NCBI GenBank assembly: GCA_963825135.1
Contig: CAWGRW010000009.1
Span: 1,248,001 to 1,312,000 of the forward strand
Source of the DNA: an uncultured bacterium
GTDB taxonomy: Bacteria > Desulfobacterota_D > UBA1144 > Nemesobacterales > UBA2774
Reading direction: 5' to 3'
DNA: 64,000 bases
The position numbers and the translations under genes were made by a program. Below, piece by piece: positions 1 through 64,000 of the stretch. Numbering within the stretch: position 1 is the first letter of the stretch; every line of letters starts with the position of its first letter. Under the pieces are notes generated by a model, which was not told the DNA's origin, searched no databases, and saw nothing but the letters and a program-made list of their open reading frames with translations.

Positions 1-480
1 GTGTTTTAGAAATTTTAATTCGCCCGCGACCTGCTCGACCATCGGTATGCTATCCTTGTCAATAACGATCGACTTCATCTCGGAATAATTGATTATGTAT
101 GCGAGCCTATCGCCCTTCTCGTCCTTGTTTATCGGGACCTGCACTGCGCCTGTTTTGTGGATGGCGAGAATAGAGATTACGTATTCGGAGGAATTCAGCA
201 TATAAATGCCGACCCTGTCCCCCTTCCGTATCTTATATTTGTTTATGAAGCCGTTCGCGACCCGGTTCGCCCAATTATTCGTTTCTTCGTACGTGAAGCT
301 CTCAGTGAGGTTTCCTTCCCTGTCGGCCACTCTGAACATCGTTTTATCGGGAAACGTCCCGGCGCCAGCTTCCAGATATTTCGTAATCGGCTGCCACTCG
401 GATGTATCGTCGAAACTTCCGAAGGGGAGGTGCCCTTTTCCGATGTACTGCTTATCGCGGGGCTTGAAAAGAAGGATCAT
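1..480 (-). CDS. AMP-binding enzyme (acyl-CoA ligase family), N-terminal part, runs off the window edge
   Basis: Not in the ORF track; translated by hand from ATG at 480: MILLFKPRDK...FTYEETNNWANRVANGF...KGDRVGIYMLNSSEYVISILAIHKTGAVQVPIN...LAYIINYSE, typical of an adenylate-forming enzyme N-terminus. AGGAG SD upstream; frame open to base 1. Confidence 0.85.
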   Translation of the reverse strand, partial: MILLFKPRDKQYIGKGHLPFGSFDDTSEWQPITKYLEAGAGTFPDKTMFRVADREGNLTESFTYEETNNWANRVANGFINKYKIRKGDRVGIYMLNSSEYVISILAIHKTGAVQVPINKDEKGDRLAYIINYSEMKSIVIDKDSIPMVEQVAGELKFLKH

Positions 481-608
481 ATCTCGTCTCCTGGTCTCTT
501 ATAGAACGCTTAGGACTATAAAGAATCAGGAGTTTATTTGTCAACCCGCAGGACTATATATATAAGTGTCCGGGTTTTCTCGGTGGTGGGGATACTTCGG
601 GCAGGTTA

Positions 609-1193
609 CTACGCGGGTTTTTGTCTCCGGGCGATAGAAATAAAATTCCTGAGGATGTCCTTACCGTATTTCGTAAGTATGGATTCGGGGTGGAACTGGA
701 CTCCCTCCATGGGGAGCTCTTTATGCCGGATACCCATAATCTCTCCCTCGTCGGTCCACGCGGATATCTCGAAGCAGTCGGGCAGCGTCTCTCTGTCGAC
801 CAGTAACGAATGGTACCTGGTTGCCTCAAATGGGTCGGGGATACCTTTGAATATCCCCTTTCCGTCATGGTGTATCTGCGAGGTTTTTCCGTGGAGGAGC
901 CTCCCCGCCCTCACTATGTCGGCGCCGTAGGCATAGGCCATCGACTGGTGACCGAGGCAGACCCCGAGTATAGGCGTGCGCCCGGCGAATTCCTTAATGA
1001 CGTCGACCGAGACGCCGGCTTCTTTCGGGGTGCACGGGCCCGGGGATACTACAATCATATCCGGGTTGAGCTTGCCCGCGTCCTCGAGCGTGATTTTGTC
1101 GTTCCTGCGGACGACGACCTCCTCGCCCAGCTCGGAGAGGTAATGGACGAGGTTATATGTGAAGGAGTCGTAATTATCTATCATTAATATCAT
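609..1193 (-). CDS. trpG: Anthranilate synthase component II (class I glutamine amidotransferase)
   Basis: [27 protein letters not shown] and GVQFHPES motifs; directly downstream of trpE. Confidence 0.93.
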
Positions 1194-1237
1194 GCTTACA
1201 CCCGATCTTCGATTCAGCCGCTACTGCACTCAGGTAA

Positions 1238-2713
1238 TCAGAGTCCCGACTTTGCGACCTCTATGGCCCTCACGAGGGCTTTCACCTTATTTACCGTCTC
1301 CTGGTATTCCCGCTCGGGGTCGGAATCCGCGACTATTCCCGCTCCCGCCTGTATAAAGATCTCTCCGTCCTTGATTACGAACGTCCGTATCGTTATGCAG
1401 GTGTCCATGTTGCCCGAGAAGCTGAAATACCCGACGGCCCCTCCGTACGCCCCCCTCCTGCTCGGCTCCATTTCCTCTATAATCTCCATTGCCCTCACCT
1501 TCGGTGCGCCCGAAAGCGTTCCGGCGGGAAATGTCGCTTTGACCACGTCGAAGGCGTCCTTGTCGGGCCTGAGCCTGGAAACGACATTAGACACAATATG
1601 CATGACATGCGAATACTTCTCCACCACCATCAGCTCGTCTACCTTTACCGAGCCCGTCTCGGATACCCTTCCGAGGTCGTTTCTCGCGAGATCGACGAGC
1701 ATTATGTGCTCCGCGCACTCCTTGGGGTCCGATAGGAGCTCCTTTTCCAGCTCCTGGTCCTCGCTCTCGGTCTTTCCCCTGGGTTTCGTCCCGGCAATCG
1801 GGCGGCTTTCCACCTCTCCGTCCTCCACCCTCACCATCACCTCGGGCGAAGAACCGACCAGGGTTTCCGTATCCGTCTTAAGGTAGAACATATACGGCGA
1901 CGGGTTCAGCACCCTGAGCGCCCTGTAGAGGTCAAAGGGATCGACGTCCAGCTCCGTTTTCCACCTCTGGGATATGACCGCCTGAATTATATCCCCCGCC
2001 GTGATGTATTCCTTTGTTTTCTTCACCGCTTCCCTGTAATCCCCGGGTTTGAAATTAGATACGAGTTTCGGCTCTCCGTTCTTCCCCGCGCGCTCCTTAT
2101 TATAGAAGCTCAGCGGTTTTCTAAGCTTCTTTATTATATCTTCTATCTTCTCCACGGCCCCGTTGTAGGCGTCCTCGGCCTTCTCCGGGCTGGAGACGTA
2201 GGCGTTGTAAATTATCTTGATCTTATGGCTGACGTTGTCGAAAACGAGCACGGAGTCGGTAATCATGTAGAGCGAGTCCCAGAGCCCTAACTCGTCCTTT
2301 TTCAAATCGGGAAGGTCTTCCACGAACCTCACTATGTCATAGCTGAAATAGCCCACGGCTCCCCCGTGAAACCTCGGAAGCTCATCCGTATGCACCGGTT
2401 TATACCTGGACATGAGGTCCCTCAGGCAGTCGATAGGGTTCCCCTTTACCTTTTTCGATTTGCCGTCCTCAATGATCTCGATATCCTGACCCTTCGACCT
2501 GAATATAATGGACGGCTCAGTCCCCAGGAAGCTGTATCTGCCCCATTTCTCGCCCCCCTCCACGCTTTCGAGGAGGAACGCATAGTCCCCTGATTCGATC
2601 TTCCTGAATGCAGAGACGGGCGTGTCGAAATCGGCCAGAACCTCTTTCCACACGGGTATGAGGTTGCCCTTTTTTAATTTCTTTCTGAATTCGTCGAGAG
2701 ACGGAAAAATCAT
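1238..2713 (-). CDS. trpE: Anthranilate synthase component I
   Basis: LLESVEGGEKWGRYS, NPSPYM, PIAGT, EHIMLVDLARND, FPAGTLSGAPK and QAGAGIVADS motifs. Start placed at MIFPSL (2713) rather than the track's 2749. Confidence 0.93.
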   Translation of the reverse strand: MIFPSLDEFRKKLKKGNLIPVWKEVLADFDTPVSAFRKIESGDYAFLLESVEGGEKWGRYSFLGTEPSIIFRSKGQDIEIIEDGKSKKVKGNPIDCLRDLMSRYKPVHTDELPRFHGGAVGYFSYDIVRFVEDLPDLKKDELGLWDSLYMITDSVLVFDNVSHKIKIIYNAYVSSPEKAEDAYNGAVEKIEDIIKKLRKPLSFYNKERAGKNGEPKLVSNFKPGDYREAVKKTKEYITAGDIIQAVISQRWKTELDVDPFDLYRALRVLNPSPYMFYLKTDTETLVGSSPEVMVRVEDGEVESRPIAGTKPRGKTESEDQELEKELLSDPKECAEHIMLVDLARNDLGRVSETGSVKVDELMVVEKYSHVMHIVSNVVSRLRPDKDAFDVVKATFPAGTLSGAPKVRAMEIIEEMEPSRRGAYGGAVGYFSFSGNMDTCITIRTFVIKDGEIFIQAGAGIVADSDPEREYQETVNKVKALVRAIEVAKSGL

Positions 2714-2895
2714 GGGAACAAAGAATAAAAGCCGCAGTATCAATGTCAAGCCGCACCTTTAAATGCTCTCTCTTTGTTGTATCATCTATCACTTATTTTT
2801 TTTAGAGCGCGAAGGAAACCAAAATTAAGGTTAATGCGTTATCATTAATTGCTTTCGCGTATCATAGTTAATTCAAAGGATCGGAGGTTCGCGTT

Positions 2896-4263
2896 ATGGC
2901 TTTCATAAACCCCCAGATATTCAGGGAATACGATATAAGAGGGATCGTCGATAAGGACCTCAATGAGGATGTGCTCGAAAGGATAGGCAGGGCGTACGGG
3001 ACGTATATAAAAGAGTTCGGAGCGGGAGTCGTTTCGATAGGCAGGGACTGCAGGCTTAGCTCGCCCGCTTATTCGAAAGCCATGACGAGGGGCATCAATT
3101 CTACAGGCGTCGACGTAATCGATATAGGCATGGTCTCGACCCCGATGCTCTACTTCTCTCTTTACAACCTGGACGTCGGGGGAGGCGTCATGATTACCGC
3201 GAGCCATAACCCGGGTGAGTATAACGGTATAAAACTCTGCCGCGGCAGGGATTCCGTATTCGGTGCGCAGATACAGAAGATAAGGGAGATGGCCGAAGCC
3301 GGGGAATTCGCATCGGGAAAAGGATCTTCGACGGAGGCCGATCTAGAGGAGCGGTACGTGAGTTTCCTCAGAGAGAACATAGACATCAGGCCCGGTCTCA
3401 GGGCCGTCGTCGATTACGGGAACGGAATGGTGGGCGCAATCGGCCCACGCGTGTTCAGGGAATTCGGCTGCGACGTCAGGGAGCTCTACGTGACGCCTGA
3501 CGGGACGTTCCCCAATCACCACCCGGACCCGACCGTGGAGGAGAACCTCGCTCAATTGATCGAAACCCTTAAGAGCGGCAAGTACGAGCTCGGCATCGGT
3601 TTCGACGGGGACGGGGACAGGATCGGGGTAGTCGACGAAAAGGGCAATATCGTATGGGGGGACATGCTTGTGCTCGTCTTCGCCAGGGACGTCATCTCCG
3701 GAAAGCCGGGCGCCAAGATCATAGGCGACGTAAAGTGCTCGAACCGCCTCTTTGAGGGCATTACGGATGCAGGGGGAGAAGCGATAATGTGGAAGACGGG
3801 GCATTCCCTTATCAAAGACAAGATGAAGGCCGAAAATGCGTCCCTCGCGGGCGAGATGAGCGGGCACATCTTTTTCGCGGATAAATTCTTCGGATACGAC
3901 GACGCGCTCTATGCATCCCTTCGCATACTCGAAATTATATCCAGGACCGGGAAGAGCATGTCTCAATTACTGGAAGGAATACCGCCCGCGATCTCCACGC
4001 CAGAGATCCGGGTGGATTGCCCCGAGGAGATCAAATTCCGGGTCGTGGAGATGGTGAAAGCGGAGCTCGGAAAGGCCTGCAGGATTATCGATATAGACGG
4101 CGTGAGGATTGAATTTCCCGACGGATGGGGTCTGATCCGGGCCTCAAACACGCAGCCGGCGCTGGTACTGAGGTTCGAGGCTCGTAGCGAGGAGAGGCTT
4201 CGGGAGATAAGGGCGCTCATAGAGAGCGAACTGAATTCGGCTATGATTAAATTGTCCGCTTAA
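2896..4263 (+). CDS. Phosphomannomutase/phosphoglucomutase
   Basis: FREYDIRG, TASHNP (phosphoserine loop), FDGDGDR, GEMSGH and RASNT motifs. Confidence 0.93.
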   Translation: MAFINPQIFREYDIRGIVDKDLNEDVLERIGRAYGTYIKEFGAGVVSIGRDCRLSSPAYSKAMTRGINSTGVDVIDIGMVSTPMLYFSLYNLDVGGGVMITASHNPGEYNGIKLCRGRDSVFGAQIQKIREMAEAGEFASGKGSSTEADLEERYVSFLRENIDIRPGLRAVVDYGNGMVGAIGPRVFREFGCDVRELYVTPDGTFPNHHPDPTVEENLAQLIETLKSGKYELGIGFDGDGDRIGVVDEKGNIVWGDMLVLVFARDVISGKPGAKIIGDVKCSNRLFEGITDAGGEAIMWKTGHSLIKDKMKAENASLAGEMSGHIFFADKFFGYDDALYASLRILEIISRTGKSMSQLLEGIPPAISTPEIRVDCPEEIKFRVVEMVKAELGKACRIIDIDGVRIEFPDGWGLIRASNTQPALVLRFEARSEERLREIRALIESELNSAMIKLSA

Positions 4264-4272
4264 TACGGGCGA

Positions 4273-4506
4273 CTATATCACGTTCTCTTTGGCGTTACCG
4301 GCGTTGTTCTCGTGGCTCTTGAGTGAAAAGTATATCCGCTCGAACTCGTGCTTGGCTATTATGCCTTTTTCGAAAAGAGCGCCTACGAGCGTCCATGTAA
4401 AGCTTTTTTCGTCTATTTCGATTCCGCTGTTTCTCAGTATCACCGTTATGGCGTCAACGGATTCTTGAGCCGAGAATTCTCCATACTCCGTCCTGAAGTT
4501 CATCAT
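4273..4506 (-). CDS. Small hypothetical protein
   Basis: 77-aa ORF with AAGGAGG SD upstream, fills an intergenic gap; no family recognised. Confidence 0.6.
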   Translation of the reverse strand: MMNFRTEYGEFSAQESVDAITVILRNSGIEIDEKSFTWTLVGALFEKGIIAKHEFERIYFSLKSHENNAGNAKENVI

Positions 4507-4694
4507 CCGTTCCTCCTTTAAAGACAGTGGAAGCCAACGCCTTCGGTTCCTATTCGTTTATATAACTTATTTGAATCCGTGTCAAGGGTTAATGATAGGG
4601 CCGTATGGGGCAAGGTGGCTGATAATTCTTTAGCGCTCGGGCGTTATGGCGGGGGGTTCGGATCGCCGGCGGTCGCGCGGGCGGCGTTCGGTCG

Positions 4695-5840
4695 TCACTC
4701 CCGGCTTCTTTTGAGCCGCCCTAATTCTCCAAGTATGGATTCCAGGTTCTCCACGCTGATTTCATATTCCTCTGAAATTCGTTTGAGCTCCCTTGCCGGG
4801 AGGTCGGGGTCTTGTGTATGAGCGCCGTTTGCCGTGATCTCGGGCTCCCAGGGGCCTTCCCTTAATGATAGCTGCGCTATATCCCAGCGCGAGTAATGCC
4901 CCAGGGAATCGAATATCGCTTTTACCGCCTTTATCTGGTTCGCATGGCATTCGGCATAGAGTATGGCGTCCTTTTCGAAATTGGGCTCGGCGAGATACCT
5001 CCCGGCCGGGTTGACTATCGAGCTCCCGCCCCGCGCCCAGTCGAAGTTGATATGGTCTCCGTCCCTTATATAGTGCCACCTCTCGGGAAAATCGTCCGAG
5101 TCCAGGTACCCGCAGCCGCTCAGTACGAAGGCCCCCGCCTCAAAGGCGTGCACCTTTATTAAGGACTGAAGATTGCACTGCGCTCCGCCGGGGCTCGTGT
5201 CCGCAACGAGCAGCTGTGTCTCGCCCCTTTTCCAGTTTCCGGGCCATACGGCCACATGGAACTCGACGCCCCTGTGAATCATGGCGGCCCTTATGAGGGT
5301 CATGTGGTTTTCCCAGCATATAAGCCCTCCGATGCGCCCTATATCGGTGTCGAATACCCTTATGTCGGACGCGTCGCCCATGCCCCAGTATATCCTCTCG
5401 GTATACGTGGGCATCGTCTTCCTGTGCCTCCCCATCACCTCGCCGTTCTTGTCTATAAAGAGGAGCGTGTTATATATGGTCTGGCTCCCCGGCCTGTCGT
5501 CGAGCTCGTTACACCCTATCACGACGTAAGCCCCCGCGTCCCTGGCCGCTTCCCCCAGTATCCTCGTATCGTCGCTCGGTATGACGAGCGAATTCTCCTG
5601 GAGCGCGATCATATAGTCGGTCCATTCGTGAGGGGGCGTTTCGTACCCGACCGTGTAGTATGCGGGATAGCCCGGAATGAAGGCCTCGGAGAACGCGATA
5701 ATCTCGGCGTGGTTTCTTCCCGCGTCCCTTATGAGCGCGCACGCCTTTTCTATGGTCTTACCCTTGTCCATGAAAACAGGGGAAGCCTGAACGACCGCGG
5801 CCTTTACCTTCTCTCTCCCGCCGAGAATTGTTTTGCTCAT
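4695..5840 (-). CDS. Nitrilase (carbon-nitrogen hydrolase family)
   Basis: Glu-Lys-Cys triad contexts FSEAFIPGYP, HRKTMPTYTER and GGLICWENHM; C-terminal DSLGHYSR. Confidence 0.9.
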   Translation of the reverse strand: MSKTILGGREKVKAAVVQASPVFMDKGKTIEKACALIRDAGRNHAEIIAFSEAFIPGYPAYYTVGYETPPHEWTDYMIALQENSLVIPSDDTRILGEAARDAGAYVVIGCNELDDRPGSQTIYNTLLFIDKNGEVMGRHRKTMPTYTERIYWGMGDASDIRVFDTDIGRIGGLICWENHMTLIRAAMIHRGVEFHVAVWPGNWKRGETQLLVADTSPGGAQCNLQSLIKVHAFEAGAFVLSGCGYLDSDDFPERWHYIRDGDHINFDWARGGSSIVNPAGRYLAEPNFEKDAILYAECHANQIKAVKAIFDSLGHYSRWDIAQLSLREGPWEPEITANGAHTQDPDLPARELKRISEEYEISVENLESILGELGRLKRSRE

Positions 5841-5855
5841 ATTATCCGCTCCCGT

Positions 5856-6248
5856 TTACGGGGTTATAATGGTTCCCCCGGGGCTGCCTTGAGAAGACAT
5901 CTGCTGCTGTGTCTTTACGGCCCTCATCTCTATCAAATCCAGGAGCCTGTTCTTGAACTCCTCGTCGTATGCGCATACGGAAGGAATTATGTATCCTAGG
6001 AGGGCGATCTGGAGGAAATACTCGGTATTGGCTCTCAGGAAATCGTCCTGGAACCTATTTCCGTAAACCTGAGAAAGGTTCATATAAATTGTGGTTCCCA
6101 TATCCTCGACTGCCTCGGTGACGCTCTTTATCCCTCCCGTCTGCTGGTTATACGAAACCCCCAGGTTAAAGGCCATTAATATGGAGTTCGCGATGTTTCC
6201 GAGCTCGTTCTGCTGCCCGCCGACCGGGGGCTGTTCCTGATCTGTCAT
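5856..6248 (-). CDS. Hypothetical protein
   Basis: 130-aa ORF with AAGGAGGT SD, 15 bp upstream of the nitrilase on the same strand. Confidence 0.7.
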   Translation of the reverse strand: MTDQEQPPVGGQQNELGNIANSILMAFNLGVSYNQQTGGIKSVTEAVEDMGTTIYMNLSQVYGNRFQDDFLRANTEYFLQIALLGYIIPSVCAYDEEFKNRLLDLIEMRAVKTQQQMSSQGSPGGTIITP

Positions 6249-6414
6249 CTCTCTACCTCCTTCATTTTCAAAGGCTCTATTCTAACACAGATTGATTTCA
6301 AAACCGAAAGTACTTTCCGGGCCCCGTATAATTTTACGTCCGGTTACGGATTTAGTTGATTTGGAATTTTAAAAGTGTAAAAGTATTTAGAACTGTAAGA
6401 CTGGAGGAATTGCC

Positions 6415-8109
6415 ATGGCGAGTGTGGAAGGAGGACGGCTTGTAGCGAGGACCCTTTACGAGCTGGGCGTCAGGGAGATATTCTCCCTCGGCGGCGGGCA
6501 CATCAATCCGATTTATCACGCGTGCTCCGATGTCGGGATAAGGATAATAGACACCCATCACGAGCAGGGGGCGTCCATGGCCGCCGATGCGTACGGGAGG
6601 GTCAAGAGGAAGCCGGGCGTATGTCTCGTGACGGCGGGTCCGGGGTTTACGAATACGATTACCGGAATAGCGGGCGCTTATCTGGCGAATTCCCCTTTAA
6701 TGGTTATATCGGGCCGTTCCGGCGTGGAGGAGAACGACAGGCTGTCGCTCCAGGAGATAGACCAGCAGGGGATGGCCGCTCCCGTTACCAAGTGGGCGAG
6801 GACGATATACGATACGAAGCGTATCCCCGAATACATAGCGTCTGCGTACAAGAAGGCCCTGACCGGGAGACCGGGGCCAGTTTACCTAGGGATGTCCTAC
6901 GAGGTCCTCTACCCCGAATGCGAGGAAAGCGGGGTTTCGGCTTACAACACCGATATCCCGTTTTATAAGGCAGGCGCGTCGAAAGAGTCGGTCGCGAGGT
7001 TTGCCGAATTGCTGATGCATTCAAAGAAACCGGTCGCCGTCGCGGGGAGCGGCGCCTGGTATTCGGAGGCGGATAAAGAGCTGTCGAGGTTTATTGAGAG
7101 GGCGGGAATGCCCGTGTACACGCTCAACTTCGGGCGCGGCATCATCTCGGACGACCATCCGCTGTGTTTCGGCGCCGCGAGCCCGTCGGCCCCGAACGCG
7201 TTTAAAGAGATCACGCGCGAGGCCGACCTGATACTCCTCCTCGGCGTGAGGCTCGGTATCTACATCGGCTTCGGTAAGACGTTCAACCCCGATGCGAAGA
7301 TAGTCCAGATCGACATCGACCCGGGCGAGATAGGCAGGAACAGGCCGGCCCATCTGGGCATAGCTGGGGATCTCTCGACGGTACTGTCGGAGCTTTCGGA
7401 TTACATGGAGGCGCGCTCTAACGCGCCCGATTACTCGGCCTGGCTGAACAGGGCGGCGGGGCTCAGCCGGGAGAGATGGAAGGAGGCCGAGAAGCTCAGG
7501 ACTTCGTCTAAAACCCCCATACACCCCGTCAGGGTGGCGAAGGCGGTCGAGGAGGTTATTGGGGAAGAAGGCATACTCGTCATAGACGGGGGCGACACAC
7601 AGGCCTGGACGGACGGCAGTTATAGGGTGAGAAGGCCGGGGCATTATGTGAAAGGCGGTCCGCTCGGGTGTATGGGGGTGGGCGTGCCGTTCGCCATAGG
7701 AGCAAAAGTCGCGAGACCCGATAAACAGGTGGCGCTCATCACCGGCGACGGCGCCCTCGGCATGAACTTCATGGAGTTCGAGACCGCGCTCAGGCACGGG
7801 CTGCCCTTCGTCGCCGTCGTGTGCAACGACAGCGCATGGGGGATGACCAGGCATCAGATAGATATAACGTACGGGAAGGGCTCTAAGGCAGAGGGTGTCG
7901 AGCTCGGGTTCATTCCCTTTCACGAGGTGCTGAGGGCCTTAGGCGGGTACGGCGAGCTTATAGACGATCCTCACGAGCTTGAGCCCGCGGTAGGTAGGGC
8001 CTTTTCTTCTGGCGTCCCCGCCATCATAAACGTCGTCACCGATCCCGAAGCGGTGAGCGGAGCGACATACGCTATAACCGAGATGATGATGTCCGCGAAA
8101 AATAAGTGA
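6415..8109 (+). CDS. Thiamine-pyrophosphate-dependent enzyme (acetolactate synthase / 2-hydroxyacyl-CoA lyase-like)
   Basis: HEQGASMAADAYGR, VTAGPG and TPP motif GDGALG...NDSAWG; GGAGG SD. Substrate cannot be determined from sequence. Confidence 0.88.
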   Translation: MASVEGGRLVARTLYELGVREIFSLGGGHINPIYHACSDVGIRIIDTHHEQGASMAADAYGRVKRKPGVCLVTAGPGFTNTITGIAGAYLANSPLMVISGRSGVEENDRLSLQEIDQQGMAAPVTKWARTIYDTKRIPEYIASAYKKALTGRPGPVYLGMSYEVLYPECEESGVSAYNTDIPFYKAGASKESVARFAELLMHSKKPVAVAGSGAWYSEADKELSRFIERAGMPVYTLNFGRGIISDDHPLCFGAASPSAPNAFKEITREADLILLLGVRLGIYIGFGKTFNPDAKIVQIDIDPGEIGRNRPAHLGIAGDLSTVLSELSDYMEARSNAPDYSAWLNRAAGLSRERWKEAEKLRTSSKTPIHPVRVAKAVEEVIGEEGILVIDGGDTQAWTDGSYRVRRPGHYVKGGPLGCMGVGVPFAIGAKVARPDKQVALITGDGALGMNFMEFETALRHGLPFVAVVCNDSAWGMTRHQIDITYGKGSKAEGVELGFIPFHEVLRALGGYGELIDDPHELEPAVGRAFSSGVPAIINVVTDPEAVSGATYAITEMMMSAKNK

Positions 8110-8144
8110 AACTCGACTCCGTGTGACGATCTGGAAGGTGTTTT

Positions 8145-9938
8145 CTAAGTCTTCAGCACGGCAAGGAACGCTTCCTGGGGTATTTCGATCTTGCCTATTT
8201 GTTTTAAGCGCTTTTTGCCTTTCTTCTGTTTTTCGAGGAGCTTTCTTTTCCTCGTTACGTCACCGCCGTAGCATTTGGCTGTCACGTCCTTTCTCAACGC
8301 CTTGACCGACTCGCGCGCTATTATCCTGTTCCCTATGGCCGCCTGGATCACTACTTCATAGAGTTGTCTGGGGATGAGCGACCGGAGCTTCGCTATAAGG
8401 TCTCTCGCTCTTTCATTCACCTTTTCCTTGTGCACTATAATCGACAGCGCGTCGACGGCGTCGCCGTTCACCAGAACGTCCAGTTTTATAAGGTCCGATT
8501 CCTTATACCCCGCCGGCTCGTAGTCCATCGAGGCGTATCCCTTCGAAACGGATTTCAGTTTGTCGTAGAAGTCGAACACTATCTCCGAGAGCGGCATCTC
8601 GTATTCCACTATGACCCTGTCCTGGGTTACGTATCTTATATCGCGCTGGATGCCCCGTTTTTTTATGCACAGGTCGAAAATCGCCCCCAGATATTTACCG
8701 GGCGTATGCAGAGAGACCAGGACGTAGGGCTCTTCGACCATCTCCAGCCTGTCGGGGGTAGGGAGCTCGCTCGGATTATCGACGTAAAATACCTCTCTCT
8801 TTTTATCGGTAGCCCTGTATATCACTGTCGGCGCGGTCGTTATAAGCTCGAGCTCGAACTCCCGCTCGAGTCTCTCCTTTACAATCTCCATGTGAAGGAG
8901 TCCCAGGAACCCGCAGCGGAAACCGAAACCCAGGGCTATCGACGTTTCCGGTTCGTATACCAGGGACGAATCGTTTAGCCCCAATTTCTCAAGCGCTTCC
9001 CTGAGCCTGTCGTAGTCGCTGGGTTCTATCGGATAAAGACCGCTGAATACCATGGGTTTCATGACGCGGAATCCGGCCAGAGGTCTCTTGGTCGGGTTCG
9101 AGTCGCTCGTAATCGTATCCCCTACCTTAGCCTCGCTTATGTCTTTTATTGATGCCGATACGAAACCCACCTCTCCGGTCGTGAGCTCATCCACTTCTAT
9201 CGCCCGCGGCGAGAAGACGCCGATTTTTTTTATCTCGAACGGTTTGCCGGTGGACACGAACCTGATCCGCTCGCCGAGCTTGATCTTCCCCTCGAATACC
9301 CTTATCAGCATTACGACGCCCTGGTAGGAGTCGAACCAGCTGTCGAAGATCAGGGCGTTTAGGGGCAGATGCGAATTGTCGGGGGGCGGGGGGACGTTCT
9401 TCACGATCGATTCGAGAATCTCTTTCGTGCCGATCCCCTCCTTTGCGCTCGCGAGAATCGCTTCTTCGGCGCTTATGCCGATTACTTCCTCGATCTCCGT
9501 CTTCACCCTCTCCGGGTCCGCCGCCGGCAGGTCTATCTTGTTTATTACGGGTATGAGCTCCAGCCCCGAATCGGAAGCCAGGTACGCGTTCGCCACCGTC
9601 TGGGCCTCGACTCCCTGCGAGGCGTCGACTACGAGAAGCGCCCCTTCGCAGGCCATCAGACTCCTCGAGACCTCGTAGCTGAAATCCACGTGCCCCGGTG
9701 TATCTATGAGGTTAAACTCGTATCTGATCCCGTCGTCGGCGTTGTAATGAATCCTCACGGCCTGGGCTTTGATGGTTATGCCCCTTTCCTTCTCGATCTC
9801 CATGTTGTCGAGAAACTGCTCCGTCCTGTCCCTTTCGCTCAGGGTCCCGGTGAATTCAAGCAGCCTGTCCGCAAGCGTAGACTTGCCGTGGTCCACGTGC
9901 GCTATGATAGAAAAATTCCTTATATATTTGGATTCCAT
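8145..9938 (-). CDS. lepA: Elongation factor 4 (LepA)
   Basis: [48 protein letters not shown] and [18 protein letters not shown]. Confidence 0.98.
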
Positions 9939-10108
9939 ATGATTGTGCTGAAATATAGCCCGAGATCGCGGGAAAGAACGTAGTATATAGGAAAAGCGAT
10001 TATATTCAACCTGGACCCGGAATTCGCGGCCGAAGCGGGATTGTCGTATTTGGCTGCGGAAGCTGCCGGTAAAATTAAATTTTTTACAGTGATGCCGTTA
10101 AGTTGTCG

Positions 10109-13100
10109 TCAATGATTCTTGAAGTCGATCGTATCGTTCAGGACGCCGTGGATGGCTTTGCTCAGCAGTTCGATGTTATATGGTTTCGTTACCACGCCCT
10201 TAAACCCGTATTCCCCGAATTTTGACATCACCGGGTCGTTTGAATAACCGCTCGACACGATCGACCTGACTGCCGGGTCTATTTCCATCAGTTTCTTTTG
10301 AGCCTCCTCGCCCCCCATCCCGCCGGGCACTGTGAGGTCGATCATTACAGCATCGTACGGAGCTCCTGAATTCATTGCTTTAGCATATTTTTCGATTGCT
10401 TCGTGACCGTCGGACGCGTACTCGACTTCGTATCCCAGCTGGCTGATCATTTCTCCCGCTACCTCCCTCACCATCTGCTCGTCGTCCATTATAAGTATTC
10501 TCCCGTAACCCGTAAGTATATTCACCGGGCTCTCGCCGGAGCTGGGCTTTCCCGCGGCAGCCGGCAGATAAATATCGAACCTTGAGCCTTCGCCGATCTT
10601 CGAAGAGACCTCGATATGCCCCTGGTGGTTTTTGACGATCGAATATACGGTAGCCAATCCCAGCCCGCTCCCCCTCTGTTTAGTCGTGAAATAAGGGTCG
10701 AATATTCTGTCTATGAGCTCTTCCGTCATTCCGATTCCGGTATCCCGTATCGCAATGTTCAGGTACCTGCACACTCCCGGATGGTTATCGTTCTTCACGC
10801 CCCGCTCCACGTTGGTTGCGTTCACCTGGATGATACCCCCGTCGGGCATGGCCTGGTCGGAGTTGATTATGAGGTTGTGAATGACCTGACTTATCTGACC
10901 TTCGTCCACTTCCACCGGCCACAGGTCGTCATCTATCTCGAATTGACACTTGACCTTCGATCCGCTGACGACGAAATTGGCCGTGTCCATAATCAGATCG
11001 CCCAGCGATTTTACGAATTCCTTTACGGGGGCCCCCCCTTTGGAGAACGTCAGCAGCTGCGAGGTCAGGTCTCTGGCCCTGAAGGATGCATTCTCCGCTT
11101 CCGTCAATCTTCCGTAGATTTTGTCTTTCGGGTCGAGTTTCATTTTCGATACCGAAATATTACCCAGGATAACCGTGAGTAGATTATTGAAATCGTGAGC
11201 TATCCCTCCGGCCAGGACCCCGAGTGACTCGAGTTTCTCCGCTTTGAAAAGCTCCTCCTCGAATCTCTTCCTGTCCGTAATGTCCCGGGATACGATGACG
11301 CACCTCGTCTCCCCGCTCACGGTATCGACGGTCTGGCCCGTGCTCTCAAACCATCTCCAGTTTCCGTTCTTGTGCCTGTATCTGAAAACCGCTTTCCCCG
11401 GGGTCTGGCTCCCTATTACCCTGCTGAATTCCTTCAGGGCGAGCGGGAGATCGCCCGGATGAATATTCTCGAAAATATTTCTGCCCATGAGCTCTTCAGG
11501 CTTATATCCGAGTACTTCCTCGTGCTTCGGGCTCAGATAAATGAACCTTCCGTCCGCGCTTGTCTCGACGATCAGGTCGTTTATATTTTCAACCAGGGTC
11601 CGGTACCTGTTCGCGCTCTCTTTAAGCATGTCCTCGGCGTTCTTAAGGTCGGTTATGTCTTCCACCACCGACATTCCTCCCACGATATTGCCTTGTGCGT
11701 CCTTGAGGGGCGAAGCGGAGACAAGTATATAATTCTCTATGTCGCCCGTAGTTGATTTGTAATGACCCTCGTGTCTCGATTTCTGTCCCTGAACTGCCTG
11801 TTCGTGAATGTAATTGAACGATTTGTCTCTCAGCTCGTTTATATCGAGGCCGATTATCTTGTCACGTGAGGAGTGCATTATCTCGGCGTGGCGCTCGTTG
11901 ACGTTTGTAATGATCAAGTCTTTATCGTACGTATATACCCCGATGGGCGTTTGCTCGAAAAGCGTTCTGTATCTCTCTTCGGATTCCTTTAGGGCCCCGG
12001 CTCGGCGGGCGTTGTTAACGGCGATCTCTATCTGAGCCGCTATGATTTCAAGCAGGTCGAGCTCGTCCTTGTCGAATGCGTTCTTCCTGAGTGAATTTAT
12101 ATCTATGCAGCCGATGGTCTTACCGTCATATTTTATGGGCATTGAAGCGTAGCTCTTAGTACCAACTTCTTTTCCCGCCGGACCTATAACGTCATCGGTT
12201 TCTGCATCCTGACAATAAAGCAGCTTCTCCTCTATGAGTGCTTTCCAGGTAAAACCTTTCGGGTATGGAATTTTATTCGCCAGTCTGACAAATAAGTCCG
12301 GGTATCCCCGGTAAGCTTTAAGTACAGCTATATTTCCTTCGATAAAGTAGATAGCTACGTAGTCGGCGCTTTCCAGATTCTTGTTCATCGCGTCGACCGC
12401 GTTTTCGAGGACTTCCTGTATGTTTATGGAGCTATGAACACTCCTTGTGATCGTTCCGATAATTTCTTCGTATCTTTTTTTCTTGGATAATTCCCCTAAT
12501 TTTTGTTTAATGTCCTCCTCGGACTTTTTCAGCGCCTCGACTTGTCTTGCGTTCTTAATGGCCGATTCCAGCTGCCTGGCCACGATCTGGAGCATGTCGA
12601 GGTCTTCTGTGGAGAACCGGTTCTTTTCCTGAGAATGAATATGTATGCAGCCGACGGTCGTGCCGTCGGACTGTATGGGCATGGACAAGTAGCTCTTCGT
12701 TCCGAACTCTTTTCCCGCGGGGCCTAATGCGTTATCTTCGTCGGTGTCGGGTACATACCTGGGTTTCCCCTCCAGGATCGTTTTCCACGTCGCGCCTTTG
12801 GGATAGGGAATTCTTCTTACGCGCTCTATGTACCAGTCCGTGTGTCCCCTGTCCGCCATTAATACCGCATCATTCCCCTCGACGACGAAAATAACCACAT
12901 TGCTGGCCCCTTCCACATTTTTGTTCAGCGCATCCACTGCGTTTTCGAATACCTCCTGCAAGTCGAGTGATTTGTGCAAGCTTTCCGTTACTGCGCGGAC
13001 GATGGATTCATACCTGTTCTTTTTGGACAGCAGCTCGACGTGCCGGCTCAGGTCCTCTTCCCTTTTTCTCGACTCGGTTATATCGATAACGTCGGCTATG

Positions 13101-14410
13101 AATACCTTCCTGCCTTTGAAGCCCGATACCTGCAGATACGTTTCGACCGGATACAGCGTGCCGTCCTTTCGCCGGTGCACGCCTTCGACCCTTATTTTTT
13201 TACGGTCGCCGGAAATCAGGGGTTCGACTTTGCCGAAGAAGTCCGGCGTGAGGTCGGGGTTTATATCAACTGGGTCGAGATCGAGAAATTCATCGGATGT
13301 ATATCCGAGGTTGAGTCTGGCGCCCTTATTCACCTGGAGGAACTTGTACGATTCCGCATCGAAAATATAAATCTCATTCAGGGATTCTTCGAGGATTTCA
13401 CCGAAACTCTTGGCGAGTTCCTGCGTTTTCATCCGCTCGATTGCAATCCGGGCCAGGTTCGTCGCCGTTTCTATGATCTTTTTTTCACGAGAGCTCGGGG
13501 AATTGGTGTGGTCGTAGTACATGGCGAATGTGCCGAGGACATTCTTATCGGTCGATATTATGGGGGTGGACCAGCAGGCTTTGAGATCGTGCTTTAATGC
13601 CAGGTGTTTGTAATCCGCCCACAGCGGATCAGTTTCGATGTCGCTTACGATTACGGGCTTTTTCATGTAAGCCGCTGTACCGCACGAGCCGATAGAGGGC
13701 CCTATCTGCAGGCCGTCTATGGCTTTTATATATTCTTTCGGCAGGCTCGGCGCGGCGCCGTGCCTGAGATGTTTTCCCTTCTCGTCCACGAGGAGGAAGG
13801 AACAGAGCATTCCGGGCGACTGTATCTCTATTTCCCGGCATAAATAATCGAGGGTGCGGCTTAATGACGAGTTCCGCGTGATCATCTCGAGCACTTTATT
13901 TTCCGTATTCAGCGAGAATTCCGCGTTCTTCATTTCCGTGATGTCTTCGCATAATATATTTATGCAGGTTTTTCTATTGCCGGTGAGTGTCGCCACGGCG
14001 TTTTCACGGACCCAGATTAAACTGCCGTCTTTTTTAACCTTGCGTATCTCCCACGTGTGCACCTTGTTCGGGTTGTTCAGGCATTTTTTCAGCTGAGCGA
14101 GAACGCTTTTTCTATCCTCGGGATAAAACACGTTAAGGACAGGCTGCCCTATAAGTTCCCCCGCGGAGTAGCCGAGGTGCTCCGCGCCGATTGAATTCAC
14201 GGCTCTGACTATGCCTTCCCTGTCGATCGTGAAGTTCATGAGCGGGCTGAACTCATAAAATGATTTGTATAGTGATTGTTGGTCAGGCCCCGGACGGGAA
14301 TTTTTCTGCGAATGGCGGGAGCCGCCGCCGGGCCCGCCCGACGGTTTTCTTGCGCCTTTTAATTTTTCTTTATTCCCGTTTTTCGATTCGGATTTTCCCT
14401 GCGTTCTCAT
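10109..14410 (-). CDS. Hybrid sensor histidine kinase (PAS-GAF-PAS-GAF-GAF-PAS-PAS-HisKA-HATPase-REC)
   Basis: H-box GGIAHDFNNLL, DTGIG, FDPYFTTK, GSGLGL, C-terminal receiver ILIMDDE...DLTVP...KPY; repeated PAS ends (DITE/DITD). Confidence 0.92.
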   Translation of the reverse strand: MRTQGKSESKNGNKEKLKGARKPSGGPGGGSRHSQKNSRPGPDQQSLYKSFYEFSPLMNFTIDREGIVRAVNSIGAEHLGYSAGELIGQPVLNVFYPEDRKSVLAQLKKCLNNPNKVHTWEIRKVKKDGSLIWVRENAVATLTGNRKTCINILCEDITEMKNAEFSLNTENKVLEMITRNSSLSRTLDYLCREIEIQSPGMLCSFLLVDEKGKHLRHGAAPSLPKEYIKAIDGLQIGPSIGSCGTAAYMKKPVIVSDIETDPLWADYKHLALKHDLKACWSTPIISTDKNVLGTFAMYYDHTNSPSSREKKIIETATNLARIAIERMKTQELAKSFGEILEESLNEIYIFDAESYKFLQVNKGARLNLGYTSDEFLDLDPVDINPDLTPDFFGKVEPLISGDRKKIRVEGVHRRKDGTLYPVETYLQVSGFKGRKVFIADVIDITESRKREEDLSRHVELLSKKNRYESIVRAVTESLHKSLDLQEVFENAVDALNKNVEGASNVVIFVVEGNDAVLMADRGHTDWYIERVRRIPYPKGATWKTILEGKPRYVPDTDEDNALGPAGKEFGTKSYLSMPIQSDGTTVGCIHIHSQEKNRFSTEDLDMLQIVARQLESAIKNARQVEALKKSEEDIKQKLGELSKKKRYEEIIGTITRSVHSSINIQEVLENAVDAMNKNLESADYVAIYFIEGNIAVLKAYRGYPDLFVRLANKIPYPKGFTWKALIEEKLLYCQDAETDDVIGPAGKEVGTKSYASMPIKYDGKTIGCIDINSLRKNAFDKDELDLLEIIAAQIEIAVNNARRAGALKESEERYRTLFEQTPIGVYTYDKDLIITNVNERHAEIMHSSRDKIIGLDINELRDKSFNYIHEQAVQGQKSRHEGHYKSTTGDIENYILVSASPLKDAQGNIVGGMSVVEDITDLKNAEDMLKESANRYRTLVENINDLIVETSADGRFIYLSPKHEEVLGYKPEELMGRNIFENIHPGDLPLALKEFSRVIGSQTPGKAVFRYRHKNGNWRWFESTGQTVDTVSGETRCVIVSRDITDRKRFEEELFKAEKLESLGVLAGGIAHDFNNLLTVILGNISVSKMKLDPKDKIYGRLTEAENASFRARDLTSQLLTFSKGGAPVKEFVKSLGDLIMDTANFVVSGSKVKCQFEIDDDLWPVEVDEGQISQVIHNLIINSDQAMPDGGIIQVNATNVERGVKNDNHPGVCRYLNIAIRDTGIGMTEELIDRIFDPYFTTKQRGSGLGLATVYSIVKNHQGHIEVSSKIGEGSRFDIYLPAAAGKPSSGESPVNILTGYGRILIMDDEQMVREVAGEMISQLGYEVEYASDGHEAIEKYAKAMNSGAPYDAVMIDLTVPGGMGGEEAQKKLMEIDPAVRSIVSSGYSNDPVMSKFGEYGFKGVVTKPYNIELLSKAIHGVLNDTIDFKNH

Positions 14411-14704
14411 CGTCCCTCTAGGATGCGTTTAAGGGATATACCGGACTCCGTACGAGACTCCCCGCCGCTATGAGCCTTCTCATAGCCGCCCGGAAATAAA
14501 GACCGAATAACCATGAACAAATTATAATCCCATTCCGGTCACAATTGGCAGAATATTTGCAGGTGCATATTCTTAATAATGATGGTTGATTGCCGTTACG
14601 CCGGATGGGTGTTCGGCCGGGCGAATTGGATCATGTATCGATGGGAAAAACTTGTTATATATCCGCAATGGGAATCGTGATATCCCGTCTCCGCCGGCTG
14701 GCAA

Positions 14705-16402
14705 TCACCAGGACCCGCCCCCGCCCCCGCCGAAACCCCCGCCGCTCGACCCGCCTCCGCCTAATCCGCTCCCGCCCGACTTCCTCGGGGTTGACGACAG
14801 CGAGCTGTTCATCGCCCCCAGGCTTCTGCCGAGGTCCGAGACGAACATGTTCGGCGAAAACGAGTTTCCATAGTTGGGGGAGGAATACCAGGACGGCGGC
14901 TCCCTGTACATGTCCCGGAACGCACTTGCCCACTTGTCCTCCAGTCCGAAAACGAGAGCGAAGGGGAGTACCCTGTCGAACAGCGTCGGGTCGTCCTTTG
15001 CCAGCGCCTCGATCCTGTCCTTCTCAGCCCTGTCGATGAATTCCCTGAACCCGAGGAGCTCTTCGTTGAGGAGCGCTCCCTCCCGGGTTTTTCTCGGCAT
15101 ATACCTCGACGATACGAGTATTATCAACCCCGAAAGAGCGATCGAGATTTTCAGAAGGAAGTTGCTGAAAAGCACAAAGGCCAATATAAGAATTACTATT
15201 CCAATCCACTTGTAAATGCCCTTCACCTTCTCCGGGTCGGCAGGGAAATATTTCTTGCCGACGAGCTCATCGTAGAGCGCCTTTTTTATGGGAGGCAGCT
15301 CGGTGTAAAATTTGTCCCTGAGGTCTGAGACCAGGACTTTTTCCTTGCCCTTGAAGATGCCGGAAAAAATCTTCTCTTCGTGAGGCTTTAATTCGCCCTG
15401 ACCCGGCTCCTTGGTTTTTATCAGCCTGTAATCCCTGTCCGAGAAGAAAAAGAATTTCGTGCTTTCGGTTTCTTCGATCTTGAGATAACCCCTCACGGCG
15501 AGGTCTATTATCGTGGAGGTGATGTCGAGTATGTCGGCTCTTTCGTCGACGAGCGTCCCTGCTTCGGCGGGGGTCAGGTCCTTGGGGGGCTCATATCTTA
15601 CCGTGATGACGCCCTTTCCCTCGGGGTCTCTCCCGCGGGTGCTCCACAAATACGCTATAACGAAAAAGGTGAGAAACGGGAGCCCGAAATACCAGTTGTC
15701 TGTGAGGAACCATATCGCCTTCGTCATTGGCGAGGGCTCCTCGATCAGCCCCTTGGGCACTCCCACAACGATGGTGAGTCCCTGACCGGCCCAGAGCGAG
15801 CTCCTGGCCAAAAAGTTTACCATCCCCGGTGTAATCTTATAATTGCATTCCTTATCTGTCGAGCCCCTCCCCCCTGTATAACATTCGGCCTTTACCCCCT
15901 CACTCGTCTGTTCATCGAAAGAGACGCCGGCGCTCGCTCTCAATATCGAGATTGTCCATTCGTCGCCCGTTACGTTCCAGTACAGCTCGTCGTGGTCTTC
16001 AAAAAACGCTATCGCCCCCCTCACCGTATATTCGATCCTGTATCCGTGCACGCCTGTCACGGTCGTATCCGGATCGCCGATCCTGATGTGGATATTTCCT
16101 CCGGAGGTGCTGACTTCGTATTTGTACGGGTCACCGTCGAAATCGGTGACGTCCTTAACGTCGAGCTTGATGCTGTACCTTTTGTAACCGAAGTCGTAGT
16201 TGTACGGGATGTCCCTGTAAATGCCGTGCCGCTCGGCGTATTGAAAGTCGTACTCTATATCTTCACGCACGTCTATGGTGCCGTCGCGCTTTATGGATAT
16301 TTCGGAGTGAAAGTTCTTTATTTCCTCCGCCCGGGCCCCGGCGGAAAACGATAAGCACAGGATGGAGGCAATCAATAATATCAGGGCTGTTAATCTACTC
16401 AT
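14705..16402 (-). CDS. DUF2207-family membrane protein
   Basis: Signal peptide, HGIYRDIP, DELYWNVTG, TIIDLAVRGYL, LPFALVFG and Gly-rich tail GGGFGGGGGGSW; downstream of lemA. Confidence 0.88.
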   Translation of the reverse strand: MSRLTALILLIASILCLSFSAGARAEEIKNFHSEISIKRDGTIDVREDIEYDFQYAERHGIYRDIPYNYDFGYKRYSIKLDVKDVTDFDGDPYKYEVSTSGGNIHIRIGDPDTTVTGVHGYRIEYTVRGAIAFFEDHDELYWNVTGDEWTISILRASAGVSFDEQTSEGVKAECYTGGRGSTDKECNYKITPGMVNFLARSSLWAGQGLTIVVGVPKGLIEEPSPMTKAIWFLTDNWYFGLPFLTFFVIAYLWSTRGRDPEGKGVITVRYEPPKDLTPAEAGTLVDERADILDITSTIIDLAVRGYLKIEETESTKFFFFSDRDYRLIKTKEPGQGELKPHEEKIFSGIFKGKEKVLVSDLRDKFYTELPPIKKALYDELVGKKYFPADPEKVKGIYKWIGIVILILAFVLFSNFLLKISIALSGLIILVSSRYMPRKTREGALLNEELLGFREFIDRAEKDRIEALAKDDPTLFDRVLPFALVFGLEDKWASAFRDMYREPPSWYSSPNYGNSFSPNMFVSDLGRSLGAMNSSLSSTPRKSGGSGLGGGGSSGGGFGGGGGGSW

Positions 16403-16427
16403 CTGGAGGAGTGTCCGTTTCAGACGC

Positions 16428-16985
16428 CTAGCTGAAACTCACCTGAGGGGCCTTTCTTTCCTCGGCCGATTCGAGCTCAAAAAACTCTTTCTTCTGGAAG
16501 TTGAACGCGCTCGCGACGAAGTTGCTCGGCACGGACTCTATTTTCGTGTTCAGGTCCCTCACTACGGCGTTATAGTAGCGGCGGGCTAGCTGGATCTGCT
16601 CCTCAATATTTGCAAGCTCCGTCTGGAGCTGTATGAAGTTCTGGTTCGCCTTGAGGTCGGGGTACGCTTCGGCAAGGGCGAAGAGGCTCTTTAACGTCGA
16701 TTGCAGAAAATTCTCCGCCTGCGCCTTGTCAACGGGTGTAGCGGCCTGCATCGCCTGGTTTCTCGCCTGCACCACCTTCTCGAACGTTTCTTTTTCGTGC
16801 GAAGCGTAGCCCTTCACGGTTTCTACAAGGTTCGGGACTAGGTCGTATCTCCTTTTAAGCTGCACGTCTACATCGGACCACGCCTGTTCGGACATGTTCC
16901 TCAATCGTACAAGCCCGTTATAGATGCCGATTAACGCGAATACCACGAGAGCGATTATTACGAGCAGTATCAGGAACGAAGACAT
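16428..16985 (-). CDS. lemA: LemA family protein
   Basis: N-terminal TM, YNGLV, AWSDVDVQLKRRYDLVPNLVETVKGYASHE, AYPDLKANQNF. ATG at 16985 follows a GGAGGGAG SD. Confidence 0.93.
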   Translation of the reverse strand: MSSFLILLVIIALVVFALIGIYNGLVRLRNMSEQAWSDVDVQLKRRYDLVPNLVETVKGYASHEKETFEKVVQARNQAMQAATPVDKAQAENFLQSTLKSLFALAEAYPDLKANQNFIQLQTELANIEEQIQLARRYYNAVVRDLNTKIESVPSNFVASAFNFQKKEFFELESAEERKAPQVSFS

Positions 16986-17160
16986 ATCTTTCTCCCTCCA
17001 CAATAGCCGGATAGATTTACAAAGATTATCTGTTAATTGTTAATGCCGGATAAATTATAAATCAATTTGAAGCCGGAGGCGAAGGAATTTTAATGAAGAT
17101 GAAATACCGGCCCGAATGTCCCTGTTCTACGCCGGAAAGGCCGAGAGAACATGGCGCTCT

Positions 17161-18384
17161 TTACCAGAGGGGATTGAACGTAAGCCCCGAGAGTATCTTG
17201 GGGTAAAAATACGTGGTCTTGTGGGGCATCCTTTCACCGGTCATTACGACCTCGAATATGTCGTTTGCCTTGAGTTCGGGGAGAATGAAAGCGAGCTCGT
17301 ACTCGCCATTCCTCACGAGCTCAAGAGCCTCGTCCGTATACTTCGTATAGAAAATACCGGATTTTTCCTCGTTCAGGATTTTCTTAAACACTATGTTGTG
17401 CAGCAGCATAACTCCCAACCTGGCATACCCGGGAAGCGCGGTTTTCGGCGCAGATACCCGGTAGACGGATCCGGTATCTTTAGTGACAACCGTAAATTCT
17501 TCGTATCCCATGTCCGAGAGTCCTTGTTTATACGGCATCTTCTCAACGGTAAACTCGCCCGCGAGCTTCGCCAGAAAACCGTCGGTTGTATACTGATCAA
17601 GGTTTTTAACGACCCTGTGCGTGGGGTTGATAATCAGTCCTTTGCCTTCCCCCCTCGCTATATACATCATAACGTATTCGAAGGGCTCTTCCCCGGCCCC
17701 GTCCCTTTTTCCCCTCTGTATATCCCTGTATTCGAGAGCCGTTTCGTACCTGTGATGGCCGTCTGCTATAAGGAAGCTCATGTCGGCCATTTTTTCGGTT
17801 ACGGACGCGATCGTCCCGGAGTCCGAGATCTTCCATAATCTGTTTCTTATGCCGTCCTTGTATACGACGTCGAATAACGGCTTTTCCGGGAGCTTCTCGT
17901 CTATCAGCTTCTCGATAGAACCCTCCGGGTCGGAATAAACAGAGAATACGGGGCTCATATTGGCTTTACACGCTGTGTTTAGCTTGAGTCTGTCGAGCTT
18001 ATGTTTAGGAAACGTCATTTCGTGGGGGAGGATCTTTTTTGTAGAGAAATCTTCGAGCTTAACCCTGGCAATGAACCCTTTGCGGGTGAACTTCTTTCCG
18101 CCTTCCTCGAAATCCTGATAATAGGGATAGATACTCGGCTCCGTGTCCTGGATTAGCGTGTCGTCGAGAAACCAGTCCCTGAATGTTTTTGCCGACCGTT
18201 CGTATTTACTATCCCCCTCTCCTTTGGGGAGGATGAGGCGGATTACATTCCGGGGATTCGCTTCGTGGAACTCTTCCTGCTCGCCGGGACTGATTACGTC
18301 GTAGGGGGGCGCAAGGATACTTCCGAAATCATCAATTTTGTCCGGATTATACCTTATTCCCTTGAACCCTCTTACAGTCGGCAT
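17161..18384 (-). CDS. DUF1015-family protein
   Basis: APPYDVI, ILPHE, IADGHHRYETA and MPHKTTYFYPK motifs; start overlaps the tsaC stop (TGATG). Confidence 0.88.
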   Translation of the reverse strand: MPTVRGFKGIRYNPDKIDDFGSILAPPYDVISPGEQEEFHEANPRNVIRLILPKGEGDSKYERSAKTFRDWFLDDTLIQDTEPSIYPYYQDFEEGGKKFTRKGFIARVKLEDFSTKKILPHEMTFPKHKLDRLKLNTACKANMSPVFSVYSDPEGSIEKLIDEKLPEKPLFDVVYKDGIRNRLWKISDSGTIASVTEKMADMSFLIADGHHRYETALEYRDIQRGKRDGAGEEPFEYVMMYIARGEGKGLIINPTHRVVKNLDQYTTDGFLAKLAGEFTVEKMPYKQGLSDMGYEEFTVVTKDTGSVYRVSAPKTALPGYARLGVMLLHNIVFKKILNEEKSGIFYTKYTDEALELVRNGEYELAFILPELKANDIFEVVMTGERMPHKTTYFYPKILSGLTFNPLW

Positions 18385-19001
18385 CAGAAAAACTCCTTTA
18401 ATTTACGGAAGGTTATGTCTCCCTCTCTTATTATTTCGGGGGGAGTCGTCGTCGCGTCAACCACTGTAGACCCCTTCGAGGGCGGAATGTTACCAGAATC
18501 TATTATAAGTTCAACCTTGCCGTTGAACGCATCATGGATATCTTGGAACTCGATCAGGTTCACGCCGCCGCTCGGGTTGGCGCTTGTCGAGGTGATCGGG
18601 CCGTCCAGGTTGTTAAATAGCCTTATTACGAAAGGGTGAGCGGAAACCCTCACGGCCGCTTTTCCGGTCCCCGCCGTGATAACCTCCGGGAGCTTCCCTT
18701 TTTCCCTTAGTACGAGCGTAAGCGGCCCCGGCCAGAAATTCTCCGCAAGGGAGGCGGCCGTTTCGTTGAATTCGACCACTTCTTCAAGCATTTTCATATC
18801 CCTTCCCAGTACAGGGATAGGACTGCCGTGGGGCCGTCCTTTGATCTCGAATACCCTGCCCGCGGATTTCTCGCTCGACGCGAGGGCCCCGATCCCGTAC
18901 AGCGTCTCGGTCGGGTATATGATTATTCCGCCGCTTTTTAGAGCCGAGGCTGCTTTCCCGGGCGCTGCCGGGTCGGAGGCCTTGACGATTTCCGTCTTAA
19001 T
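18384..19001 (-). CDS. tsaC: L-threonylcarbamoyladenylate synthase (Sua5/YrdC/TsaC), apparent non-canonical start
   Basis: The frame upstream of the track's ATG (18797) encodes YPTETLYGIGA and IKGRP; downstream are FWPGPLTLVL, TSTSANPSG and STVVD. Start proposed at ATT 19001 (MKTEIVK...); exact start uncertain. Confidence 0.88.
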   Translation of the reverse strand: MKTEIVKASDPAAPGKAASALKSGGIIIYPTETLYGIGALASSEKSAGRVFEIKGRPHGSPIPVLGRDMKMLEEVVEFNETAASLAENFWPGPLTLVLREKGKLPEVITAGTGKAAVRVSAHPFVIRLFNNLDGPITSTSANPSGGVNLIEFQDIHDAFNGKVELIIDSGNIPPSKGSTVVDATTTPPEIIREGDITFRKLKEFF

Positions 19002-19203
19002 TATTGATCTATCGATTACGCTCTATCCCCGCCTGCCGAGCTTCATCCCATGCCCGTTACGAACCCCGGAAATCCGGACAAACACCTCCAATCCGGGGCT
19101 ATCTGTATAGAGATTTAACATATCGTCTTTATATTTAGTTTTCAAGGATGCGCAAGGTGTCTTTAAATTATGATTTTCTTTCGGTATATTGTATTGGTTA
19201 AAC

Positions 19204-19234
19204 TTGACAAAGCGGTCGGGATGGTTATTTTAAT
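19204..19234 (+). promoter_or_regulatory. Probable sigma70-type promoter of groESL
   Basis: TTGACA at 19204-19209 followed by AT-rich TATTTT/TTTAAT -10 candidates; no CIRCE repeat seen. Confidence 0.5.
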
Positions 19235-19322
19235 TCGCGGCACGAAAGCTTATTAGAGTAAACACTGTAATTCCAGCCATTTATAAATTTCATATAATAA
19301 CCTTGTAAGGAGGAAGTTTACA

Positions 19323-19610
19323 ATGAAGGTAAGGCCACTGCACGATAAGGTTTTGATTGAGAGACTTGATACCGAGGAAACTACAAAAGGCGGTATTATC
19401 ATTCCCGATACCGCGAAAGAAAAGCCGCAGGAAGGCAAGGTAGTAGCGGTCGGGACCGGGAGAATCCTCGAAGACGGTACGAAAAAGCCGCTTGAGATAA
19501 AGAAAGGGGACAAGGTTCTCTTCAACAAGTACGGGGCGATCGACATTACTATAGACGGAGAGGATTACCTTATACTCAGGGAAGAAGACATATTAGCTAT
19601 AGTTGATTGA
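19323..19610 (+). CDS. groES: Co-chaperonin GroES
   Basis: [43 protein letters not shown]. Confidence 0.98.
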
Positions 19611-19655
19611 AAAAATCGAAGTGCATAGAAAACATCTTAGGAGGTCACACAAGCA

Positions 19656-21320
19656 ATGGCAGCGAAGGAAATAAAATTTGATAGGGCGGCACAGGACGCG
19701 ATACTGAAGGGAGTGAACACCTTGGCGAACGCGGTAAAGGCGACGCTGGGGCCGAGGGGCCGGAACGTGTTGATAGAGAAGACATACGGGGCGCCTGTAG
19801 TGACGAAGGACGGAGTCACGGTGGCGAAGGAGATAGAGCTCGAGGACAAGTTCGAGAACATGGGGGCGCAGATGGTGAAGGAAGTGGCGTCCCGAACGAG
19901 CGACGTAGCCGGAGACGGGACAACGACCGCGACGATACTGGCGCAGGCGATATTCCGTGAAGGGATAAAGCTCGTAGCGGCGGGGCACGACCCGATGAAG
20001 TTAAAGAGGGGCATAGACAAGGCGGTGGAAGTGGTTGTGGAGAGCATAAAGAAGCAGAGTAAGCAGGTAAAGGGCCGCACGGAGATAGCGCAGGTGGCTA
20101 CGATATCCGCGAACGGAGACTCGACGATAGGGAACATCATAGCGGACGCTATGGAGAAGGTAGGGAAGGACGGAGTAATAACGGTGGAAGAGGGGAAGAG
20201 CTTGGAGACGGAGCTCGACGTGGTGGAGGGTATGCAGTTTGACAGGGGGTACCTGAGCCCGTACTTCATAACGGACCCGGAGAAGATGCATATAGAGCTC
20301 GAAGACCCGGTAATACTAATGTTTGACAAGAAGATATCGAATATGAAGGACATGGTGCCGTTGCTCGAAGAGGTGGCAAGGAGCACGAAGCCGCTGCTGG
20401 TAATGGCGGAGGATATAGAGGGGGAGGCGCTGGCCACGCTGGTGGTGAATAAGCTGAGGGGGACGCTAAAGGCGGCAGCCGTAAAGGCGCCTGGGTTCGG
20501 GGACAGGCGTAAGTCGATGCTGGAAGACATAGCGGTGCTGACGGGGGGCAAGGTAGTGGCCGAGGAAGCGGGTATGAAGCTCGAGAACACGAAGCTCCAG
20601 GACCTTGGAAGGGCAAAGAAGATAATAATAGACAAGGACAATACGACGATAATAGGCGGAGCGGGGAAGAAGGGGGAGATAGAGGGGAGGATAAGACAGA
20701 TAAAGGCGCAGGTGGACGAGGCTAGCGGGGAGTACGACAGGGAGAAGCTCCAGGAAAGGCTTGCCAAGCTCGCCGGGGGAGTCGCGGTGATACGCGTAGG
20801 GGCAGCGACCGAGGCCGAGATGAAGGAGAAGAAGGCCAGAGTGGAGGACGCTCTTAACGCCACGAGGGCAGCGGTAGAAGAGGGAATAGTGCCCGGGGGC
20901 GGAGTTGCGCTGATAAGGGCTATAAAGTCGGTGGACGGGTTCCATGGGGCTGACGACGAGGAGAAGGCCGGAGTGAGCATAGTGAGGAGAACGCTCGAGG
21001 AGCCTTTGAGAGGGATAGCGACGAACGCCGGATGGGACGGATCTATAGTGGTGGGGAAGGTGAGCGAGGAGAAGGGGTCAAACGGGTTTGACGCAGCCAA
21101 GCTCGAGTACTGCGATATGATAGAGGCGGGAATAGTGGACCCTGCGAAGGTAACGAGGACCGCGATGCAGAATGCGGCCAGCGTAGCGGGGCTGCTCCTA
21201 ACGACGGAGGCTCTGATAGCCGAGAAGCCGCAGTCCAGGGAAGATGCGGGCGGAGGCGGTGGAGGCGGTATGGGCGGCGGTATGGGCGGCATGCACCCCG
21301 GAATGGGCGGTATGATGTAA
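19656..21320 (+). CDS. groEL: Chaperonin GroEL
   Basis: [34 protein letters not shown] and GGM tail. Confidence 0.99.
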
Positions 21321-21352
21321 TTTAAAACGGAATAAAAACTTATAAAACTCAC

Positions 21353-21390
21353 AGGCGGACTGCCCCTCAAAGGACAGCCCGCCTTTTTTT
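21353..21390 (+). terminator. Intrinsic terminator after groEL
   Basis: AGGCGGACTGCCC / GGACAGCCCGCCT imperfect stem followed by a T-tract. Confidence 0.8.
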
Positions 21391-21454
21391 GTATATTGGG
21401 CGTGCCCGCCCTCAATTTATAACGCCCGCAAAGTGTGTTATCTTTTCCTCAAGC

Positions 21455-22627
21455 GTGCTGAACTTCCACCTTGTAAAATCACAAATAGATTCGATGATTA
21501 GGGAGCGGAAAGACTTCGCCTCCGAGCTTTCGGATAAGATAACTCTCGCTAAAGAGGAGTTGAGACTTAAATCGCAGGGATGGGAGGAGCTCTCCCGGAA
21601 GGTCGAAGAGAGCAGGACGTCCTGGCTCGTAGCCGGAATTTCCTCGCCGCTCGACTCCGCGAGCCCCCTTCCCGAGCGCCCCCGTAACTACACGGCCTTA
21701 TCTTCGGACGGCTCTCAGATATTCCCCGACAGGCACGAAGCGCTCCCCTGTTACCTGATCAATATCAGCTCGATATCCCTCACCTACGGGGATAATTCCC
21801 GGGCCAGGCTCGACTCGGACCCGTTACTCTTCTATAAGGACGAGGATAGGTTCACGACATGGGGAGGAAAAAAGATACCGGCAGACAGCGACGTTATATC
21901 GCTCAAGAGAACGTTGATGGAGTTCGAGAGGATTCTCGATCTCGTTAAGCGTGAACGAGAGGAGGGAGACACAATCGCCCTTTCGGACGGGACGCTTATT
22001 CTCTGGAGACTTGAGGCGGCTCCGCCCGACTTCAGAAACGGCATAATGGCCCCGTTCCTCCGCATATTGGAAGAATTCAGGAGTCTCCGTGTGCCCGTCG
22101 CGGGATACATAAGCTATCCCGGCAGCACGGACGTGATAAACGCCCTCCGGGTGGGCCTATGTCCCGAAAAGGTGAGCTTCTGCAATCAGTGCCCCTATAC
22201 CGACCTCCCGAAGCTCCCCTGTTCACCGATCGAAGGGCTGACGGACAGGTTCCTTTTCTCGACCGTGCTCGACACAGGCGAGGCTTCAGCCGTTTTCAAA
22301 AGCTCGTCGAAGATACTTGAGATGTACGGCGATCATCATATTTATTTCTTCTACATCAACATCGGCGAAGAGATAGCCAGGGTCGAGGTTCCGAAGTGGG
22401 TGGCGGAGGACGGCAAAATGCTCTCTCTCGTTCACACCCTGATATTCGATCAGGCAAAAAAAGGGAAGGGGTATCCGGTGGCGATTGCAGAGGCTCACGA
22501 GCAGGCGGTTGTGAAGGCGAAAGACAGGGACTTCTTCTTCTCGCTGATAAGGGAGGCGATGGTCAGATCCGATTTCGCAGTTACAGTGTCGAGGAAAGGA
22601 TTATCCAAGAGGATGCCGGGCGTATGA
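21455..22627 (+). CDS. nurA: NurA-family nuclease
   Basis: SDGSQIFPDRH, DGTLILW, ARVEVPKW and GYPVAIAEAHEQAVV motifs; probable GTG start at 21455. Confidence 0.85.
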   Translation: MLNFHLVKSQIDSMIRERKDFASELSDKITLAKEELRLKSQGWEELSRKVEESRTSWLVAGISSPLDSASPLPERPRNYTALSSDGSQIFPDRHEALPCYLINISSISLTYGDNSRARLDSDPLLFYKDEDRFTTWGGKKIPADSDVISLKRTLMEFERILDLVKREREEGDTIALSDGTLILWRLEAAPPDFRNGIMAPFLRILEEFRSLRVPVAGYISYPGSTDVINALRVGLCPEKVSFCNQCPYTDLPKLPCSPIEGLTDRFLFSTVLDTGEASAVFKSSSKILEMYGDHHIYFFYINIGEEIARVEVPKWVAEDGKMLSLVHTLIFDQAKKGKGYPVAIAEAHEQAVVKAKDRDFFFSLIREAMVRSDFAVTVSRKGLSKRMPGV

Positions 22628-23193
22628 GTGAATATATTGGCGAGGTTGTGGAATCGGGCACGAAGGGCTATGTCGCACGCTCCCCCAGGATGGGAGAAGC
22701 CCCCCCCTTCGGGAGCTTCGTCAGGACCGATGCCGGCTGTCCGGTTTACGGGCTAGTCTATGAGATAATCACCGGAAGCAGGGAGCCCGGGAGAAAGCCC
22801 GACGCCTACGACATGAGCATAGAAGAGTTGAGGAGGGAGCAGCCCCAGATTTTCGAGCTCCTGAAGACCGAGTTCCATGTACTCACGCTAGGCTATCTGG
22901 AAGCCGGGAAAATAAGGTTTGCGCTCTCGCCGCTCCCACCGCCGATACATTCCTTCGTCTTTGAGTGCACGGACGAGGAGAAAGAGGCGCTGAGCTCGGA
23001 GGATTTTTTCTTGAGGGCTATTATCTCCGCTCCGAACGTGCCTGCCGACGACCTCATCATATCTTCGCTTTTGAGCGCGCAGGAGGTCAGGAAAAACGAT
23101 AAGGACTTCATGGTCAGGATGGGAAAGAGCCTGTCGAGGTTCCTGAAGGACGATTACGAAAGGCTTGCCTCTATTCTGAGGCGCTTGTTATAG
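22624..23193 (+). CDS. HAS-barrel domain protein (NurA/HerA-associated)
   Basis: MSEYIGEVVES...PPFGSFV...REQPQIFELLKTEF...PPPIHSFV; ATGA overlap with the nurA stop. Confidence 0.75.
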   Translation: MSEYIGEVVESGTKGYVARSPRMGEAPPFGSFVRTDAGCPVYGLVYEIITGSREPGRKPDAYDMSIEELRREQPQIFELLKTEFHVLTLGYLEAGKIRFALSPLPPPIHSFVFECTDEEKEALSSEDFFLRAIISAPNVPADDLIISSLLSAQEVRKNDKDFMVRMGKSLSRFLKDDYERLASILRRLL

Positions 23194-23203
23194 ACTCGTA
23201 CCG

Positions 23204-23893
23204 TCAATCAAATATTTTTATCACGCTTTCATAATCCCCGAGGTGCTCGAACAGGTAATCCGGTCGGTGTTCTTCAAGCTCTGTTAACGAATGCCTCCCT
23301 GTGGCGACCGCTACCGTTACCGCCCCCGCCGCCCGCCCGTGGACGATATCGTGGGGGGTGTCGCCTATTACGTATATCTTCTCGAAGCCCCGCGAATCCC
23401 CCAAGTGAGTTTTTGCGCGCTCTATGGCGACCCTGACGAGCGCCTCCCTGCTGGCCGCATCGGAGCCGAAGCCCCCGACGCGGAAATGGGCGTCGAGCCC
23501 TGATCTCCTCAATTTAATGTGCGCGCCGCGCTCGATGTTCCCGGTCGCGATTCCGAGTATCATATCTCTTCTCGACGAAAGTTTCCCTAGCAGGTGAGGA
23601 ATTCCCGGCATTATCTCGATCCGGCATTTTTCGACCTCTTCCTCGAGGAAAATGACGTATTCCCTGTATAATTCCTCGGCTTCGTCCTCCGTGAAATCCC
23701 TCGAGAGCCTGTTCCCGAACATCTCCCTCAGTATCAGCGGGTCTGTCTTGCCCGCCGCGTCTATGCCCCCCATGGCGTCTCCGAGGCCGTGAATCTTCTC
23801 GAAGGCGCGGTTAGCGGCCCTCGTCCCGGCGCCGCCCGTGAGGAGTATCGTGCCGTCTATGTCGAAAAGCAGCAGCTTCATGGGCCGGCTCAT
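23204..23893 (-). CDS. HAD-superfamily hydrolase
   Basis: LLFDIDGTIL, ATGN and IGDTPHD motifs. Confidence 0.9.
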   Translation of the reverse strand: MSRPMKLLLFDIDGTILLTGGAGTRAANRAFEKIHGLGDAMGGIDAAGKTDPLILREMFGNRLSRDFTEDEAEELYREYVIFLEEEVEKCRIEIMPGIPHLLGKLSSRRDMILGIATGNIERGAHIKLRRSGLDAHFRVGGFGSDAASREALVRVAIERAKTHLGDSRGFEKIYVIGDTPHDIVHGRAAGAVTVAVATGRHSLTELEEHRPDYLFEHLGDYESVIKIFD

Positions 23894-24892
23894 TCATACC
23901 TTCTCTACGGCTGTCTTATAGAAATCGAGCTCGAGGGCCCAGAGCTCCTCTGCCCTCGCCGATGCGTCGCGCAGGAGCCCCTCGTCGGGATGCTCCTTTT
24001 CGCTTATAGCCTTGAGCAGTGCCCCCATGTCGCTCCATTTGTCCCCGATGACGTCCATCCGCGCGGAGAGACCGAGACTGCCGAGCCCGGGGACGATGCC
24101 CTCTGCCTCTTTTAGGAAGTCCCTGTAAATCCACCTGAATCCCGCTCCCGCAACCCCCCTTTTCTTTATCACCTGGTACCCGAATCGCGCGCACCACTTC
24201 CAGTCGGGGGCGTTCTTCCAGTCAGGGAGGTCGAGCGACCACTCCCTGATCTTGCCCACACCCGACTCCCCCCTCACGCCACTTACCCCCTCCAGCATCT
24301 TCGAGGCATTAAGACGTATCGCCGCCGGAATGATCTCGGCAAGCGGCTTTACGTTTTGGCCCGGGTCTATATCCATGTAGTTGTAGTCAAGCGGGTTGGC
24401 GGGGTCTTTAGAGCCCATCCCCGCGAGGAAGTCTGCGTAGGGCACGGAATGGAGACCCTCGAACTGGGTATCGGCGACGTACATCACCCCGGTTTCGTCG
24501 TCATAACCCCATACGGACACTATGTGCCCGGGGAAATGGGTGGAGGAGTTGTAGTAAGCGAGATTATAGATGTCCGTTTGTATTATTACGGGCACGTTTT
24601 TATCGAGCGCCCTCTTCACTGTTTCGAGAGTGTCTTTCTTCGCGTGCTTCCAGTAGGCAGGCCCCACGGCGAGGCTGAAGAATGAAGGCTCCATTTCAGG
24701 CCCCCTTACGAAGATCATCCGGGTCGGGCTTATATCGTCGTTAACCGAATAATAAAATCCGAGCCCCCCGCCGATGCCGAAGCACATGGCTTCTGACCAC
24801 GGGTATCCGAAGTACGTCATCACGTCCCTTAAAGTCACCGAGCCGCAGTGTGTTCCCGGTATATGGACCCAATTCTCTATAACCTTTTTCAC
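23894..24892 (-). CDS. BtrH N-terminal domain / DUF4872-like papain-fold peptidase
   Basis: PGTHCGS (Cys), SEAMCFGIGGGLGF, HFPGHIVSVWGYD (His) and GAGFRWIYRDFL. Confidence 0.75.
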   Translation of the reverse strand: MKKVIENWVHIPGTHCGSVTLRDVMTYFGYPWSEAMCFGIGGGLGFYYSVNDDISPTRMIFVRGPEMEPSFFSLAVGPAYWKHAKKDTLETVKRALDKNVPVIIQTDIYNLAYYNSSTHFPGHIVSVWGYDDETGVMYVADTQFEGLHSVPYADFLAGMGSKDPANPLDYNYMDIDPGQNVKPLAEIIPAAIRLNASKMLEGVSGVRGESGVGKIREWSLDLPDWKNAPDWKWCARFGYQVIKKRGVAGAGFRWIYRDFLKEAEGIVPGLGSLGLSARMDVIGDKWSDMGALLKAISEKEHPDEGLLRDASARAEELWALELDFYKTAVEKV

Positions 24893-25164
24893 GGCGATAT
24901 TAAACTACCATAAGTTATGACTCAATTCCCTCAACGCGCTCAATTAATATGGGGCCCCCGAAGTATCCGGGAATGTAACATCACAAGCGACGGGAATGAC
25001 GTTATCTCTATTGTGAGCGTTGCGCGGCAAGGTGGTTCCCGCCAAAAGCCCTAATACGAAAGTATTAACAGCGGGTGGGCATATAAAAAAAGGATTACTT
25101 AAAATCAGTACTATCGTCCCCTGTTTTATCGTTTTAAATGAGTTTATATTAAATTATAGGTTCC

Positions 25165-25320
25165 GGGTGATGGGTAGGTAATTTGGATTATTACTAATTT
25201 CCTGTAGCATGGAGAAGAGTCCGCGGATTCTTCGTTTTTTTAGTAACCTTACCCCAGCCATCATCCTCCATAGGGTGAGCCGGTGAAATCTGATTTCGCT
25301 GGCTTACCCTTGTTTTTTTT
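25165..25320 (+). ncRNA. Putative structured small RNA with its own terminator
   Basis: Nested stems 25165-73/25258-66, 25177-81/25249-53, 25191-97/25240-46 and 25214-21/25226-33, then a long hairpin 25272-25310 and a T8 tract; no + strand CDS upstream. Confidence 0.5.
25272..25320 (+). terminator. Intrinsic terminator
   Basis: AGGGTGAGCCGGTGAAATC-T-GATTTCGCTGGCTTACCCT then TGTTTTTTTT; three G-U pairs form only on the + strand. Confidence 0.75.
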
Positions 25321-25517
25321 CAGCCCATCCGATCCTTTCCCGGTCCCCTCACGATACCCGCGGCACATGAAAGGGGCAGGCCTATGGGTTGCCCTTATGA
25401 CCGAAAAAACGGTTCCGGGCCGGCATATCATCCCGGATTGAATGTGCAGCAGGGTCTGTTTGTGAGATGCGAATCGGCTTTGGCGGCGTGCGCCCCGGAC
25501 GACTTAAGCCGGCAAGT

Positions 25518-25554
25518 GAAAATAAAGCGGCCCCGTGTCGGGAGGGCCGCTTTT
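25518..25554 (-). terminator. Intrinsic (probably bidirectional) terminator after Hsp20
   Basis: AAAGCGGCCC / GGGCCGCTTT inverted repeat with A/T tracts, just past the Hsp20 stop. Confidence 0.75.
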
Positions 25555-25559
25555 CAGTT

Positions 25560-26006
25560 TCAGTTGATCTCTACCTTAATCTCTTTGGGCTTTGCTTCCT
25601 CTTTCTTGGGAAGAGTGATCTCCAGCACGCCGTCCTTGTAGCCGGCTTTGATGTTGTCGCTATCCACCTTGTTCGACAGTGCGAACGTCCTCGTAAAGCT
25701 TCCGTAGCTGCGTTCGATTCTCATATAATTTTCTTTCTCGGTTTTTTCCTCGAACTTCTTCTCGCCTTTGAGCGTGAGGGCGCCGTTGTTGACATCGATC
25801 TTGATGTCCTCTTTGTTTACGCCCGGAAGCTCCGCTTTCAGAACGTAGCTGTTCTCTGTCTCATAAACATCGACACTCGGATGCAAGTTCCCGTTCGTCG
25901 AGGCCGTCACCGGTGAATTGCGGTTCGCGGTCTCGTCGAACCACTTGTCGAAATCCCCGTAAAAGGGTCTAAAGCTCCTGAATGGCTCCCAAACTTTTAT
26001 TCTCAT
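25560..26006 (-). CDS. Hsp20/alpha-crystallin small heat shock protein
   Basis: PSVDVYET, AELPGV, ERSYGSFTRTF and AGYKDGVLEITLPK motifs; C-terminal IKV. Confidence 0.95.
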   Translation of the reverse strand: MRIKVWEPFRSFRPFYGDFDKWFDETANRNSPVTASTNGNLHPSVDVYETENSYVLKAELPGVNKEDIKIDVNNGALTLKGEKKFEEKTEKENYMRIERSYGSFTRTFALSNKVDSDNIKAGYKDGVLEITLPKKEEAKPKEIKVEIN

Positions 26007-26143
26007 TTTAATGCCTCCGTTAGAATTGGTTTTAAATTCCTACTCAGAACATATGCACGGTTTTCCGGTAGTCAAGTACGTTTTATTCTGAAAATAGGGA
26101 AATACGGTTAAGATTATGGCCGCATGCCCCTGGAGGAAAAACG

Positions 26144-26650
26144 ACGCTGACGGCCGAAAGAATTATTAAGCTTTATAATATGAAACCGCTCCCCGGGGAG
26201 GGGGGCTATTACGTCGAGACCTACAGGTCCGCGGAGAGCCTGAACAGATCGTCTCTTCCGGAACGTTACGGCTCCGATAGGCCCTGCGCTACCGCGATTT
26301 TCTATCTCCTTACCCCGGACGCCAAGTCGAGGATACATCGGCTTAAAAGCGACGAGATCTACCATTTTTATATGGGCGACCCCGTCCAATTGACGCTTAT
26401 ACACCCGAGCGGCGCTATCAAGGACCTTTTCCTGGGTCACGACTTACGGGCGGGTCAGTTCGTTCAGGCGGTAGTGCCTGCGGGCATATGGCAGGGCGCC
26501 TGTTTGCTTGAGGGAGGTCGGTTCGCGCTCATGGGGGTCACTGTCGCCCCCGGGTTCGATTTCTCGGATAGCGAGCTTGGGATCGGTCAGGAACTCATAG
26601 AACAATACCCTCAGCACAAGGACATAATAACGAGACTTACAGGAGACTAG
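26144..26650 (+). CDS. Cupin domain protein (DUF985/Cupin_5 type), apparent non-canonical start
   Basis: PGEGGYYVETYRS, TAIFYLL, HRLKSDEIYHFYMGDP and VAPGFDFSD. The first ATG is at 26180, but GGAGG at 26132-36 precedes in-frame ACG-CTG-ACG-GCC-GAA (xLTAERII). Confidence 0.85.
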   Translation, partial: TLTAERIIKLYNMKPLPGEGGYYVETYRSAESLNRSSLPERYGSDRPCATAIFYLLTPDAKSRIHRLKSDEIYHFYMGDPVQLTLIHPSGAIKDLFLGHDLRAGQFVQAVVPAGIWQGACLLEGGRFALMGVTVAPGFDFSDSELGIGQELIEQYPQHKDIITRLTGD

Positions 26651-27666
26651 AGCTTGACCTCTATGTACGCCTCCTCCTTAATCTTGTCGAGCCACTCTTT
26701 TAGCTGTGCCTCCGCTTTCTGCCTGTAGAGGGTTTCCGTGATTTCCTTCCTGGTCGCTTCGTCTATTGCGGGCACCTTGTCGGATTTCTCGTCGGGCTTG
26801 GACTCCTCCCCGGCGCTCTCGGGCTTGGTCCTTTCCAGAACCTTGATGATGTGGTATCCGGCGGGCGATTCCACCGGGCCCGATACCTCGCCTACGGGGG
26901 TGTTGTCGACCGTTACTTCCAGGGCTTCGATAAGGTCACCCCTCTTGAAATAACCGAGGTCTCCGCCTTTGTCCGCCGACAGGTTGTCGTCCGAATATTG
27001 TTTGGCAAGCTCGCCGAAGTCTTTCCCCGATTTCGCGAGCTCTGCAACCTCCTCGGCTCTCTTTTCCGCGCCCGGCGAATCCGCCGAGATCAGGATATGC
27101 GCGATCCTTACCTGCTCCGCCGGCGTCTCCGCGCTGACCGTGCTGCTCGTTGTGTCGCCGGTCGCTGCGCTCCCGCCGTAGTTCTCTTTGTAATATTTTA
27201 TTACTTCGTCGTCGGTGACCACTATTTTGTTTTTGAGCTGTGATTCGAGCAGTTTGTTGCCGAGCGTCTGGAGCCTCCACTGTTCCCTGAACGATTCCGG
27301 GGTGAGGTTCTGTTTTTTGAGCACCTCCGTCATCTGCTCGCCGTTGAGGTTATATTTCTGTTTAACCTGCTCGATGCTGGCGTCGAGCTCAGCCTCCGAA
27401 ACCTTTATTCCGTGTTTTTCCGCTTCCTGCTCGAATAGCTTCTGCTCGATTAACTGCTGGAGTACCGCATTTTCGTCGATCGGCGCTGTCGATGTGGGGT
27501 TGATGCTAAGCGCCATCTCCCTCAGCTCCGAAAGTGTTATCACGTCGTCGTTTACTATCGCGACCACCCTGTCGATTGTTTCCCTGGCGTGAGCAGTGCC
27601 GATTAAGACCGTGAGCATTGTTACGGCCGATAAAATTGTCAGGAACATCTTTTTCCGATTATTCAC
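26647..27666 (-). CDS. SurA-like periplasmic chaperone / parvulin PPIase
   Basis: Signal peptide, IDRVVAIVNDDVITLSEL, rotamase motifs HILIS, GGDLGYF and GYHIIKV. Confidence 0.9.
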   Translation of the reverse strand: MNNRKKMFLTILSAVTMLTVLIGTAHARETIDRVVAIVNDDVITLSELREMALSINPTSTAPIDENAVLQQLIEQKLFEQEAEKHGIKVSEAELDASIEQVKQKYNLNGEQMTEVLKKQNLTPESFREQWRLQTLGNKLLESQLKNKIVVTDDEVIKYYKENYGGSAATGDTTSSTVSAETPAEQVRIAHILISADSPGAEKRAEEVAELAKSGKDFGELAKQYSDDNLSADKGGDLGYFKRGDLIEALEVTVDNTPVGEVSGPVESPAGYHIIKVLERTKPESAGEESKPDEKSDKVPAIDEATRKEITETLYRQKAEAQLKEWLDKIKEEAYIEVKL

Positions 27667-28549
27667 TGTGTACGCTCTCCTCTAATCTGTCTCTGTAGAC
27701 CTCAACCCCTATTTCATCCCTCAGGCCGTAAACATATTTTACAAGTTTCTCGTTTATCAAGCGGGATTCTATTTTACGTTTTATCTGACCCTCAGGCGGA
27801 AACTGCGCCCCATCTTCTATTTTAATTATATAGTATCCCCCATCAACTTCCAGCGGATTAGTGATTTCCCCCCTTTGCATCTTAAAAAGGAGTTCGTCGA
27901 TTTCAGCGCCGAATTTCCCCCTCTCTATATATTCCGCCTTCCCCGCCTTTTTGTTGCCGGGAACGCCGTCCGGGAATCGCTTAACCAGTTCCTCCCAGTC
28001 CTCCCCGGCTTTGGCCCTCTCCGAGACCTCTTGCGCTTCGGCCAGGGCCTCTTCCTTCGTTATCCCGTTCTCCGGATCGCTTTTTATGAAAATTTCGCTT
28101 ACGCCGATCTGCTCGTATTCGTTTTTATGCTGCGCGTAATAATCTTCTATTTCGTTATCGCTTACTTTGAGGGTTTTTAGTATCTCCTGGCCGAAAGTCT
28201 GTCCTATGACCTGTTTTCTAAAATTTTCCGTCTTCTCGACGACGTCTTTTCTCCTGTCTATCCCCCTCCTGACGGCTTCCGTGTACAGGATCTTCTGGTT
28301 GATATAGGTGTCCAGCAGCTCGCTCATTTTTTCAGGCGAGGACTGGTACGTCTTTCTTTGATTATAGGGCAGTCTCCCGAGCGCTTTCATCAGGTCGTCC
28401 GTGGTTATCTCGTCCGAGCCGACGACGGCTATAACCTCGGGTCCCGCCCCTTTCCGCCCCCGGCCGTTTGTCCTCGATCCGTAAAAGTCGTTAAAGTCGC
28501 TGCAGCCGGCGAGCAAGGCTATCACCGAAAAAAATATCAGGAATCTCAT
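27659..28549 (-). CDS. Parvulin/PpiC-type foldase lipoprotein
   Basis: Lipobox LAGC, VIAVVGSDEIT and degenerate rotamase domain (ITNPLEVDGGYYIIK); lies between mfd and the surA-like gene. Confidence 0.8.
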   Translation of the reverse strand: MRFLIFFSVIALLAGCSDFNDFYGSRTNGRGRKGAGPEVIAVVGSDEITTDDLMKALGRLPYNQRKTYQSSPEKMSELLDTYINQKILYTEAVRRGIDRRKDVVEKTENFRKQVIGQTFGQEILKTLKVSDNEIEDYYAQHKNEYEQIGVSEIFIKSDPENGITKEEALAEAQEVSERAKAGEDWEELVKRFPDGVPGNKKAGKAEYIERGKFGAEIDELLFKMQRGEITNPLEVDGGYYIIKIEDGAQFPPEGQIKRKIESRLINEKLVKYVYGLRDEIGVEVYRDRLEESVHSE

Positions 28550-28555
28550 GCCCTG

Positions 28556-31500
28556 TTATCTCCTCTGAATATTCCCCTTGTGCCTGGTTCCTCCGAGCTC
28601 GAAGTTCCTCAGATTCTCAAGCAGTTTTTTCGTTTCTCCGAGAGGGTCCGGTTTCTCGAAGTGAATCTCCATTTTGCCCTGCGGAGAAAGCCCGCCGTAG
28701 AGCTTTGAGCTCTTCGAGAACACGAAGCCCGCACTCTTGTTCCTTATATCCGCTTTCTCTATGCCGAGCTTTTTCATCAAAATTTTCAGGCCGATTATCT
28801 CGATGAGGGAAGAAGCGGGCGCCGGCATTTCTCCGAATCTGTCCCGGAGCTCCCCGGTCATTTCCCTTACCCCTTCCTCCGTCGTTATGTAGGACAGTCT
28901 CTTGTAGACGAGGAGCCTCTCCGTGTCGTTCGAGATATAGTCGTCCGGGATGAACGCGGGCGTGCTCGCCGAGATATCGGGCTCCCATTCCTCATCGGCG
29001 CTATGCCCCTCGAGCCTCCTGACGGCTCCTTCAAGCATCTCCAGATAAAGCTCGAGTCCCACGTCCGCTATGTGCCCCGACTGCTCGACTCCGAAGAGCT
29101 GTCCCGCGCCCCTTATTTCGAGGTCGGAAAGCGCGAGCTTGAAACCCGAGCCGAGCTCCCTGAATTCGGAAATCGCCTTAAGCCTCCTCCTCGCGTCGAG
29201 TGTGAGCGCGGCCGTTCCCGGCACGAGGAAGTATGCGTAGGCCTTCCTCTCCGACCTCCCGACCCTTCCCCTCAGCTGGTAGAGGTCGGCGAGCCCGAAG
29301 GTGTGGGCGTCGTCGATGATTATCGTATTGGCTCTCGGTATATCGAGCCCGGACTCCACAATCGCCGTTGTGACCAATATGTCAACTTTGCCTTCTATGA
29401 AATTCGATATGGATTTCTCCAGGTCCCTCTCCCTCATCCTGCCGTGTGTGACCTCGAAGCTGGCGTCGGGAAGGAGTTTCCTGATTCTGTCCGCGACGCG
29501 GTATATATCCTCGATACGGTTGTGGATGAAAAACACGCACCCTCCGCGCGCAAGCTCCCTCGTTATGGCTTCATGGATGATCGAAGGGTCCGATTGGTGT
29601 ATATGGGTCTCTATGGTCTGCCGGCCTTCGGGAGGGGTGTTGATTAGGCTTATATCCCGTATTTTGGCGAGTGAGAGCTGGAGCGTCCTCGGTATCGGCG
29701 TGGCGCTTAGCGAAATCGTATCGACCCCCTCTTTTATCTTTCTCAGCTTTTCTTTCTGGGCCACCCCGAACCTCTGCTCTTCGTCTATTATCACGAGCCC
29801 CAGGTCCTTGAATTTGATCTTGTCGCCCAATAGCTTGTGCGTCCCGATTATTATGTCTATCCTCCCGTCCTCCAGCTTCGACCGTATGTCGCTTTCCTGT
29901 TTTCCAGTTCTGAACCTGGACAACGATTCTATGACCACGGGGTAGCCTTTAAGCCTCGCTGCGGCGGTCTTATAGTGCTGCTCCGCGAGGAGCGTGGTGG
30001 GTACGAGGAACGCGACCTGTTTTCCGTCCGTGACGGCCCTGAAGGCCGCCCTCAGCGCCACCTCGGTTTTCCCGAACCCGACGTCCCCGCAGATTAACCT
30101 GTCCATGGGCCTCGGGGCCTCCATATCGTTCATAACGTCCTCGATAGCGGCCTCCTGGTCCGGTGTCTCCTCGTAAGAGAACCCGAGCTCGAACTCCCTG
30201 AATAGCTCGCCCCTCGGCGAATAGCCGTACCCCTTGAGCGCTTTTCTTCTCGCGTAGAGCTCCAGAAGCTCCTTCGCCACGTTCTCGACCGCCGCCCTTA
30301 CCCTCCTTACACGCCTCTTCCAGCTCTCCTGCCCGAGCCTGTCGACTTTCGGGGGCTTTCCTTCGCCGATGTACCTCTGGACCAGTTTGAGCCTGTCTAT
30401 AGGCACGTAAATCTTGTCCCCCCCGGCGTATTCACACTGTATGAAATCTCCCTCCGCTTCCCCGATCCTGAGCCTCTTCAGGCTCCTGAATATTCCGATT
30501 CCGAAGTCCACGTGTACTATGTAATCCCCGGGCTTGAGCTCGCTGAACGAGGTGATGAAGGCCGACGGGACATCCGTGCCTCTTCTGCGCGGTCCTCTCT
30601 CCTTCTTCTCCCCGAATACGTCCCCCTCGGTTATGATTTCGATTTTCGCTTCAGCCAGCCTGAAACCGTGGGACAGCTCGCCGGTGTAAGCGTTGATCTT
30701 GGTTACTCCCCTGTCTCTTAAGAGGACGAGCAATTTTTCGAGTTCCATCTGCGTCCTGAAAACGAACTGGAGCGTGTAGCCCGTTCGCCGCGCTTCATAA
30801 ATGCGTTCGCCTATGGCGTCGAGCGGGGAGTCGGATTCCTTCTTTACCTCGATCGATGCGGGCTTCCCGCTGAAACTGATCGTTTCCTTTTTATCGCCTG
30901 TTAAGTCCAGGTCGTATATGAGAATGTTCCGGAATTTTTCCGTTTCTTTCCTGACCTCGTCCTCTGTGAAGAAGAGTTCATCCATGCCGGGTGCGATCTT
31001 GAGGTTCTTTGCCAGAAAGTTCTTCGTCATGCCGAGTGACTCCCCTGACCTGTGAACGGCCTTCACATTGTCCTCCGGGTCGTCCGTAATGATCAGCGCG
31101 TCCCGAGAGAGGTATTCGAGCACCGAGCCGGGCTCGGGGTAAAATGCCGGGAGCAGCCACTCGATGTTCTGGACCCTCTTCCCCTTCTCGATTTCCCCGA
31201 TCAGCGGGAGCTTCTCCCTTGCGGTGACCCCGCTTTCGCCGGCCCTGTTTTTAAGGTATTCAACGGCCCCGGCAAGCGACTCCGCGTCCAGTATAACTTC
31301 AGAGGCGGGCAGGATCGAAGCCCGCTCTATCTTGTCCGAGGACTTCTGCGTGTCGAGGCTGAAATGCCTGATCGAGCCTATTTCGTCCCCGATAAATTCG
31401 AGCCTCAAAGGGTCGTCGCTACCCGGAGAAAAGATATCCACAATCGAGCCTCTTCTGCTTAAGTCCCCTTCGTTCTCGACGAAATCGGTGAGCACATAGC

Positions 31501-32002
31501 CCGATTTCAAGAGTCGCGATATGAGTTCGTCCCTGTATAGCACGCTTCCCTTCTCGACCCGGACGACCGCGTCCATGAAGGCTCTTTTAGGGATAGTCTT
31601 ATCGAAGAGGGCCGAAGTCTCGGCTATCAGCACGTCTCCGTTAATTGCGGAATTGAGCCAGGCCGTACGCTCGGAGCCCGACCTCGTCGCTGACGAGGAG
31701 AATATGGGCCTTCCCGTTCCTATCTCTTTATTTAAAAGGACCGGGGGTTTTTTGCCCAGAAAAAAAGACAGGTCGTGAGCGGCGGATTCCGCCCTTTTAG
31801 CCGTCGGGGATATTAGAAGAAGAGGTCTTTGAATAGCCTCCCTGAGCGCGCCGAGAAGAAAGAATTTCGATGACCCCCCGAGGCCCGAGAGCGTAATCGT
31901 CCTCTCTCCCGCCTCGATCTTCCTCAAGAGGTTCCTGAACTTCCCGCTGGCCCCCAGGGTTTTATATGCACTTACATAATTAAAACGCGGCTTGTCTTTC
32001 AC
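28556..32002 (-). CDS. mfd: Transcription-repair coupling factor Mfd
   Basis: RGSIVDIF, GDYIVHVDFGIG, CGDVGFGKTEVA, DEEQRFG, SATPIPRTL and QLRGRVGR. Start uncertain (GTG 32002 chosen). Confidence 0.96.
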   Translation of the reverse strand: MKDKPRFNYVSAYKTLGASGKFRNLLRKIEAGERTITLSGLGGSSKFFLLGALREAIQRPLLLISPTAKRAESAAHDLSFFLGKKPPVLLNKEIGTGRPIFSSSATRSGSERTAWLNSAINGDVLIAETSALFDKTIPKRAFMDAVVRVEKGSVLYRDELISRLLKSGYVLTDFVENEGDLSRRGSIVDIFSPGSDDPLRLEFIGDEIGSIRHFSLDTQKSSDKIERASILPASEVILDAESLAGAVEYLKNRAGESGVTAREKLPLIGEIEKGKRVQNIEWLLPAFYPEPGSVLEYLSRDALIITDDPEDNVKAVHRSGESLGMTKNFLAKNLKIAPGMDELFFTEDEVRKETEKFRNILIYDLDLTGDKKETISFSGKPASIEVKKESDSPLDAIGERIYEARRTGYTLQFVFRTQMELEKLLVLLRDRGVTKINAYTGELSHGFRLAEAKIEIITEGDVFGEKKERGPRRRGTDVPSAFITSFSELKPGDYIVHVDFGIGIFRSLKRLRIGEAEGDFIQCEYAGGDKIYVPIDRLKLVQRYIGEGKPPKVDRLGQESWKRRVRRVRAAVENVAKELLELYARRKALKGYGYSPRGELFREFELGFSYEETPDQEAAIEDVMNDMEAPRPMDRLICGDVGFGKTEVALRAAFRAVTDGKQVAFLVPTTLLAEQHYKTAAARLKGYPVVIESLSRFRTGKQESDIRSKLEDGRIDIIIGTHKLLGDKIKFKDLGLVIIDEEQRFGVAQKEKLRKIKEGVDTISLSATPIPRTLQLSLAKIRDISLINTPPEGRQTIETHIHQSDPSIIHEAITRELARGGCVFFIHNRIEDIYRVADRIRKLLPDASFEVTHGRMRERDLEKSISNFIEGKVDILVTTAIVESGLDIPRANTIIIDDAHTFGLADLYQLRGRVGRSERKAYAYFLVPGTAALTLDARRRLKAISEFRELGSGFKLALSDLEIRGAGQLFGVEQSGHIADVGLELYLEMLEGAVRRLEGHSADEEWEPDISASTPAFIPDDYISNDTERLLVYKRLSYITTEEGVREMTGELRDRFGEMPAPASSLIEIIGLKILMKKLGIEKADIRNKSAGFVFSKSSKLYGGLSPQGKMEIHFEKPDPLGETKKLLENLRNFELGGTRHKGNIQRR

Positions 32003-32028
32003 TCTGAGTAGTATATACGGGGCGTGTT

Positions 32029-33102
32029 TCAGCCCCTGAGTTCGCGGGCGATTAGCTCGCCCATTTCCCTGCACCCGACTTTCTTCGTTCCCGCCTGGTG
32101 GATATCCGCGGTCCTGTATCCCCTCTCCAGTACCGATTTCACTGCATTTTCGATGTCGCCCGCGGCCGCGTCCAGGTTAAAAGAGTATTTAAGCATCATC
32201 GCGCACGTGAGCACCGAGGCCATGGGATTGGCTATGTCCCGCCCCGCGATGTCGGGCGCGCTTCCGTGGACCGGCTCGTATATTGCCCCCGCTCCGATGC
32301 TCGCCGAGGGCAGCATGCCGAGGGAACCCGTCAGCTGCGCCGCCTCATCGCTTATTATGTCTCCGAACAAATTTCCCGCGAGCATGACGTCGAAGCTCCC
32401 GGGCCTCCTTATGAGCTGCATTGCGGCGTTGTCCACGTAAAGGTGCTCAAGCTCCACATCCGGATACTCCGTATCGTGAACCTTCGTTACGACGGTCCTC
32501 CAGAGCTGCATCACTTCGAGCACGTTCGCCTTGTCAATAGACGTAACCTTGTTTCTTCTCTTCCCGGCTATATCGAACGCGACCCTCGCGATCCTCTCTA
32601 TCTCCCCGGTCGTGTACGCGAGCGTGTTGAATCCCCTTTCCTCGCCGTTCGGGAGCTTTTCTATCCCTCGCGGGGTGCCGAAGTATATGCCGCCCGTGAG
32701 CTCCCTTACCACCATGATATCGGCCCCTTCGACGACTTCCCTCTTGAGCGTTGAGGCGTCAGCCAGCGCGGGGTATACGACGGCGGGCCTGAGGTTGGCA
32801 AACGCGTCGAGCTCCTTTCTTAGCGCGAGCAAGCCGCTCTCGGGCTTCCTTGCGTGCTCGAGGTTCTCCCATTTCGGCCCCCCGACGGCCCCCATCAAGA
32901 CCGCGTCCGAGGCTTTGGCTTTTTTAAGGACCTCTTTCGTTATCGGGACACCGTGAGCGTCTATGGAGCTCCCCCCGAAGAGCTCGGTCTCGAATTCGAA
33001 ATCGACCCCGTGCTTCTCACTGAGTATTCCGAGTATCCCGAGGCTCACGTTCGTAACTTCAACACCTATGCCGTCTCCGGGCAGTACGAGTACCTTTGGC
33101 AA
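32029..33102 (-). CDS. leuB: 3-isopropylmalate dehydrogenase
   Basis: LPGDGIG, GAVGGPKW, ANLRP, VRELTGGIYFG, DKANVL, NLFGDIISDEA and EPVHGSAPDIAG. Confidence 0.97.
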   Translation of the reverse strand: MPKVLVLPGDGIGVEVTNVSLGILGILSEKHGVDFEFETELFGGSSIDAHGVPITKEVLKKAKASDAVLMGAVGGPKWENLEHARKPESGLLALRKELDAFANLRPAVVYPALADASTLKREVVEGADIMVVRELTGGIYFGTPRGIEKLPNGEERGFNTLAYTTGEIERIARVAFDIAGKRRNKVTSIDKANVLEVMQLWRTVVTKVHDTEYPDVELEHLYVDNAAMQLIRRPGSFDVMLAGNLFGDIISDEAAQLTGSLGMLPSASIGAGAIYEPVHGSAPDIAGRDIANPMASVLTCAMMLKYSFNLDAAAGDIENAVKSVLERGYRTADIHQAGTKKVGCREMGELIARELRG

Positions 33103-33270
33103 TCCGTTTCTCCTTTTTGCTCTTTTTCAGACGCATCGTATTTTACCCACCATACTATTGCAGTGAAAGACTCCCTGCCGCAAATGCCGTGTTTGAAATA
33201 AAATATGCAAAGCGTAAAATAGTTTTTCACAATCCGGCGGAAAAATGCCGTAATAACCGTAGATATAGAA

Positions 33271-35229
33271 ATGCCGAGAAAGAAGGGAAAAAAATCAGAA
33301 CGGAATATGCCGGCGAGGCCGCCCGTCGAAGAATCCGGGTATACGGGGGCGTCAGGGGGCTTCGTTCTCAAGTTAATCAAGCACAGGGCGTTCGCCGCGG
33401 CGCTGCTGTTCCTGGTTTCATTTTCGGTGTTCATTCCCTCTCTCCGTAACGGGCTTGTATGGGACGATGTCACCTATGTCCGGACGTGGGCCCCGCGTCT
33501 TAAGTCCGCCGATCTGAACATCAAGTTACTTGTCCCCACCAGGAAAGGGGAGGCCAGGGCGGGTAAATACTTCAGGCCCGCGTATTTTGCCTCGCTGGTC
33601 GTGGATAACAGGCTCTGGGGAGTCTCGCCGTTCGGATTTCACCTGACTAATATAATTCTGCATTCGGTCTCCACCGTGATGCTTTATTTCCTGATACTGC
33701 TTCTCTTTAAGGAATTTAACAGGGGGTCGGGCGAGAGCGAGGCCTTTCTCTCCTCGATGCTCTTTGCGCTCTATCCCCTGCACGTCGAATCCGTTTCCTT
33801 CATCGCTGCGAGGGGGGATCTCCTGGCCGGGATGTTTTTCCTGACGTGTCTCGTTTTCTACATCCTGTCATACAGAAACCTATTTTTCATTATACCGGCC
33901 GGGGTCACTTTCTATCTTTCCTTTTTATCAAAAGAGGTGGCGTTCTCCTTCCCTGTATTAATACTCGGCTTCGATCTGATCAGCAGGAGATTCCTGACCC
34001 GCGTCAATATTGTCAAATACCTCATAATATGCGCGTTGGTCCTGTTTTATTTTTATGTCAGGTCCGGCTCACTGATTAACTATCTCGGCGTGTGGAATCA
34101 GGTGAGCCTCCGTGATACAGGGGGGATCTCTGGAGCAGGCGAGTTCATCACCGTCTTTCTGGGCACGTATCTTTTCTATGCCGAGAAACTGCTCTTTCCC
34201 TACAACCTGAACCACTTCATCGGCTCAATTGCGGGCGGAGACGCGCTGCACACAATTGTTTCGGCTTTGTTAATAGCGGCTGTTACGGCGGTTTTCGTAA
34301 TCTCGGTGAGAAAGAAAGAGAACCTGACCGCTTTCTCGCTGCTGTGGATATTCGCCACGCTCGGACCCGCTGTATTGATAGCCATATATCCGCTCGCGAT
34401 AACGCGCTTTGCCGAGAGGTTCGTGTATGTCCCCTCCGCGGGCTACTGCCTGCTCGCGGGGTATCTGATCGTGAGAGGGGGCAGGCTGACGGGGAAAAAG
34501 TGGGCGGGTTTTGCGGCGGGCGGTTTGTTGTGCGCTTCTTATCTGATAGTCACCGTAAAAGGTCAGGAGGTCTGGACGGACGAGATAACGTTTTGGGAAA
34601 CCGCGGTGAAGAGGTCCCCGGATCAGATTGTCCCCAAAGTAAATTACGGCGAGGCCCTCAGGCGGTCAGGGAGGGTCGACGAGGCCATAAGTCAGCATCT
34701 GGCGGCGCTCGCTCCCGGAATCGATAGCACGAATCGGGGGAAAGCCATGGCTGCCGGTTCCCTCGCTTCCGACTACTTACAGAAAGGGGATTACCTGAAC
34801 GCGGAGAGGTATTTGAAGGCCGCCCTTGAGTATAACCCGGCTACCGAGGACAAATATAGCTATCATATGGGTCTTATATCTCTTAAAAAGAACGATACCG
34901 CCGCTGCCGGAGAGTATCTGCGTAAAGCGGTCAAGCTCGATCCCGGAAACGTAAAGGCTCACTACCTGCTGGGGGTTACGTATTTCGCGGACGCCGGCAG
35001 GGACAAATCCGTCGACGAGTACAGGCTTGCGGAGAGCTCCCTTTTGAATGCGCTCAAGCTCGACCCGGGGTTCGTGAAAGCGAAGGTCTCTTTAGCCGGG
35101 GTCTATCTTGCGCTCGGAGAGAAGGAAAAAGCAAGGGAACAGGCCCTGTCGGTCCTCGACATGACTGCCGACCCGGCAATCGTCGGCGAGGCTAATACGA
35201 TTATCAAAGCGCTAAATGCGAGCCCTTGA
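33271..35229 (+). CDS. TMTC-like GT-C membrane glycosyltransferase with C-terminal TPR repeats
   Basis: VWDD, YFRP, GFHLTNIILH, HVESVSFIAARGDLL, SKE, AERFVYVPS, then TPR repeats; multiple TM helices. Confidence 0.8.
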   Translation: MPRKKGKKSERNMPARPPVEESGYTGASGGFVLKLIKHRAFAAALLFLVSFSVFIPSLRNGLVWDDVTYVRTWAPRLKSADLNIKLLVPTRKGEARAGKYFRPAYFASLVVDNRLWGVSPFGFHLTNIILHSVSTVMLYFLILLLFKEFNRGSGESEAFLSSMLFALYPLHVESVSFIAARGDLLAGMFFLTCLVFYILSYRNLFFIIPAGVTFYLSFLSKEVAFSFPVLILGFDLISRRFLTRVNIVKYLIICALVLFYFYVRSGSLINYLGVWNQVSLRDTGGISGAGEFITVFLGTYLFYAEKLLFPYNLNHFIGSIAGGDALHTIVSALLIAAVTAVFVISVRKKENLTAFSLLWIFATLGPAVLIAIYPLAITRFAERFVYVPSAGYCLLAGYLIVRGGRLTGKKWAGFAAGGLLCASYLIVTVKGQEVWTDEITFWETAVKRSPDQIVPKVNYGEALRRSGRVDEAISQHLAALAPGIDSTNRGKAMAAGSLASDYLQKGDYLNAERYLKAALEYNPATEDKYSYHMGLISLKKNDTAAAGEYLRKAVKLDPGNVKAHYLLGVTYFADAGRDKSVDEYRLAESSLLNALKLDPGFVKAKVSLAGVYLALGEKEKAREQALSVLDMTADPAIVGEANTIIKALNASP

Positions 35230-35258
35230 TTACCGTTGTTAAGAATTCCCTTCCCGGA

Positions 35259-36017
35259 TTAATCGACGTAGTTCGTAAGCACGCCGATACCTTCGATCTC
35301 GACCTCCACCTTGTCGCCGCTCTTCATCGGGCTCACTCCGGCCGGGGTGCCGGTGGAAATAATGTCGCCGGGCAGGAGCGTCATGACCTTCGATATGAAG
35401 CTCAGGAGGGCGGGCACGCTGAATAGGAGGTTCCCGGTGCTCGAATGCTGTTTCCTTTCGCCGTTTAAATAAGTCGATATCTCGAGGTCTCCGGGGTCGA
35501 GCTCGGTCTCGACGACCGGCCCCACGGGGGCGAATGTATCGAAGCCCTTTGCCCTCGTGAATTGTATGTCCTTCGCCTGGATGTCCCGCGCCGTGACGTC
35601 GTTCAGACACGTATAGCCGAGCACATAATCAAAGGCGTCCCTTTCTTCGACGTGGTAGGCCTTCTTCCCTATCACGAGGGCGAGCTCTCCTTCGTAGTCG
35701 ACGCGTGAGGACATGTGCCGGGGATATATTATTTTATCCCCGTGTGCTATCAACGAGGTGCTTGGCTTGATGAAGAGCCTCGGCTCTTCCGGAAGCTCCC
35801 TTCCCATCTCCTCCGCGTGGTCCTTATAGTTAAGCCCGACCGCGACGATCTTGGTCGGCGTGACCGGCGGGAGCAGTTTAACCTCCTCCGGGTCGTACAA
35901 ATGTTCGGTAATTTTGAATTCGCCGAATACATCGCCCTCGATCTTTTTTATTTTGCCGTATGCGGGAGTGCCGAACATCGTGTCCTTATCGCGCGTCTCG
36001 AATCTCAGAAATTTCAT
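35259..36017 (-). CDS. Fumarylacetoacetate hydrolase family protein
   Basis: VGLNYKDH, DYEGEL, NDVTARD, KGFDTFAPVGP and GDIISTGTPAGV. Confidence 0.93.
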   Translation of the reverse strand: MKFLRFETRDKDTMFGTPAYGKIKKIEGDVFGEFKITEHLYDPEEVKLLPPVTPTKIVAVGLNYKDHAEEMGRELPEEPRLFIKPSTSLIAHGDKIIYPRHMSSRVDYEGELALVIGKKAYHVEERDAFDYVLGYTCLNDVTARDIQAKDIQFTRAKGFDTFAPVGPVVETELDPGDLEISTYLNGERKQHSSTGNLLFSVPALLSFISKVMTLLPGDIISTGTPAGVSPMKSGDKVEVEIEGIGVLTNYVD

Positions 36018-36080
36018 ATGCGTTAACTCTCCTGAGCTGATATTCTATAATTTCTTTCCTCGAACGGGATTATACACGAA

Positions 36081-36815
36081 TTAATATTTAACCTCTTTTA
36101 AATACAAGCCGCGCGCGGGGGCCGCGTGCACGAATTTCGTTTTCTCTCCCGAATCCAGGATTTTCTTAAATTGCGCCGGGGTGATCTTTTCCTTGCCCAC
36201 CTGGACGAGGGTCCCGACAATGAGCCTGACCATTCGTTTCATGAAGCCGTCGGCCTCGATGCTGAATTCCAGAATCTCGTCCCGGCTTTCGATTCCGGCG
36301 CGGAGTACTGTCCTTACCGTCGATTTCACGGTAGCCCCGGATTGCGCGAACGCCCTGAAATCGTGCCGGCCGACCAGCGCGCGTGCGGCTTCGTCCATGA
36401 ATCGGACCTCAAGCGGGTATGGCATGAACCAGGCCCTGTCCCTCAGGAGCGCGGACGGGAATGGCCGGTTCAGGATCCTGTATACGTATGTTTTGCTCCT
36501 GGCCGAGAGCTGGGCGTGAAAACCCGGCTCCGCCTCCTCCGCGCTTGTAATCACTATGTCCCTTGGCATCATGGAATTGAGCCCTTTCTGTATTTCGGCT
36601 GCGCTGAGTCCGCTTTCGGTCTTGAAGTTGGCGACCTGGCCCAGGGCATGCACGCCGGAATCCGTCCTGCCGGAGCCCAGGAGTTTTATATTCTCCCCGG
36701 TCATGGTCCGGAGGCACGCCTCGATCGACGCCTGTATCGACGGGCCCGACAGCTGTCTCTGCCAGCCTACGTAGCCCGACCCGTCGTATTCGATTATGAG
36801 CTTGACGTTCCTCAC
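36081..36815 (-). CDS. truA: tRNA pseudouridine(38-40) synthase TruA
   Basis: YDGSGYVGWQRQ, GSGRTDSGVHA, GRHDFRAF, MVRLIVGTL and APARGLYL. GTG start at 36815; the track's upstream extension lies inside oppB in another frame. Confidence 0.95.
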   Translation of the reverse strand: MRNVKLIIEYDGSGYVGWQRQLSGPSIQASIEACLRTMTGENIKLLGSGRTDSGVHALGQVANFKTESGLSAAEIQKGLNSMMPRDIVITSAEEAEPGFHAQLSARSKTYVYRILNRPFPSALLRDRAWFMPYPLEVRFMDEAARALVGRHDFRAFAQSGATVKSTVRTVLRAGIESRDEILEFSIEADGFMKRMVRLIVGTLVQVGKEKITPAQFKKILDSGEKTKFVHAAPARGLYLKEVKY

Positions 36816-36817
36816 GT

Positions 36818-37750
36818 CTATATGCCGCCCTTGTCGAATTTTATCCTGGGGTCCAGAACGACGTACAGGACGTCCACGACCAGGTTCGCGAGGACGAGGA
36901 TTATCGTATACACGATCGTTATCCCCATCACGAGCGGGTAGTCCCGGTTGGAGACGGCCATTACGAAGAACCGGCCGGTCCCGGGTATGGCGAAAATGTG
37001 CTCGACGACGAAAGACCCGGTTACGAGGAACGCCGTAATGGGGCCCAGCACCGTTACGACGGGGATGAGCGCGTTTCTCAGTATATGTTTCGTGACCACA
37101 ATGAATTCGCTTAACCCCTTTGCCCGCGCGGTCCTTATAAAGAGCGCTTTTGAGGTATCCAGCATGCTCGCCCGCGTGAGCCGGGCAATGTAGGCCGCGG
37201 GTCCGGCGGCGAGCGTCAGCGCGGGAAGCACCACGCTGGCGGGGCCTCTCCAGAGAGCGGCGGGGAGCCACCCGAGCTTGACCGAGAAGATGTATATGAG
37301 CAGCGCCCCTGTTACGAAGCTCGGTACCGAGACGAGCGCAGTCGCGATAGAGACGGAGGCGAAATCGACCGCGCCTCCCGGCCTGGTCGCCGATGCGATC
37401 CCTATTGCGCATCCGAAAGTTATGGCGACGATGAGGCTGATGAGTCCGAGCTCGACGGATACGGGGAGCGTCTCGCCGATTATCTCGTTCACGGATCTGT
37501 CTATGTATTTATACGACGGGCCGAAATCGCCCAGGGCGAGGTTTCTTAAATAGTAGAGGTACTGTTTTGGGACCGGCTCGTCCAGGTTGTACTTGGCCTC
37601 GATATTCTTCTTGATCTGGGGGGGCAGTTTCTTTTCGGTATCGAACGGCCCCCCGGGGAGAGTCCTGAGCAGGAAAAACGTTATCGTCACGACTGCGAAT
37701 ATTACGAAGACTCCGGTAAGGGTGCGGCCTATGACGAATTTTCCGATCAA
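36818..37750 (-). CDS. oppB: Oligopeptide ABC transporter permease (OppB type)
   Basis: PGGPF, GDFGPSY, EAA-like FIRTARAKGL, KHILRNAL, NRDYPLV and LDPRI. Confidence 0.9.
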   Translation of the reverse strand: MIGKFVIGRTLTGVFVIFAVVTITFFLLRTLPGGPFDTEKKLPPQIKKNIEAKYNLDEPVPKQYLYYLRNLALGDFGPSYKYIDRSVNEIIGETLPVSVELGLISLIVAITFGCAIGIASATRPGGAVDFASVSIATALVSVPSFVTGALLIYIFSVKLGWLPAALWRGPASVVLPALTLAAGPAAYIARLTRASMLDTSKALFIRTARAKGLSEFIVVTKHILRNALIPVVTVLGPITAFLVTGSFVVEHIFAIPGTGRFFVMAVSNRDYPLVMGITIVYTIILVLANLVVDVLYVVLDPRIKFDKGGI

Positions 37751-37755
37751 GCCGG

Positions 37756-40752
37756 CTACCCTTGCTGATCCTCTTTTCTCACCACGAAGGATTGTTTGGA
37801 CAGCAGCCCGTTCGAATCCTTTGCGATAATCGTAATGAGGTTCACTTCATCATCGAGCTTGAGTTTGACGGACAGGGGCACTTCCTTGCTTGCGGAAGGC
37901 AGCAGCGCGACCTTGTTATCGCCTATGAAAACGGACACGAGCTCTATACCGTCCCCGTCGATGACGTCCCCGTTAAGCGTGATCGTTCCCGCAGTCGTGG
38001 AGACGGGCAGCCCGGTTACGTTGATGACAGGCGGGGCTTCGAAGGTCTCCTTCAGCAGTGAGCCGCCCGATGGCTGGGCGGGTCCTGCGGTTTCGGAAAT
38101 GACGACCTTCTCTTTATTGACCCAGCCCGTCGAGTTTTCATCTATTTTTATTTTTATCCAATTGCCGCTTTGTCCGAGGCCCGTGAAGGTAGCTCCCTGT
38201 CCCGAGAGCGCAATGATAGGGGCTTCCTGATAACCCCCTCCCCTGATCGGCGTGTCCGCCTCGGCTATCGTGACCGTAGATGCCTTTTTCTCGAACGCCG
38301 AACCGTCTGTTTTCCCCGGAATGATTGTTTTCCCTACGAGCCCTTCCTTAAAGACGTCGTCCACGATCTGGAGCTCCAGGTCGAGCGGGGAATCGGTGTT
38401 GTTCACATCGAATGTGAAAGTTGCGTCCCTGGTCTCGCCGGGGAGGAAGTTTTCAAATTCGGCCCTCCCCTTTTCAAGAAAAATTTTATCCCCCGAATTG
38501 TTTTTGAGCGTCAGTATCGTCTTTTCCGAAGCCCCCGGGCCGATGTTCTTGATCTTCGCCTCAAAAGCGATGATTTCCCCCGGCTCAGGGATTCCGTTGC
38601 CGTTCCCCCTGGACCCGCGGCTGCCGTCGTCCACGATCGCGTAATTGAAGGCATAGAGGGGCCTTTCGAGTCCGAACGTATCGGCGGTGAACCTGTAATC
38701 CGGTATCTTCGAGTCGTCCCCGTCCTCGAATTTAAGAGTCACCGTGTCCTCCCTGGTAAGGGCCCATTTCGGTATCTCGAACGTGGTTTTCCACGCCCTC
38801 TTCTCGCCCGGTTTTACCTTTCCGAATATGAGCTCTTTGCCGTCGAACACGGGGTTTTCGGATTCCGTCGCCGCCATGAGCCGGTATACGGGCTCAGTCC
38901 CGGTGTTCTCCACCTCGAAATTCACGTCGAGCTTCCCTCCGGCGCTGCCCTTGGGGGTTTCAGGGGTCACACGGACCGCGAGGGAGGGCGCTGCGCCCTG
39001 CGTCTTTTCATTGGTCCAGTCGATCCCCATGAGCTTCCATTGGTCCACGATCTTGTCTTCCTGGCCCTTCGAGATTTTGGTGATCTCCCCATGTATCTCG
39101 CCGAGCGATTCCTGCCTGGACGTGGAGGATGAGTTATTGATAATGTTCCTTGCGAGCGTTACGTAAAAATCCTCGTCGAGCTTCTTCCTCTTTTCCTCGC
39201 GCGACAGGGCCTCTTCGGGGGTGGGTTCTTCTTCCTCGTCGCCTTTCTTGACGGCGTTGTTATTGTCGAGGTACGTGACCGAATATACGGGCTTTTCCAG
39301 GACCCGGTTAATGTGTTCCTTTTTCTTGCCCGGCTTTTCGGGGATCTCGTTGTCGGAATTCGGATGGAACACGACAGTGTCGTCGGTGATAATCGCGGGG
39401 TGCAGGATAATGTCGGGCGTCACTCCGACGTCCTGGATCGAAATGTCGCCAGGTGTCAGGTACTGCGCTATCGTAAGCTTGAGCGCCGAGCCGTCGTTCA
39501 GATCGAATATCTGCTGAACAGACCCCTTCCCGAATGTTCTCTCCCCTATGACGATCGCCCTATCGTCGTTCTTGAGGGCCCCTGAGACGATCTCCGAGGC
39601 GCTCGCGCTCCCCGCATCGACCAGGATGACGACTTTACCGCTCAGTTCCTGGTCCTTGTCGTTCGCGTGGTATCGTTTGGCGGAATTCCCGATTTTAGTC
39701 GTGACTATCACGCCGTCGGTGAGGAAGAGGTCAGAGATCCTCTCTGCCTGGTCGAGAAGCCCGCCCGGGTTGCCCCTCAGATCGAGTATTATGCCCCTCG
39801 GGTTTTCCGCGCCGCTGCTCTGGAGGTTATGAATGATGCTGTCGAGGGTGTTTTTCTGAAAGTCCCTGATTCTCACGTACTGGATGCCGTCCCCCAGGTC
39901 GAACGTCTCGACGCTCTCTATTACTATGGTGTCCCGCATCATCTTGTATTCCCTGGGCGACGGGAACCCCTCTCTCATAACGTGTATCGAGACCTCCGTT
40001 CCGGCCGGCCCCCTCAGCTTGCTGACTGCTTCGATAAGCGACATGTTTATCGTGGATTCGTTCGCGATCTGTACGATCCTGTCGTTGGGTTTTATCCCGG
40101 CCCTGTAGGCCGGGGTCCCTTCTATCGGGGAAATGACCGCGAGCTCCCCGTCCCTTACCCCGATTACTATCCCCAGTCCGCCGAAGCTGCCCTCGGTTTC
40201 TATCATGAACTCCTTATATACCTGCGGGGTAATAATTCCTGAATGCGGGTCGAGCGAATTGAGCATCTGATCGATAACGGCGTATTCGATATCATTGATC
40301 TTCGGGTCGTTCGGCGTCAGGTGGGGAGAGATGAGCTGGAATACCAGTACGAGCCTGTCCGTGACGTCGTTGAGGGTTTCTACCCCGCTCATGTCGAACT
40401 CCTTTTTCTCCCCGGCTACCTGAACTTCGAACTTTGCGCTCTTCTCTCCGTCGGGGAATTCCACAAGCACCTGGTCGACGATCTGCTCCATTCTTTCGAG
40501 CCCGAGCATCAGCATTTTTTTCGGGTCGATGAGCGATTTGTCCACATAGTAGCGGTTCACGTACTGCATTACCGCGTCGGTCGTGCTCAGGTTGTCGGCC
40601 TGGGCCTCTTGCCCGAGAACCGCGGGAACGGGCTGGAAAAATATGACGCACGCGAAGGCGGCTAGAAATGCCGTTAATATAAAGAGGTTTTTGGCCCTTT
40701 CCGGAATTTTCTTCAAAATTCGTTCTCCTCGATTCTTGTCTTGTTTGCTCAA
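37756..40752 (-). CDS. S41 C-terminal processing peptidase with PDZ domain and long Ig-like/SH3-like C-terminal extension
   Basis: LDPHS, FGGLGI (PDZ), LDLRGNPGGLL, SASASEIV, TFGKGSVQ and GVTPDI, plus about 450 extra C-terminal residues. Confidence 0.9.
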   Translation of the reverse strand: MSKQDKNRGERILKKIPERAKNLFILTAFLAAFACVIFFQPVPAVLGQEAQADNLSTTDAVMQYVNRYYVDKSLIDPKKMLMLGLERMEQIVDQVLVEFPDGEKSAKFEVQVAGEKKEFDMSGVETLNDVTDRLVLVFQLISPHLTPNDPKINDIEYAVIDQMLNSLDPHSGIITPQVYKEFMIETEGSFGGLGIVIGVRDGELAVISPIEGTPAYRAGIKPNDRIVQIANESTINMSLIEAVSKLRGPAGTEVSIHVMREGFPSPREYKMMRDTIVIESVETFDLGDGIQYVRIRDFQKNTLDSIIHNLQSSGAENPRGIILDLRGNPGGLLDQAERISDLFLTDGVIVTTKIGNSAKRYHANDKDQELSGKVVILVDAGSASASEIVSGALKNDDRAIVIGERTFGKGSVQQIFDLNDGSALKLTIAQYLTPGDISIQDVGVTPDIILHPAIITDDTVVFHPNSDNEIPEKPGKKKEHINRVLEKPVYSVTYLDNNNAVKKGDEEEEPTPEEALSREEKRKKLDEDFYVTLARNIINNSSSTSRQESLGEIHGEITKISKGQEDKIVDQWKLMGIDWTNEKTQGAAPSLAVRVTPETPKGSAGGKLDVNFEVENTGTEPVYRLMAATESENPVFDGKELIFGKVKPGEKRAWKTTFEIPKWALTREDTVTLKFEDGDDSKIPDYRFTADTFGLERPLYAFNYAIVDDGSRGSRGNGNGIPEPGEIIAFEAKIKNIGPGASEKTILTLKNNSGDKIFLEKGRAEFENFLPGETRDATFTFDVNNTDSPLDLELQIVDDVFKEGLVGKTIIPGKTDGSAFEKKASTVTIAEADTPIRGGGYQEAPIIALSGQGATFTGLGQSGNWIKIKIDENSTGWVNKEKVVISETAGPAQPSGGSLLKETFEAPPVINVTGLPVSTTAGTITLNGDVIDGDGIELVSVFIGDNKVALLPSASKEVPLSVKLKLDDEVNLITIIAKDSNGLLSKQSFVVRKEDQQG

Positions 40753-41539
40753 TAAGATATTACCACATCATGCGGACCGTCATTAAAACCGGCCCCCACT
40801 CCCGGGCCTCGGACCCGTTTGTTGGAGAATCTGGTTTTGAATTGAAAGATGCGCCTGATTACAGTCAGATAATTTTAACCGATTTTCTGCGAAAAGTTCA
40901 TTCCCGCGCCCGCCGCGCCGTTTGTCAATATACATTATATGCTAGATATATATAATATTTATTGCTCCCGTCAGACGGCTTCGGGTCGGCGGACCTCAGG
41001 GGGCCGGATGTCCGTCCGGGTATCGGCCGGGCCCCGGGGTATCGAGGATGGGGGCTGGAGAATATCGGGCTCGGGCGCCCCTGGCCCCGACGACGCCCCC
41101 CGAACGGGTTCGGATCGGGCGGGGAAGGGGGGGGCGCGTCCGACGCCGGTTCGAGCCGGCCCGGGGTCAGGATCGGTCTCCCCCGGGGTCTCGCGGGTCT
41201 GATTGACGCCTGTTTCCGTATCCGGTTCCCGTGGCGGGGGCCCGCCCGGGTGCGGTCTGCGCGACAGGCCGGCATTTCGGTGATTATGGGCATTGGCAAT
41301 TTCCGACGGGCGCGGGCAGGGTGAAGTGAGAATTTCATTTTACATATTAAGTCACGACAGGCGGTTAGAGGCGGCCAATGGGATATAAACCCGCGATAGC
41401 CCCATGGAATGCGCATATGTTTCTCAATGGTGGAGGGGGCTTATGCCGAGGCTCGTAACTTGCATGCATTTGTAGTCCGGGGGCATGCCCCTATTTATTC
41501 CTTGTGCCGACCGTGAAATTAAAGGATGACCAAAATATC

Positions 41540-41568
41540 TTGACAAGGGGTATAATTTGTGATGTAAT
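41540..41568 (+). promoter_or_regulatory. Sigma70-type promoter P1 of the surface-protein operon
   Basis: TTGACA (41540-45), 17 bp spacer, TGTAAT (41563-68) with TGn extension. Confidence 0.65.
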
Positions 41569-41643
41569 TGCTATAATTTTGAAGGAGGAAGGAGTATGGT
41601 TTCATATCTCCGGAATGTACATATTTGCGCTGGAGAAAAGGAC

Positions 41644-41672
41644 TTGACAACGACTTCTTTCTATGTTGTAAT
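41644..41672 (+). promoter_or_regulatory. Sigma70-type promoter P2 of the surface-protein operon
   Basis: TTGACA (41644-49), 17 bp spacer, TGTAAT (41667-72) with TGn extension. Confidence 0.65.
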
Positions 41673-41839
41673 TCTGAGCAGTTGTGAGTTGTATCGGGTA
41701 TTCGTTTATAGTAAGGAGATGGAGCTTGCCTGAATAAACCGATTCCCGCACATTTTTGCTATCTCGAAAATTTAGAAGGAGGATGTTTATGACTAAAGGA
41801 AATTTGATTAACAATACCAAAACAAGGAGGAAAGGTTCA

Positions 41840-42835
41840 ATGCTACAGGATAGTTTATCCAAAATTAAGTACTTTTTAGTGCTTGCTGTTCTTTTAATAA
41901 TACCGATTCGGGCAATGGCAGGCGATGGTATTTTCGATGAGCTTATTGATCAGACCGACACTGGCGCTGACAGGCTCATTTACGCCTTCGATACGGTAGG
42001 CAGGGAAACATACATACAGGTCACCAACACGTCGGACTCGACAGTAAGCATTCATGTTCAGGTCTTTGAGGCCAGCGCGGACTGTTTCGAATTTGACTTC
42101 GACGAATGTCTGACCCCTGGCGATACCATCGTATGGAACGTGGAAACCGATTTTCCGGGATCCCCTGACCTTTCCGACGCCAATGGTTTCGTTGCTATAT
42201 CGAACGACGATGAAGGGCTTTGCTCAGCGGGACCGAGCAACTCTTTGATCGGCATGTTCAGGATAATAGACGACAGCGGATATGAATACAGAACGAACGC
42301 GGCCGCCAGTGAGGATCGCACCAGCTTCGATGAGCTCTATGATGTCCTTAACTTCAACGACGTGAACGGTAATAACCTTTCGGACGTAATCGGCATCACG
42401 TACGTTGACATCGATTCTAACACGGTGTTCGCTTCTAATGGTATCGCGACCCTGTTTGGAGACATCAACGACCCCGCGCAGATTTTGATATTCGACGGGA
42501 ATGAGAACGCTAATTCATGCAGCCCGATAATTTTCGCCTGCACCGATAATTATGGTATAGACAACTCTATTCCTAGCTCTCAGGGCAACAATGTCGTTTG
42601 CAACACGAGCAAGCTCTCCGACTCCAACGATTCCGGCTGGCTGTTTATGCCGTACATCACCAAGGTATGCTTTAATTCGGACGGTGAGGACGTAGATTGT
42701 CCGGAAGATCCAATATACTTCGTTGGATTCCTTGGGCTCAACAACGGCGACGGAAGCGGTTCGATGGATTCCTGGATATCCGTGCGCGACGAGTTGCTGC
42801 AGATTGAACCACCTTCGGCAGGCACTGCGGAATAG
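41840..42835 (+). CDS. Secreted acidic Cys-containing protein (putative surface-layer protein), paralog of the next gene
   Basis: AAGGAGG SD, Sec signal peptide (...IPIRAMA-G), Asp/Asn-rich and Lys-poor mature region; alternative ATG at 41789. Confidence 0.85.
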   Translation: MLQDSLSKIKYFLVLAVLLIIPIRAMAGDGIFDELIDQTDTGADRLIYAFDTVGRETYIQVTNTSDSTVSIHVQVFEASADCFEFDFDECLTPGDTIVWNVETDFPGSPDLSDANGFVAISNDDEGLCSAGPSNSLIGMFRIIDDSGYEYRTNAAASEDRTSFDELYDVLNFNDVNGNNLSDVIGITYVDIDSNTVFASNGIATLFGDINDPAQILIFDGNENANSCSPIIFACTDNYGIDNSIPSSQGNNVVCNTSKLSDSNDSGWLFMPYITKVCFNSDGEDVDCPEDPIYFVGFLGLNNGDGSGSMDSWISVRDELLQIEPPSAGTAE

Positions 42836-42904
42836 GTTGATAATATGAGGTTGATAATGATGAATATCGGATGCATAACAAATTTAAAAAAGGAGGATAA
42901 ATAA

Positions 42905-44920
42905 ATGATAAGCAAGTTAAGGTTTTCATTGATCGCTGTAATATTGCTTGTCCTCTTCGGTTTCGGTTTTCAGAACCAGGCTAAAGGGCAAGTGGGAAAT
43001 AATGACCAGTTTTGTCCGTTCGTCGAGGTAACTGAGGGATGGCTCAAAACTACGGATATCACTGCACTTACCCCCCTTAATTTCTCGGCTGCTTTGATTG
43101 GCACCGTGGAGGGTGTGGGCGGGCATGTAGTGGCTGGTATGGATTGGCAGCATGTTGATTTCACCAATTTTGATCAGCCGACGCCTACCAACGAAACTGG
43201 CGCCCAGCTGGTTACCCCATGGTCCCAGGCTGAGGGCAACGATACGTTCCTTCAGGTAACGAATGCTGAGGATATTGGTACCTGGGTTCACGTTCGTTTA
43301 CTCGACAGTAATTGCATAGAAATCAGAAACTTCTGCGATTTTTATACAGGTGGCGATACCCACGTGTATGATTTCGGCGACCTCGTCACGAATAATGGCG
43401 ATACGCCGGACGATGGCGTGCTTCAGGGCAAAGAAGGTTTCCTGACCGTTACCGCGGTTGATGACTGTCCTTCTCCCGACCAGGCGTTTTCCTGCGATCC
43501 CCTTGATGGCGGTTGCTGGCAGAACAAGTTGGCCGGTACGGTGCAGATCGTAAACAGCTCCCACGATTCTTACGGGTTTAACACCTATGCCAGAAGGGGC
43601 GTTTGCTTCGACCAGGAAATCCTGACCGACGTCAACCTTATAGACAACGGCAGCTTCCAGAATGGGTCCCTTCCGGATTGGAGCCAGGAGCAGGGCGGAA
43701 ATGAGGCCAGCGGAGTGATAACGTCAAGCGGTATTTCACCGAGCATCCCGATTCCCCCGTGTCAGGGTCCCGATTGCGGTGGCGATGCGGATCTTTTCCA
43801 GGCCTTTGCGGCTTCTGACAGCAACAACCCGAGCGGGTTTTACGGGCAAAACGCTACTCCAACTAGCATACTTGGCTGGCTGAACGATCCCGATTTGATT
43901 AACTCGGGTGACAATGATACAAACGTAACAGTCGTTCAGAGTAACCAGTTCACGCCTCTCGCTGACCCGGATGCGGTAGATAATACAAACGATGTGTTAT
44001 ATGACCTCCGCTTCCTGTCGGCTAACGACCTGCTCTTTGACTGCGACAACTACGTAGCCGTATGTCTGATCGATATTACCCAATGGCTTGTTAACCCGGT
44101 TCTTAATACGCCGTCCTTTGTTGAATGCGACTGCTATAACCGTAACGGCGCTGGACAGATTACAGGCGGGACTTGCGGCGATGTAGGCGACGACAACTTC
44201 AGTTACGCGCTTGGTTCCCATGAGTTCCAGGGCGGCGCTTCCTCACTCATCAGTGGCGAGCTGAGTACTGCGAGCGACTTTTCTACCTACGTGGTCCAGT
44301 TCATAACCGCACAGAAGGTGAATGACGGTTGCGACAATTCGGCCTTCCCGCGCGGCGATACCGGAGCGTTGGTTGATAACTTCAGGAACGTTGAAACCAT
44401 CCAGACATTCGATGAGTGCGATGGCGTTCTCGACGGAGATTTCAACGCGTTCTTGAATGACTTCCTCCCGACGGAGTTCGCTGGTCAGTTCAACGTGATC
44501 GACGGCAATACTGCCGGCGGTGATGCGATACTGATCAACTTCGCCGACGAGTATGTGCCGAATTACAGGACGCTCGCTGCTACGATATCCGCAAACGTCG
44601 GTATCTTCGATACTAACGAAGACTTCCAGAGCTGCGGCGATGTAGTTGCTTGCTACCTCAGGCTGGGAATAGACGCGGATATACCGGTTAACCCGGTCAA
44701 TCCGACGACGCCTCCGCCGTCCACGACACCTCCGCCGTCCACGACACCTCCGACGATTGGACCGACACCGACACCATCACACAACAACAACAGCGGTGGA
44801 AGCTGCGCGATTGCCGGCAGCCCGGTTCAGCTCGGAACAGCGTTTGCTAACGTGCTTATACCTCTGGTACCGGTAGCCTTCGCGTTCGGCGTAAGGGCAG
44901 TAAGAAGAAGAAAGAAATAA
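42905..44920 (+). CDS. Secreted acidic surface protein with Thr/Pro linker and Cys-containing C-terminal sorting signal
   Basis: AAGGAGG SD, signal peptide, acidic Cys-rich body, TTPPPS repeats, and SGGSCAIAG + hydrophobic helix + RRRKK terminus. Confidence 0.88.
   Translation: MISKLRFSLIAVILLVLFGFGFQNQAKGQVGNNDQFCPFVEVTEGWLKTTDITALTPLNFSAALIGTVEGVGGHVVAGMDWQHVDFTNFDQPTPTNETGAQLVTPWSQAEGNDTFLQVTNAEDIGTWVHVRLLDSNCIEIRNFCDFYTGGDTHVYDFGDLVTNNGDTPDDGVLQGKEGFLTVTAVDDCPSPDQAFSCDPLDGGCWQNKLAGTVQIVNSSHDSYGFNTYARRGVCFDQEILTDVNLIDNGSFQNGSLPDWSQEQGGNEASGVITSSGISPSIPIPPCQGPDCGGDADLFQAFAASDSNNPSGFYGQNATPTSILGWLNDPDLINSGDNDTNVTVVQSNQFTPLADPDAVDNTNDVLYDLRFLSANDLLFDCDNYVAVCLIDITQWLVNPVLNTPSFVECDCYNRNGAGQITGGTCGDVGDDNFSYALGSHEFQGGASSLISGELSTASDFSTYVVQFITAQKVNDGCDNSAFPRGDTGALVDNFRNVETIQTFDECDGVLDGDFNAFLNDFLPTEFAGQFNVIDGNTAGGDAILINFADEYVPNYRTLAATISANVGIFDTNEDFQSCGDVVACYLRLGIDADIPVNPVNPTTPPPSTTPPPSTTPPTIGPTPTPSHNNNSGGSCAIAGSPVQLGTAFANVLIPLVPVAFAFGVRAVRRRKK
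44711..44752 (+). repeat. 18-bp tandem repeat encoding the PPPSTT linker
   Basis: CCTCCGCCGTCCACGACA twice (44711-28, 44729-46) plus partial CCTCCG. Confidence 0.9.
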
Positions 44921-44934
44921 GATGAATTCAAACT

Positions 44935-45029
44935 GCGGGGAGGCGGACTTAAGGTCTGCCCCCTTGCTTTATTTATGAAGTAGATTTAGCCGGGAGAATT
45001 AGGAAACTAGCTCTCCCGGCTTTTTATTT
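44935..45029 (+). terminator. Two tandem terminator-like hairpins after the surface-protein operon
   Basis: GCGGGGAGGCGGAC/GTCTGCCCCCTTGC + TTTATTT, then AGCCGGGAGA/TCTCCCGGCT + TTTTATTT. Confidence 0.75.
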
Positions 45030-45120
45030 GCCCCCTGGTCAAAAAGCGGCAGCCTGTAAATTTGCTCTTCGCACCGTCTCTGGATAATATTTAACAATCC
45101 CCGTTACACGGCCTGATATT

Positions 45121-46260
45121 ATGAAGACCAATAGATGCGTGCTTATACACTATGGAGAGCTGTCTCTTAAAGGCAGGAACAGGGGCGATTTCGAATTGAG
45201 GCTCAGGGACAATATCGAGAGGATAGCCGGGGGAGCGGTCAGCAGATACAGGGGCTATTTTGTGATGCAAGGCGGGGAGCCTGCTTTGCTCGATAAGGTC
45301 CCGGGCATATCCTGGTACGCCGAGGCCTCTGTTGCCGGTAATGACCTCGATTCGATTATAGAGTTGGTAAGGGAAGAGCTCGGCCGCATGTTCGCGGGGG
45401 GGCGCCCCCCCCTCAGCTTCGGGGTTTTTGCCCGGAGGCCTAATAAGAAGTTCCCGCTTACTTCGGGAAAGGTCGCGGAATTATTGGGAGATGAAATTAT
45501 TAATAAATACGGGTTTACTACCGATCTTCGAAATCCGGACATTAGTGTCTTTCTCGAGATAGCCGATAGAACCTACGTCTTTTTCGAAAAAAAGCAAGGA
45601 CTGAGGGGATTCCCAACGGATGTCAGCGGGCATGTCTTGTCCTTAATATCCGGGGGCATAGACTCCCCCGTATCTTCTTATCTCATGATGAAAAGGGGCT
45701 GCAGGGTCGATCTGATTCATTTCCACGTATTTAGCGACAGCGGTCACGTGGCCGCCACTAAAATGAGCGGAATTTTCCGGAAAATCAATGAATTCCAGAT
45801 CGGCACCCGTGTATATCTTGTGCCCTATTACGCTTTCGAATCCGCCCTGCTCAGGCTCGACGGAACAGGCGGGAACGAGCTCGTCGTCTTCAGGAGGTTC
45901 ATGGTGGCGGTCGCGGAACGAATAGCCCTCGCGAACGGTTGCGCGGCGCTTGTAACCGGAGACAGCCTGGGCCAGGTCGCCTCTCAAACCATAGAAAACA
46001 TAACACTTGTAAAAGAAGCTGTCTCTCTGCCGATTTTCCAGCCGCTCATTACATACGACAAGCAGGAAATAGTGGATTATGCGAAGAAGCTCGGAACATA
46101 TGACTTATCTATCGAGCCTTATAAGGATTGCTGCTCGATTGTCTCGGAGAACCCGAGGACCAGGGCGAGGCGGGAGCATGTTCTGGATATTGAGAGGGCC
46201 ATGGACATTCAAAAAGTGATCACGGAAACGCTTGAGATGGTAACGCTTTATGACTTATAG
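45121..46260 (+). CDS. thiI: tRNA 4-thiouridine synthase ThiI (short form, no rhodanese domain)
   Basis: YGELSLKGRNR, THUMP domain, PP-loop SGGIDSPV, GDSLGQVASQT and PYKDCC. Confidence 0.93.
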   Translation: MKTNRCVLIHYGELSLKGRNRGDFELRLRDNIERIAGGAVSRYRGYFVMQGGEPALLDKVPGISWYAEASVAGNDLDSIIELVREELGRMFAGGRPPLSFGVFARRPNKKFPLTSGKVAELLGDEIINKYGFTTDLRNPDISVFLEIADRTYVFFEKKQGLRGFPTDVSGHVLSLISGGIDSPVSSYLMMKRGCRVDLIHFHVFSDSGHVAATKMSGIFRKINEFQIGTRVYLVPYYAFESALLRLDGTGGNELVVFRRFMVAVAERIALANGCAALVTGDSLGQVASQTIENITLVKEAVSLPIFQPLITYDKQEIVDYAKKLGTYDLSIEPYKDCCSIVSENPRTRARREHVLDIERAMDIQKVITETLEMVTLYDL

Positions 46261-46282
46261 AAGGGTATCGTCAATAATGTTA

Positions 46283-46828
46283 TTAATGCTTTTTGCTAAT
46301 TTTAGGAGCTTGCGCATAGTCCATGAACCCCCTCGGCTGCGGCGGCCCGTCGTAGGAGAGCCTTTTCCACACCGTGGGGTCTGAGTAATAGAATCGAATG
46401 ACTACTCTCCGGAAGCTCTCGAGAAAGCTTCTGTTGTCCACCCTTATATGCTTAATCAGCGTATCGATTTCTTCCCTGTTTTTAAGTGAGTAAAATGGCG
46501 TCTTAAATTTTTTCCTGGAGATCGCGTCCAGGTTCCACAGACCGGCGTCGAAAAAGCTGGCTGTGCCTTTGCTTGATCTGACAAAGGACATCATCTTGTC
46601 CTCAATCCCTATACTCACGCATCCGGGCACTAGCGATTCCGCCAGTTTTACCATATTCTTTTGTGTTGTTTCATTAAACACCGTGTACCCTTTTTTGACT
46701 TCGAACCCGCCCTTGTTCAGGTCGGTCTCGGCGAAGGCTGCGGGCCCGGCTCCCGCAATTACCTCGCTCCCGATGAGTCCCGTTGCAACGGTTTTTAAGA
46801 ACTTCCTTCTTGAGCTTTTCTTGTCCAT
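46283..46828 (-). CDS. Tat-exported gluconate-2-dehydrogenase subunit-3-like protein
   Basis: Twin-arginine SRRKFLK signal ending in AFA; C-terminal FYYSDPTVWKRLSYDGP. Confidence 0.72.
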   Translation of the reverse strand: MDKKSSRRKFLKTVATGLIGSEVIAGAGPAAFAETDLNKGGFEVKKGYTVFNETTQKNMVKLAESLVPGCVSIGIEDKMMSFVRSSKGTASFFDAGLWNLDAISRKKFKTPFYSLKNREEIDTLIKHIRVDNRSFLESFRRVVIRFYYSDPTVWKRLSYDGPPQPRGFMDYAQAPKISKKH

Positions 46829-46839
46829 ACCGGTTCCGT

Positions 46840-47661
46840 TTATTCCTTCACGATTTCGATAGTCATGCCTTTCTCTTTCGCCAGCTCTTTAGCGTATTGA
46901 TCGTAGGCTTCTCCCTTTCGTCTGGCTTTGATTATGTATACGATTGAATCCTTCACGCTGTCAAACGGCGTTACTTTCGCGTCGAGTATCTCGTATACGC
47001 CGAATGTGCCGTCCGGATTGGCTACTACCTTGGACAGAGAGCCCGCTTCTTTTACATCGAAGTACCTGTTCATTTTTTTATTGAAACCCAGATCCTTCAC
47101 TGTTAACTGTGAAGCCGGACTCGATAATTTTTGAGCGATTTCCTGAAAATTCTTGCCGTCCCGCGCCATTTTTATAATCTGATCGCCGAGGCTCGAATCC
47201 GTGAACTGAATTCCCTGGACGCGCAGATTTGTGTAACCTAACCCCTTGGCGGTATTATAATAATTGAGAAGGTCCTCGTCCGTTATTTCCTTTTCGGGGG
47301 GCGAGGTCTGGGTGTATTTATCCTTTAATTCTCTTACCACGAGACTCATCTCGTATTCCCTTAACTTGTCCTGATATTTGTTTTCCAATCCCTCTTTTAG
47401 TCCTTCCTGATAGATAATTTCATCGGTAACGAGTGATTCTACGGACCTTCCGTTGAGCTCGTCCGCGTATATCGGGACGCCGTTTACCCGTGCGACTACC
47501 TTTCCGCTTTTTTCGGGTTTATTTAGTCCGATCTCCGCCCCTCCATTCTTTCCCAGGCTTGCTTTATCAGGGCTGTCAGCCGGGCATTCCTTGGTTCCGG
47601 ATTGATCGCATGCCGATAAAAATACTAAGCATATCAATAGAATCGGCAGGAATTTCTTCAT
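46840..47661 (-). CDS. Parvulin/PpiC-like foldase lipoprotein
   Basis: ATG at 47661 after AAGGAG, lipobox LSAC, VVARVNGVPI, EITDEDLLNYY, DLGF and PFDSVKDSI. Confidence 0.75.
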   Translation of the reverse strand: MKKFLPILLICLVFLSACDQSGTKECPADSPDKASLGKNGGAEIGLNKPEKSGKVVARVNGVPIYADELNGRSVESLVTDEIIYQEGLKEGLENKYQDKLREYEMSLVVRELKDKYTQTSPPEKEITDEDLLNYYNTAKGLGYTNLRVQGIQFTDSSLGDQIIKMARDGKNFQEIAQKLSSPASQLTVKDLGFNKKMNRYFDVKEAGSLSKVVANPDGTFGVYEILDAKVTPFDSVKDSIVYIIKARRKGEAYDQYAKELAKEKGMTIEIVKE

Positions 47662-47714
47662 ATTTTTCTCCTTTTTATGGCCGGGCGGGATAAGCAAAAT
47701 GTATAACTTATAAA

Positions 47715-47743
47715 TTGACACAAAGCAATAGTTTCATTATATT
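47715..47743 (+). promoter_or_regulatory. Sigma70-type promoter of the GMC-glycosyltransferase operon
   Basis: TTGACA (47715-20), 17 bp spacer, TATATT (47738-43). Confidence 0.6.
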
Positions 47744-47760
47744 ATCAACCGCTCAAAGCT

Positions 47761-49407
47761 ATGCCTCCTAAAAAAGAAAAATACGATTGCCTCGTCATCG
47801 GCTCCGGCCCGGGAGGGGCGCCGTTTGCCTGGAAGCTCGCTTCGAAAGGCATGAATGTGCTTATGCTGGAGGCAGGCCCGCGTTATGACCCGTATAAAAG
47901 TTATGCGCTGGATGAAACCGATTGGGAAACAAAGGCTTTCCCTATAATCAAAAAAATTCGTCATACGTTCGGCAAAAAGCAGCCGCTTAGTGCTAAATAC
48001 GAAAACCTTCGGTCCTGGAACAAAGCCTCCGGAAAGCTCAATGACAGTCAGGAGAGAAACTATATAAAATACCATCAGATCTCGGGCGTGGGCGGGACGA
48101 CACTTCATTTTCAGGGCGAAGCCCAGAGGCTTAACGAGAAAGCATTCCGCATGAAGAGCCTCTTCGGCGTGGCCGTGGACTGGCCTATACAATATCAAGA
48201 CCTGGAGCCCTATTATTGCGAAGCGGAGGGCATCGTAGGGGTAGCGGGGCCCGACAATATCCCGGATCGTCCCAGAAGCAAGCCGTATCCTTTAAAGCCC
48301 CATAAGTTGAGCTATGCGAGCACGATTGTGGAAAAGGGCTGCAGTAAGCAGGGCCTCGACCTCATACCGAATTCTGTTGCCATACTATCGGAAGCCTATC
48401 GGGACGCCCCTCCCTGTAATTACTGCAACGGATGCGTTTGGGGTTGTCCCCGGAAGGATAAAGGCAGTGTCGATGTGACGTTCGTTCCTCTCGCTGAAGG
48501 TACCGGTAACTGTGAGATACTGGATAATGTTTTCGTTACGCGTATAGAAACCGAGAATAAGGGCGGAAAGAAAGCAAGGGGAGTCGTATATTACGACAGG
48601 AGCAGGAAGGAGCATTTCGTCGCCGCCGATTATATCGCCGTGGCGTGCGGGGCAGTCGAGACTCCGAGACTGCTCTTGAACTCCGACATAAACGGTAACG
48701 GGCTCGTCGGGAAGAATTTTATGGAGACCGTCTTTTACGAGGCCACGGCCTTTCATCCCGAAAGGTCCGATTCCTATCGGGGCATACCCATGGACAGCAT
48801 TCTATGGAATTGGAACACCCCGGATCCGAAACGAGGCTTCTCCGGAGGACTCAGAATGTTTCCTACGGCCGGGAGTGCGTTGGGCCCCTTGAATTATTCC
48901 TTGCGGTATTTCGACGGATGGGGCGAAGATTATATAAGCCAGGTGGAGAAGTGGTTCGGACACGCGATCTCGATGGGGGGTATAGCCGAGTTTTTTCCAA
49001 ACAAGGACACTTTTGTTACTCTCGATCCCAAAACGAAAGACGAATTCGGCCTCCCGGTAGCGAAAATTCAATCGTTTCTCGGTGAGTCCGAATTAAAGAG
49101 TCTTGAATTTATTGCCGGCAAATCGAAGGAGATTTTGAAGGCCAGCGGCGCCGTAGACTTTGTCGAAGAAATCAGCGCTTATGATTTCTTCTCGGCTACC
49201 CACGTTTTCGGGACGTGCCGGATGGGAAACAAACAAGAAACGTCCGTTGTAGATTCATCCCTCAGGGTCCACAATATCCCCAATTTGCTGGTAACCGACG
49301 CAAGCGTTTTCCCTACATCCGGCGGCGGAGAAGCCCCTTCACTCACTATTGAGGCCCTGAGCTTGCGTGCGGCCGACCTTCTATTGAAAGACATCAAGAA
49401 AGGTTGA
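47761..49407 (+). CDS. GMC family FAD oxidoreductase
   Basis: IGSGPGG, VGGTTLHF, Cys cluster CNYCNGCVWGC, GAVETPRLLL, HVFGTCRMG and DASVFPT; no signal peptide. Confidence 0.92.
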   Translation: MPPKKEKYDCLVIGSGPGGAPFAWKLASKGMNVLMLEAGPRYDPYKSYALDETDWETKAFPIIKKIRHTFGKKQPLSAKYENLRSWNKASGKLNDSQERNYIKYHQISGVGGTTLHFQGEAQRLNEKAFRMKSLFGVAVDWPIQYQDLEPYYCEAEGIVGVAGPDNIPDRPRSKPYPLKPHKLSYASTIVEKGCSKQGLDLIPNSVAILSEAYRDAPPCNYCNGCVWGCPRKDKGSVDVTFVPLAEGTGNCEILDNVFVTRIETENKGGKKARGVVYYDRSRKEHFVAADYIAVACGAVETPRLLLNSDINGNGLVGKNFMETVFYEATAFHPERSDSYRGIPMDSILWNWNTPDPKRGFSGGLRMFPTAGSALGPLNYSLRYFDGWGEDYISQVEKWFGHAISMGGIAEFFPNKDTFVTLDPKTKDEFGLPVAKIQSFLGESELKSLEFIAGKSKEILKASGAVDFVEEISAYDFFSATHVFGTCRMGNKQETSVVDSSLRVHNIPNLLVTDASVFPTSGGGEAPSLTIEALSLRAADLLLKDIKKG

Positions 49408-49414
49408 ATATCTC

Positions 49415-50968
49415 TTGATTCGATACGGATCTCACCTCTTACTCCTCATTCTATTGTCCCTCGCCCTTCTAAGTTTATCCAATATCCACGCCAAAGCGGA
49501 CGACGTCCCAAAATTCGTTGACGTGCAGAAAGAGACCGGGGTCTATTCCGGGGGCAGGCTTGGCCAGACGGCGGCGTGGGGTGATTATAACGGCGACGGA
49601 TGGCAGGATATCGTGATTTCGAGTATGAGCATGAACAAACTGTTCGGCAGCAGAAAGAGCAAACCGGGAAAAAGCAGCACCGGGGTTAAGAAGTCAGCTC
49701 CGAACGGGAATTTGCTGTTGTTTATGAACGGTAAAGGGCTATCGTTCAAAGATACGGCGTCGGCGTCGGGACTTCCGGACATCAGTGCGAAGGCCGCTGC
49801 GTGGGCTGATTACAATAACGACGGGTATGTGGATCTTGTGCTCGGTACTCTGAACGCCGGAAAGCCTCCGCTGCTATTTAAGAACTCGGAGCATCACACT
49901 TTCACCGATGTTACCGATAAGTCGGGGCTTACGAAAGAGGGTTTGAGCACGAGGCATGTGATATGGGCTGATTATGACAATGACGGATTCGTGGATCTAT
50001 TTCAGGCCGGGATGAACGGGTTTTCTCTCTATCGGAATAAGGGCGACGGGAGTTTTGAGGAAGTAACAGGCCCTGCGCGTCTGGGGAATCAGGCTGACAC
50101 ATACGGAGCGGTGTGGTTCGATGCCGATAACGACGGTTACCAGGATCTCTTCCTGGCGAATGCCGGGTTAAATAGATTCTATATCAATAACGGTGACGGG
50201 ACTTTCACGGATTCTACGGAAAAGGCGGGACTCGCGGGGGAGGCATCCTGGATGACGACCTCCGCATGTACAGGGGATTATAACGGCGACGGGTATGTCG
50301 ATCTCTACATAACGAATATGGGTCACGGAATGAGAAACGCTCTTTACAGGAATAACAAGGACGGCAGTTTTACCGACGTCACTGTCGATACCGGAACGGC
50401 TGATGCGGGGGACGGCAGGACATGCGCCTGGGTTGACTTCGACGCGGACGGCAGATTAGACCTGTTTACGACCAACCATATCAGAACAAATAAACTGTTC
50501 AGGAACGAAGGTGCGGGGAAATTTACGGATACGGCTCCCGTAGCCGGGCTTGACCGCCCGATAGATGTATTCTCGGCTCCCTGGGCGGATTATGACCGCG
50601 ACGGTTTTATTGACGTTTTATTGATCGGGCATTCGGGTATCGCACTCATGAAGAACCAGGGCAACAAAAGCAATTCTCTTACGCTAAAATTGAGGGGCGA
50701 CGGCAAGAAGAGCAACGTCTCGGCGATCGGGGCCAGGGTCGAGGTTTCTACCCCGGCAGGAGTTCAGATAAGGGAAGTATCCGGGGGCAGGGGATGCTGT
50801 GAGCAGGATATGCTCCCTCTTTACTTCGGCCTCGGAAAAGATAAAATCGCCGATATCAACGTCGCGTGGCCCGGCGGCAAGGTCTGCACCTTCAAAGGTA
50901 TCGCCGTCGGCAAGGTCAAGGAGTATACTATCAGTGAAGTAAAATGCGGAATTAACCCGTCGAGCTGA
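49415..50968 (+). CDS. Secreted FG-GAP repeat / ASPIC-UnbV (CRTAC1-like) protein
   Basis: Signal peptide, repeated W(G/A)DY(N/D)xDGxxD motifs with F(T/K)DVT linkers, and C-terminal SAIGARV...LYFGLG. Confidence 0.88.
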   Translation: MIRYGSHLLLLILLSLALLSLSNIHAKADDVPKFVDVQKETGVYSGGRLGQTAAWGDYNGDGWQDIVISSMSMNKLFGSRKSKPGKSSTGVKKSAPNGNLLLFMNGKGLSFKDTASASGLPDISAKAAAWADYNNDGYVDLVLGTLNAGKPPLLFKNSEHHTFTDVTDKSGLTKEGLSTRHVIWADYDNDGFVDLFQAGMNGFSLYRNKGDGSFEEVTGPARLGNQADTYGAVWFDADNDGYQDLFLANAGLNRFYINNGDGTFTDSTEKAGLAGEASWMTTSACTGDYNGDGYVDLYITNMGHGMRNALYRNNKDGSFTDVTVDTGTADAGDGRTCAWVDFDADGRLDLFTTNHIRTNKLFRNEGAGKFTDTAPVAGLDRPIDVFSAPWADYDRDGFIDVLLIGHSGIALMKNQGNKSNSLTLKLRGDGKKSNVSAIGARVEVSTPAGVQIREVSGGRGCCEQDMLPLYFGLGKDKIADINVAWPGGKVCTFKGIAVGKVKEYTISEVKCGINPSS

Positions 50969-51009
50969 TTAATGGCCCGATAATTTATTAAATCCGATGG
51001 ATATAAAAA

Positions 51010-51714
51010 ATGAATGAAGGTTTCTCGCTTTCTGTGGTGCTTCCCGCGCACAATGAGGAAGGCAACATCAGGAAAACTGTGGAGAGCTGTGTTTCATACC
51101 TCGAAAAGAATCTCGGTGCATACGAAATAATTGTAGTTAATGATGGGTCGCTCGACAGGACTCGCGAGATCGTGGAAGAGATGTCTTCGGCAAACCCTAA
51201 CGTTGTGCTTGTCAATCACGAAATTAATAGGGGATACGGGTCGGCTCTGAGGAGCGGTTTCGATAAGGCCCGGCATGAGTACATATTCTTCATGGACAGC
51301 GACGGGCAGTTCGATATCAACGACCTTGACAGAATGATTACTCACGCCGGACCTAATTCCGCCGTCATAGGGTACAGGGAAGACAGGGCGGATTCTTTTA
51401 TCAGGTCCCTGAACGCCTGGCTTTATAGTATGTACATATATTTAGTTTTCGGATTAAGGGTGAAGGATATGGACTGCGCCTTTAAGGTTTTCCCCGGCAG
51501 TGCCTACGGGGCCGTGAAGCCGATCAAATCCGAGGGCGCGCTCTTCAGCGCCGAATTCTTAATAAAATTGAGGCGCAACGGGTATACTTTTAAAGAAGTG
51601 CCGGTAAGACATTTCCCCCGTCTTTACGGCTCGCAAACGGGTGCAAACATTAAAGTAATCGTTAAAATGTTCAGGGAATCATGGAAGCTCAGAAATGAAC
51701 TTAAGGACAATTGA
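51010..51714 (+). CDS. GT2 polyprenol-phosphate glycosyltransferase (DPM1-like)
   Basis: PAHNEE, VNDGSLD, NRGYGSAL, MDSDGQF and DMDCAFK. Confidence 0.9.
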   Translation: MNEGFSLSVVLPAHNEEGNIRKTVESCVSYLEKNLGAYEIIVVNDGSLDRTREIVEEMSSANPNVVLVNHEINRGYGSALRSGFDKARHEYIFFMDSDGQFDINDLDRMITHAGPNSAVIGYREDRADSFIRSLNAWLYSMYIYLVFGLRVKDMDCAFKVFPGSAYGAVKPIKSEGALFSAEFLIKLRRNGYTFKEVPVRHFPRLYGSQTGANIKVIVKMFRESWKLRNELKDN

Positions 51715-53029
51715 AAATGGGGTGCGTCTGAAGAACCCTTATGTTCGATTTTCTTTGATTCTCGTAGCGGGTTTTGCCCTCAGAGTATTCCTTTCACAAT
51801 TTCTCACATACGGTCCCGATTTCAGCGTCTGGATTGGTTGGGGCAGCGAAATCTCTTCGGTAGGTTTCGGAAATTTTTATGATAAGTTCTGGTGCGATTA
51901 CATGCCCGGATACCTGATCATACTCTGGATTCTCGACCACCTGCACAGCGCTTTCCCCGGGCTCTCGGTCGATATACTCTTCAAGCTCCCCTCGAATCTT
52001 GCGGATCTCGGTATATCTATACTCATATTCTATTCGCTCAGGTTGATCACGACGAATAAAAATGCGATGACAGCGTCGATAGTATATTTATTTAACCCCG
52101 CGTCGCTCGCGAATTCGACATTCTGGGGGCAGGTCGACTCATTCCATGCCCTTCCGATATTACTCTCTATATATCTCGGGCTTAGAAAGAAATATATACT
52201 TTCGGGCGTCTTTGCGGCGCTGGCTTTCATGATCAAACCCCAGAGTATAGCAATATTCCCCCTGATAGGTTTCCTTGCGCTGAGACCGTTAATCCGTGAC
52301 AGGCGGAAGCTAACCGTCAGGTCTTTTTTGCCCTCCTTCGAGCTTGCGGTAACCGTTGTGTTGACGTCGATAGCGGTCACGCTTCCCTTTATATGGGGCG
52401 GGATCGATTCAGTTAATTCTCTGTTCACCGGGCCGTTTGCACTTATAAAGGAAAGATTCGATGCGGCTTACGGGCAATACGCGTACACGTCTCTCAACGC
52501 GTTTAATTTCTGGGGCGCATTTTTAATGTGGGAAAATGATGACATCAAGCTCCTGGGCGTATCATATAAAATGCTGGGAACATTGATGTTCGGTACGGCC
52601 TATATTTTTATTGCGGGCCTCCTGGTCAGGTTCGCCATCCTTATGAAGAATGATGAAAACGTGGACTATGCCTATCTGATATTTCAGTCGGTGACGCTCA
52701 TCCTCTTTACGCTTTTCCTCTTCGTCACACGCGCCCATGAGAGGCATCTTCTTCCCATGATTGTATTTTTTACGCTTATAGTATTCCGTTCTTGGATATT
52801 CTGGTATTTATATGCTATTGTGTCGGGTGTTTATACGGCTAACATGGTTTATTCTTACATCCAGCTAACAACACAATATAAGGGGATACCAGCGGATTAT
52901 CCCATGTATTTTATTCCGGGATTGTTTTTCCTTTACCTGTTAGCCTATATCATTATTTTTTGGGATTTTGTCGTAAATACTGTTAATTATAAGAATTCGT
53001 CTGAACCTCAATTGCTCCTGACACGATAG
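51695..53029 (+). CDS. GT-C fold membrane glycosyltransferase
   Basis: Polytopic; first loop PDF...CDYMPGY, WGQVDS, IKPQ, NAFNFW and HERHL. Confidence 0.75.
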   Translation: MNLRTIENGVRLKNPYVRFSLILVAGFALRVFLSQFLTYGPDFSVWIGWGSEISSVGFGNFYDKFWCDYMPGYLIILWILDHLHSAFPGLSVDILFKLPSNLADLGISILIFYSLRLITTNKNAMTASIVYLFNPASLANSTFWGQVDSFHALPILLSIYLGLRKKYILSGVFAALAFMIKPQSIAIFPLIGFLALRPLIRDRRKLTVRSFLPSFELAVTVVLTSIAVTLPFIWGGIDSVNSLFTGPFALIKERFDAAYGQYAYTSLNAFNFWGAFLMWENDDIKLLGVSYKMLGTLMFGTAYIFIAGLLVRFAILMKNDENVDYAYLIFQSVTLILFTLFLFVTRAHERHLLPMIVFFTLIVFRSWIFWYLYAIVSGVYTANMVYSYIQLTTQYKGIPADYPMYFIPGLFFLYLLAYIIIFWDFVVNTVNYKNSSEPQLLLTR

Positions 53030-53040
53030 AATATAGATAT

Positions 53041-54351
53041 ATGCCGCCGCAATTATTTCTCAGGAAATATAAAATCGAGCTTTTTCTCGCGCTGATTCTG
53101 GTGTTCGGTTTCGGAATAAGGCTGTACCGTCTGGCCATCCCTGATAGTTATTATTTTGACGAGATATATTTCGCGTTCACCGCACAGGAAATGGCTAAAG
53201 GACACAGAGCGGCCTGGGAAAGCTATAACAAGGCGCCCGAAGACCTTGCCTACGAATGGACCCATCCTCCTCTCGGGAAAGAGATAAGCGCGCTCGGGAT
53301 AATGATTTTCGGTAATAACACGTTCGGCTGGCGGTTCTTCCAGGCCATATTCGGCGCTCTCGGCGTGCTGTTCATTTACCTGCTCGGGAAGAACTTGTTC
53401 GACAGCAAGGTCGCGGGTCTGATAGCGTCCTTGCTCTACAGCTTTGAGTCATTTTTCTTTGTATTGAGCCGTATTAGCATGGTCGACATTTTTATTGCCG
53501 ACTTTTTGATGCTCGCGTCTCTTTTTATAGTAAAGTATGCGAGGACAAGGAAGAACAAATTCCTCGTATTGGCCGGATTCTTTTGCGGGGCGGGAATGTC
53601 GGTAAAGTGGAGCGGAGTGTATATTACGGAGTTCCTTGCCGGCGTGGCGCTGTTTCTTGTTTATTATTTCGAGGTGTACACCACGTCCGCCCGCGACAGG
53701 GAGTTTCTATCCTCTCTTTTGAGGATAATCCCGAGAATGTTCCTGGCGTTTGTGATTGTTCCGTTGCTGGTCTATCTCGCCACGTACATACCGTTCTTCT
53801 ATTACGGGAATTCATTCCATGATTTCATCACTCTGCAGGGGAATATGTACGGGTACCACGGAGGGGTAACACAAACTCATCCCTACCAGTCCGCATGGTG
53901 GCAATGGCCTCTGATGCTGAGGCCTGTTTATCTGCATTTGCAGGACCTGGGAGACGGTATGAGGGCCCATATTTATTTAATCGGTAATATCTTCATATGG
54001 TATACGAGTTTGTTATTCTTGATTTTGGGGATAATCCGTGTGGTGAGGAAGGAAACGCCCTCTCTGCTCTTTGTTGTGCTGAGCTTCTTTGCATACTGGC
54101 TCCCCTGGGCTTTTTCCCCGAGAAAGATTATCTTTCTGTATCATTTCCTTCCTTCATTAGTATTCTTACTATTGGCTACCACTTATTTTCTGACTGAGTT
54201 GTGGAATAGCTCCGGAAAAGGGAAAATTTTCGTGATCGTATATTTCTGTATAGCCGCCGGTATGTTTTTCTATTATTATCCCATTCTGGCCGCATTACCC
54301 ATCGGGGAATCGGATATTGACCGTTATCTTTGGTTGAGCTCCTGGAGATGA
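53041..54351 (+). CDS. Polyprenol-phosphate-mannose protein O-mannosyltransferase (PMT/GT39-like)
   Basis: YFDEIYF (DE motif), HPPLGK, FGWRF, SRISMVD, KWSG, HPYQSAWWQWPLMLRP and FLYHFLP. Confidence 0.88.
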   Translation: MPPQLFLRKYKIELFLALILVFGFGIRLYRLAIPDSYYFDEIYFAFTAQEMAKGHRAAWESYNKAPEDLAYEWTHPPLGKEISALGIMIFGNNTFGWRFFQAIFGALGVLFIYLLGKNLFDSKVAGLIASLLYSFESFFFVLSRISMVDIFIADFLMLASLFIVKYARTRKNKFLVLAGFFCGAGMSVKWSGVYITEFLAGVALFLVYYFEVYTTSARDREFLSSLLRIIPRMFLAFVIVPLLVYLATYIPFFYYGNSFHDFITLQGNMYGYHGGVTQTHPYQSAWWQWPLMLRPVYLHLQDLGDGMRAHIYLIGNIFIWYTSLLFLILGIIRVVRKETPSLLFVVLSFFAYWLPWAFSPRKIIFLYHFLPSLVFLLLATTYFLTELWNSSGKGKIFVIVYFCIAAGMFFYYYPILAALPIGESDIDRYLWLSSWR

Positions 54352-54429
54352 TGCAATCGGTTTTCAACCTGTAACTATCGCTGTTGATATGCAGTGTCGG
54401 GGTTATTACCCTGTGTCCCGGATCATGCT

Positions 54430-55047
54430 ATGAAGAAACTCGATCTAGTCGCCTCAATCATCGTCGGCGTCATTATATCTGTTTTTGTAATCGCGATATT
54501 GAGCACTCTCAAGGATGAGCTCCACATCCGGTATTTACCCTACGACGTTATCTGGCCCGCCTTTCTGATAATAATCCCGGCGTTCGTCGTGCTGTGGGTA
54601 TATATATCCTCGCACCTCGGAGCGAAGTGGAATATACTTTTTCAATTCGGGAAATTCATACCGATAGGTGTGTCAAATACGGCAATCGATTTCGGAGTTC
54701 TCAATTTTCTGATGTTCGTTTCGGGAGTTCATAAGGGGTATCTGTTTTCTGCTTTCAAGGGTATTTCGTTTGTCTTCGCGGCGGCAAATAGTTATGCCTG
54801 GAACAAGTTCTGGACATTCGAGAGCAGGGAAAGGGACGGGATGGGAAAGCAGTTCGTTAAATTCGTCATTGTCTCCGCTATCGGTTTTGCGCTGAATGTT
54901 CTCGTGGCGTCTTTCATTGTGAATGTCTTGCGGCCCGTAGGCGGCCTTTCTCCTGTATTATGGGCAAACGTAGCGGTATTCGCATCCATTGTACTCGTAA
55001 TTATCTGGAATTTCTTTGGCTATAAATACCTGGTTTTTCAAAAGTAA
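54430..55047 (+). CDS. GtrA family protein (putative lipid-linked sugar flippase)
   Basis: [29 protein letters not shown] and [14 protein letters not shown] at 54430. Confidence 0.88.
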
Positions 55048-55048
55048 A

Positions 55049-56263
55049 TTAGTAGCCCGTCCATCCGAATTTATATATCCAGAGCACGCCCCAAAGGTTT
55101 ACCAGTATCCCGATAAGGATCAGGATTTTGTGATGCCATCTGATGTCGGGGCCTATCCCCTTAACCGTTAGGAGAAACAGGAAAGGATAAAAGTCCATTG
55201 CGAACCTGTATCCGAACTGAGAGAACCCCCATGTGCCGTGACAAAAGTTCACCAATGCTATCAATACGATAGAGAGCCAGCACCCTATTGCCAGCCTGTT
55301 TCTTATGCCGGCAAAAAAAGAATAAATGAACGCCGGGGTAGTAATCCAGATCGCCATGCCGTTCCAGGAGGGCCTAAAATATGGAAACTCGCCGGTAAAC
55401 TTGGGAAGCTCCCAGAATATGATTTTTAAGTGTCTAGGTATGTACGTAATGTCGAATATACCCTTCTGGTACCACGGTTCTTCGAGTATTCCGGGTATCA
55501 GGTAATAGGAGATATCAAACGGCGTGTGAAATCGCAGCAGGTTATAGATTGAATTTAATAGTATGAAAATTCCCGCTCCCGCCCCAAGCCAAATAACGGG
55601 CTTAAGCCGTATCCTGTCGTAAAAGCTGCGGTCTTGCCCCTGACTGAACCATTGGTCCGAGTACATGGTTACAAAGAACGGAAACGATAGTATTGTCGGG
55701 AGACGGGTCCAGTAGGACGCCCCCAGGGCCGCCCCTGTATAAAACGGGTGAGATCTATATAAGGTCAGAAGGATCGCGATAAACAGTAACGTCGCGGATA
55801 CGGTGTGGGAGAACATCCAGACCCCGCCCGCGGTCGCGACCCACCAGTGTATAGTCCCGAAACCGAACATGGCCGCGGTCCAGACTTGAATACCTCTGTT
55901 TTTTGAGATCGCCCTCGCGGCTAAAAAGGCTAGAGATACGTTAAGACTGCCGAGGAAGATTGAAATCAGGGTCTGGTTTGTCGAAAGGCCGAATATGGCA
56001 ACTACGGGCAATATCAATACAGCCGGAAACGGCGGGGGTACGATATAGTGCCTGCCCTCGAAAGGGACCAGTTCCTGCCACGGAACGTCTTCGGTGAGAT
56101 ATAGCCTTCCGTGAAGGATAGCGTCGGCCAGTCTTACGAAATTGTCATACGGAGTGGGGGCGTGCTGCGTGAAAAAATATACGGTAAATGACACCGCGAA
56201 TATGATTAGAAAAAGGATGAGAGTCGTCTTTTGGCTGTCTGCGTCAGGCTTTACGGGTTCCAT
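55049..56263 (-). CDS. GT-C-like polytopic membrane protein (paralog A)
   Basis: LADAILHGRLY, PPPFPA, FGFGTIHW, YNLLRF and QFGYRFAMDFYPFL. Confidence 0.7.
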   Translation of the reverse strand: MEPVKPDADSQKTTLILFLIIFAVSFTVYFFTQHAPTPYDNFVRLADAILHGRLYLTEDVPWQELVPFEGRHYIVPPPFPAVLILPVVAIFGLSTNQTLISIFLGSLNVSLAFLAARAISKNRGIQVWTAAMFGFGTIHWWVATAGGVWMFSHTVSATLLFIAILLTLYRSHPFYTGAALGASYWTRLPTILSFPFFVTMYSDQWFSQGQDRSFYDRIRLKPVIWLGAGAGIFILLNSIYNLLRFHTPFDISYYLIPGILEEPWYQKGIFDITYIPRHLKIIFWELPKFTGEFPYFRPSWNGMAIWITTPAFIYSFFAGIRNRLAIGCWLSIVLIALVNFCHGTWGFSQFGYRFAMDFYPFLFLLTVKGIGPDIRWHHKILILIGILVNLWGVLWIYKFGWTGY

Positions 56264-56284
56264 CTCGAATAGGGCCCTGCCGAT

Positions 56285-56989
56285 TTATAGAAACTTATAC
56301 GCGTATAGTTTTACAACATGGTAAAGGTAATCAAGGATGACTCCGCTGTTTAACTTCGTCTCCCCGTATATCCTGTCCCGGAAAACAATCGGTACTTCAA
56401 CCACTCTATCGTATTTTCCTCTGACCAGGATCTCCAGGGCTATTTTAAATCCCTTCGGGCTTAATTCGGCGTTTTTTATTACTTCCCGTTTCAGGAAAAA
56501 AAATCCGGACATGGGGTCCTTAACCTTCGTAAGGCCGATTACGGCGAGAGTCGCGAGTCTGGAGGAAATCTTTCTGCTCAGAGCCCAGTCCCCGGATTCG
56601 CCCTTATCGACATAACGGCTCCCTATCGTTATATCCGCTTCCCCGCTTAGTATCGGCGCAATTAGTTCGGGTATTTTTTCAGGCGGATGGCTCAAGTCAG
56701 CGTCCATGACCCCGAGTATCCCGCTTTTAGACATGCTGAAGCCGCTTAATACGGCTGAAGACAGACCCCTTTCGCTGAGTCTCCTCAATACTTCGAGCCC
56801 GCTGTACTTTTCCTTGAGTCCTTCGGCGACTTTCCATGTCCCGTCGGGAGAATCGTCGTCAACCACGATTACTTTCCCGTCCAGGTTCGATTCGCGGAAA
56901 ACGCTGAATACCCTTTCCAGCAGAATAGGCAAATTCTCCGATTCATTATACGTTGGTATTACGAGCGTTATATCCATTTCACTGAACAT
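56285..56989 (-). CDS. Polyprenol monophosphomannose synthase (GT2, DPM1/Ppm1-like)
   Basis: PTYNESENL, VDDDSPDGT, RGLSSAV, MDADLSHPP, GSRY, DPMSGFF and GFKIALE. Confidence 0.9.
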   Translation of the reverse strand: MFSEMDITLVIPTYNESENLPILLERVFSVFRESNLDGKVIVVDDDSPDGTWKVAEGLKEKYSGLEVLRRLSERGLSSAVLSGFSMSKSGILGVMDADLSHPPEKIPELIAPILSGEADITIGSRYVDKGESGDWALSRKISSRLATLAVIGLTKVKDPMSGFFFLKREVIKNAELSPKGFKIALEILVRGKYDRVVEVPIVFRDRIYGETKLNSGVILDYLYHVVKLYAYKFL

Positions 56990-57075
56990 AATTTTACCAT
57001 TAATATGAATCGATAATATGAATCGGCAAATAATAATACTATCAAGGCCGGGCGGACGTTAAGGTGCACAAATTC

Positions 57076-58179
57076 TTAAAAAGCCCAGCTGAACCTTATA
57101 AACTGTATCAGGAGCAGTGCATAGAGCGAAAGTGAGATAAATACAATCAGATAATTCACGGCCCTGTGTCTGCCTAATACGGCTAGGGCAATGAAAATCG
57201 GGAGCATCGATAGGGTGTATCTCGGGATGCTCAGCCAGAACCCCGTCGAGATAACTAAAAGCCAGGTCGCCAGCGCGTACAGGCAGTATGAAAGACGTAT
57301 CCGGAAAAATGAATATATAATAAGAGCGAGACCGAGAATCGCGAACAACAGCTCACCCCATCCCGCCAGCATTGCGTCTCTGGGTTCCCTATAGCGTATG
57401 CTTTGCAATGCGGACATTAACCCTTTGTAAGGGAAATCTAGGTGTTTTGACCAGTGCTTTTCCTGTATTTCCAGAAACTTGAACGGGTCCCCGAACGTGA
57501 CGTAGTTTATTGCGAGATAGAAAATAATACCGAGCGCGATTATGGAGAGCCAGAGTATGTTTTTCCGTACGTTCTTTAATTGGAATCCTTTCTGGTTCAG
57601 GTACTCGATTACGAGCACGGGGAGCAATATGATCCCGGTTACCCTCGTCGCCGCTGCCAGCATTCCGATTAATCCCGCAAGCGCCCATTTCTCCTTTCTC
57701 GCGTAATAAAAGCTGGCGATCACGAGGGCCATGTACAGACTTTCGGTATATGCCGAATGGAAGAAAAAGGCTGTAGGGAATATGGATAAATATATTACGG
57801 ATCTGAATGAATCTTCGGCGTCGCAGTCTATCCTTACGAGCTTGAAGAAGTAAATTATCATTACGGCGAATGCCAGGTTCGATACGAGAAGAGCCGAAAG
57901 TAAATAGTCTCTGAATACTACGGAAAATATTTTGATCATAAACGGATAAAGCGGAAAAAATACGATTTGCAGGTGCCTTCCTTCCGCCGTCGAGCTCGTA
58001 TATCCGTACCGCGCGATTTCTGTGTAGTGCCGGGTATCCCACACACTCCAGATCGCAACGATCGAATCGGGATATTTGTTTTCGAGGATTATGTAGGCTA
58101 CATATGCAAGACCGAAGGTTCCGATTATCGAGATTACGGCGATGAGTGTTAAGTCCCTCAGCTGGGGGTTGAACTTCAT
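57076..58179 (-). CDS. PIG-V/Gpi18-like GT-C mannosyltransferase
   Basis: WDTRHYTEIARYGY, FFPLYP, FPTAFFFHSAYTESL, ATRVTG and SIPRY. Confidence 0.82.
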   Translation of the reverse strand: MKFNPQLRDLTLIAVISIIGTFGLAYVAYIILENKYPDSIVAIWSVWDTRHYTEIARYGYTSSTAEGRHLQIVFFPLYPFMIKIFSVVFRDYLLSALLVSNLAFAVMIIYFFKLVRIDCDAEDSFRSVIYLSIFPTAFFFHSAYTESLYMALVIASFYYARKEKWALAGLIGMLAAATRVTGIILLPVLVIEYLNQKGFQLKNVRKNILWLSIIALGIIFYLAINYVTFGDPFKFLEIQEKHWSKHLDFPYKGLMSALQSIRYREPRDAMLAGWGELLFAILGLALIIYSFFRIRLSYCLYALATWLLVISTGFWLSIPRYTLSMLPIFIALAVLGRHRAVNYLIVFISLSLYALLLIQFIRFSWAF

Positions 58180-58297
58180 TCTTTACCGGTCCTGTGTTCC
58201 GTCAATTTGTCCGTCTCGTCTCTTTTACCGGAATCCGCAAATCGTATATTATGTTAATCTAATTTTGGGAAATATTGAATATTCTTGTGATGAGGCA

Positions 58298-59530
58298 ATG
58301 AAGACCGTCGTTTCGATTTATGACAGATATCCCCGCCTGATAACCGCATTCGTTTTTTGTGTAATCGGGTTCCTTGTATATTTTTTAACCGAGCCCCGCG
58401 TTTCTGACCCTTTTAATTACTTTAACTATCTCGCCGACGCGTTCCTCCACGGAAGGCTATATGTGACGGATACGCCTTTTTACTTTGAGGAGCTGATTCA
58501 CAGGGCCGGTAAGTCTTATGAGATTTACCCGCCGTTCCCCGCCCTGCTGCTCATGCCTTTTGTAGCCCTCTTCGGTGTGGAGTTCAAACAGGTGTTCCTG
58601 TCTTTTTTCCTGGGCGGTCTGAATATTTCAATTATATACCTGATAATGACCGGGCTCACGGCCAAAAGGGAGCTCCGTATATGGATGACGGTCCTCTTCG
58701 GGTTCGGAACCATACACTGGTACACGGCCACTGTAGGCTCCGTCTGGTACTTCGCCCAGATTACGTCGATGACGCTGCTGCTGCTGGCGGTTTACTGCAC
58801 GCTCCGCGCCCAAAGGCCTTTATTAATCGGGCTTCTGCTCGGGGCTTCGTACTGGTCCAGATTGCCGACCCTGCTGACGCTTCCGTTTTTCATAATAATG
58901 CTCTCCTATGACGGACTTCCGATGCGGGAAAGGGGCAGGAGCATCGCCGGATTCAGAATTCGGCCGCTCATACTCGTATGCGCCGGCGCCGGCATTTTCG
59001 TGCTGCTAAATTTCCTGTACAACTATCTCCGGTTCGGCACTCCGTTAGATACGGCGTACGTCATGCACGCGATCTCTCCGGCCAAGGAAAAGATTTCACC
59101 CTGGTTCAACAAGGGGCTTTTCAGCCTCTCATATATCCCCTATCACCTTTACATCTTTTTTCTACAGCCGCCGGTGTTCATAGAAAAATGGCCTTATATA
59201 ATCCCTTCCAAGGTCGGCCTCTCGGTTCTTATTACGACACCCGCCTTCATATTTGCTCTGTTTGCGGGAATAAGAAACAGACTCTCTATTGCCTGCTGGG
59301 CGGCAATTATACCCACGGCGTTTCTTATCTTTATAAAAAGCGGGACTGGGTGGGCCCAGTTCGGATACAGGTATGCCCTGGATTTTTATCCATTCCTCTT
59401 TCTTCTTACCGTAAAGGGCATCGGGGAGAACTTGAAATGGTATCACAAGGCCTTGATAGTTCTGAGCGTGCTGGTCAACCTTTGGGGCGTATTGTTCTTC
59501 AATAAATTCGAATGGTACAAGCTTTATTGA
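58298..59530 (+). CDS. GT-C-like polytopic membrane protein (paralog B)
   Basis: LADAFLHGRLY, YPPFPA, FGFGTIHW, YNYLRFG and QFGYRYALDFYPFL; ATG at 58298. Confidence 0.7.
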   Translation: MKTVVSIYDRYPRLITAFVFCVIGFLVYFLTEPRVSDPFNYFNYLADAFLHGRLYVTDTPFYFEELIHRAGKSYEIYPPFPALLLMPFVALFGVEFKQVFLSFFLGGLNISIIYLIMTGLTAKRELRIWMTVLFGFGTIHWYTATVGSVWYFAQITSMTLLLLAVYCTLRAQRPLLIGLLLGASYWSRLPTLLTLPFFIIMLSYDGLPMRERGRSIAGFRIRPLILVCAGAGIFVLLNFLYNYLRFGTPLDTAYVMHAISPAKEKISPWFNKGLFSLSYIPYHLYIFFLQPPVFIEKWPYIIPSKVGLSVLITTPAFIFALFAGIRNRLSIACWAAIIPTAFLIFIKSGTGWAQFGYRYALDFYPFLFLLTVKGIGENLKWYHKALIVLSVLVNLWGVLFFNKFEWYKLY

Positions 59531-59596
59531 CCTGACACCCGGCGTTATGTATTTTAAGACTGTAAATTTGAGAACTTACGGTCCCTCACCGTTTAA

Positions 59597-60208
59597 ATGG
59601 CAAAAGCCTACAATATTCGTAACTACTTCATACCATTAATTATTTATGTCGTTGTGATAACCCTCATCCTGGTTATGAAATTTCTTGTTCCGTGGACTTA
59701 CGTTATTTCCATTTCAGCTGTCCTCATGCTCTCCGTGCCTTTTATTCTAAAATCTGATCTGAGTGACCTCAGGTGGGACCGGAGGGGGGTGCTTATCGGC
59801 ATTGCGGCATCGATAGCGGTCCTCCTCATTTATATATCCGTGCTCGCGGGCTACGGCCTCTATTCAGGAAAATCCCTGATGTTTCAGAGGCTTTCATATA
59901 CCTTCATACTCGCCCAGCTCCTCCTGGTGGCCCTTCCGGAAGAGGTTTTTTTCCGCGGCTTTCTTCAGCAGAGGCTCGGCAACACGCTCTGGGGGATAGC
60001 GGCCGTAAGCCTCCTGTTTGCGTTCGGGCACTTCGTCACTCTGTGCCTGGGGGGCGGGCACGGCTTATCGGTGTGCTCTCAGGCCGTTCTCACGTTCTTC
60101 CCTTCCCTGGTTATGGGCTACCTCTACATGACTACCGGAACAATCTGGGCGAGCGTTATCTTTCATTTCCTCGCCAATCTGGTCCATATCTCGGCGGGTT
60201 TTTCTTAA
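59597..60208 (+). CDS. CPBP/Rce1-family glutamic intramembrane protease, myxosortase-like
   Basis: QLLLVALPEEVFFRGFLQ (EExxxR), LFAFGH (FxxxH), FFPSL and FHFLAN (HxxxN). Confidence 0.85.
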   Translation: MAKAYNIRNYFIPLIIYVVVITLILVMKFLVPWTYVISISAVLMLSVPFILKSDLSDLRWDRRGVLIGIAASIAVLLIYISVLAGYGLYSGKSLMFQRLSYTFILAQLLLVALPEEVFFRGFLQQRLGNTLWGIAAVSLLFAFGHFVTLCLGGGHGLSVCSQAVLTFFPSLVMGYLYMTTGTIWASVIFHFLANLVHISAGFS

Positions 60209-60362
60209 TAAGACCGGTAAACCCTGTCAGGCTATATGAATTTTGAAGCCGCCCGGGGAGGGTATTTCGCACCCGCCATATTTCCTGTTGGTCCGGATTC
60301 AGTTAAAATACTGTAATCACTTTATTTCTTGGAGTGTTATAATTTACGGATCGAGTGATCTT

Positions 60363-62102
60363 ATGGATACGGTAAGGTTGGGCCTGGCTCAGATAAATGT
60401 GCGTGTCGGCGATGTGGACGGGAATCTCAGCAAGATACTCGGATACATTAAAAAAGCCCGCGCCCTGGGCGTGGATATATTATGCTTCCCGGAGCTTTCG
60501 GTCACCGGCTACCCGCCCGAGGACCTTCTGCTCAAACCGCGGTTCATTAGCGACAACCTGAAGGCGGTTGATAAGGTGAGAAGGGCTACGGATGGTATGA
60601 CGGTGGTCCTGGGTTTTGCCGACCGCGGTGAGGATATCTATAACGCGGCCGCCATCCTCCACGATAAAACGCTTGTGGATATATACCGCAAGCACTACCT
60701 GCCCAACTACGGGGTTTTCGATGAGAACAGGTACTTTCAATCTGGACTCCGGGCGCCTGTGTACAGACTCGGGGACGTGCTCTTCGGAGTGAACATCTGT
60801 GAGGATATCTGGTATCCCGGAGATCCCACGAGAACTCAATCCATACTCGGAGGGGCGCAGATAATTATCAATATTTCCTCCTCCCCGTATTATTCCTCCA
60901 AGGTCAAGGCGCGGGAGCAGATGCTCGTTACGAGAGCGAAGGACTACTCCGCGGTCGTTGCCTATTGCAACCTCGTCGGCGGGCAGGACGAGCTCGTATT
61001 CGACGGTCACAGCGTAATCATAGGAGAGCGCGGCGAGATCCTGGCAAGGGCGAAAGGGTTCGAGGAAGACCTCCTCGTCTCCGACATCAATATCGAACGC
61101 GTGTTCAGGTCACGCATGCACGACCCCCGGAGAAGGAAAGAACAGCTTACGATGAAAGCGCACTCTAATAGCGCGGAGCTGATTGTAATAGATACAAAAA
61201 AGGTGAAAGCGCCCTCGAAGCCGGCCGTGAAGACCAGGATAGAAGGGTACTCGTCGGTCGACGAAGAAATTTTCAAGGCCCTTGTCCTCGGCACCAGGGA
61301 CTACGTAACCAAGAACGGATTCAAGAAGGCTGTCATAGGGTTGAGCGGCGGTATCGATTCAGCTTTCGTGACGGTTATCGCTGTCGAGGCCCTCGGCAGG
61401 GAGAATGTCGTCGCCGTGACAATGCCTTCTAAGTACAGCTCTCGGGGGAGTGTCCGGGATTCTGAAAGGTTATCCGGGAATTTGGGTGTCGAGCTTCTTA
61501 ATATACCGATCGGGAAGGCGTTTGACGCTTACGACGGGATGCTCAAGGGGGTATTCGCGGGATCGAAGGAAGACTCGACGGAAGAAAACCTTCAGGCGCG
61601 TATAAGGGGGAACGTCCTTATGGCCCTTTCCAACAAATTCGGATGGCTAGTGCTTACTACCGGGAACAAAAGCGAATTGAGCGTCGGGTACTGTACGATT
61701 TACGGGGACATGGCAGGCGGGTTCGCGGTTATAAAAGACGTGCCCAAGACGATCGTGTACAGCGTTTCCAACTATTACAACTCATGGAAGAAAAAAGAGG
61801 TCATACCGGCCGCGATTCTCTCCAAGCCCCCTTCTGCCGAGCTCCGGCCGGGGCAGCTCGATACGGATACGCTTCCGCCCTATGATATCCTGGACCCCAT
61901 TCTGAAAGCCTATGTGGAGGACGATCTCGGTATCGATGATATCGTATCCCTCGGCTATAGGGATTCCGTGGTACGGAACGTGGCTCGAATGGTGGACCGG
62001 AACGAGTACAAGCGGAGACAAGCGCCCCCCGGTATCAAGATAACGGCGAGGGCCTTCGGAAAAGACCGGAGGTTCCCGATTACCAATTTATACCGGGGAT
62101 AA
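60363..62102 (+). CDS. nadE: Glutamine-dependent NAD+ synthetase
   Basis: Nitrilase-like domain (FPELSVTGYPPEDL, LPNYGVFDE, ICEDIW) plus GLSGGIDS, ENLQARIRG, TGNKSE and PPSAEL; ATG at 60363. Confidence 0.95.
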   Translation: MDTVRLGLAQINVRVGDVDGNLSKILGYIKKARALGVDILCFPELSVTGYPPEDLLLKPRFISDNLKAVDKVRRATDGMTVVLGFADRGEDIYNAAAILHDKTLVDIYRKHYLPNYGVFDENRYFQSGLRAPVYRLGDVLFGVNICEDIWYPGDPTRTQSILGGAQIIINISSSPYYSSKVKAREQMLVTRAKDYSAVVAYCNLVGGQDELVFDGHSVIIGERGEILARAKGFEEDLLVSDINIERVFRSRMHDPRRRKEQLTMKAHSNSAELIVIDTKKVKAPSKPAVKTRIEGYSSVDEEIFKALVLGTRDYVTKNGFKKAVIGLSGGIDSAFVTVIAVEALGRENVVAVTMPSKYSSRGSVRDSERLSGNLGVELLNIPIGKAFDAYDGMLKGVFAGSKEDSTEENLQARIRGNVLMALSNKFGWLVLTTGNKSELSVGYCTIYGDMAGGFAVIKDVPKTIVYSVSNYYNSWKKKEVIPAAILSKPPSAELRPGQLDTDTLPPYDILDPILKAYVEDDLGIDDIVSLGYRDSVVRNVARMVDRNEYKRRQAPPGIKITARAFGKDRRFPITNLYRG

Positions 62103-62286
62103 CCACAGCACTAAACGTGTCCGGCGGATGCGATTTTCCGCTGTCGAGTTGCCGATTGTCCCGATCGCCTATTGATTTGACTTGTTTTAATTTTCATCTA
62201 ACATTAATCTAGGGTTATTCGGCTGAAATTGTAAGCCAATCGCAGTTATTTTCATATTATATTAGAGCCGCGAGGAAGGTGTTTTG

Positions 62287-64000
62287 ATGAAGCCCGTGGG
62301 TTATCCGAAGAAACAGGGTCTTTATGACCCGCAATTCGAGCACGATTCGTGCGGTATAGGGTTTGTTGTAAACATCAAAGGCATGAAAACCCATACCATA
62401 ATAAAAAATGCTCTGACCATTCTCCGGAACCTTCAGCACAGGGGAGCATGCGGCTGTGAAGCGAACACCGGAGACGGCGCGGGGATTCTGATTCAAACTC
62501 CGCACAGGTTTTTTGAAAAGGCGGCGGGCGAAGCCGGTATTACCCTCCCCCCGCATAAATCTTACGGCACAGGGGCGGTTTTCCTTACTCCGAACGCGTC
62601 CGAGAGAAAGGAGTGCATAAAGGCGTTTGAGAGAATAGTAAAAGAAGAGGGGCAGTCCGTTCTCGGATGGCGGGACATTCCCACTAATAATTCCTCGCTG
62701 GGTCTTACCGCTGTGAAGGGCGAGCCTTATATGAAGCAGGTATTCGTCGCCCGGAGCCCCGACATCACGGACGACATGGCCTTCGAGCGCAAGCTATACA
62801 TAATCAGAAGGCGCGCGGAAAACGAGATCAGGTTTTCCGGCATGCAGGGGGGGGAATACTTCTATATACCGAGCCTCTCCCATAAGACGTTCGTCTACAA
62901 GGGGATGCTCACCACCTGGCAGCTGCAGGAATATTATCCCGATTTAAGCGACGAGGACATGGAATCGGCAATAGCCCTCGTCCACTCCCGTTTCAGCACC
63001 AACACGTTCCCCAGCTGGGACCGCGCCCATCCCTATCGCTATATCATCCATAACGGAGAGATAAACACCCTTAGAGGGAACATTAACTGGATGCACGCCC
63101 GCGAGGCCGTGCTTTCCACCGATTTGTTCGGAGACGAGATAGAAAAGATATTCCCGATCATACAGCCCGACGGCAGCGACTCCGCAAATTTCGATAACTG
63201 CGTCGAGTTCCTTACATTAGCGGGACGCCCGATCGAGCACTCGATCATGATGATGATTCCCGAGCCGTGGTCGAACCACGAGACAATGAGTGACGAGAAG
63301 AAGGCGTTTTACGAGTACCACAGCTGCCTCATGGAGCCCTGGGACGGGCCTGCGTCGATCGCGTTTACGGACGGGTTCAAAGTGGGGGCCGTTCTCGACA
63401 GGAACGGGCTCCGGCCTTCGCGTTATTACGTGACGAAAGACGACACGGTAATTATGGGTTCGGAAGTCGGGGTACTGGACGTTCCTGCGGATATGATTTT
63501 GCGGAAAGGGAGGCTTCAGCCCGGCAGGATGTTCCTTATCGATACCGTCGAAGGGCGCATCGTCGGCGATGACGAGATCAAGAACACGCTGGCGAAGGAA
63601 AAGCCTTACCGGGAGTGGCTCAATCAGAACCTCGTCAGCCTGTCGGATATCCCGCTATCGGAGGATATTCGGGATGACAAGAAATTCACCCACGAGGACA
63701 TGATTCGGAGGCAGAGGGTGTTCGGCTACACGTTCGAGGACCTGAGGATAATTATCGCGCCGATGGCCGAGAACGGCGTGGAGCCCGTAGGGTCCATGGG
63801 GAAGGATACCCCGGTGGCCGTTCTGTCGAGCAAGCCGCGGCTCCTCTTCGAGTACTTTAAACAGCTATTCGCTCAGGTAACCAACCCTCCGATCGACGCT
63901 ATTCGCGAGGAGCTGGTTACCGCGACCGAAGTGACCATAGGTCCCGAACGCAACATACTGGACCCTAGGCCCGAGAACTGCCGCCTTATCAAGCTCGACA
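62287..64000 (+). CDS. gltB: Glutamate synthase large subunit, runs off the window edge
   Basis: Translated by hand: [27 protein letters not shown]...HRGACG...GDGAG...[12 protein letters not shown]...[11 protein letters not shown]...EPWDGPA...[14 protein letters not shown]. Confidence 0.97.

Follow-up and report, generated by a model that had tools for sequence, protein, structure and literature searches.

A candidate Cys-tail sorting system and a putative surface-protein module at one locus of uncultured Dadabacteria

Cys-tailed proteins and a myxosortase-like protease

In the MYXO-CTERM/MrtX/MrtC/MrtP systems (Haft, 10.1101/2023.06.07.544157; PMC11980579), many unrelated exported proteins carry a tripartite tail with an invariant Cys, and a single-copy CPBP protease with the motifs EExxxR and HxxxN accompanies a type II secretion system (T2SS). 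Synerg-CTERM/MrtS and JDVT-CTERM/MrtJ (PMC11980579) combine a Ser/Gly-rich run ending in one Cys with an Mrt-type CPBP. The locus described here is alike in all of these respects. CGP-CTERM/MrtA and the PGF-CTERM/archaeosortase system of S-layer glycoproteins have a Thr/Ser-rich linker directly before the tail, which has been read as an O-glycosylation site (PMC11980579); unlike the system reported here, both are archaeal and use other motifs, and PGF-CTERM relies on an unrelated protease family (PMC11980579). In a survey of mostly open-access literature, we found no published description of the Dadabacteria sorting and glycosylation system.

The window, by which we mean the whole stretch of 64,000 nucleotides analyzed, comes from a genome (G000) that is 94% complete, and the comparison set consists of 85 genomes of its order. 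The host is an uncultured member of the Dadabacteria. A sequence-only reading of the window had proposed that a block of genes forms a single pathway that folds, glycosylates, cleaves and anchors one S-layer-like protein. The proposed target (subunit B, 671 aa; 42905..44920, + strand) has the features ascribed to it: a hydrophobic N-terminus or signal peptide, a Thr/Pro/Ser linker (T601-S625, 44705..44779) that is a likely O-glycosylation site, and a Cys-CTERM tail (44783..44917) in which Ser-Gly-Gly-Ser-Cys634 (Cys at 44804-44806) is followed by a spacer, a transmembrane (TM) helix and RRRKK. Identity of the tail across 65 homologs averages 91% (minimum 74%), against 40-69% for near full-length homologs in BLASTP, so the tail is far from chance; its Cys is invariant in both tail alignments (A2, A7). 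The genome-wide tail count suggested earlier bears this out, returning five unrelated proteins in G000 (the target, a subtilase, a TolB-like propeller and two that match no family), and the single-contig genomes G032 and G015 have 60 and 7 tagged proteins. G073 and G083 are tag-negative with the A2 profile, yet tagged under a genus-adapted profile, which was run on these two genomes and not on G039. A tag match in G052 was discarded, since it lacks the Cys and the frame runs on beyond it.

The protease that closes the block (59597..60208, + strand) is a myxosortase-like CPBP of 203 aa, present in 74 of the 85 genomes and always in one copy. Its EExxxR and HxxxN motifs are invariant in 16 of 16 sequences, and by eye its segment TFFPSLVMGY looks similar to RLSVFFPALIFGW, the MrtX segment to which the Haft paper draws attention (PMC11980579). 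It is the sole myxosortase-like protease of G000, where a second CPBP does not match Mrt_core, and G000 also encodes a GspD that scores above cut-off within an operon that we read by eye as a T2SS. Differences from the described systems are plain. Both tag and protease score under every NCBIfam CTERM/Mrt cut-off: against Mrt_core (NF040914, cut-off 100) the window's CPBP reaches 72.6 bits and five orthologs 56.6-67.6, and against TIGR03901 (MYXO-CTERM) the best of 10 tails gives 18.5 bits where 20 is required, with no match for the window's own tag. MYXO-CTERM allows no Pro or charged residue in its helix, whereas the target's helix contains two Pro; the Dadabacteria tail, which occurs in a different lineage, has a single Cys. 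Unlike Synerg-CTERM (TIGR04564, 11.5 bits at best against 22.5), it has a spacer after the Cys, longer than in either of these two systems, and unlike JDVT-CTERM (17.7 against 27 bits) it lacks a DP motif nine residues past the Cys; the number of clients in a genome, which ranges here from several to dozens, also sets it apart from both, JDVT-CTERM being defined by a single client beside its enzyme. Finally, myxosortases were found in no client operon (Haft, 10.1101/2023.06.07.544157; PMC11980579), whereas the window's CPBP has a client at a distance of about 15 kb and glycosyltransferase (GT) genes as neighbors. Judged by these sequence features, the tag and CPBP represent a variant, in this lineage, of the MYXO-CTERM/Mrt type.

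Tag and protease vary together. Among the 85 genomes, 73 have both, 7 have neither and 5 are discordant; four of the latter (G005, G088, G089, G026) are assemblies of 140-350 contigs, and the fifth, G068 (7 contigs, 90% complete), has 16 tag matches and no PF02517 match. All joint absences trace to either of two lineages, that of G025 or family f6. Family f9, whose 13 genomes measure about 1 Mb, lacks the CPBP. By analogy with MYXO-CTERM, the single CPBP likely trims and helps to anchor every Cys-tailed protein, with cleavage predicted. One might instead suppose that the tail is processed by a rhombosortase acting on Gly-Gly or by exosortase H (XrtH), or simply anchors its protein in the membrane, and that the CPBP has an unrelated job. 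The Gly-rich motif, the presence of XrtH in G000 and the tags of G068 would suit such a proposal, but we regard it as highly improbable: the rhombosortase model TIGR03902, which detects 14 of 14 controls, has no match in G000; XrtH occurs in just 24 of 85 genomes and has, in a by-eye count, some 50 IPTL-type clients of its own; and neither the invariant Cys nor the seven joint absences would be expected.

The module: gene content and co-occurrence

The intervening genes behave differently. The sequence-only reading had looked to co-variation of tag, CPBP and GT-C genes across relatives as its test, and the outcome is divided: tag and CPBP agree in 80 of 85 genomes, and the target family and the GT39 enzyme (PMT) in 78 of 85 (both in 30, neither in 48; all seven discordant assemblies have at least 140 contigs), but CPBP varies independently of the glycosylation genes. 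PMT matches are missing from 39 of the 74 CPBP-positive genomes, including the single-contig G015 and G032, and the target family from 43; among well-assembled genomes that lack the module, 34 of 42 retain the protease. This independence indicates that the protease is a housekeeping enzyme and not a dedicated step of one pathway. On balance we favor the interpretation that the span holds two separable systems, a sorting layer and a module whose genes are retained or lost together and likely make a glycosylated two-subunit surface protein.

The module is larger than was first proposed. Only thiI (45121..46260, +; TIGR00342 above cut-off) had been said to interrupt the block, and it does appear to be a bystander, retained without the module in G015, where CPBP, GtrA and thiI remain and the genes between them are gone. 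Three further genes had been overlooked: a TAT-exported Gluconate_2-dh3 protein, the small subunit of an FAD sugar dehydrogenase (46283..46828, -; PF13618 at cut-off); a GMC oxidoreductase resembling fructose/glucose dehydrogenase large subunits (47761..49407, +; E=7e-49 to 8xcn); and a secreted FG-GAP/ASPIC-UnbV repeat protein (49415..50968, +). These are parts of the module and co-vary as tightly as PMT does, with the GMC ortholog in 31 and the FG-GAP gene in 30 of 85 genomes in the same pattern; the GMC cut (at least 61% identity) was set after the data were seen. Gluconate_2-dh3 adjoins GMC or the parvulin gene in every module locus where the stretch is visible.

In well-assembled genomes (100 contigs or fewer, a cut picked post hoc), tagged B, untagged A, GT39 and GMC agree in 60 of 60, 18 with and 42 without. 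These are plain per-genome counts, 32 of the 42 negatives come from one genus, and the PMT score of G030 is due to a divergent enzyme (25% identity), itself one of the profile seeds. Module genes adjoin one another in five families, and GTC1 and PMT share one open frame in G028 and G041 and partly in G054. Synteny alone proves little, because nadE and ctpA are equally stable neighbors of the block.

How far, then, does the earlier inference of one pathway stand? The tag-CPBP and target-PMT couplings uphold it in part; the independence of CPBP does not. That CPBP, GT-Cs and parvulin all serve the maturation of one S-layer protein seems to us quite unlikely, even though the target-to-CPBP block is contiguous throughout family f1 and in several f7 genomes, CPBP is present in all 31 target-positive genomes, and GT genes adjoin it even in the rearranged loci of G027 and G033. 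Besides the CPBP-positive genomes without target or PMT, the tags on 60 proteins in G032 and on five unrelated ones in G000 speak against it, as does the layout of the span. Parvulin, the TAT subunit, one GT2 and two GT-Cs lie on the minus strand, giving several divergent transcription units rather than one operon. A terminator-like hairpin and T run (44942..44960, +; a consensus match only) closes the A-B gene pair, although terminator-like sites across the region are no commoner than in shuffles; promoter counts are likewise at shuffle level, Rfam gives no matches within 40700-60300, and three RNA runs from the same study yielded just five short, divergent pieces. No test run supports the S-layer-like identity of the target: S-layer proteins are absent among the listed fold matches for A and B, and the target ranks 431 of 1515 in codon bias, measured with a crude reference set in a weakly biased genome.

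Subunits A and B, the linker and the glycosyltransferases

Upstream of B lies the secreted paralog that had been noted there (subunit A; 41840..42835, +; alternative start at 41789 possible), 26% identical over 148 aa (E=2e-6), an untagged protein of two beta-sandwiches according to its AF2 model and its homology to B. No sequence match to A was found in Pfam, NCBIfam or PDB, nor did the family profile find anything among PDB sequences. AF2 models were built with pLDDT 85.9 for A and 88.1 for B. The N-domain of A aligns with 1nc7 (VIA Z 12.0, rmsd 2.4, 103 residues; next ASRT 8.3, the rest 6.0 or less) and is predicted to have the ASRT/TM1070 (ASRAH) fold, while the insert of B (about residues 239-500) is predicted to be a carbohydrate-binding-module (CBM)-like jelly roll (VIA Z 12.5, rmsd 3.0, 136 residues to a CBM). 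Whole B gives a Foldseek TM of 0.2 or less and, in the ESM Atlas, unnamed clusters at 0.80 only; the fold of its core we infer from homology to A. In the ASRAH superfamily, to which the predicted TM1070 fold would link A, extracellular members are reported to be dyads or tetrads and one family to be linked to a glycosyltransferase gene (PMC2739507); unlike the members described there, the A-B pair has a Cys-CTERM anchor and not a lipobox, and B, the partner of A, appears to be permuted and carries the CBM-like insert.

A and B are apparently circular permutations of one another. The profile match behind this is modest (E=0.0019, against 0.09-0.88 in five shuffles, over 47 columns with probability 14%), and the order of parts follows the tag: among the 218 classified members of the family, the module-first (permuted) order is seen in 89 of the 92 that are tagged, versus 1 of 89 with the module last. 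A and B adjoin as tandem pairs, with many repeats in G011 and four in the G027 loci. One protein that reads as A joined to B (P0199) was not accepted as a fusion: a separate tail closes the first half, and a second signal peptide comes after it.

The glycosylation genes begin with GT2a (51010..51714, +; PF00535, synteny), likely a polyprenol-phosphate sugar synthase, and GTC1 (51695..53029, +), a GT87/Mannosyl_trans4-like GT-C proposed from matches below cut-off and from its fusions to PMT; both belong to the core. They are followed by PMT itself (53041..54351, +; PF02366 and PF16192 above cut-off, invariant FDE) and a GtrA-family flippase candidate (54430..55047, +; PF04138). A variable part comprises GTC3 (55049..56263, -), GT2b (56285..56989, -; PF00535), a PIG-V/PMT_2-like GT-C (57076..58179, -; PF04188 and PF13231 above cut-off) and GTC5 (58298..59530, +), which is LA_3751-like (NF047440, E=1e-11, below cut-off). 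The two GT2s, GtrA and the closing CPBP are present, as had been noted. Five polytopic GT-C candidates are indeed present, but only PMT and the PIG-V-like protein pass Pfam cut-offs; GTC3, with no family match in Pfam and NCBIfam profile searches, is a putative GT-C by virtue of its 48% identity to its paralog GTC5. The parvulin lipoprotein (46840..47661, -) is similarly PrsA-like at best: it has an LSAC lipobox by eye and falls below all cut-offs (best E=8e-5), while its relatives match PrsA-type models down to 8e-11.

PMT matches yeast Pmt1/2/4 structures with E down to 2e-48 and has the PMT and PMT_4TMC domains and DE motif of GT39, although it scores 115 where the NCBIfam Pmt equivalog demands 800. 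Compared with actinobacterial and fungal O-mannosylation (Ppm1/DPM1 with a GT39 Pmt; PMC11727336, PMC5882110), the locus is alike in its GT2 lipid-sugar synthase, GT39 DE motif, both PMT domains and a Thr/Ser-rich linker as likely acceptor; it differs in belonging to a secretin/T2SS lineage and in being clustered with a candidate substrate, further GT-Cs and a dehydrogenase. Actinobacterial GT39 enzymes glycosylate linker regions (PMC11727336). The B linker, kept in homologs, is the tied-highest Thr+Pro 30-mer among 2763 crudely called G000 genes and has the top Thr count among the 15 highest segments listed. Thr/Pro linkers do not, however, require PMT: tagged subtilases of G032 bear them, and no PMT was found in that genome.

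The sorting layer could be real and the glycosyltransferases nevertheless serve something else, decorating a glycolipid, LPS/lipid A or other Pro/Thr-rich envelope proteins, with A-B and the dehydrogenase as a sugar-binding and sugar-oxidizing unit and the co-variation a product of linkage and genome reduction. We consider this possible, though on the unlikely side. Several observations fit: other exported Thr/Pro-rich proteins occur in G000, GMC is similar to respiratory sugar dehydrogenases, the folds predicted for A and B are carbohydrate-binding ones, and GT content outside the core differs between genomes. Moreover, the module-negatives are mostly small genomes, and part of the shared loss may stem from genome reduction. 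XrtH, the sole unlinked control, shows a different pattern, with 7 of 18 module-positives lacking it, but it too is missing from 42 of 42 module-negatives. Against it, GT39 enzymes with both PMT domains are a protein-modifying family; the target's linker ranks first for Thr; the PMT adjoining CPBP in G033 belongs to a different clade; and G030 (9 contigs) keeps all parts spread over four contigs, which means that co-retention is not merely physical linkage.

A tentative model and its implications

Returning to the two-system interpretation, we can sketch how its parts might work together. By analogy with MYXO-CTERM/MrtX, Sec would export B and the tail would retain it in the inner membrane, Cys634 would be lipidated by some enzyme, CPBP would remove the helix, and the T2SS would deliver B to the surface. 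While B is tethered, if GT39 biology is a guide, GT2a and GtrA would supply a lipid-linked hexose, probably mannose, that PMT attaches to the Thr/Ser-Pro linker beside the tail and that GTC1 and the variable further GT-Cs lengthen. Parvulin may assist the folding of the Pro-rich, Cys-rich chains, and untagged A may get to the surface by pairing with B. The FAD dehydrogenase and FG-GAP protein, in the same module, would most likely oxidize the glycan or a pair-bound sugar, the least certain step.

A bolder version is that these bacteria wear a lipid-anchored, O-mannosylated coat of permuted ASRAH-fold heterodimers, whose glycan a TAT-exported FAD dehydrogenase oxidizes, charging or cross-linking the layer. 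We think this rather improbable. If true, the permutation would have freed a C-terminus for the Cys tail, the line that decorates the stalk in the periplasm would be O-mannosylation of the fungal and actinobacterial type, and an outer-membrane bacterium would possess a myxosortase-anchored, enzymatically oxidized surface layer.

The sorting layer carries an anchoring route that was described recently into a new lineage and adds one more Cys-CTERM/Mrt system, this one with a natural presence/absence test. The 203-aa CPBP and its substrate make a short pair, expressible in E. coli, for probing how the Cys becomes lipidated. The module suggests that proteins are glycosylated in the GT39 manner beyond actinobacteria and eukaryotes, with the likely substrate encoded next door, and would link a periplasmic sugar dehydrogenase that had lacked an explanation, along with an FG-GAP protein, to the biogenesis of a surface protein. 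Together they would give the cell surface of an uncultured lineage its first concrete model.

The Cys-bearing tail and its candidate protease

The C-terminus of the target protein B (42905-44920, + strand) is as the sequence-only reading described it, with a Thr/Pro/Ser linker followed by Ser-Gly-Gly-Ser-Cys634, then a hydrophobic helix and finally RRRKK. This tail averages 91% identity in 65 homologs, and near full-length homologs are 40-69% identical over the whole protein. A profile search of the window's genome (G000; 3.13 Mb, 94% complete) finds five tagged proteins, all of them among the seeds of the profile, at 46.7-81.8 bits versus a background of 7.2, a clear gap; besides the target, these comprise a subtilase, a TolB-like propeller and two proteins with no family assignment. 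None of the ten tails scored passes a CTERM cut-off, the closest models being MYXO-CTERM (18.5 against a cut-off of 20) and JDVT-CTERM (17.7 against 27). Of the two CPBP genes in G000, only the window's copy (59597-60208, + strand) matches the Mrt core model, with 72.6 bits against a cut-off of 100; the motifs EExxxR and HxxxN do not vary among 16 orthologs. Those homologs of target and protease that carry names are labelled Candidatus Dadabacteria or, more widely, Thermodesulfobacteriota/Deltaproteobacteria.

Among 85 genomes of the order that are at least 90% complete, CPBP occurs in 74, one copy each, and the tag profile A2 finds matches in 76; a second profile regained G073 and G083 as tag-positive, and a tag match in G052 was shown to be false. 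The co-occurrence of tag and CPBP that had been anticipated is borne out in 80 of the 85 genomes, with both present in 73, neither in 7 (two lineages only) and 5 discordant, 4 of these in 140-350 contigs. Genome G068 (7 contigs, 90% complete) has 16 tags but no PF02517 match, and for now it stands against the rule. Tag and CPBP are in line with Haft's working criteria (10.1101/2023.06.07.544157), and in the experimental model (PMC11980579), MrtX cleaves in a Cys-dependent manner, lipidation presumably comes beforehand, and the T2SS performs transport. GspD of G000 scores above its model cut-off. We consider it highly probable that CPBP processes the tail.

The Cys tag is separate from a second C-terminal sorting system, exosortase H, which is mostly limited to family f1. 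In G000 it comprises exosortase H (G000:C9:944910-945377) with its associated membrane protein, and about 50 tails, counted by eye, of what we take to be the IPTL type, many of them on contig C10. Rhombosortase has no match in this 94% complete genome.

Predicted surface proteins A and B

Neither B nor its untagged neighbour A (41840-42835, + strand) has a sequence match in Pfam, NCBIfam or PDB; clustering at 50% leaves 479 representatives of their family. The predicted model of A has an N-domain with the TM1070/ASRT fold (Z 12.0, rmsd 2.4, 103 residues), and that of B a CBM-type jelly roll inserted into the core (Z 12.5). For the ASRT/TM1070 superfamily, PMC2739507 proposes sugar binding and describes extracellular members in dyads or tetrads. 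The first three strands of B match the last three of A (E=0.0019; five shuffles, 0.09-0.88). In 218 family proteins, classified from 221 supplied (78 homologs and 143 new ones), this three-strand unit stands before the core in 109, only after it in 89 and in neither place in 20; 89 of the 92 tagged members have it first. A and B genes occur as neighbouring pairs, a pairing that suggests a heterodimer. For the S-layer-like role proposed earlier, no result on A-B gives a sign; we hold a true S-layer to be rather unlikely, and a lectin-like adhesin or coat just as likely as an S-layer.

Five unit-first members (P0077, P0078, P0301, P0306 and P0334) have Ca-binding-type or other repeats in place of the tail, and thus a common core with differing C-terminal ends. 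About 20 family matches, apparently of the untagged type, occur in G038. G011:C1 holds many tandem A-B pairs in arrays (e.g., 712266-725146, 553615-562218 and 2442942-2462571), and that genome has about 17 full-length B copies, mostly with a paired A gene, whose linkers and tails are near-identical and whose bodies diverge; they look like a variable surface-antigen repertoire.

The gene module and its distribution

All the genes claimed for the span are present, but three others had been overlooked: the TAT-exported small subunit of a dehydrogenase, a GMC oxidoreductase and an FG-GAP/ASPIC protein. Of the five GT-C candidates only two pass Pfam cut-offs. With five of its genes on the minus strand, the span comprises several transcription units. 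The GT39 enzyme PMT (53041-54351, + strand) has both GT39 domains and an invariant FDE, and matches the yeast Pmt1/2/4 structures. According to PMC11727336, GT39 enzymes act on linkers in actinobacteria and are little studied in other prokaryotes. The target linker ranks joint first in G000 for Thr+Pro content, and we lean toward PMT glycosylating the linker of B; G032, which has tagged proteins with Thr/Pro linkers though it is PMT-free, cautions against over-reading. GMC is closest to large subunits of fructose and glucose dehydrogenases, and no cytochrome gene adjoins it in the window.

Several neighbouring or related genes deserve mention. Elsewhere in G000, C9:1807938-1813462 and 1898111-1899711 hold three more genes for PMT_2-like membrane glycosyltransferases and another GT2-GtrA pair, whose GtrA is 60% identical. 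A second GT39 clade (~25% identity) at L073:8321-9718 (G033, where it adjoins CPBP) and L100:7573-8958 (G030) adjoins GtrA and GT2 genes, possibly a replacement by a foreign PMT. A long S41 C-terminal peptidase of the MXAN_5808 family (37756-40752, - strand; TIGR03900 above cut-off), a second myxobacteria-like envelope gene of the locus, is divergent to the A-B pair in many genomes and adjoins CPBP in G032. An intergenic stretch of ~1 kb (40753-41755), strongly GC-rich at ~40960-41320 and with no match in Rfam, separates ctpA from gene A. G032:C1, of a 2.0-Mb genome without the module, has 60 Cys-CTERM matches, many on proteins of 800-2100 residues that include repeated subtilases.

Families f1 and f7 keep the order target-(thiI)-TAT-parvulin-GMC-FG-GAP-GT2-GTC1 (51695-53029, + strand)-PMT-GtrA-variable GTs-CPBP-nadE, and f2, f4 and f8 keep it in pieces. 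G028 and G041 have GTC1 fused to PMT, G030 retains all the parts though they lie on four contigs, and the locus has shrunk to CPBP-GtrA-thiI in G015. Synteny should not be over-read, as nadE and ctpA, the latter directly beside CPBP in G032, are as stable as the module genes.

The surface-protein family is present in 31 of the 85 genomes, PMT in 36, GMC in 31 (two genomes with just a 44% paralog scored negative) and the FG-GAP protein in 30, the G007 gene being uncounted because it is split. Target and PMT occur together in 30 and are both missing from 48; the 7 discordant genomes are all in at least 140 contigs. With a cut at 100 or fewer contigs, set after the data were seen, target, PMT and GMC agree in 60 of 60 genomes, 18 with and 42 without, and leaving out genus g14 gives 18 module-positive and 10 module-negative genomes. 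PF16192 is absent in the five module-negative genomes tested, where the control worked. By taxonomy labels rather than a tree, about five lineages lack the module (G015, G042, G032 with G025, g14 and f6). Shared absence calls for caution, as module-negative genomes are for the most part small; exosortase H, taken as a control, has a pattern unlike the module among positives, yet is missing in all module-negative genomes. The expected joint variation of tag, CPBP and glycosylation genes holds for tag with CPBP and for target with PMT, but CPBP does not follow the module, being kept in 34 of the 42 module-negative genomes.

Relation to known systems

In literature, mostly open-access, on Dadabacteria CTERM, S-layer, envelope and sortase/mannosylation, we found no description of the present system. 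It works like MYXO-CTERM/myxosortase but falls short of membership in scores and helix features, and is therefore a variant. The span consists of two separable layers, sorting and module; we propose that the dehydrogenase is tied to the surface-protein module, and that A and B are a permuted pair of the ASRT/TM1070 superfamily.
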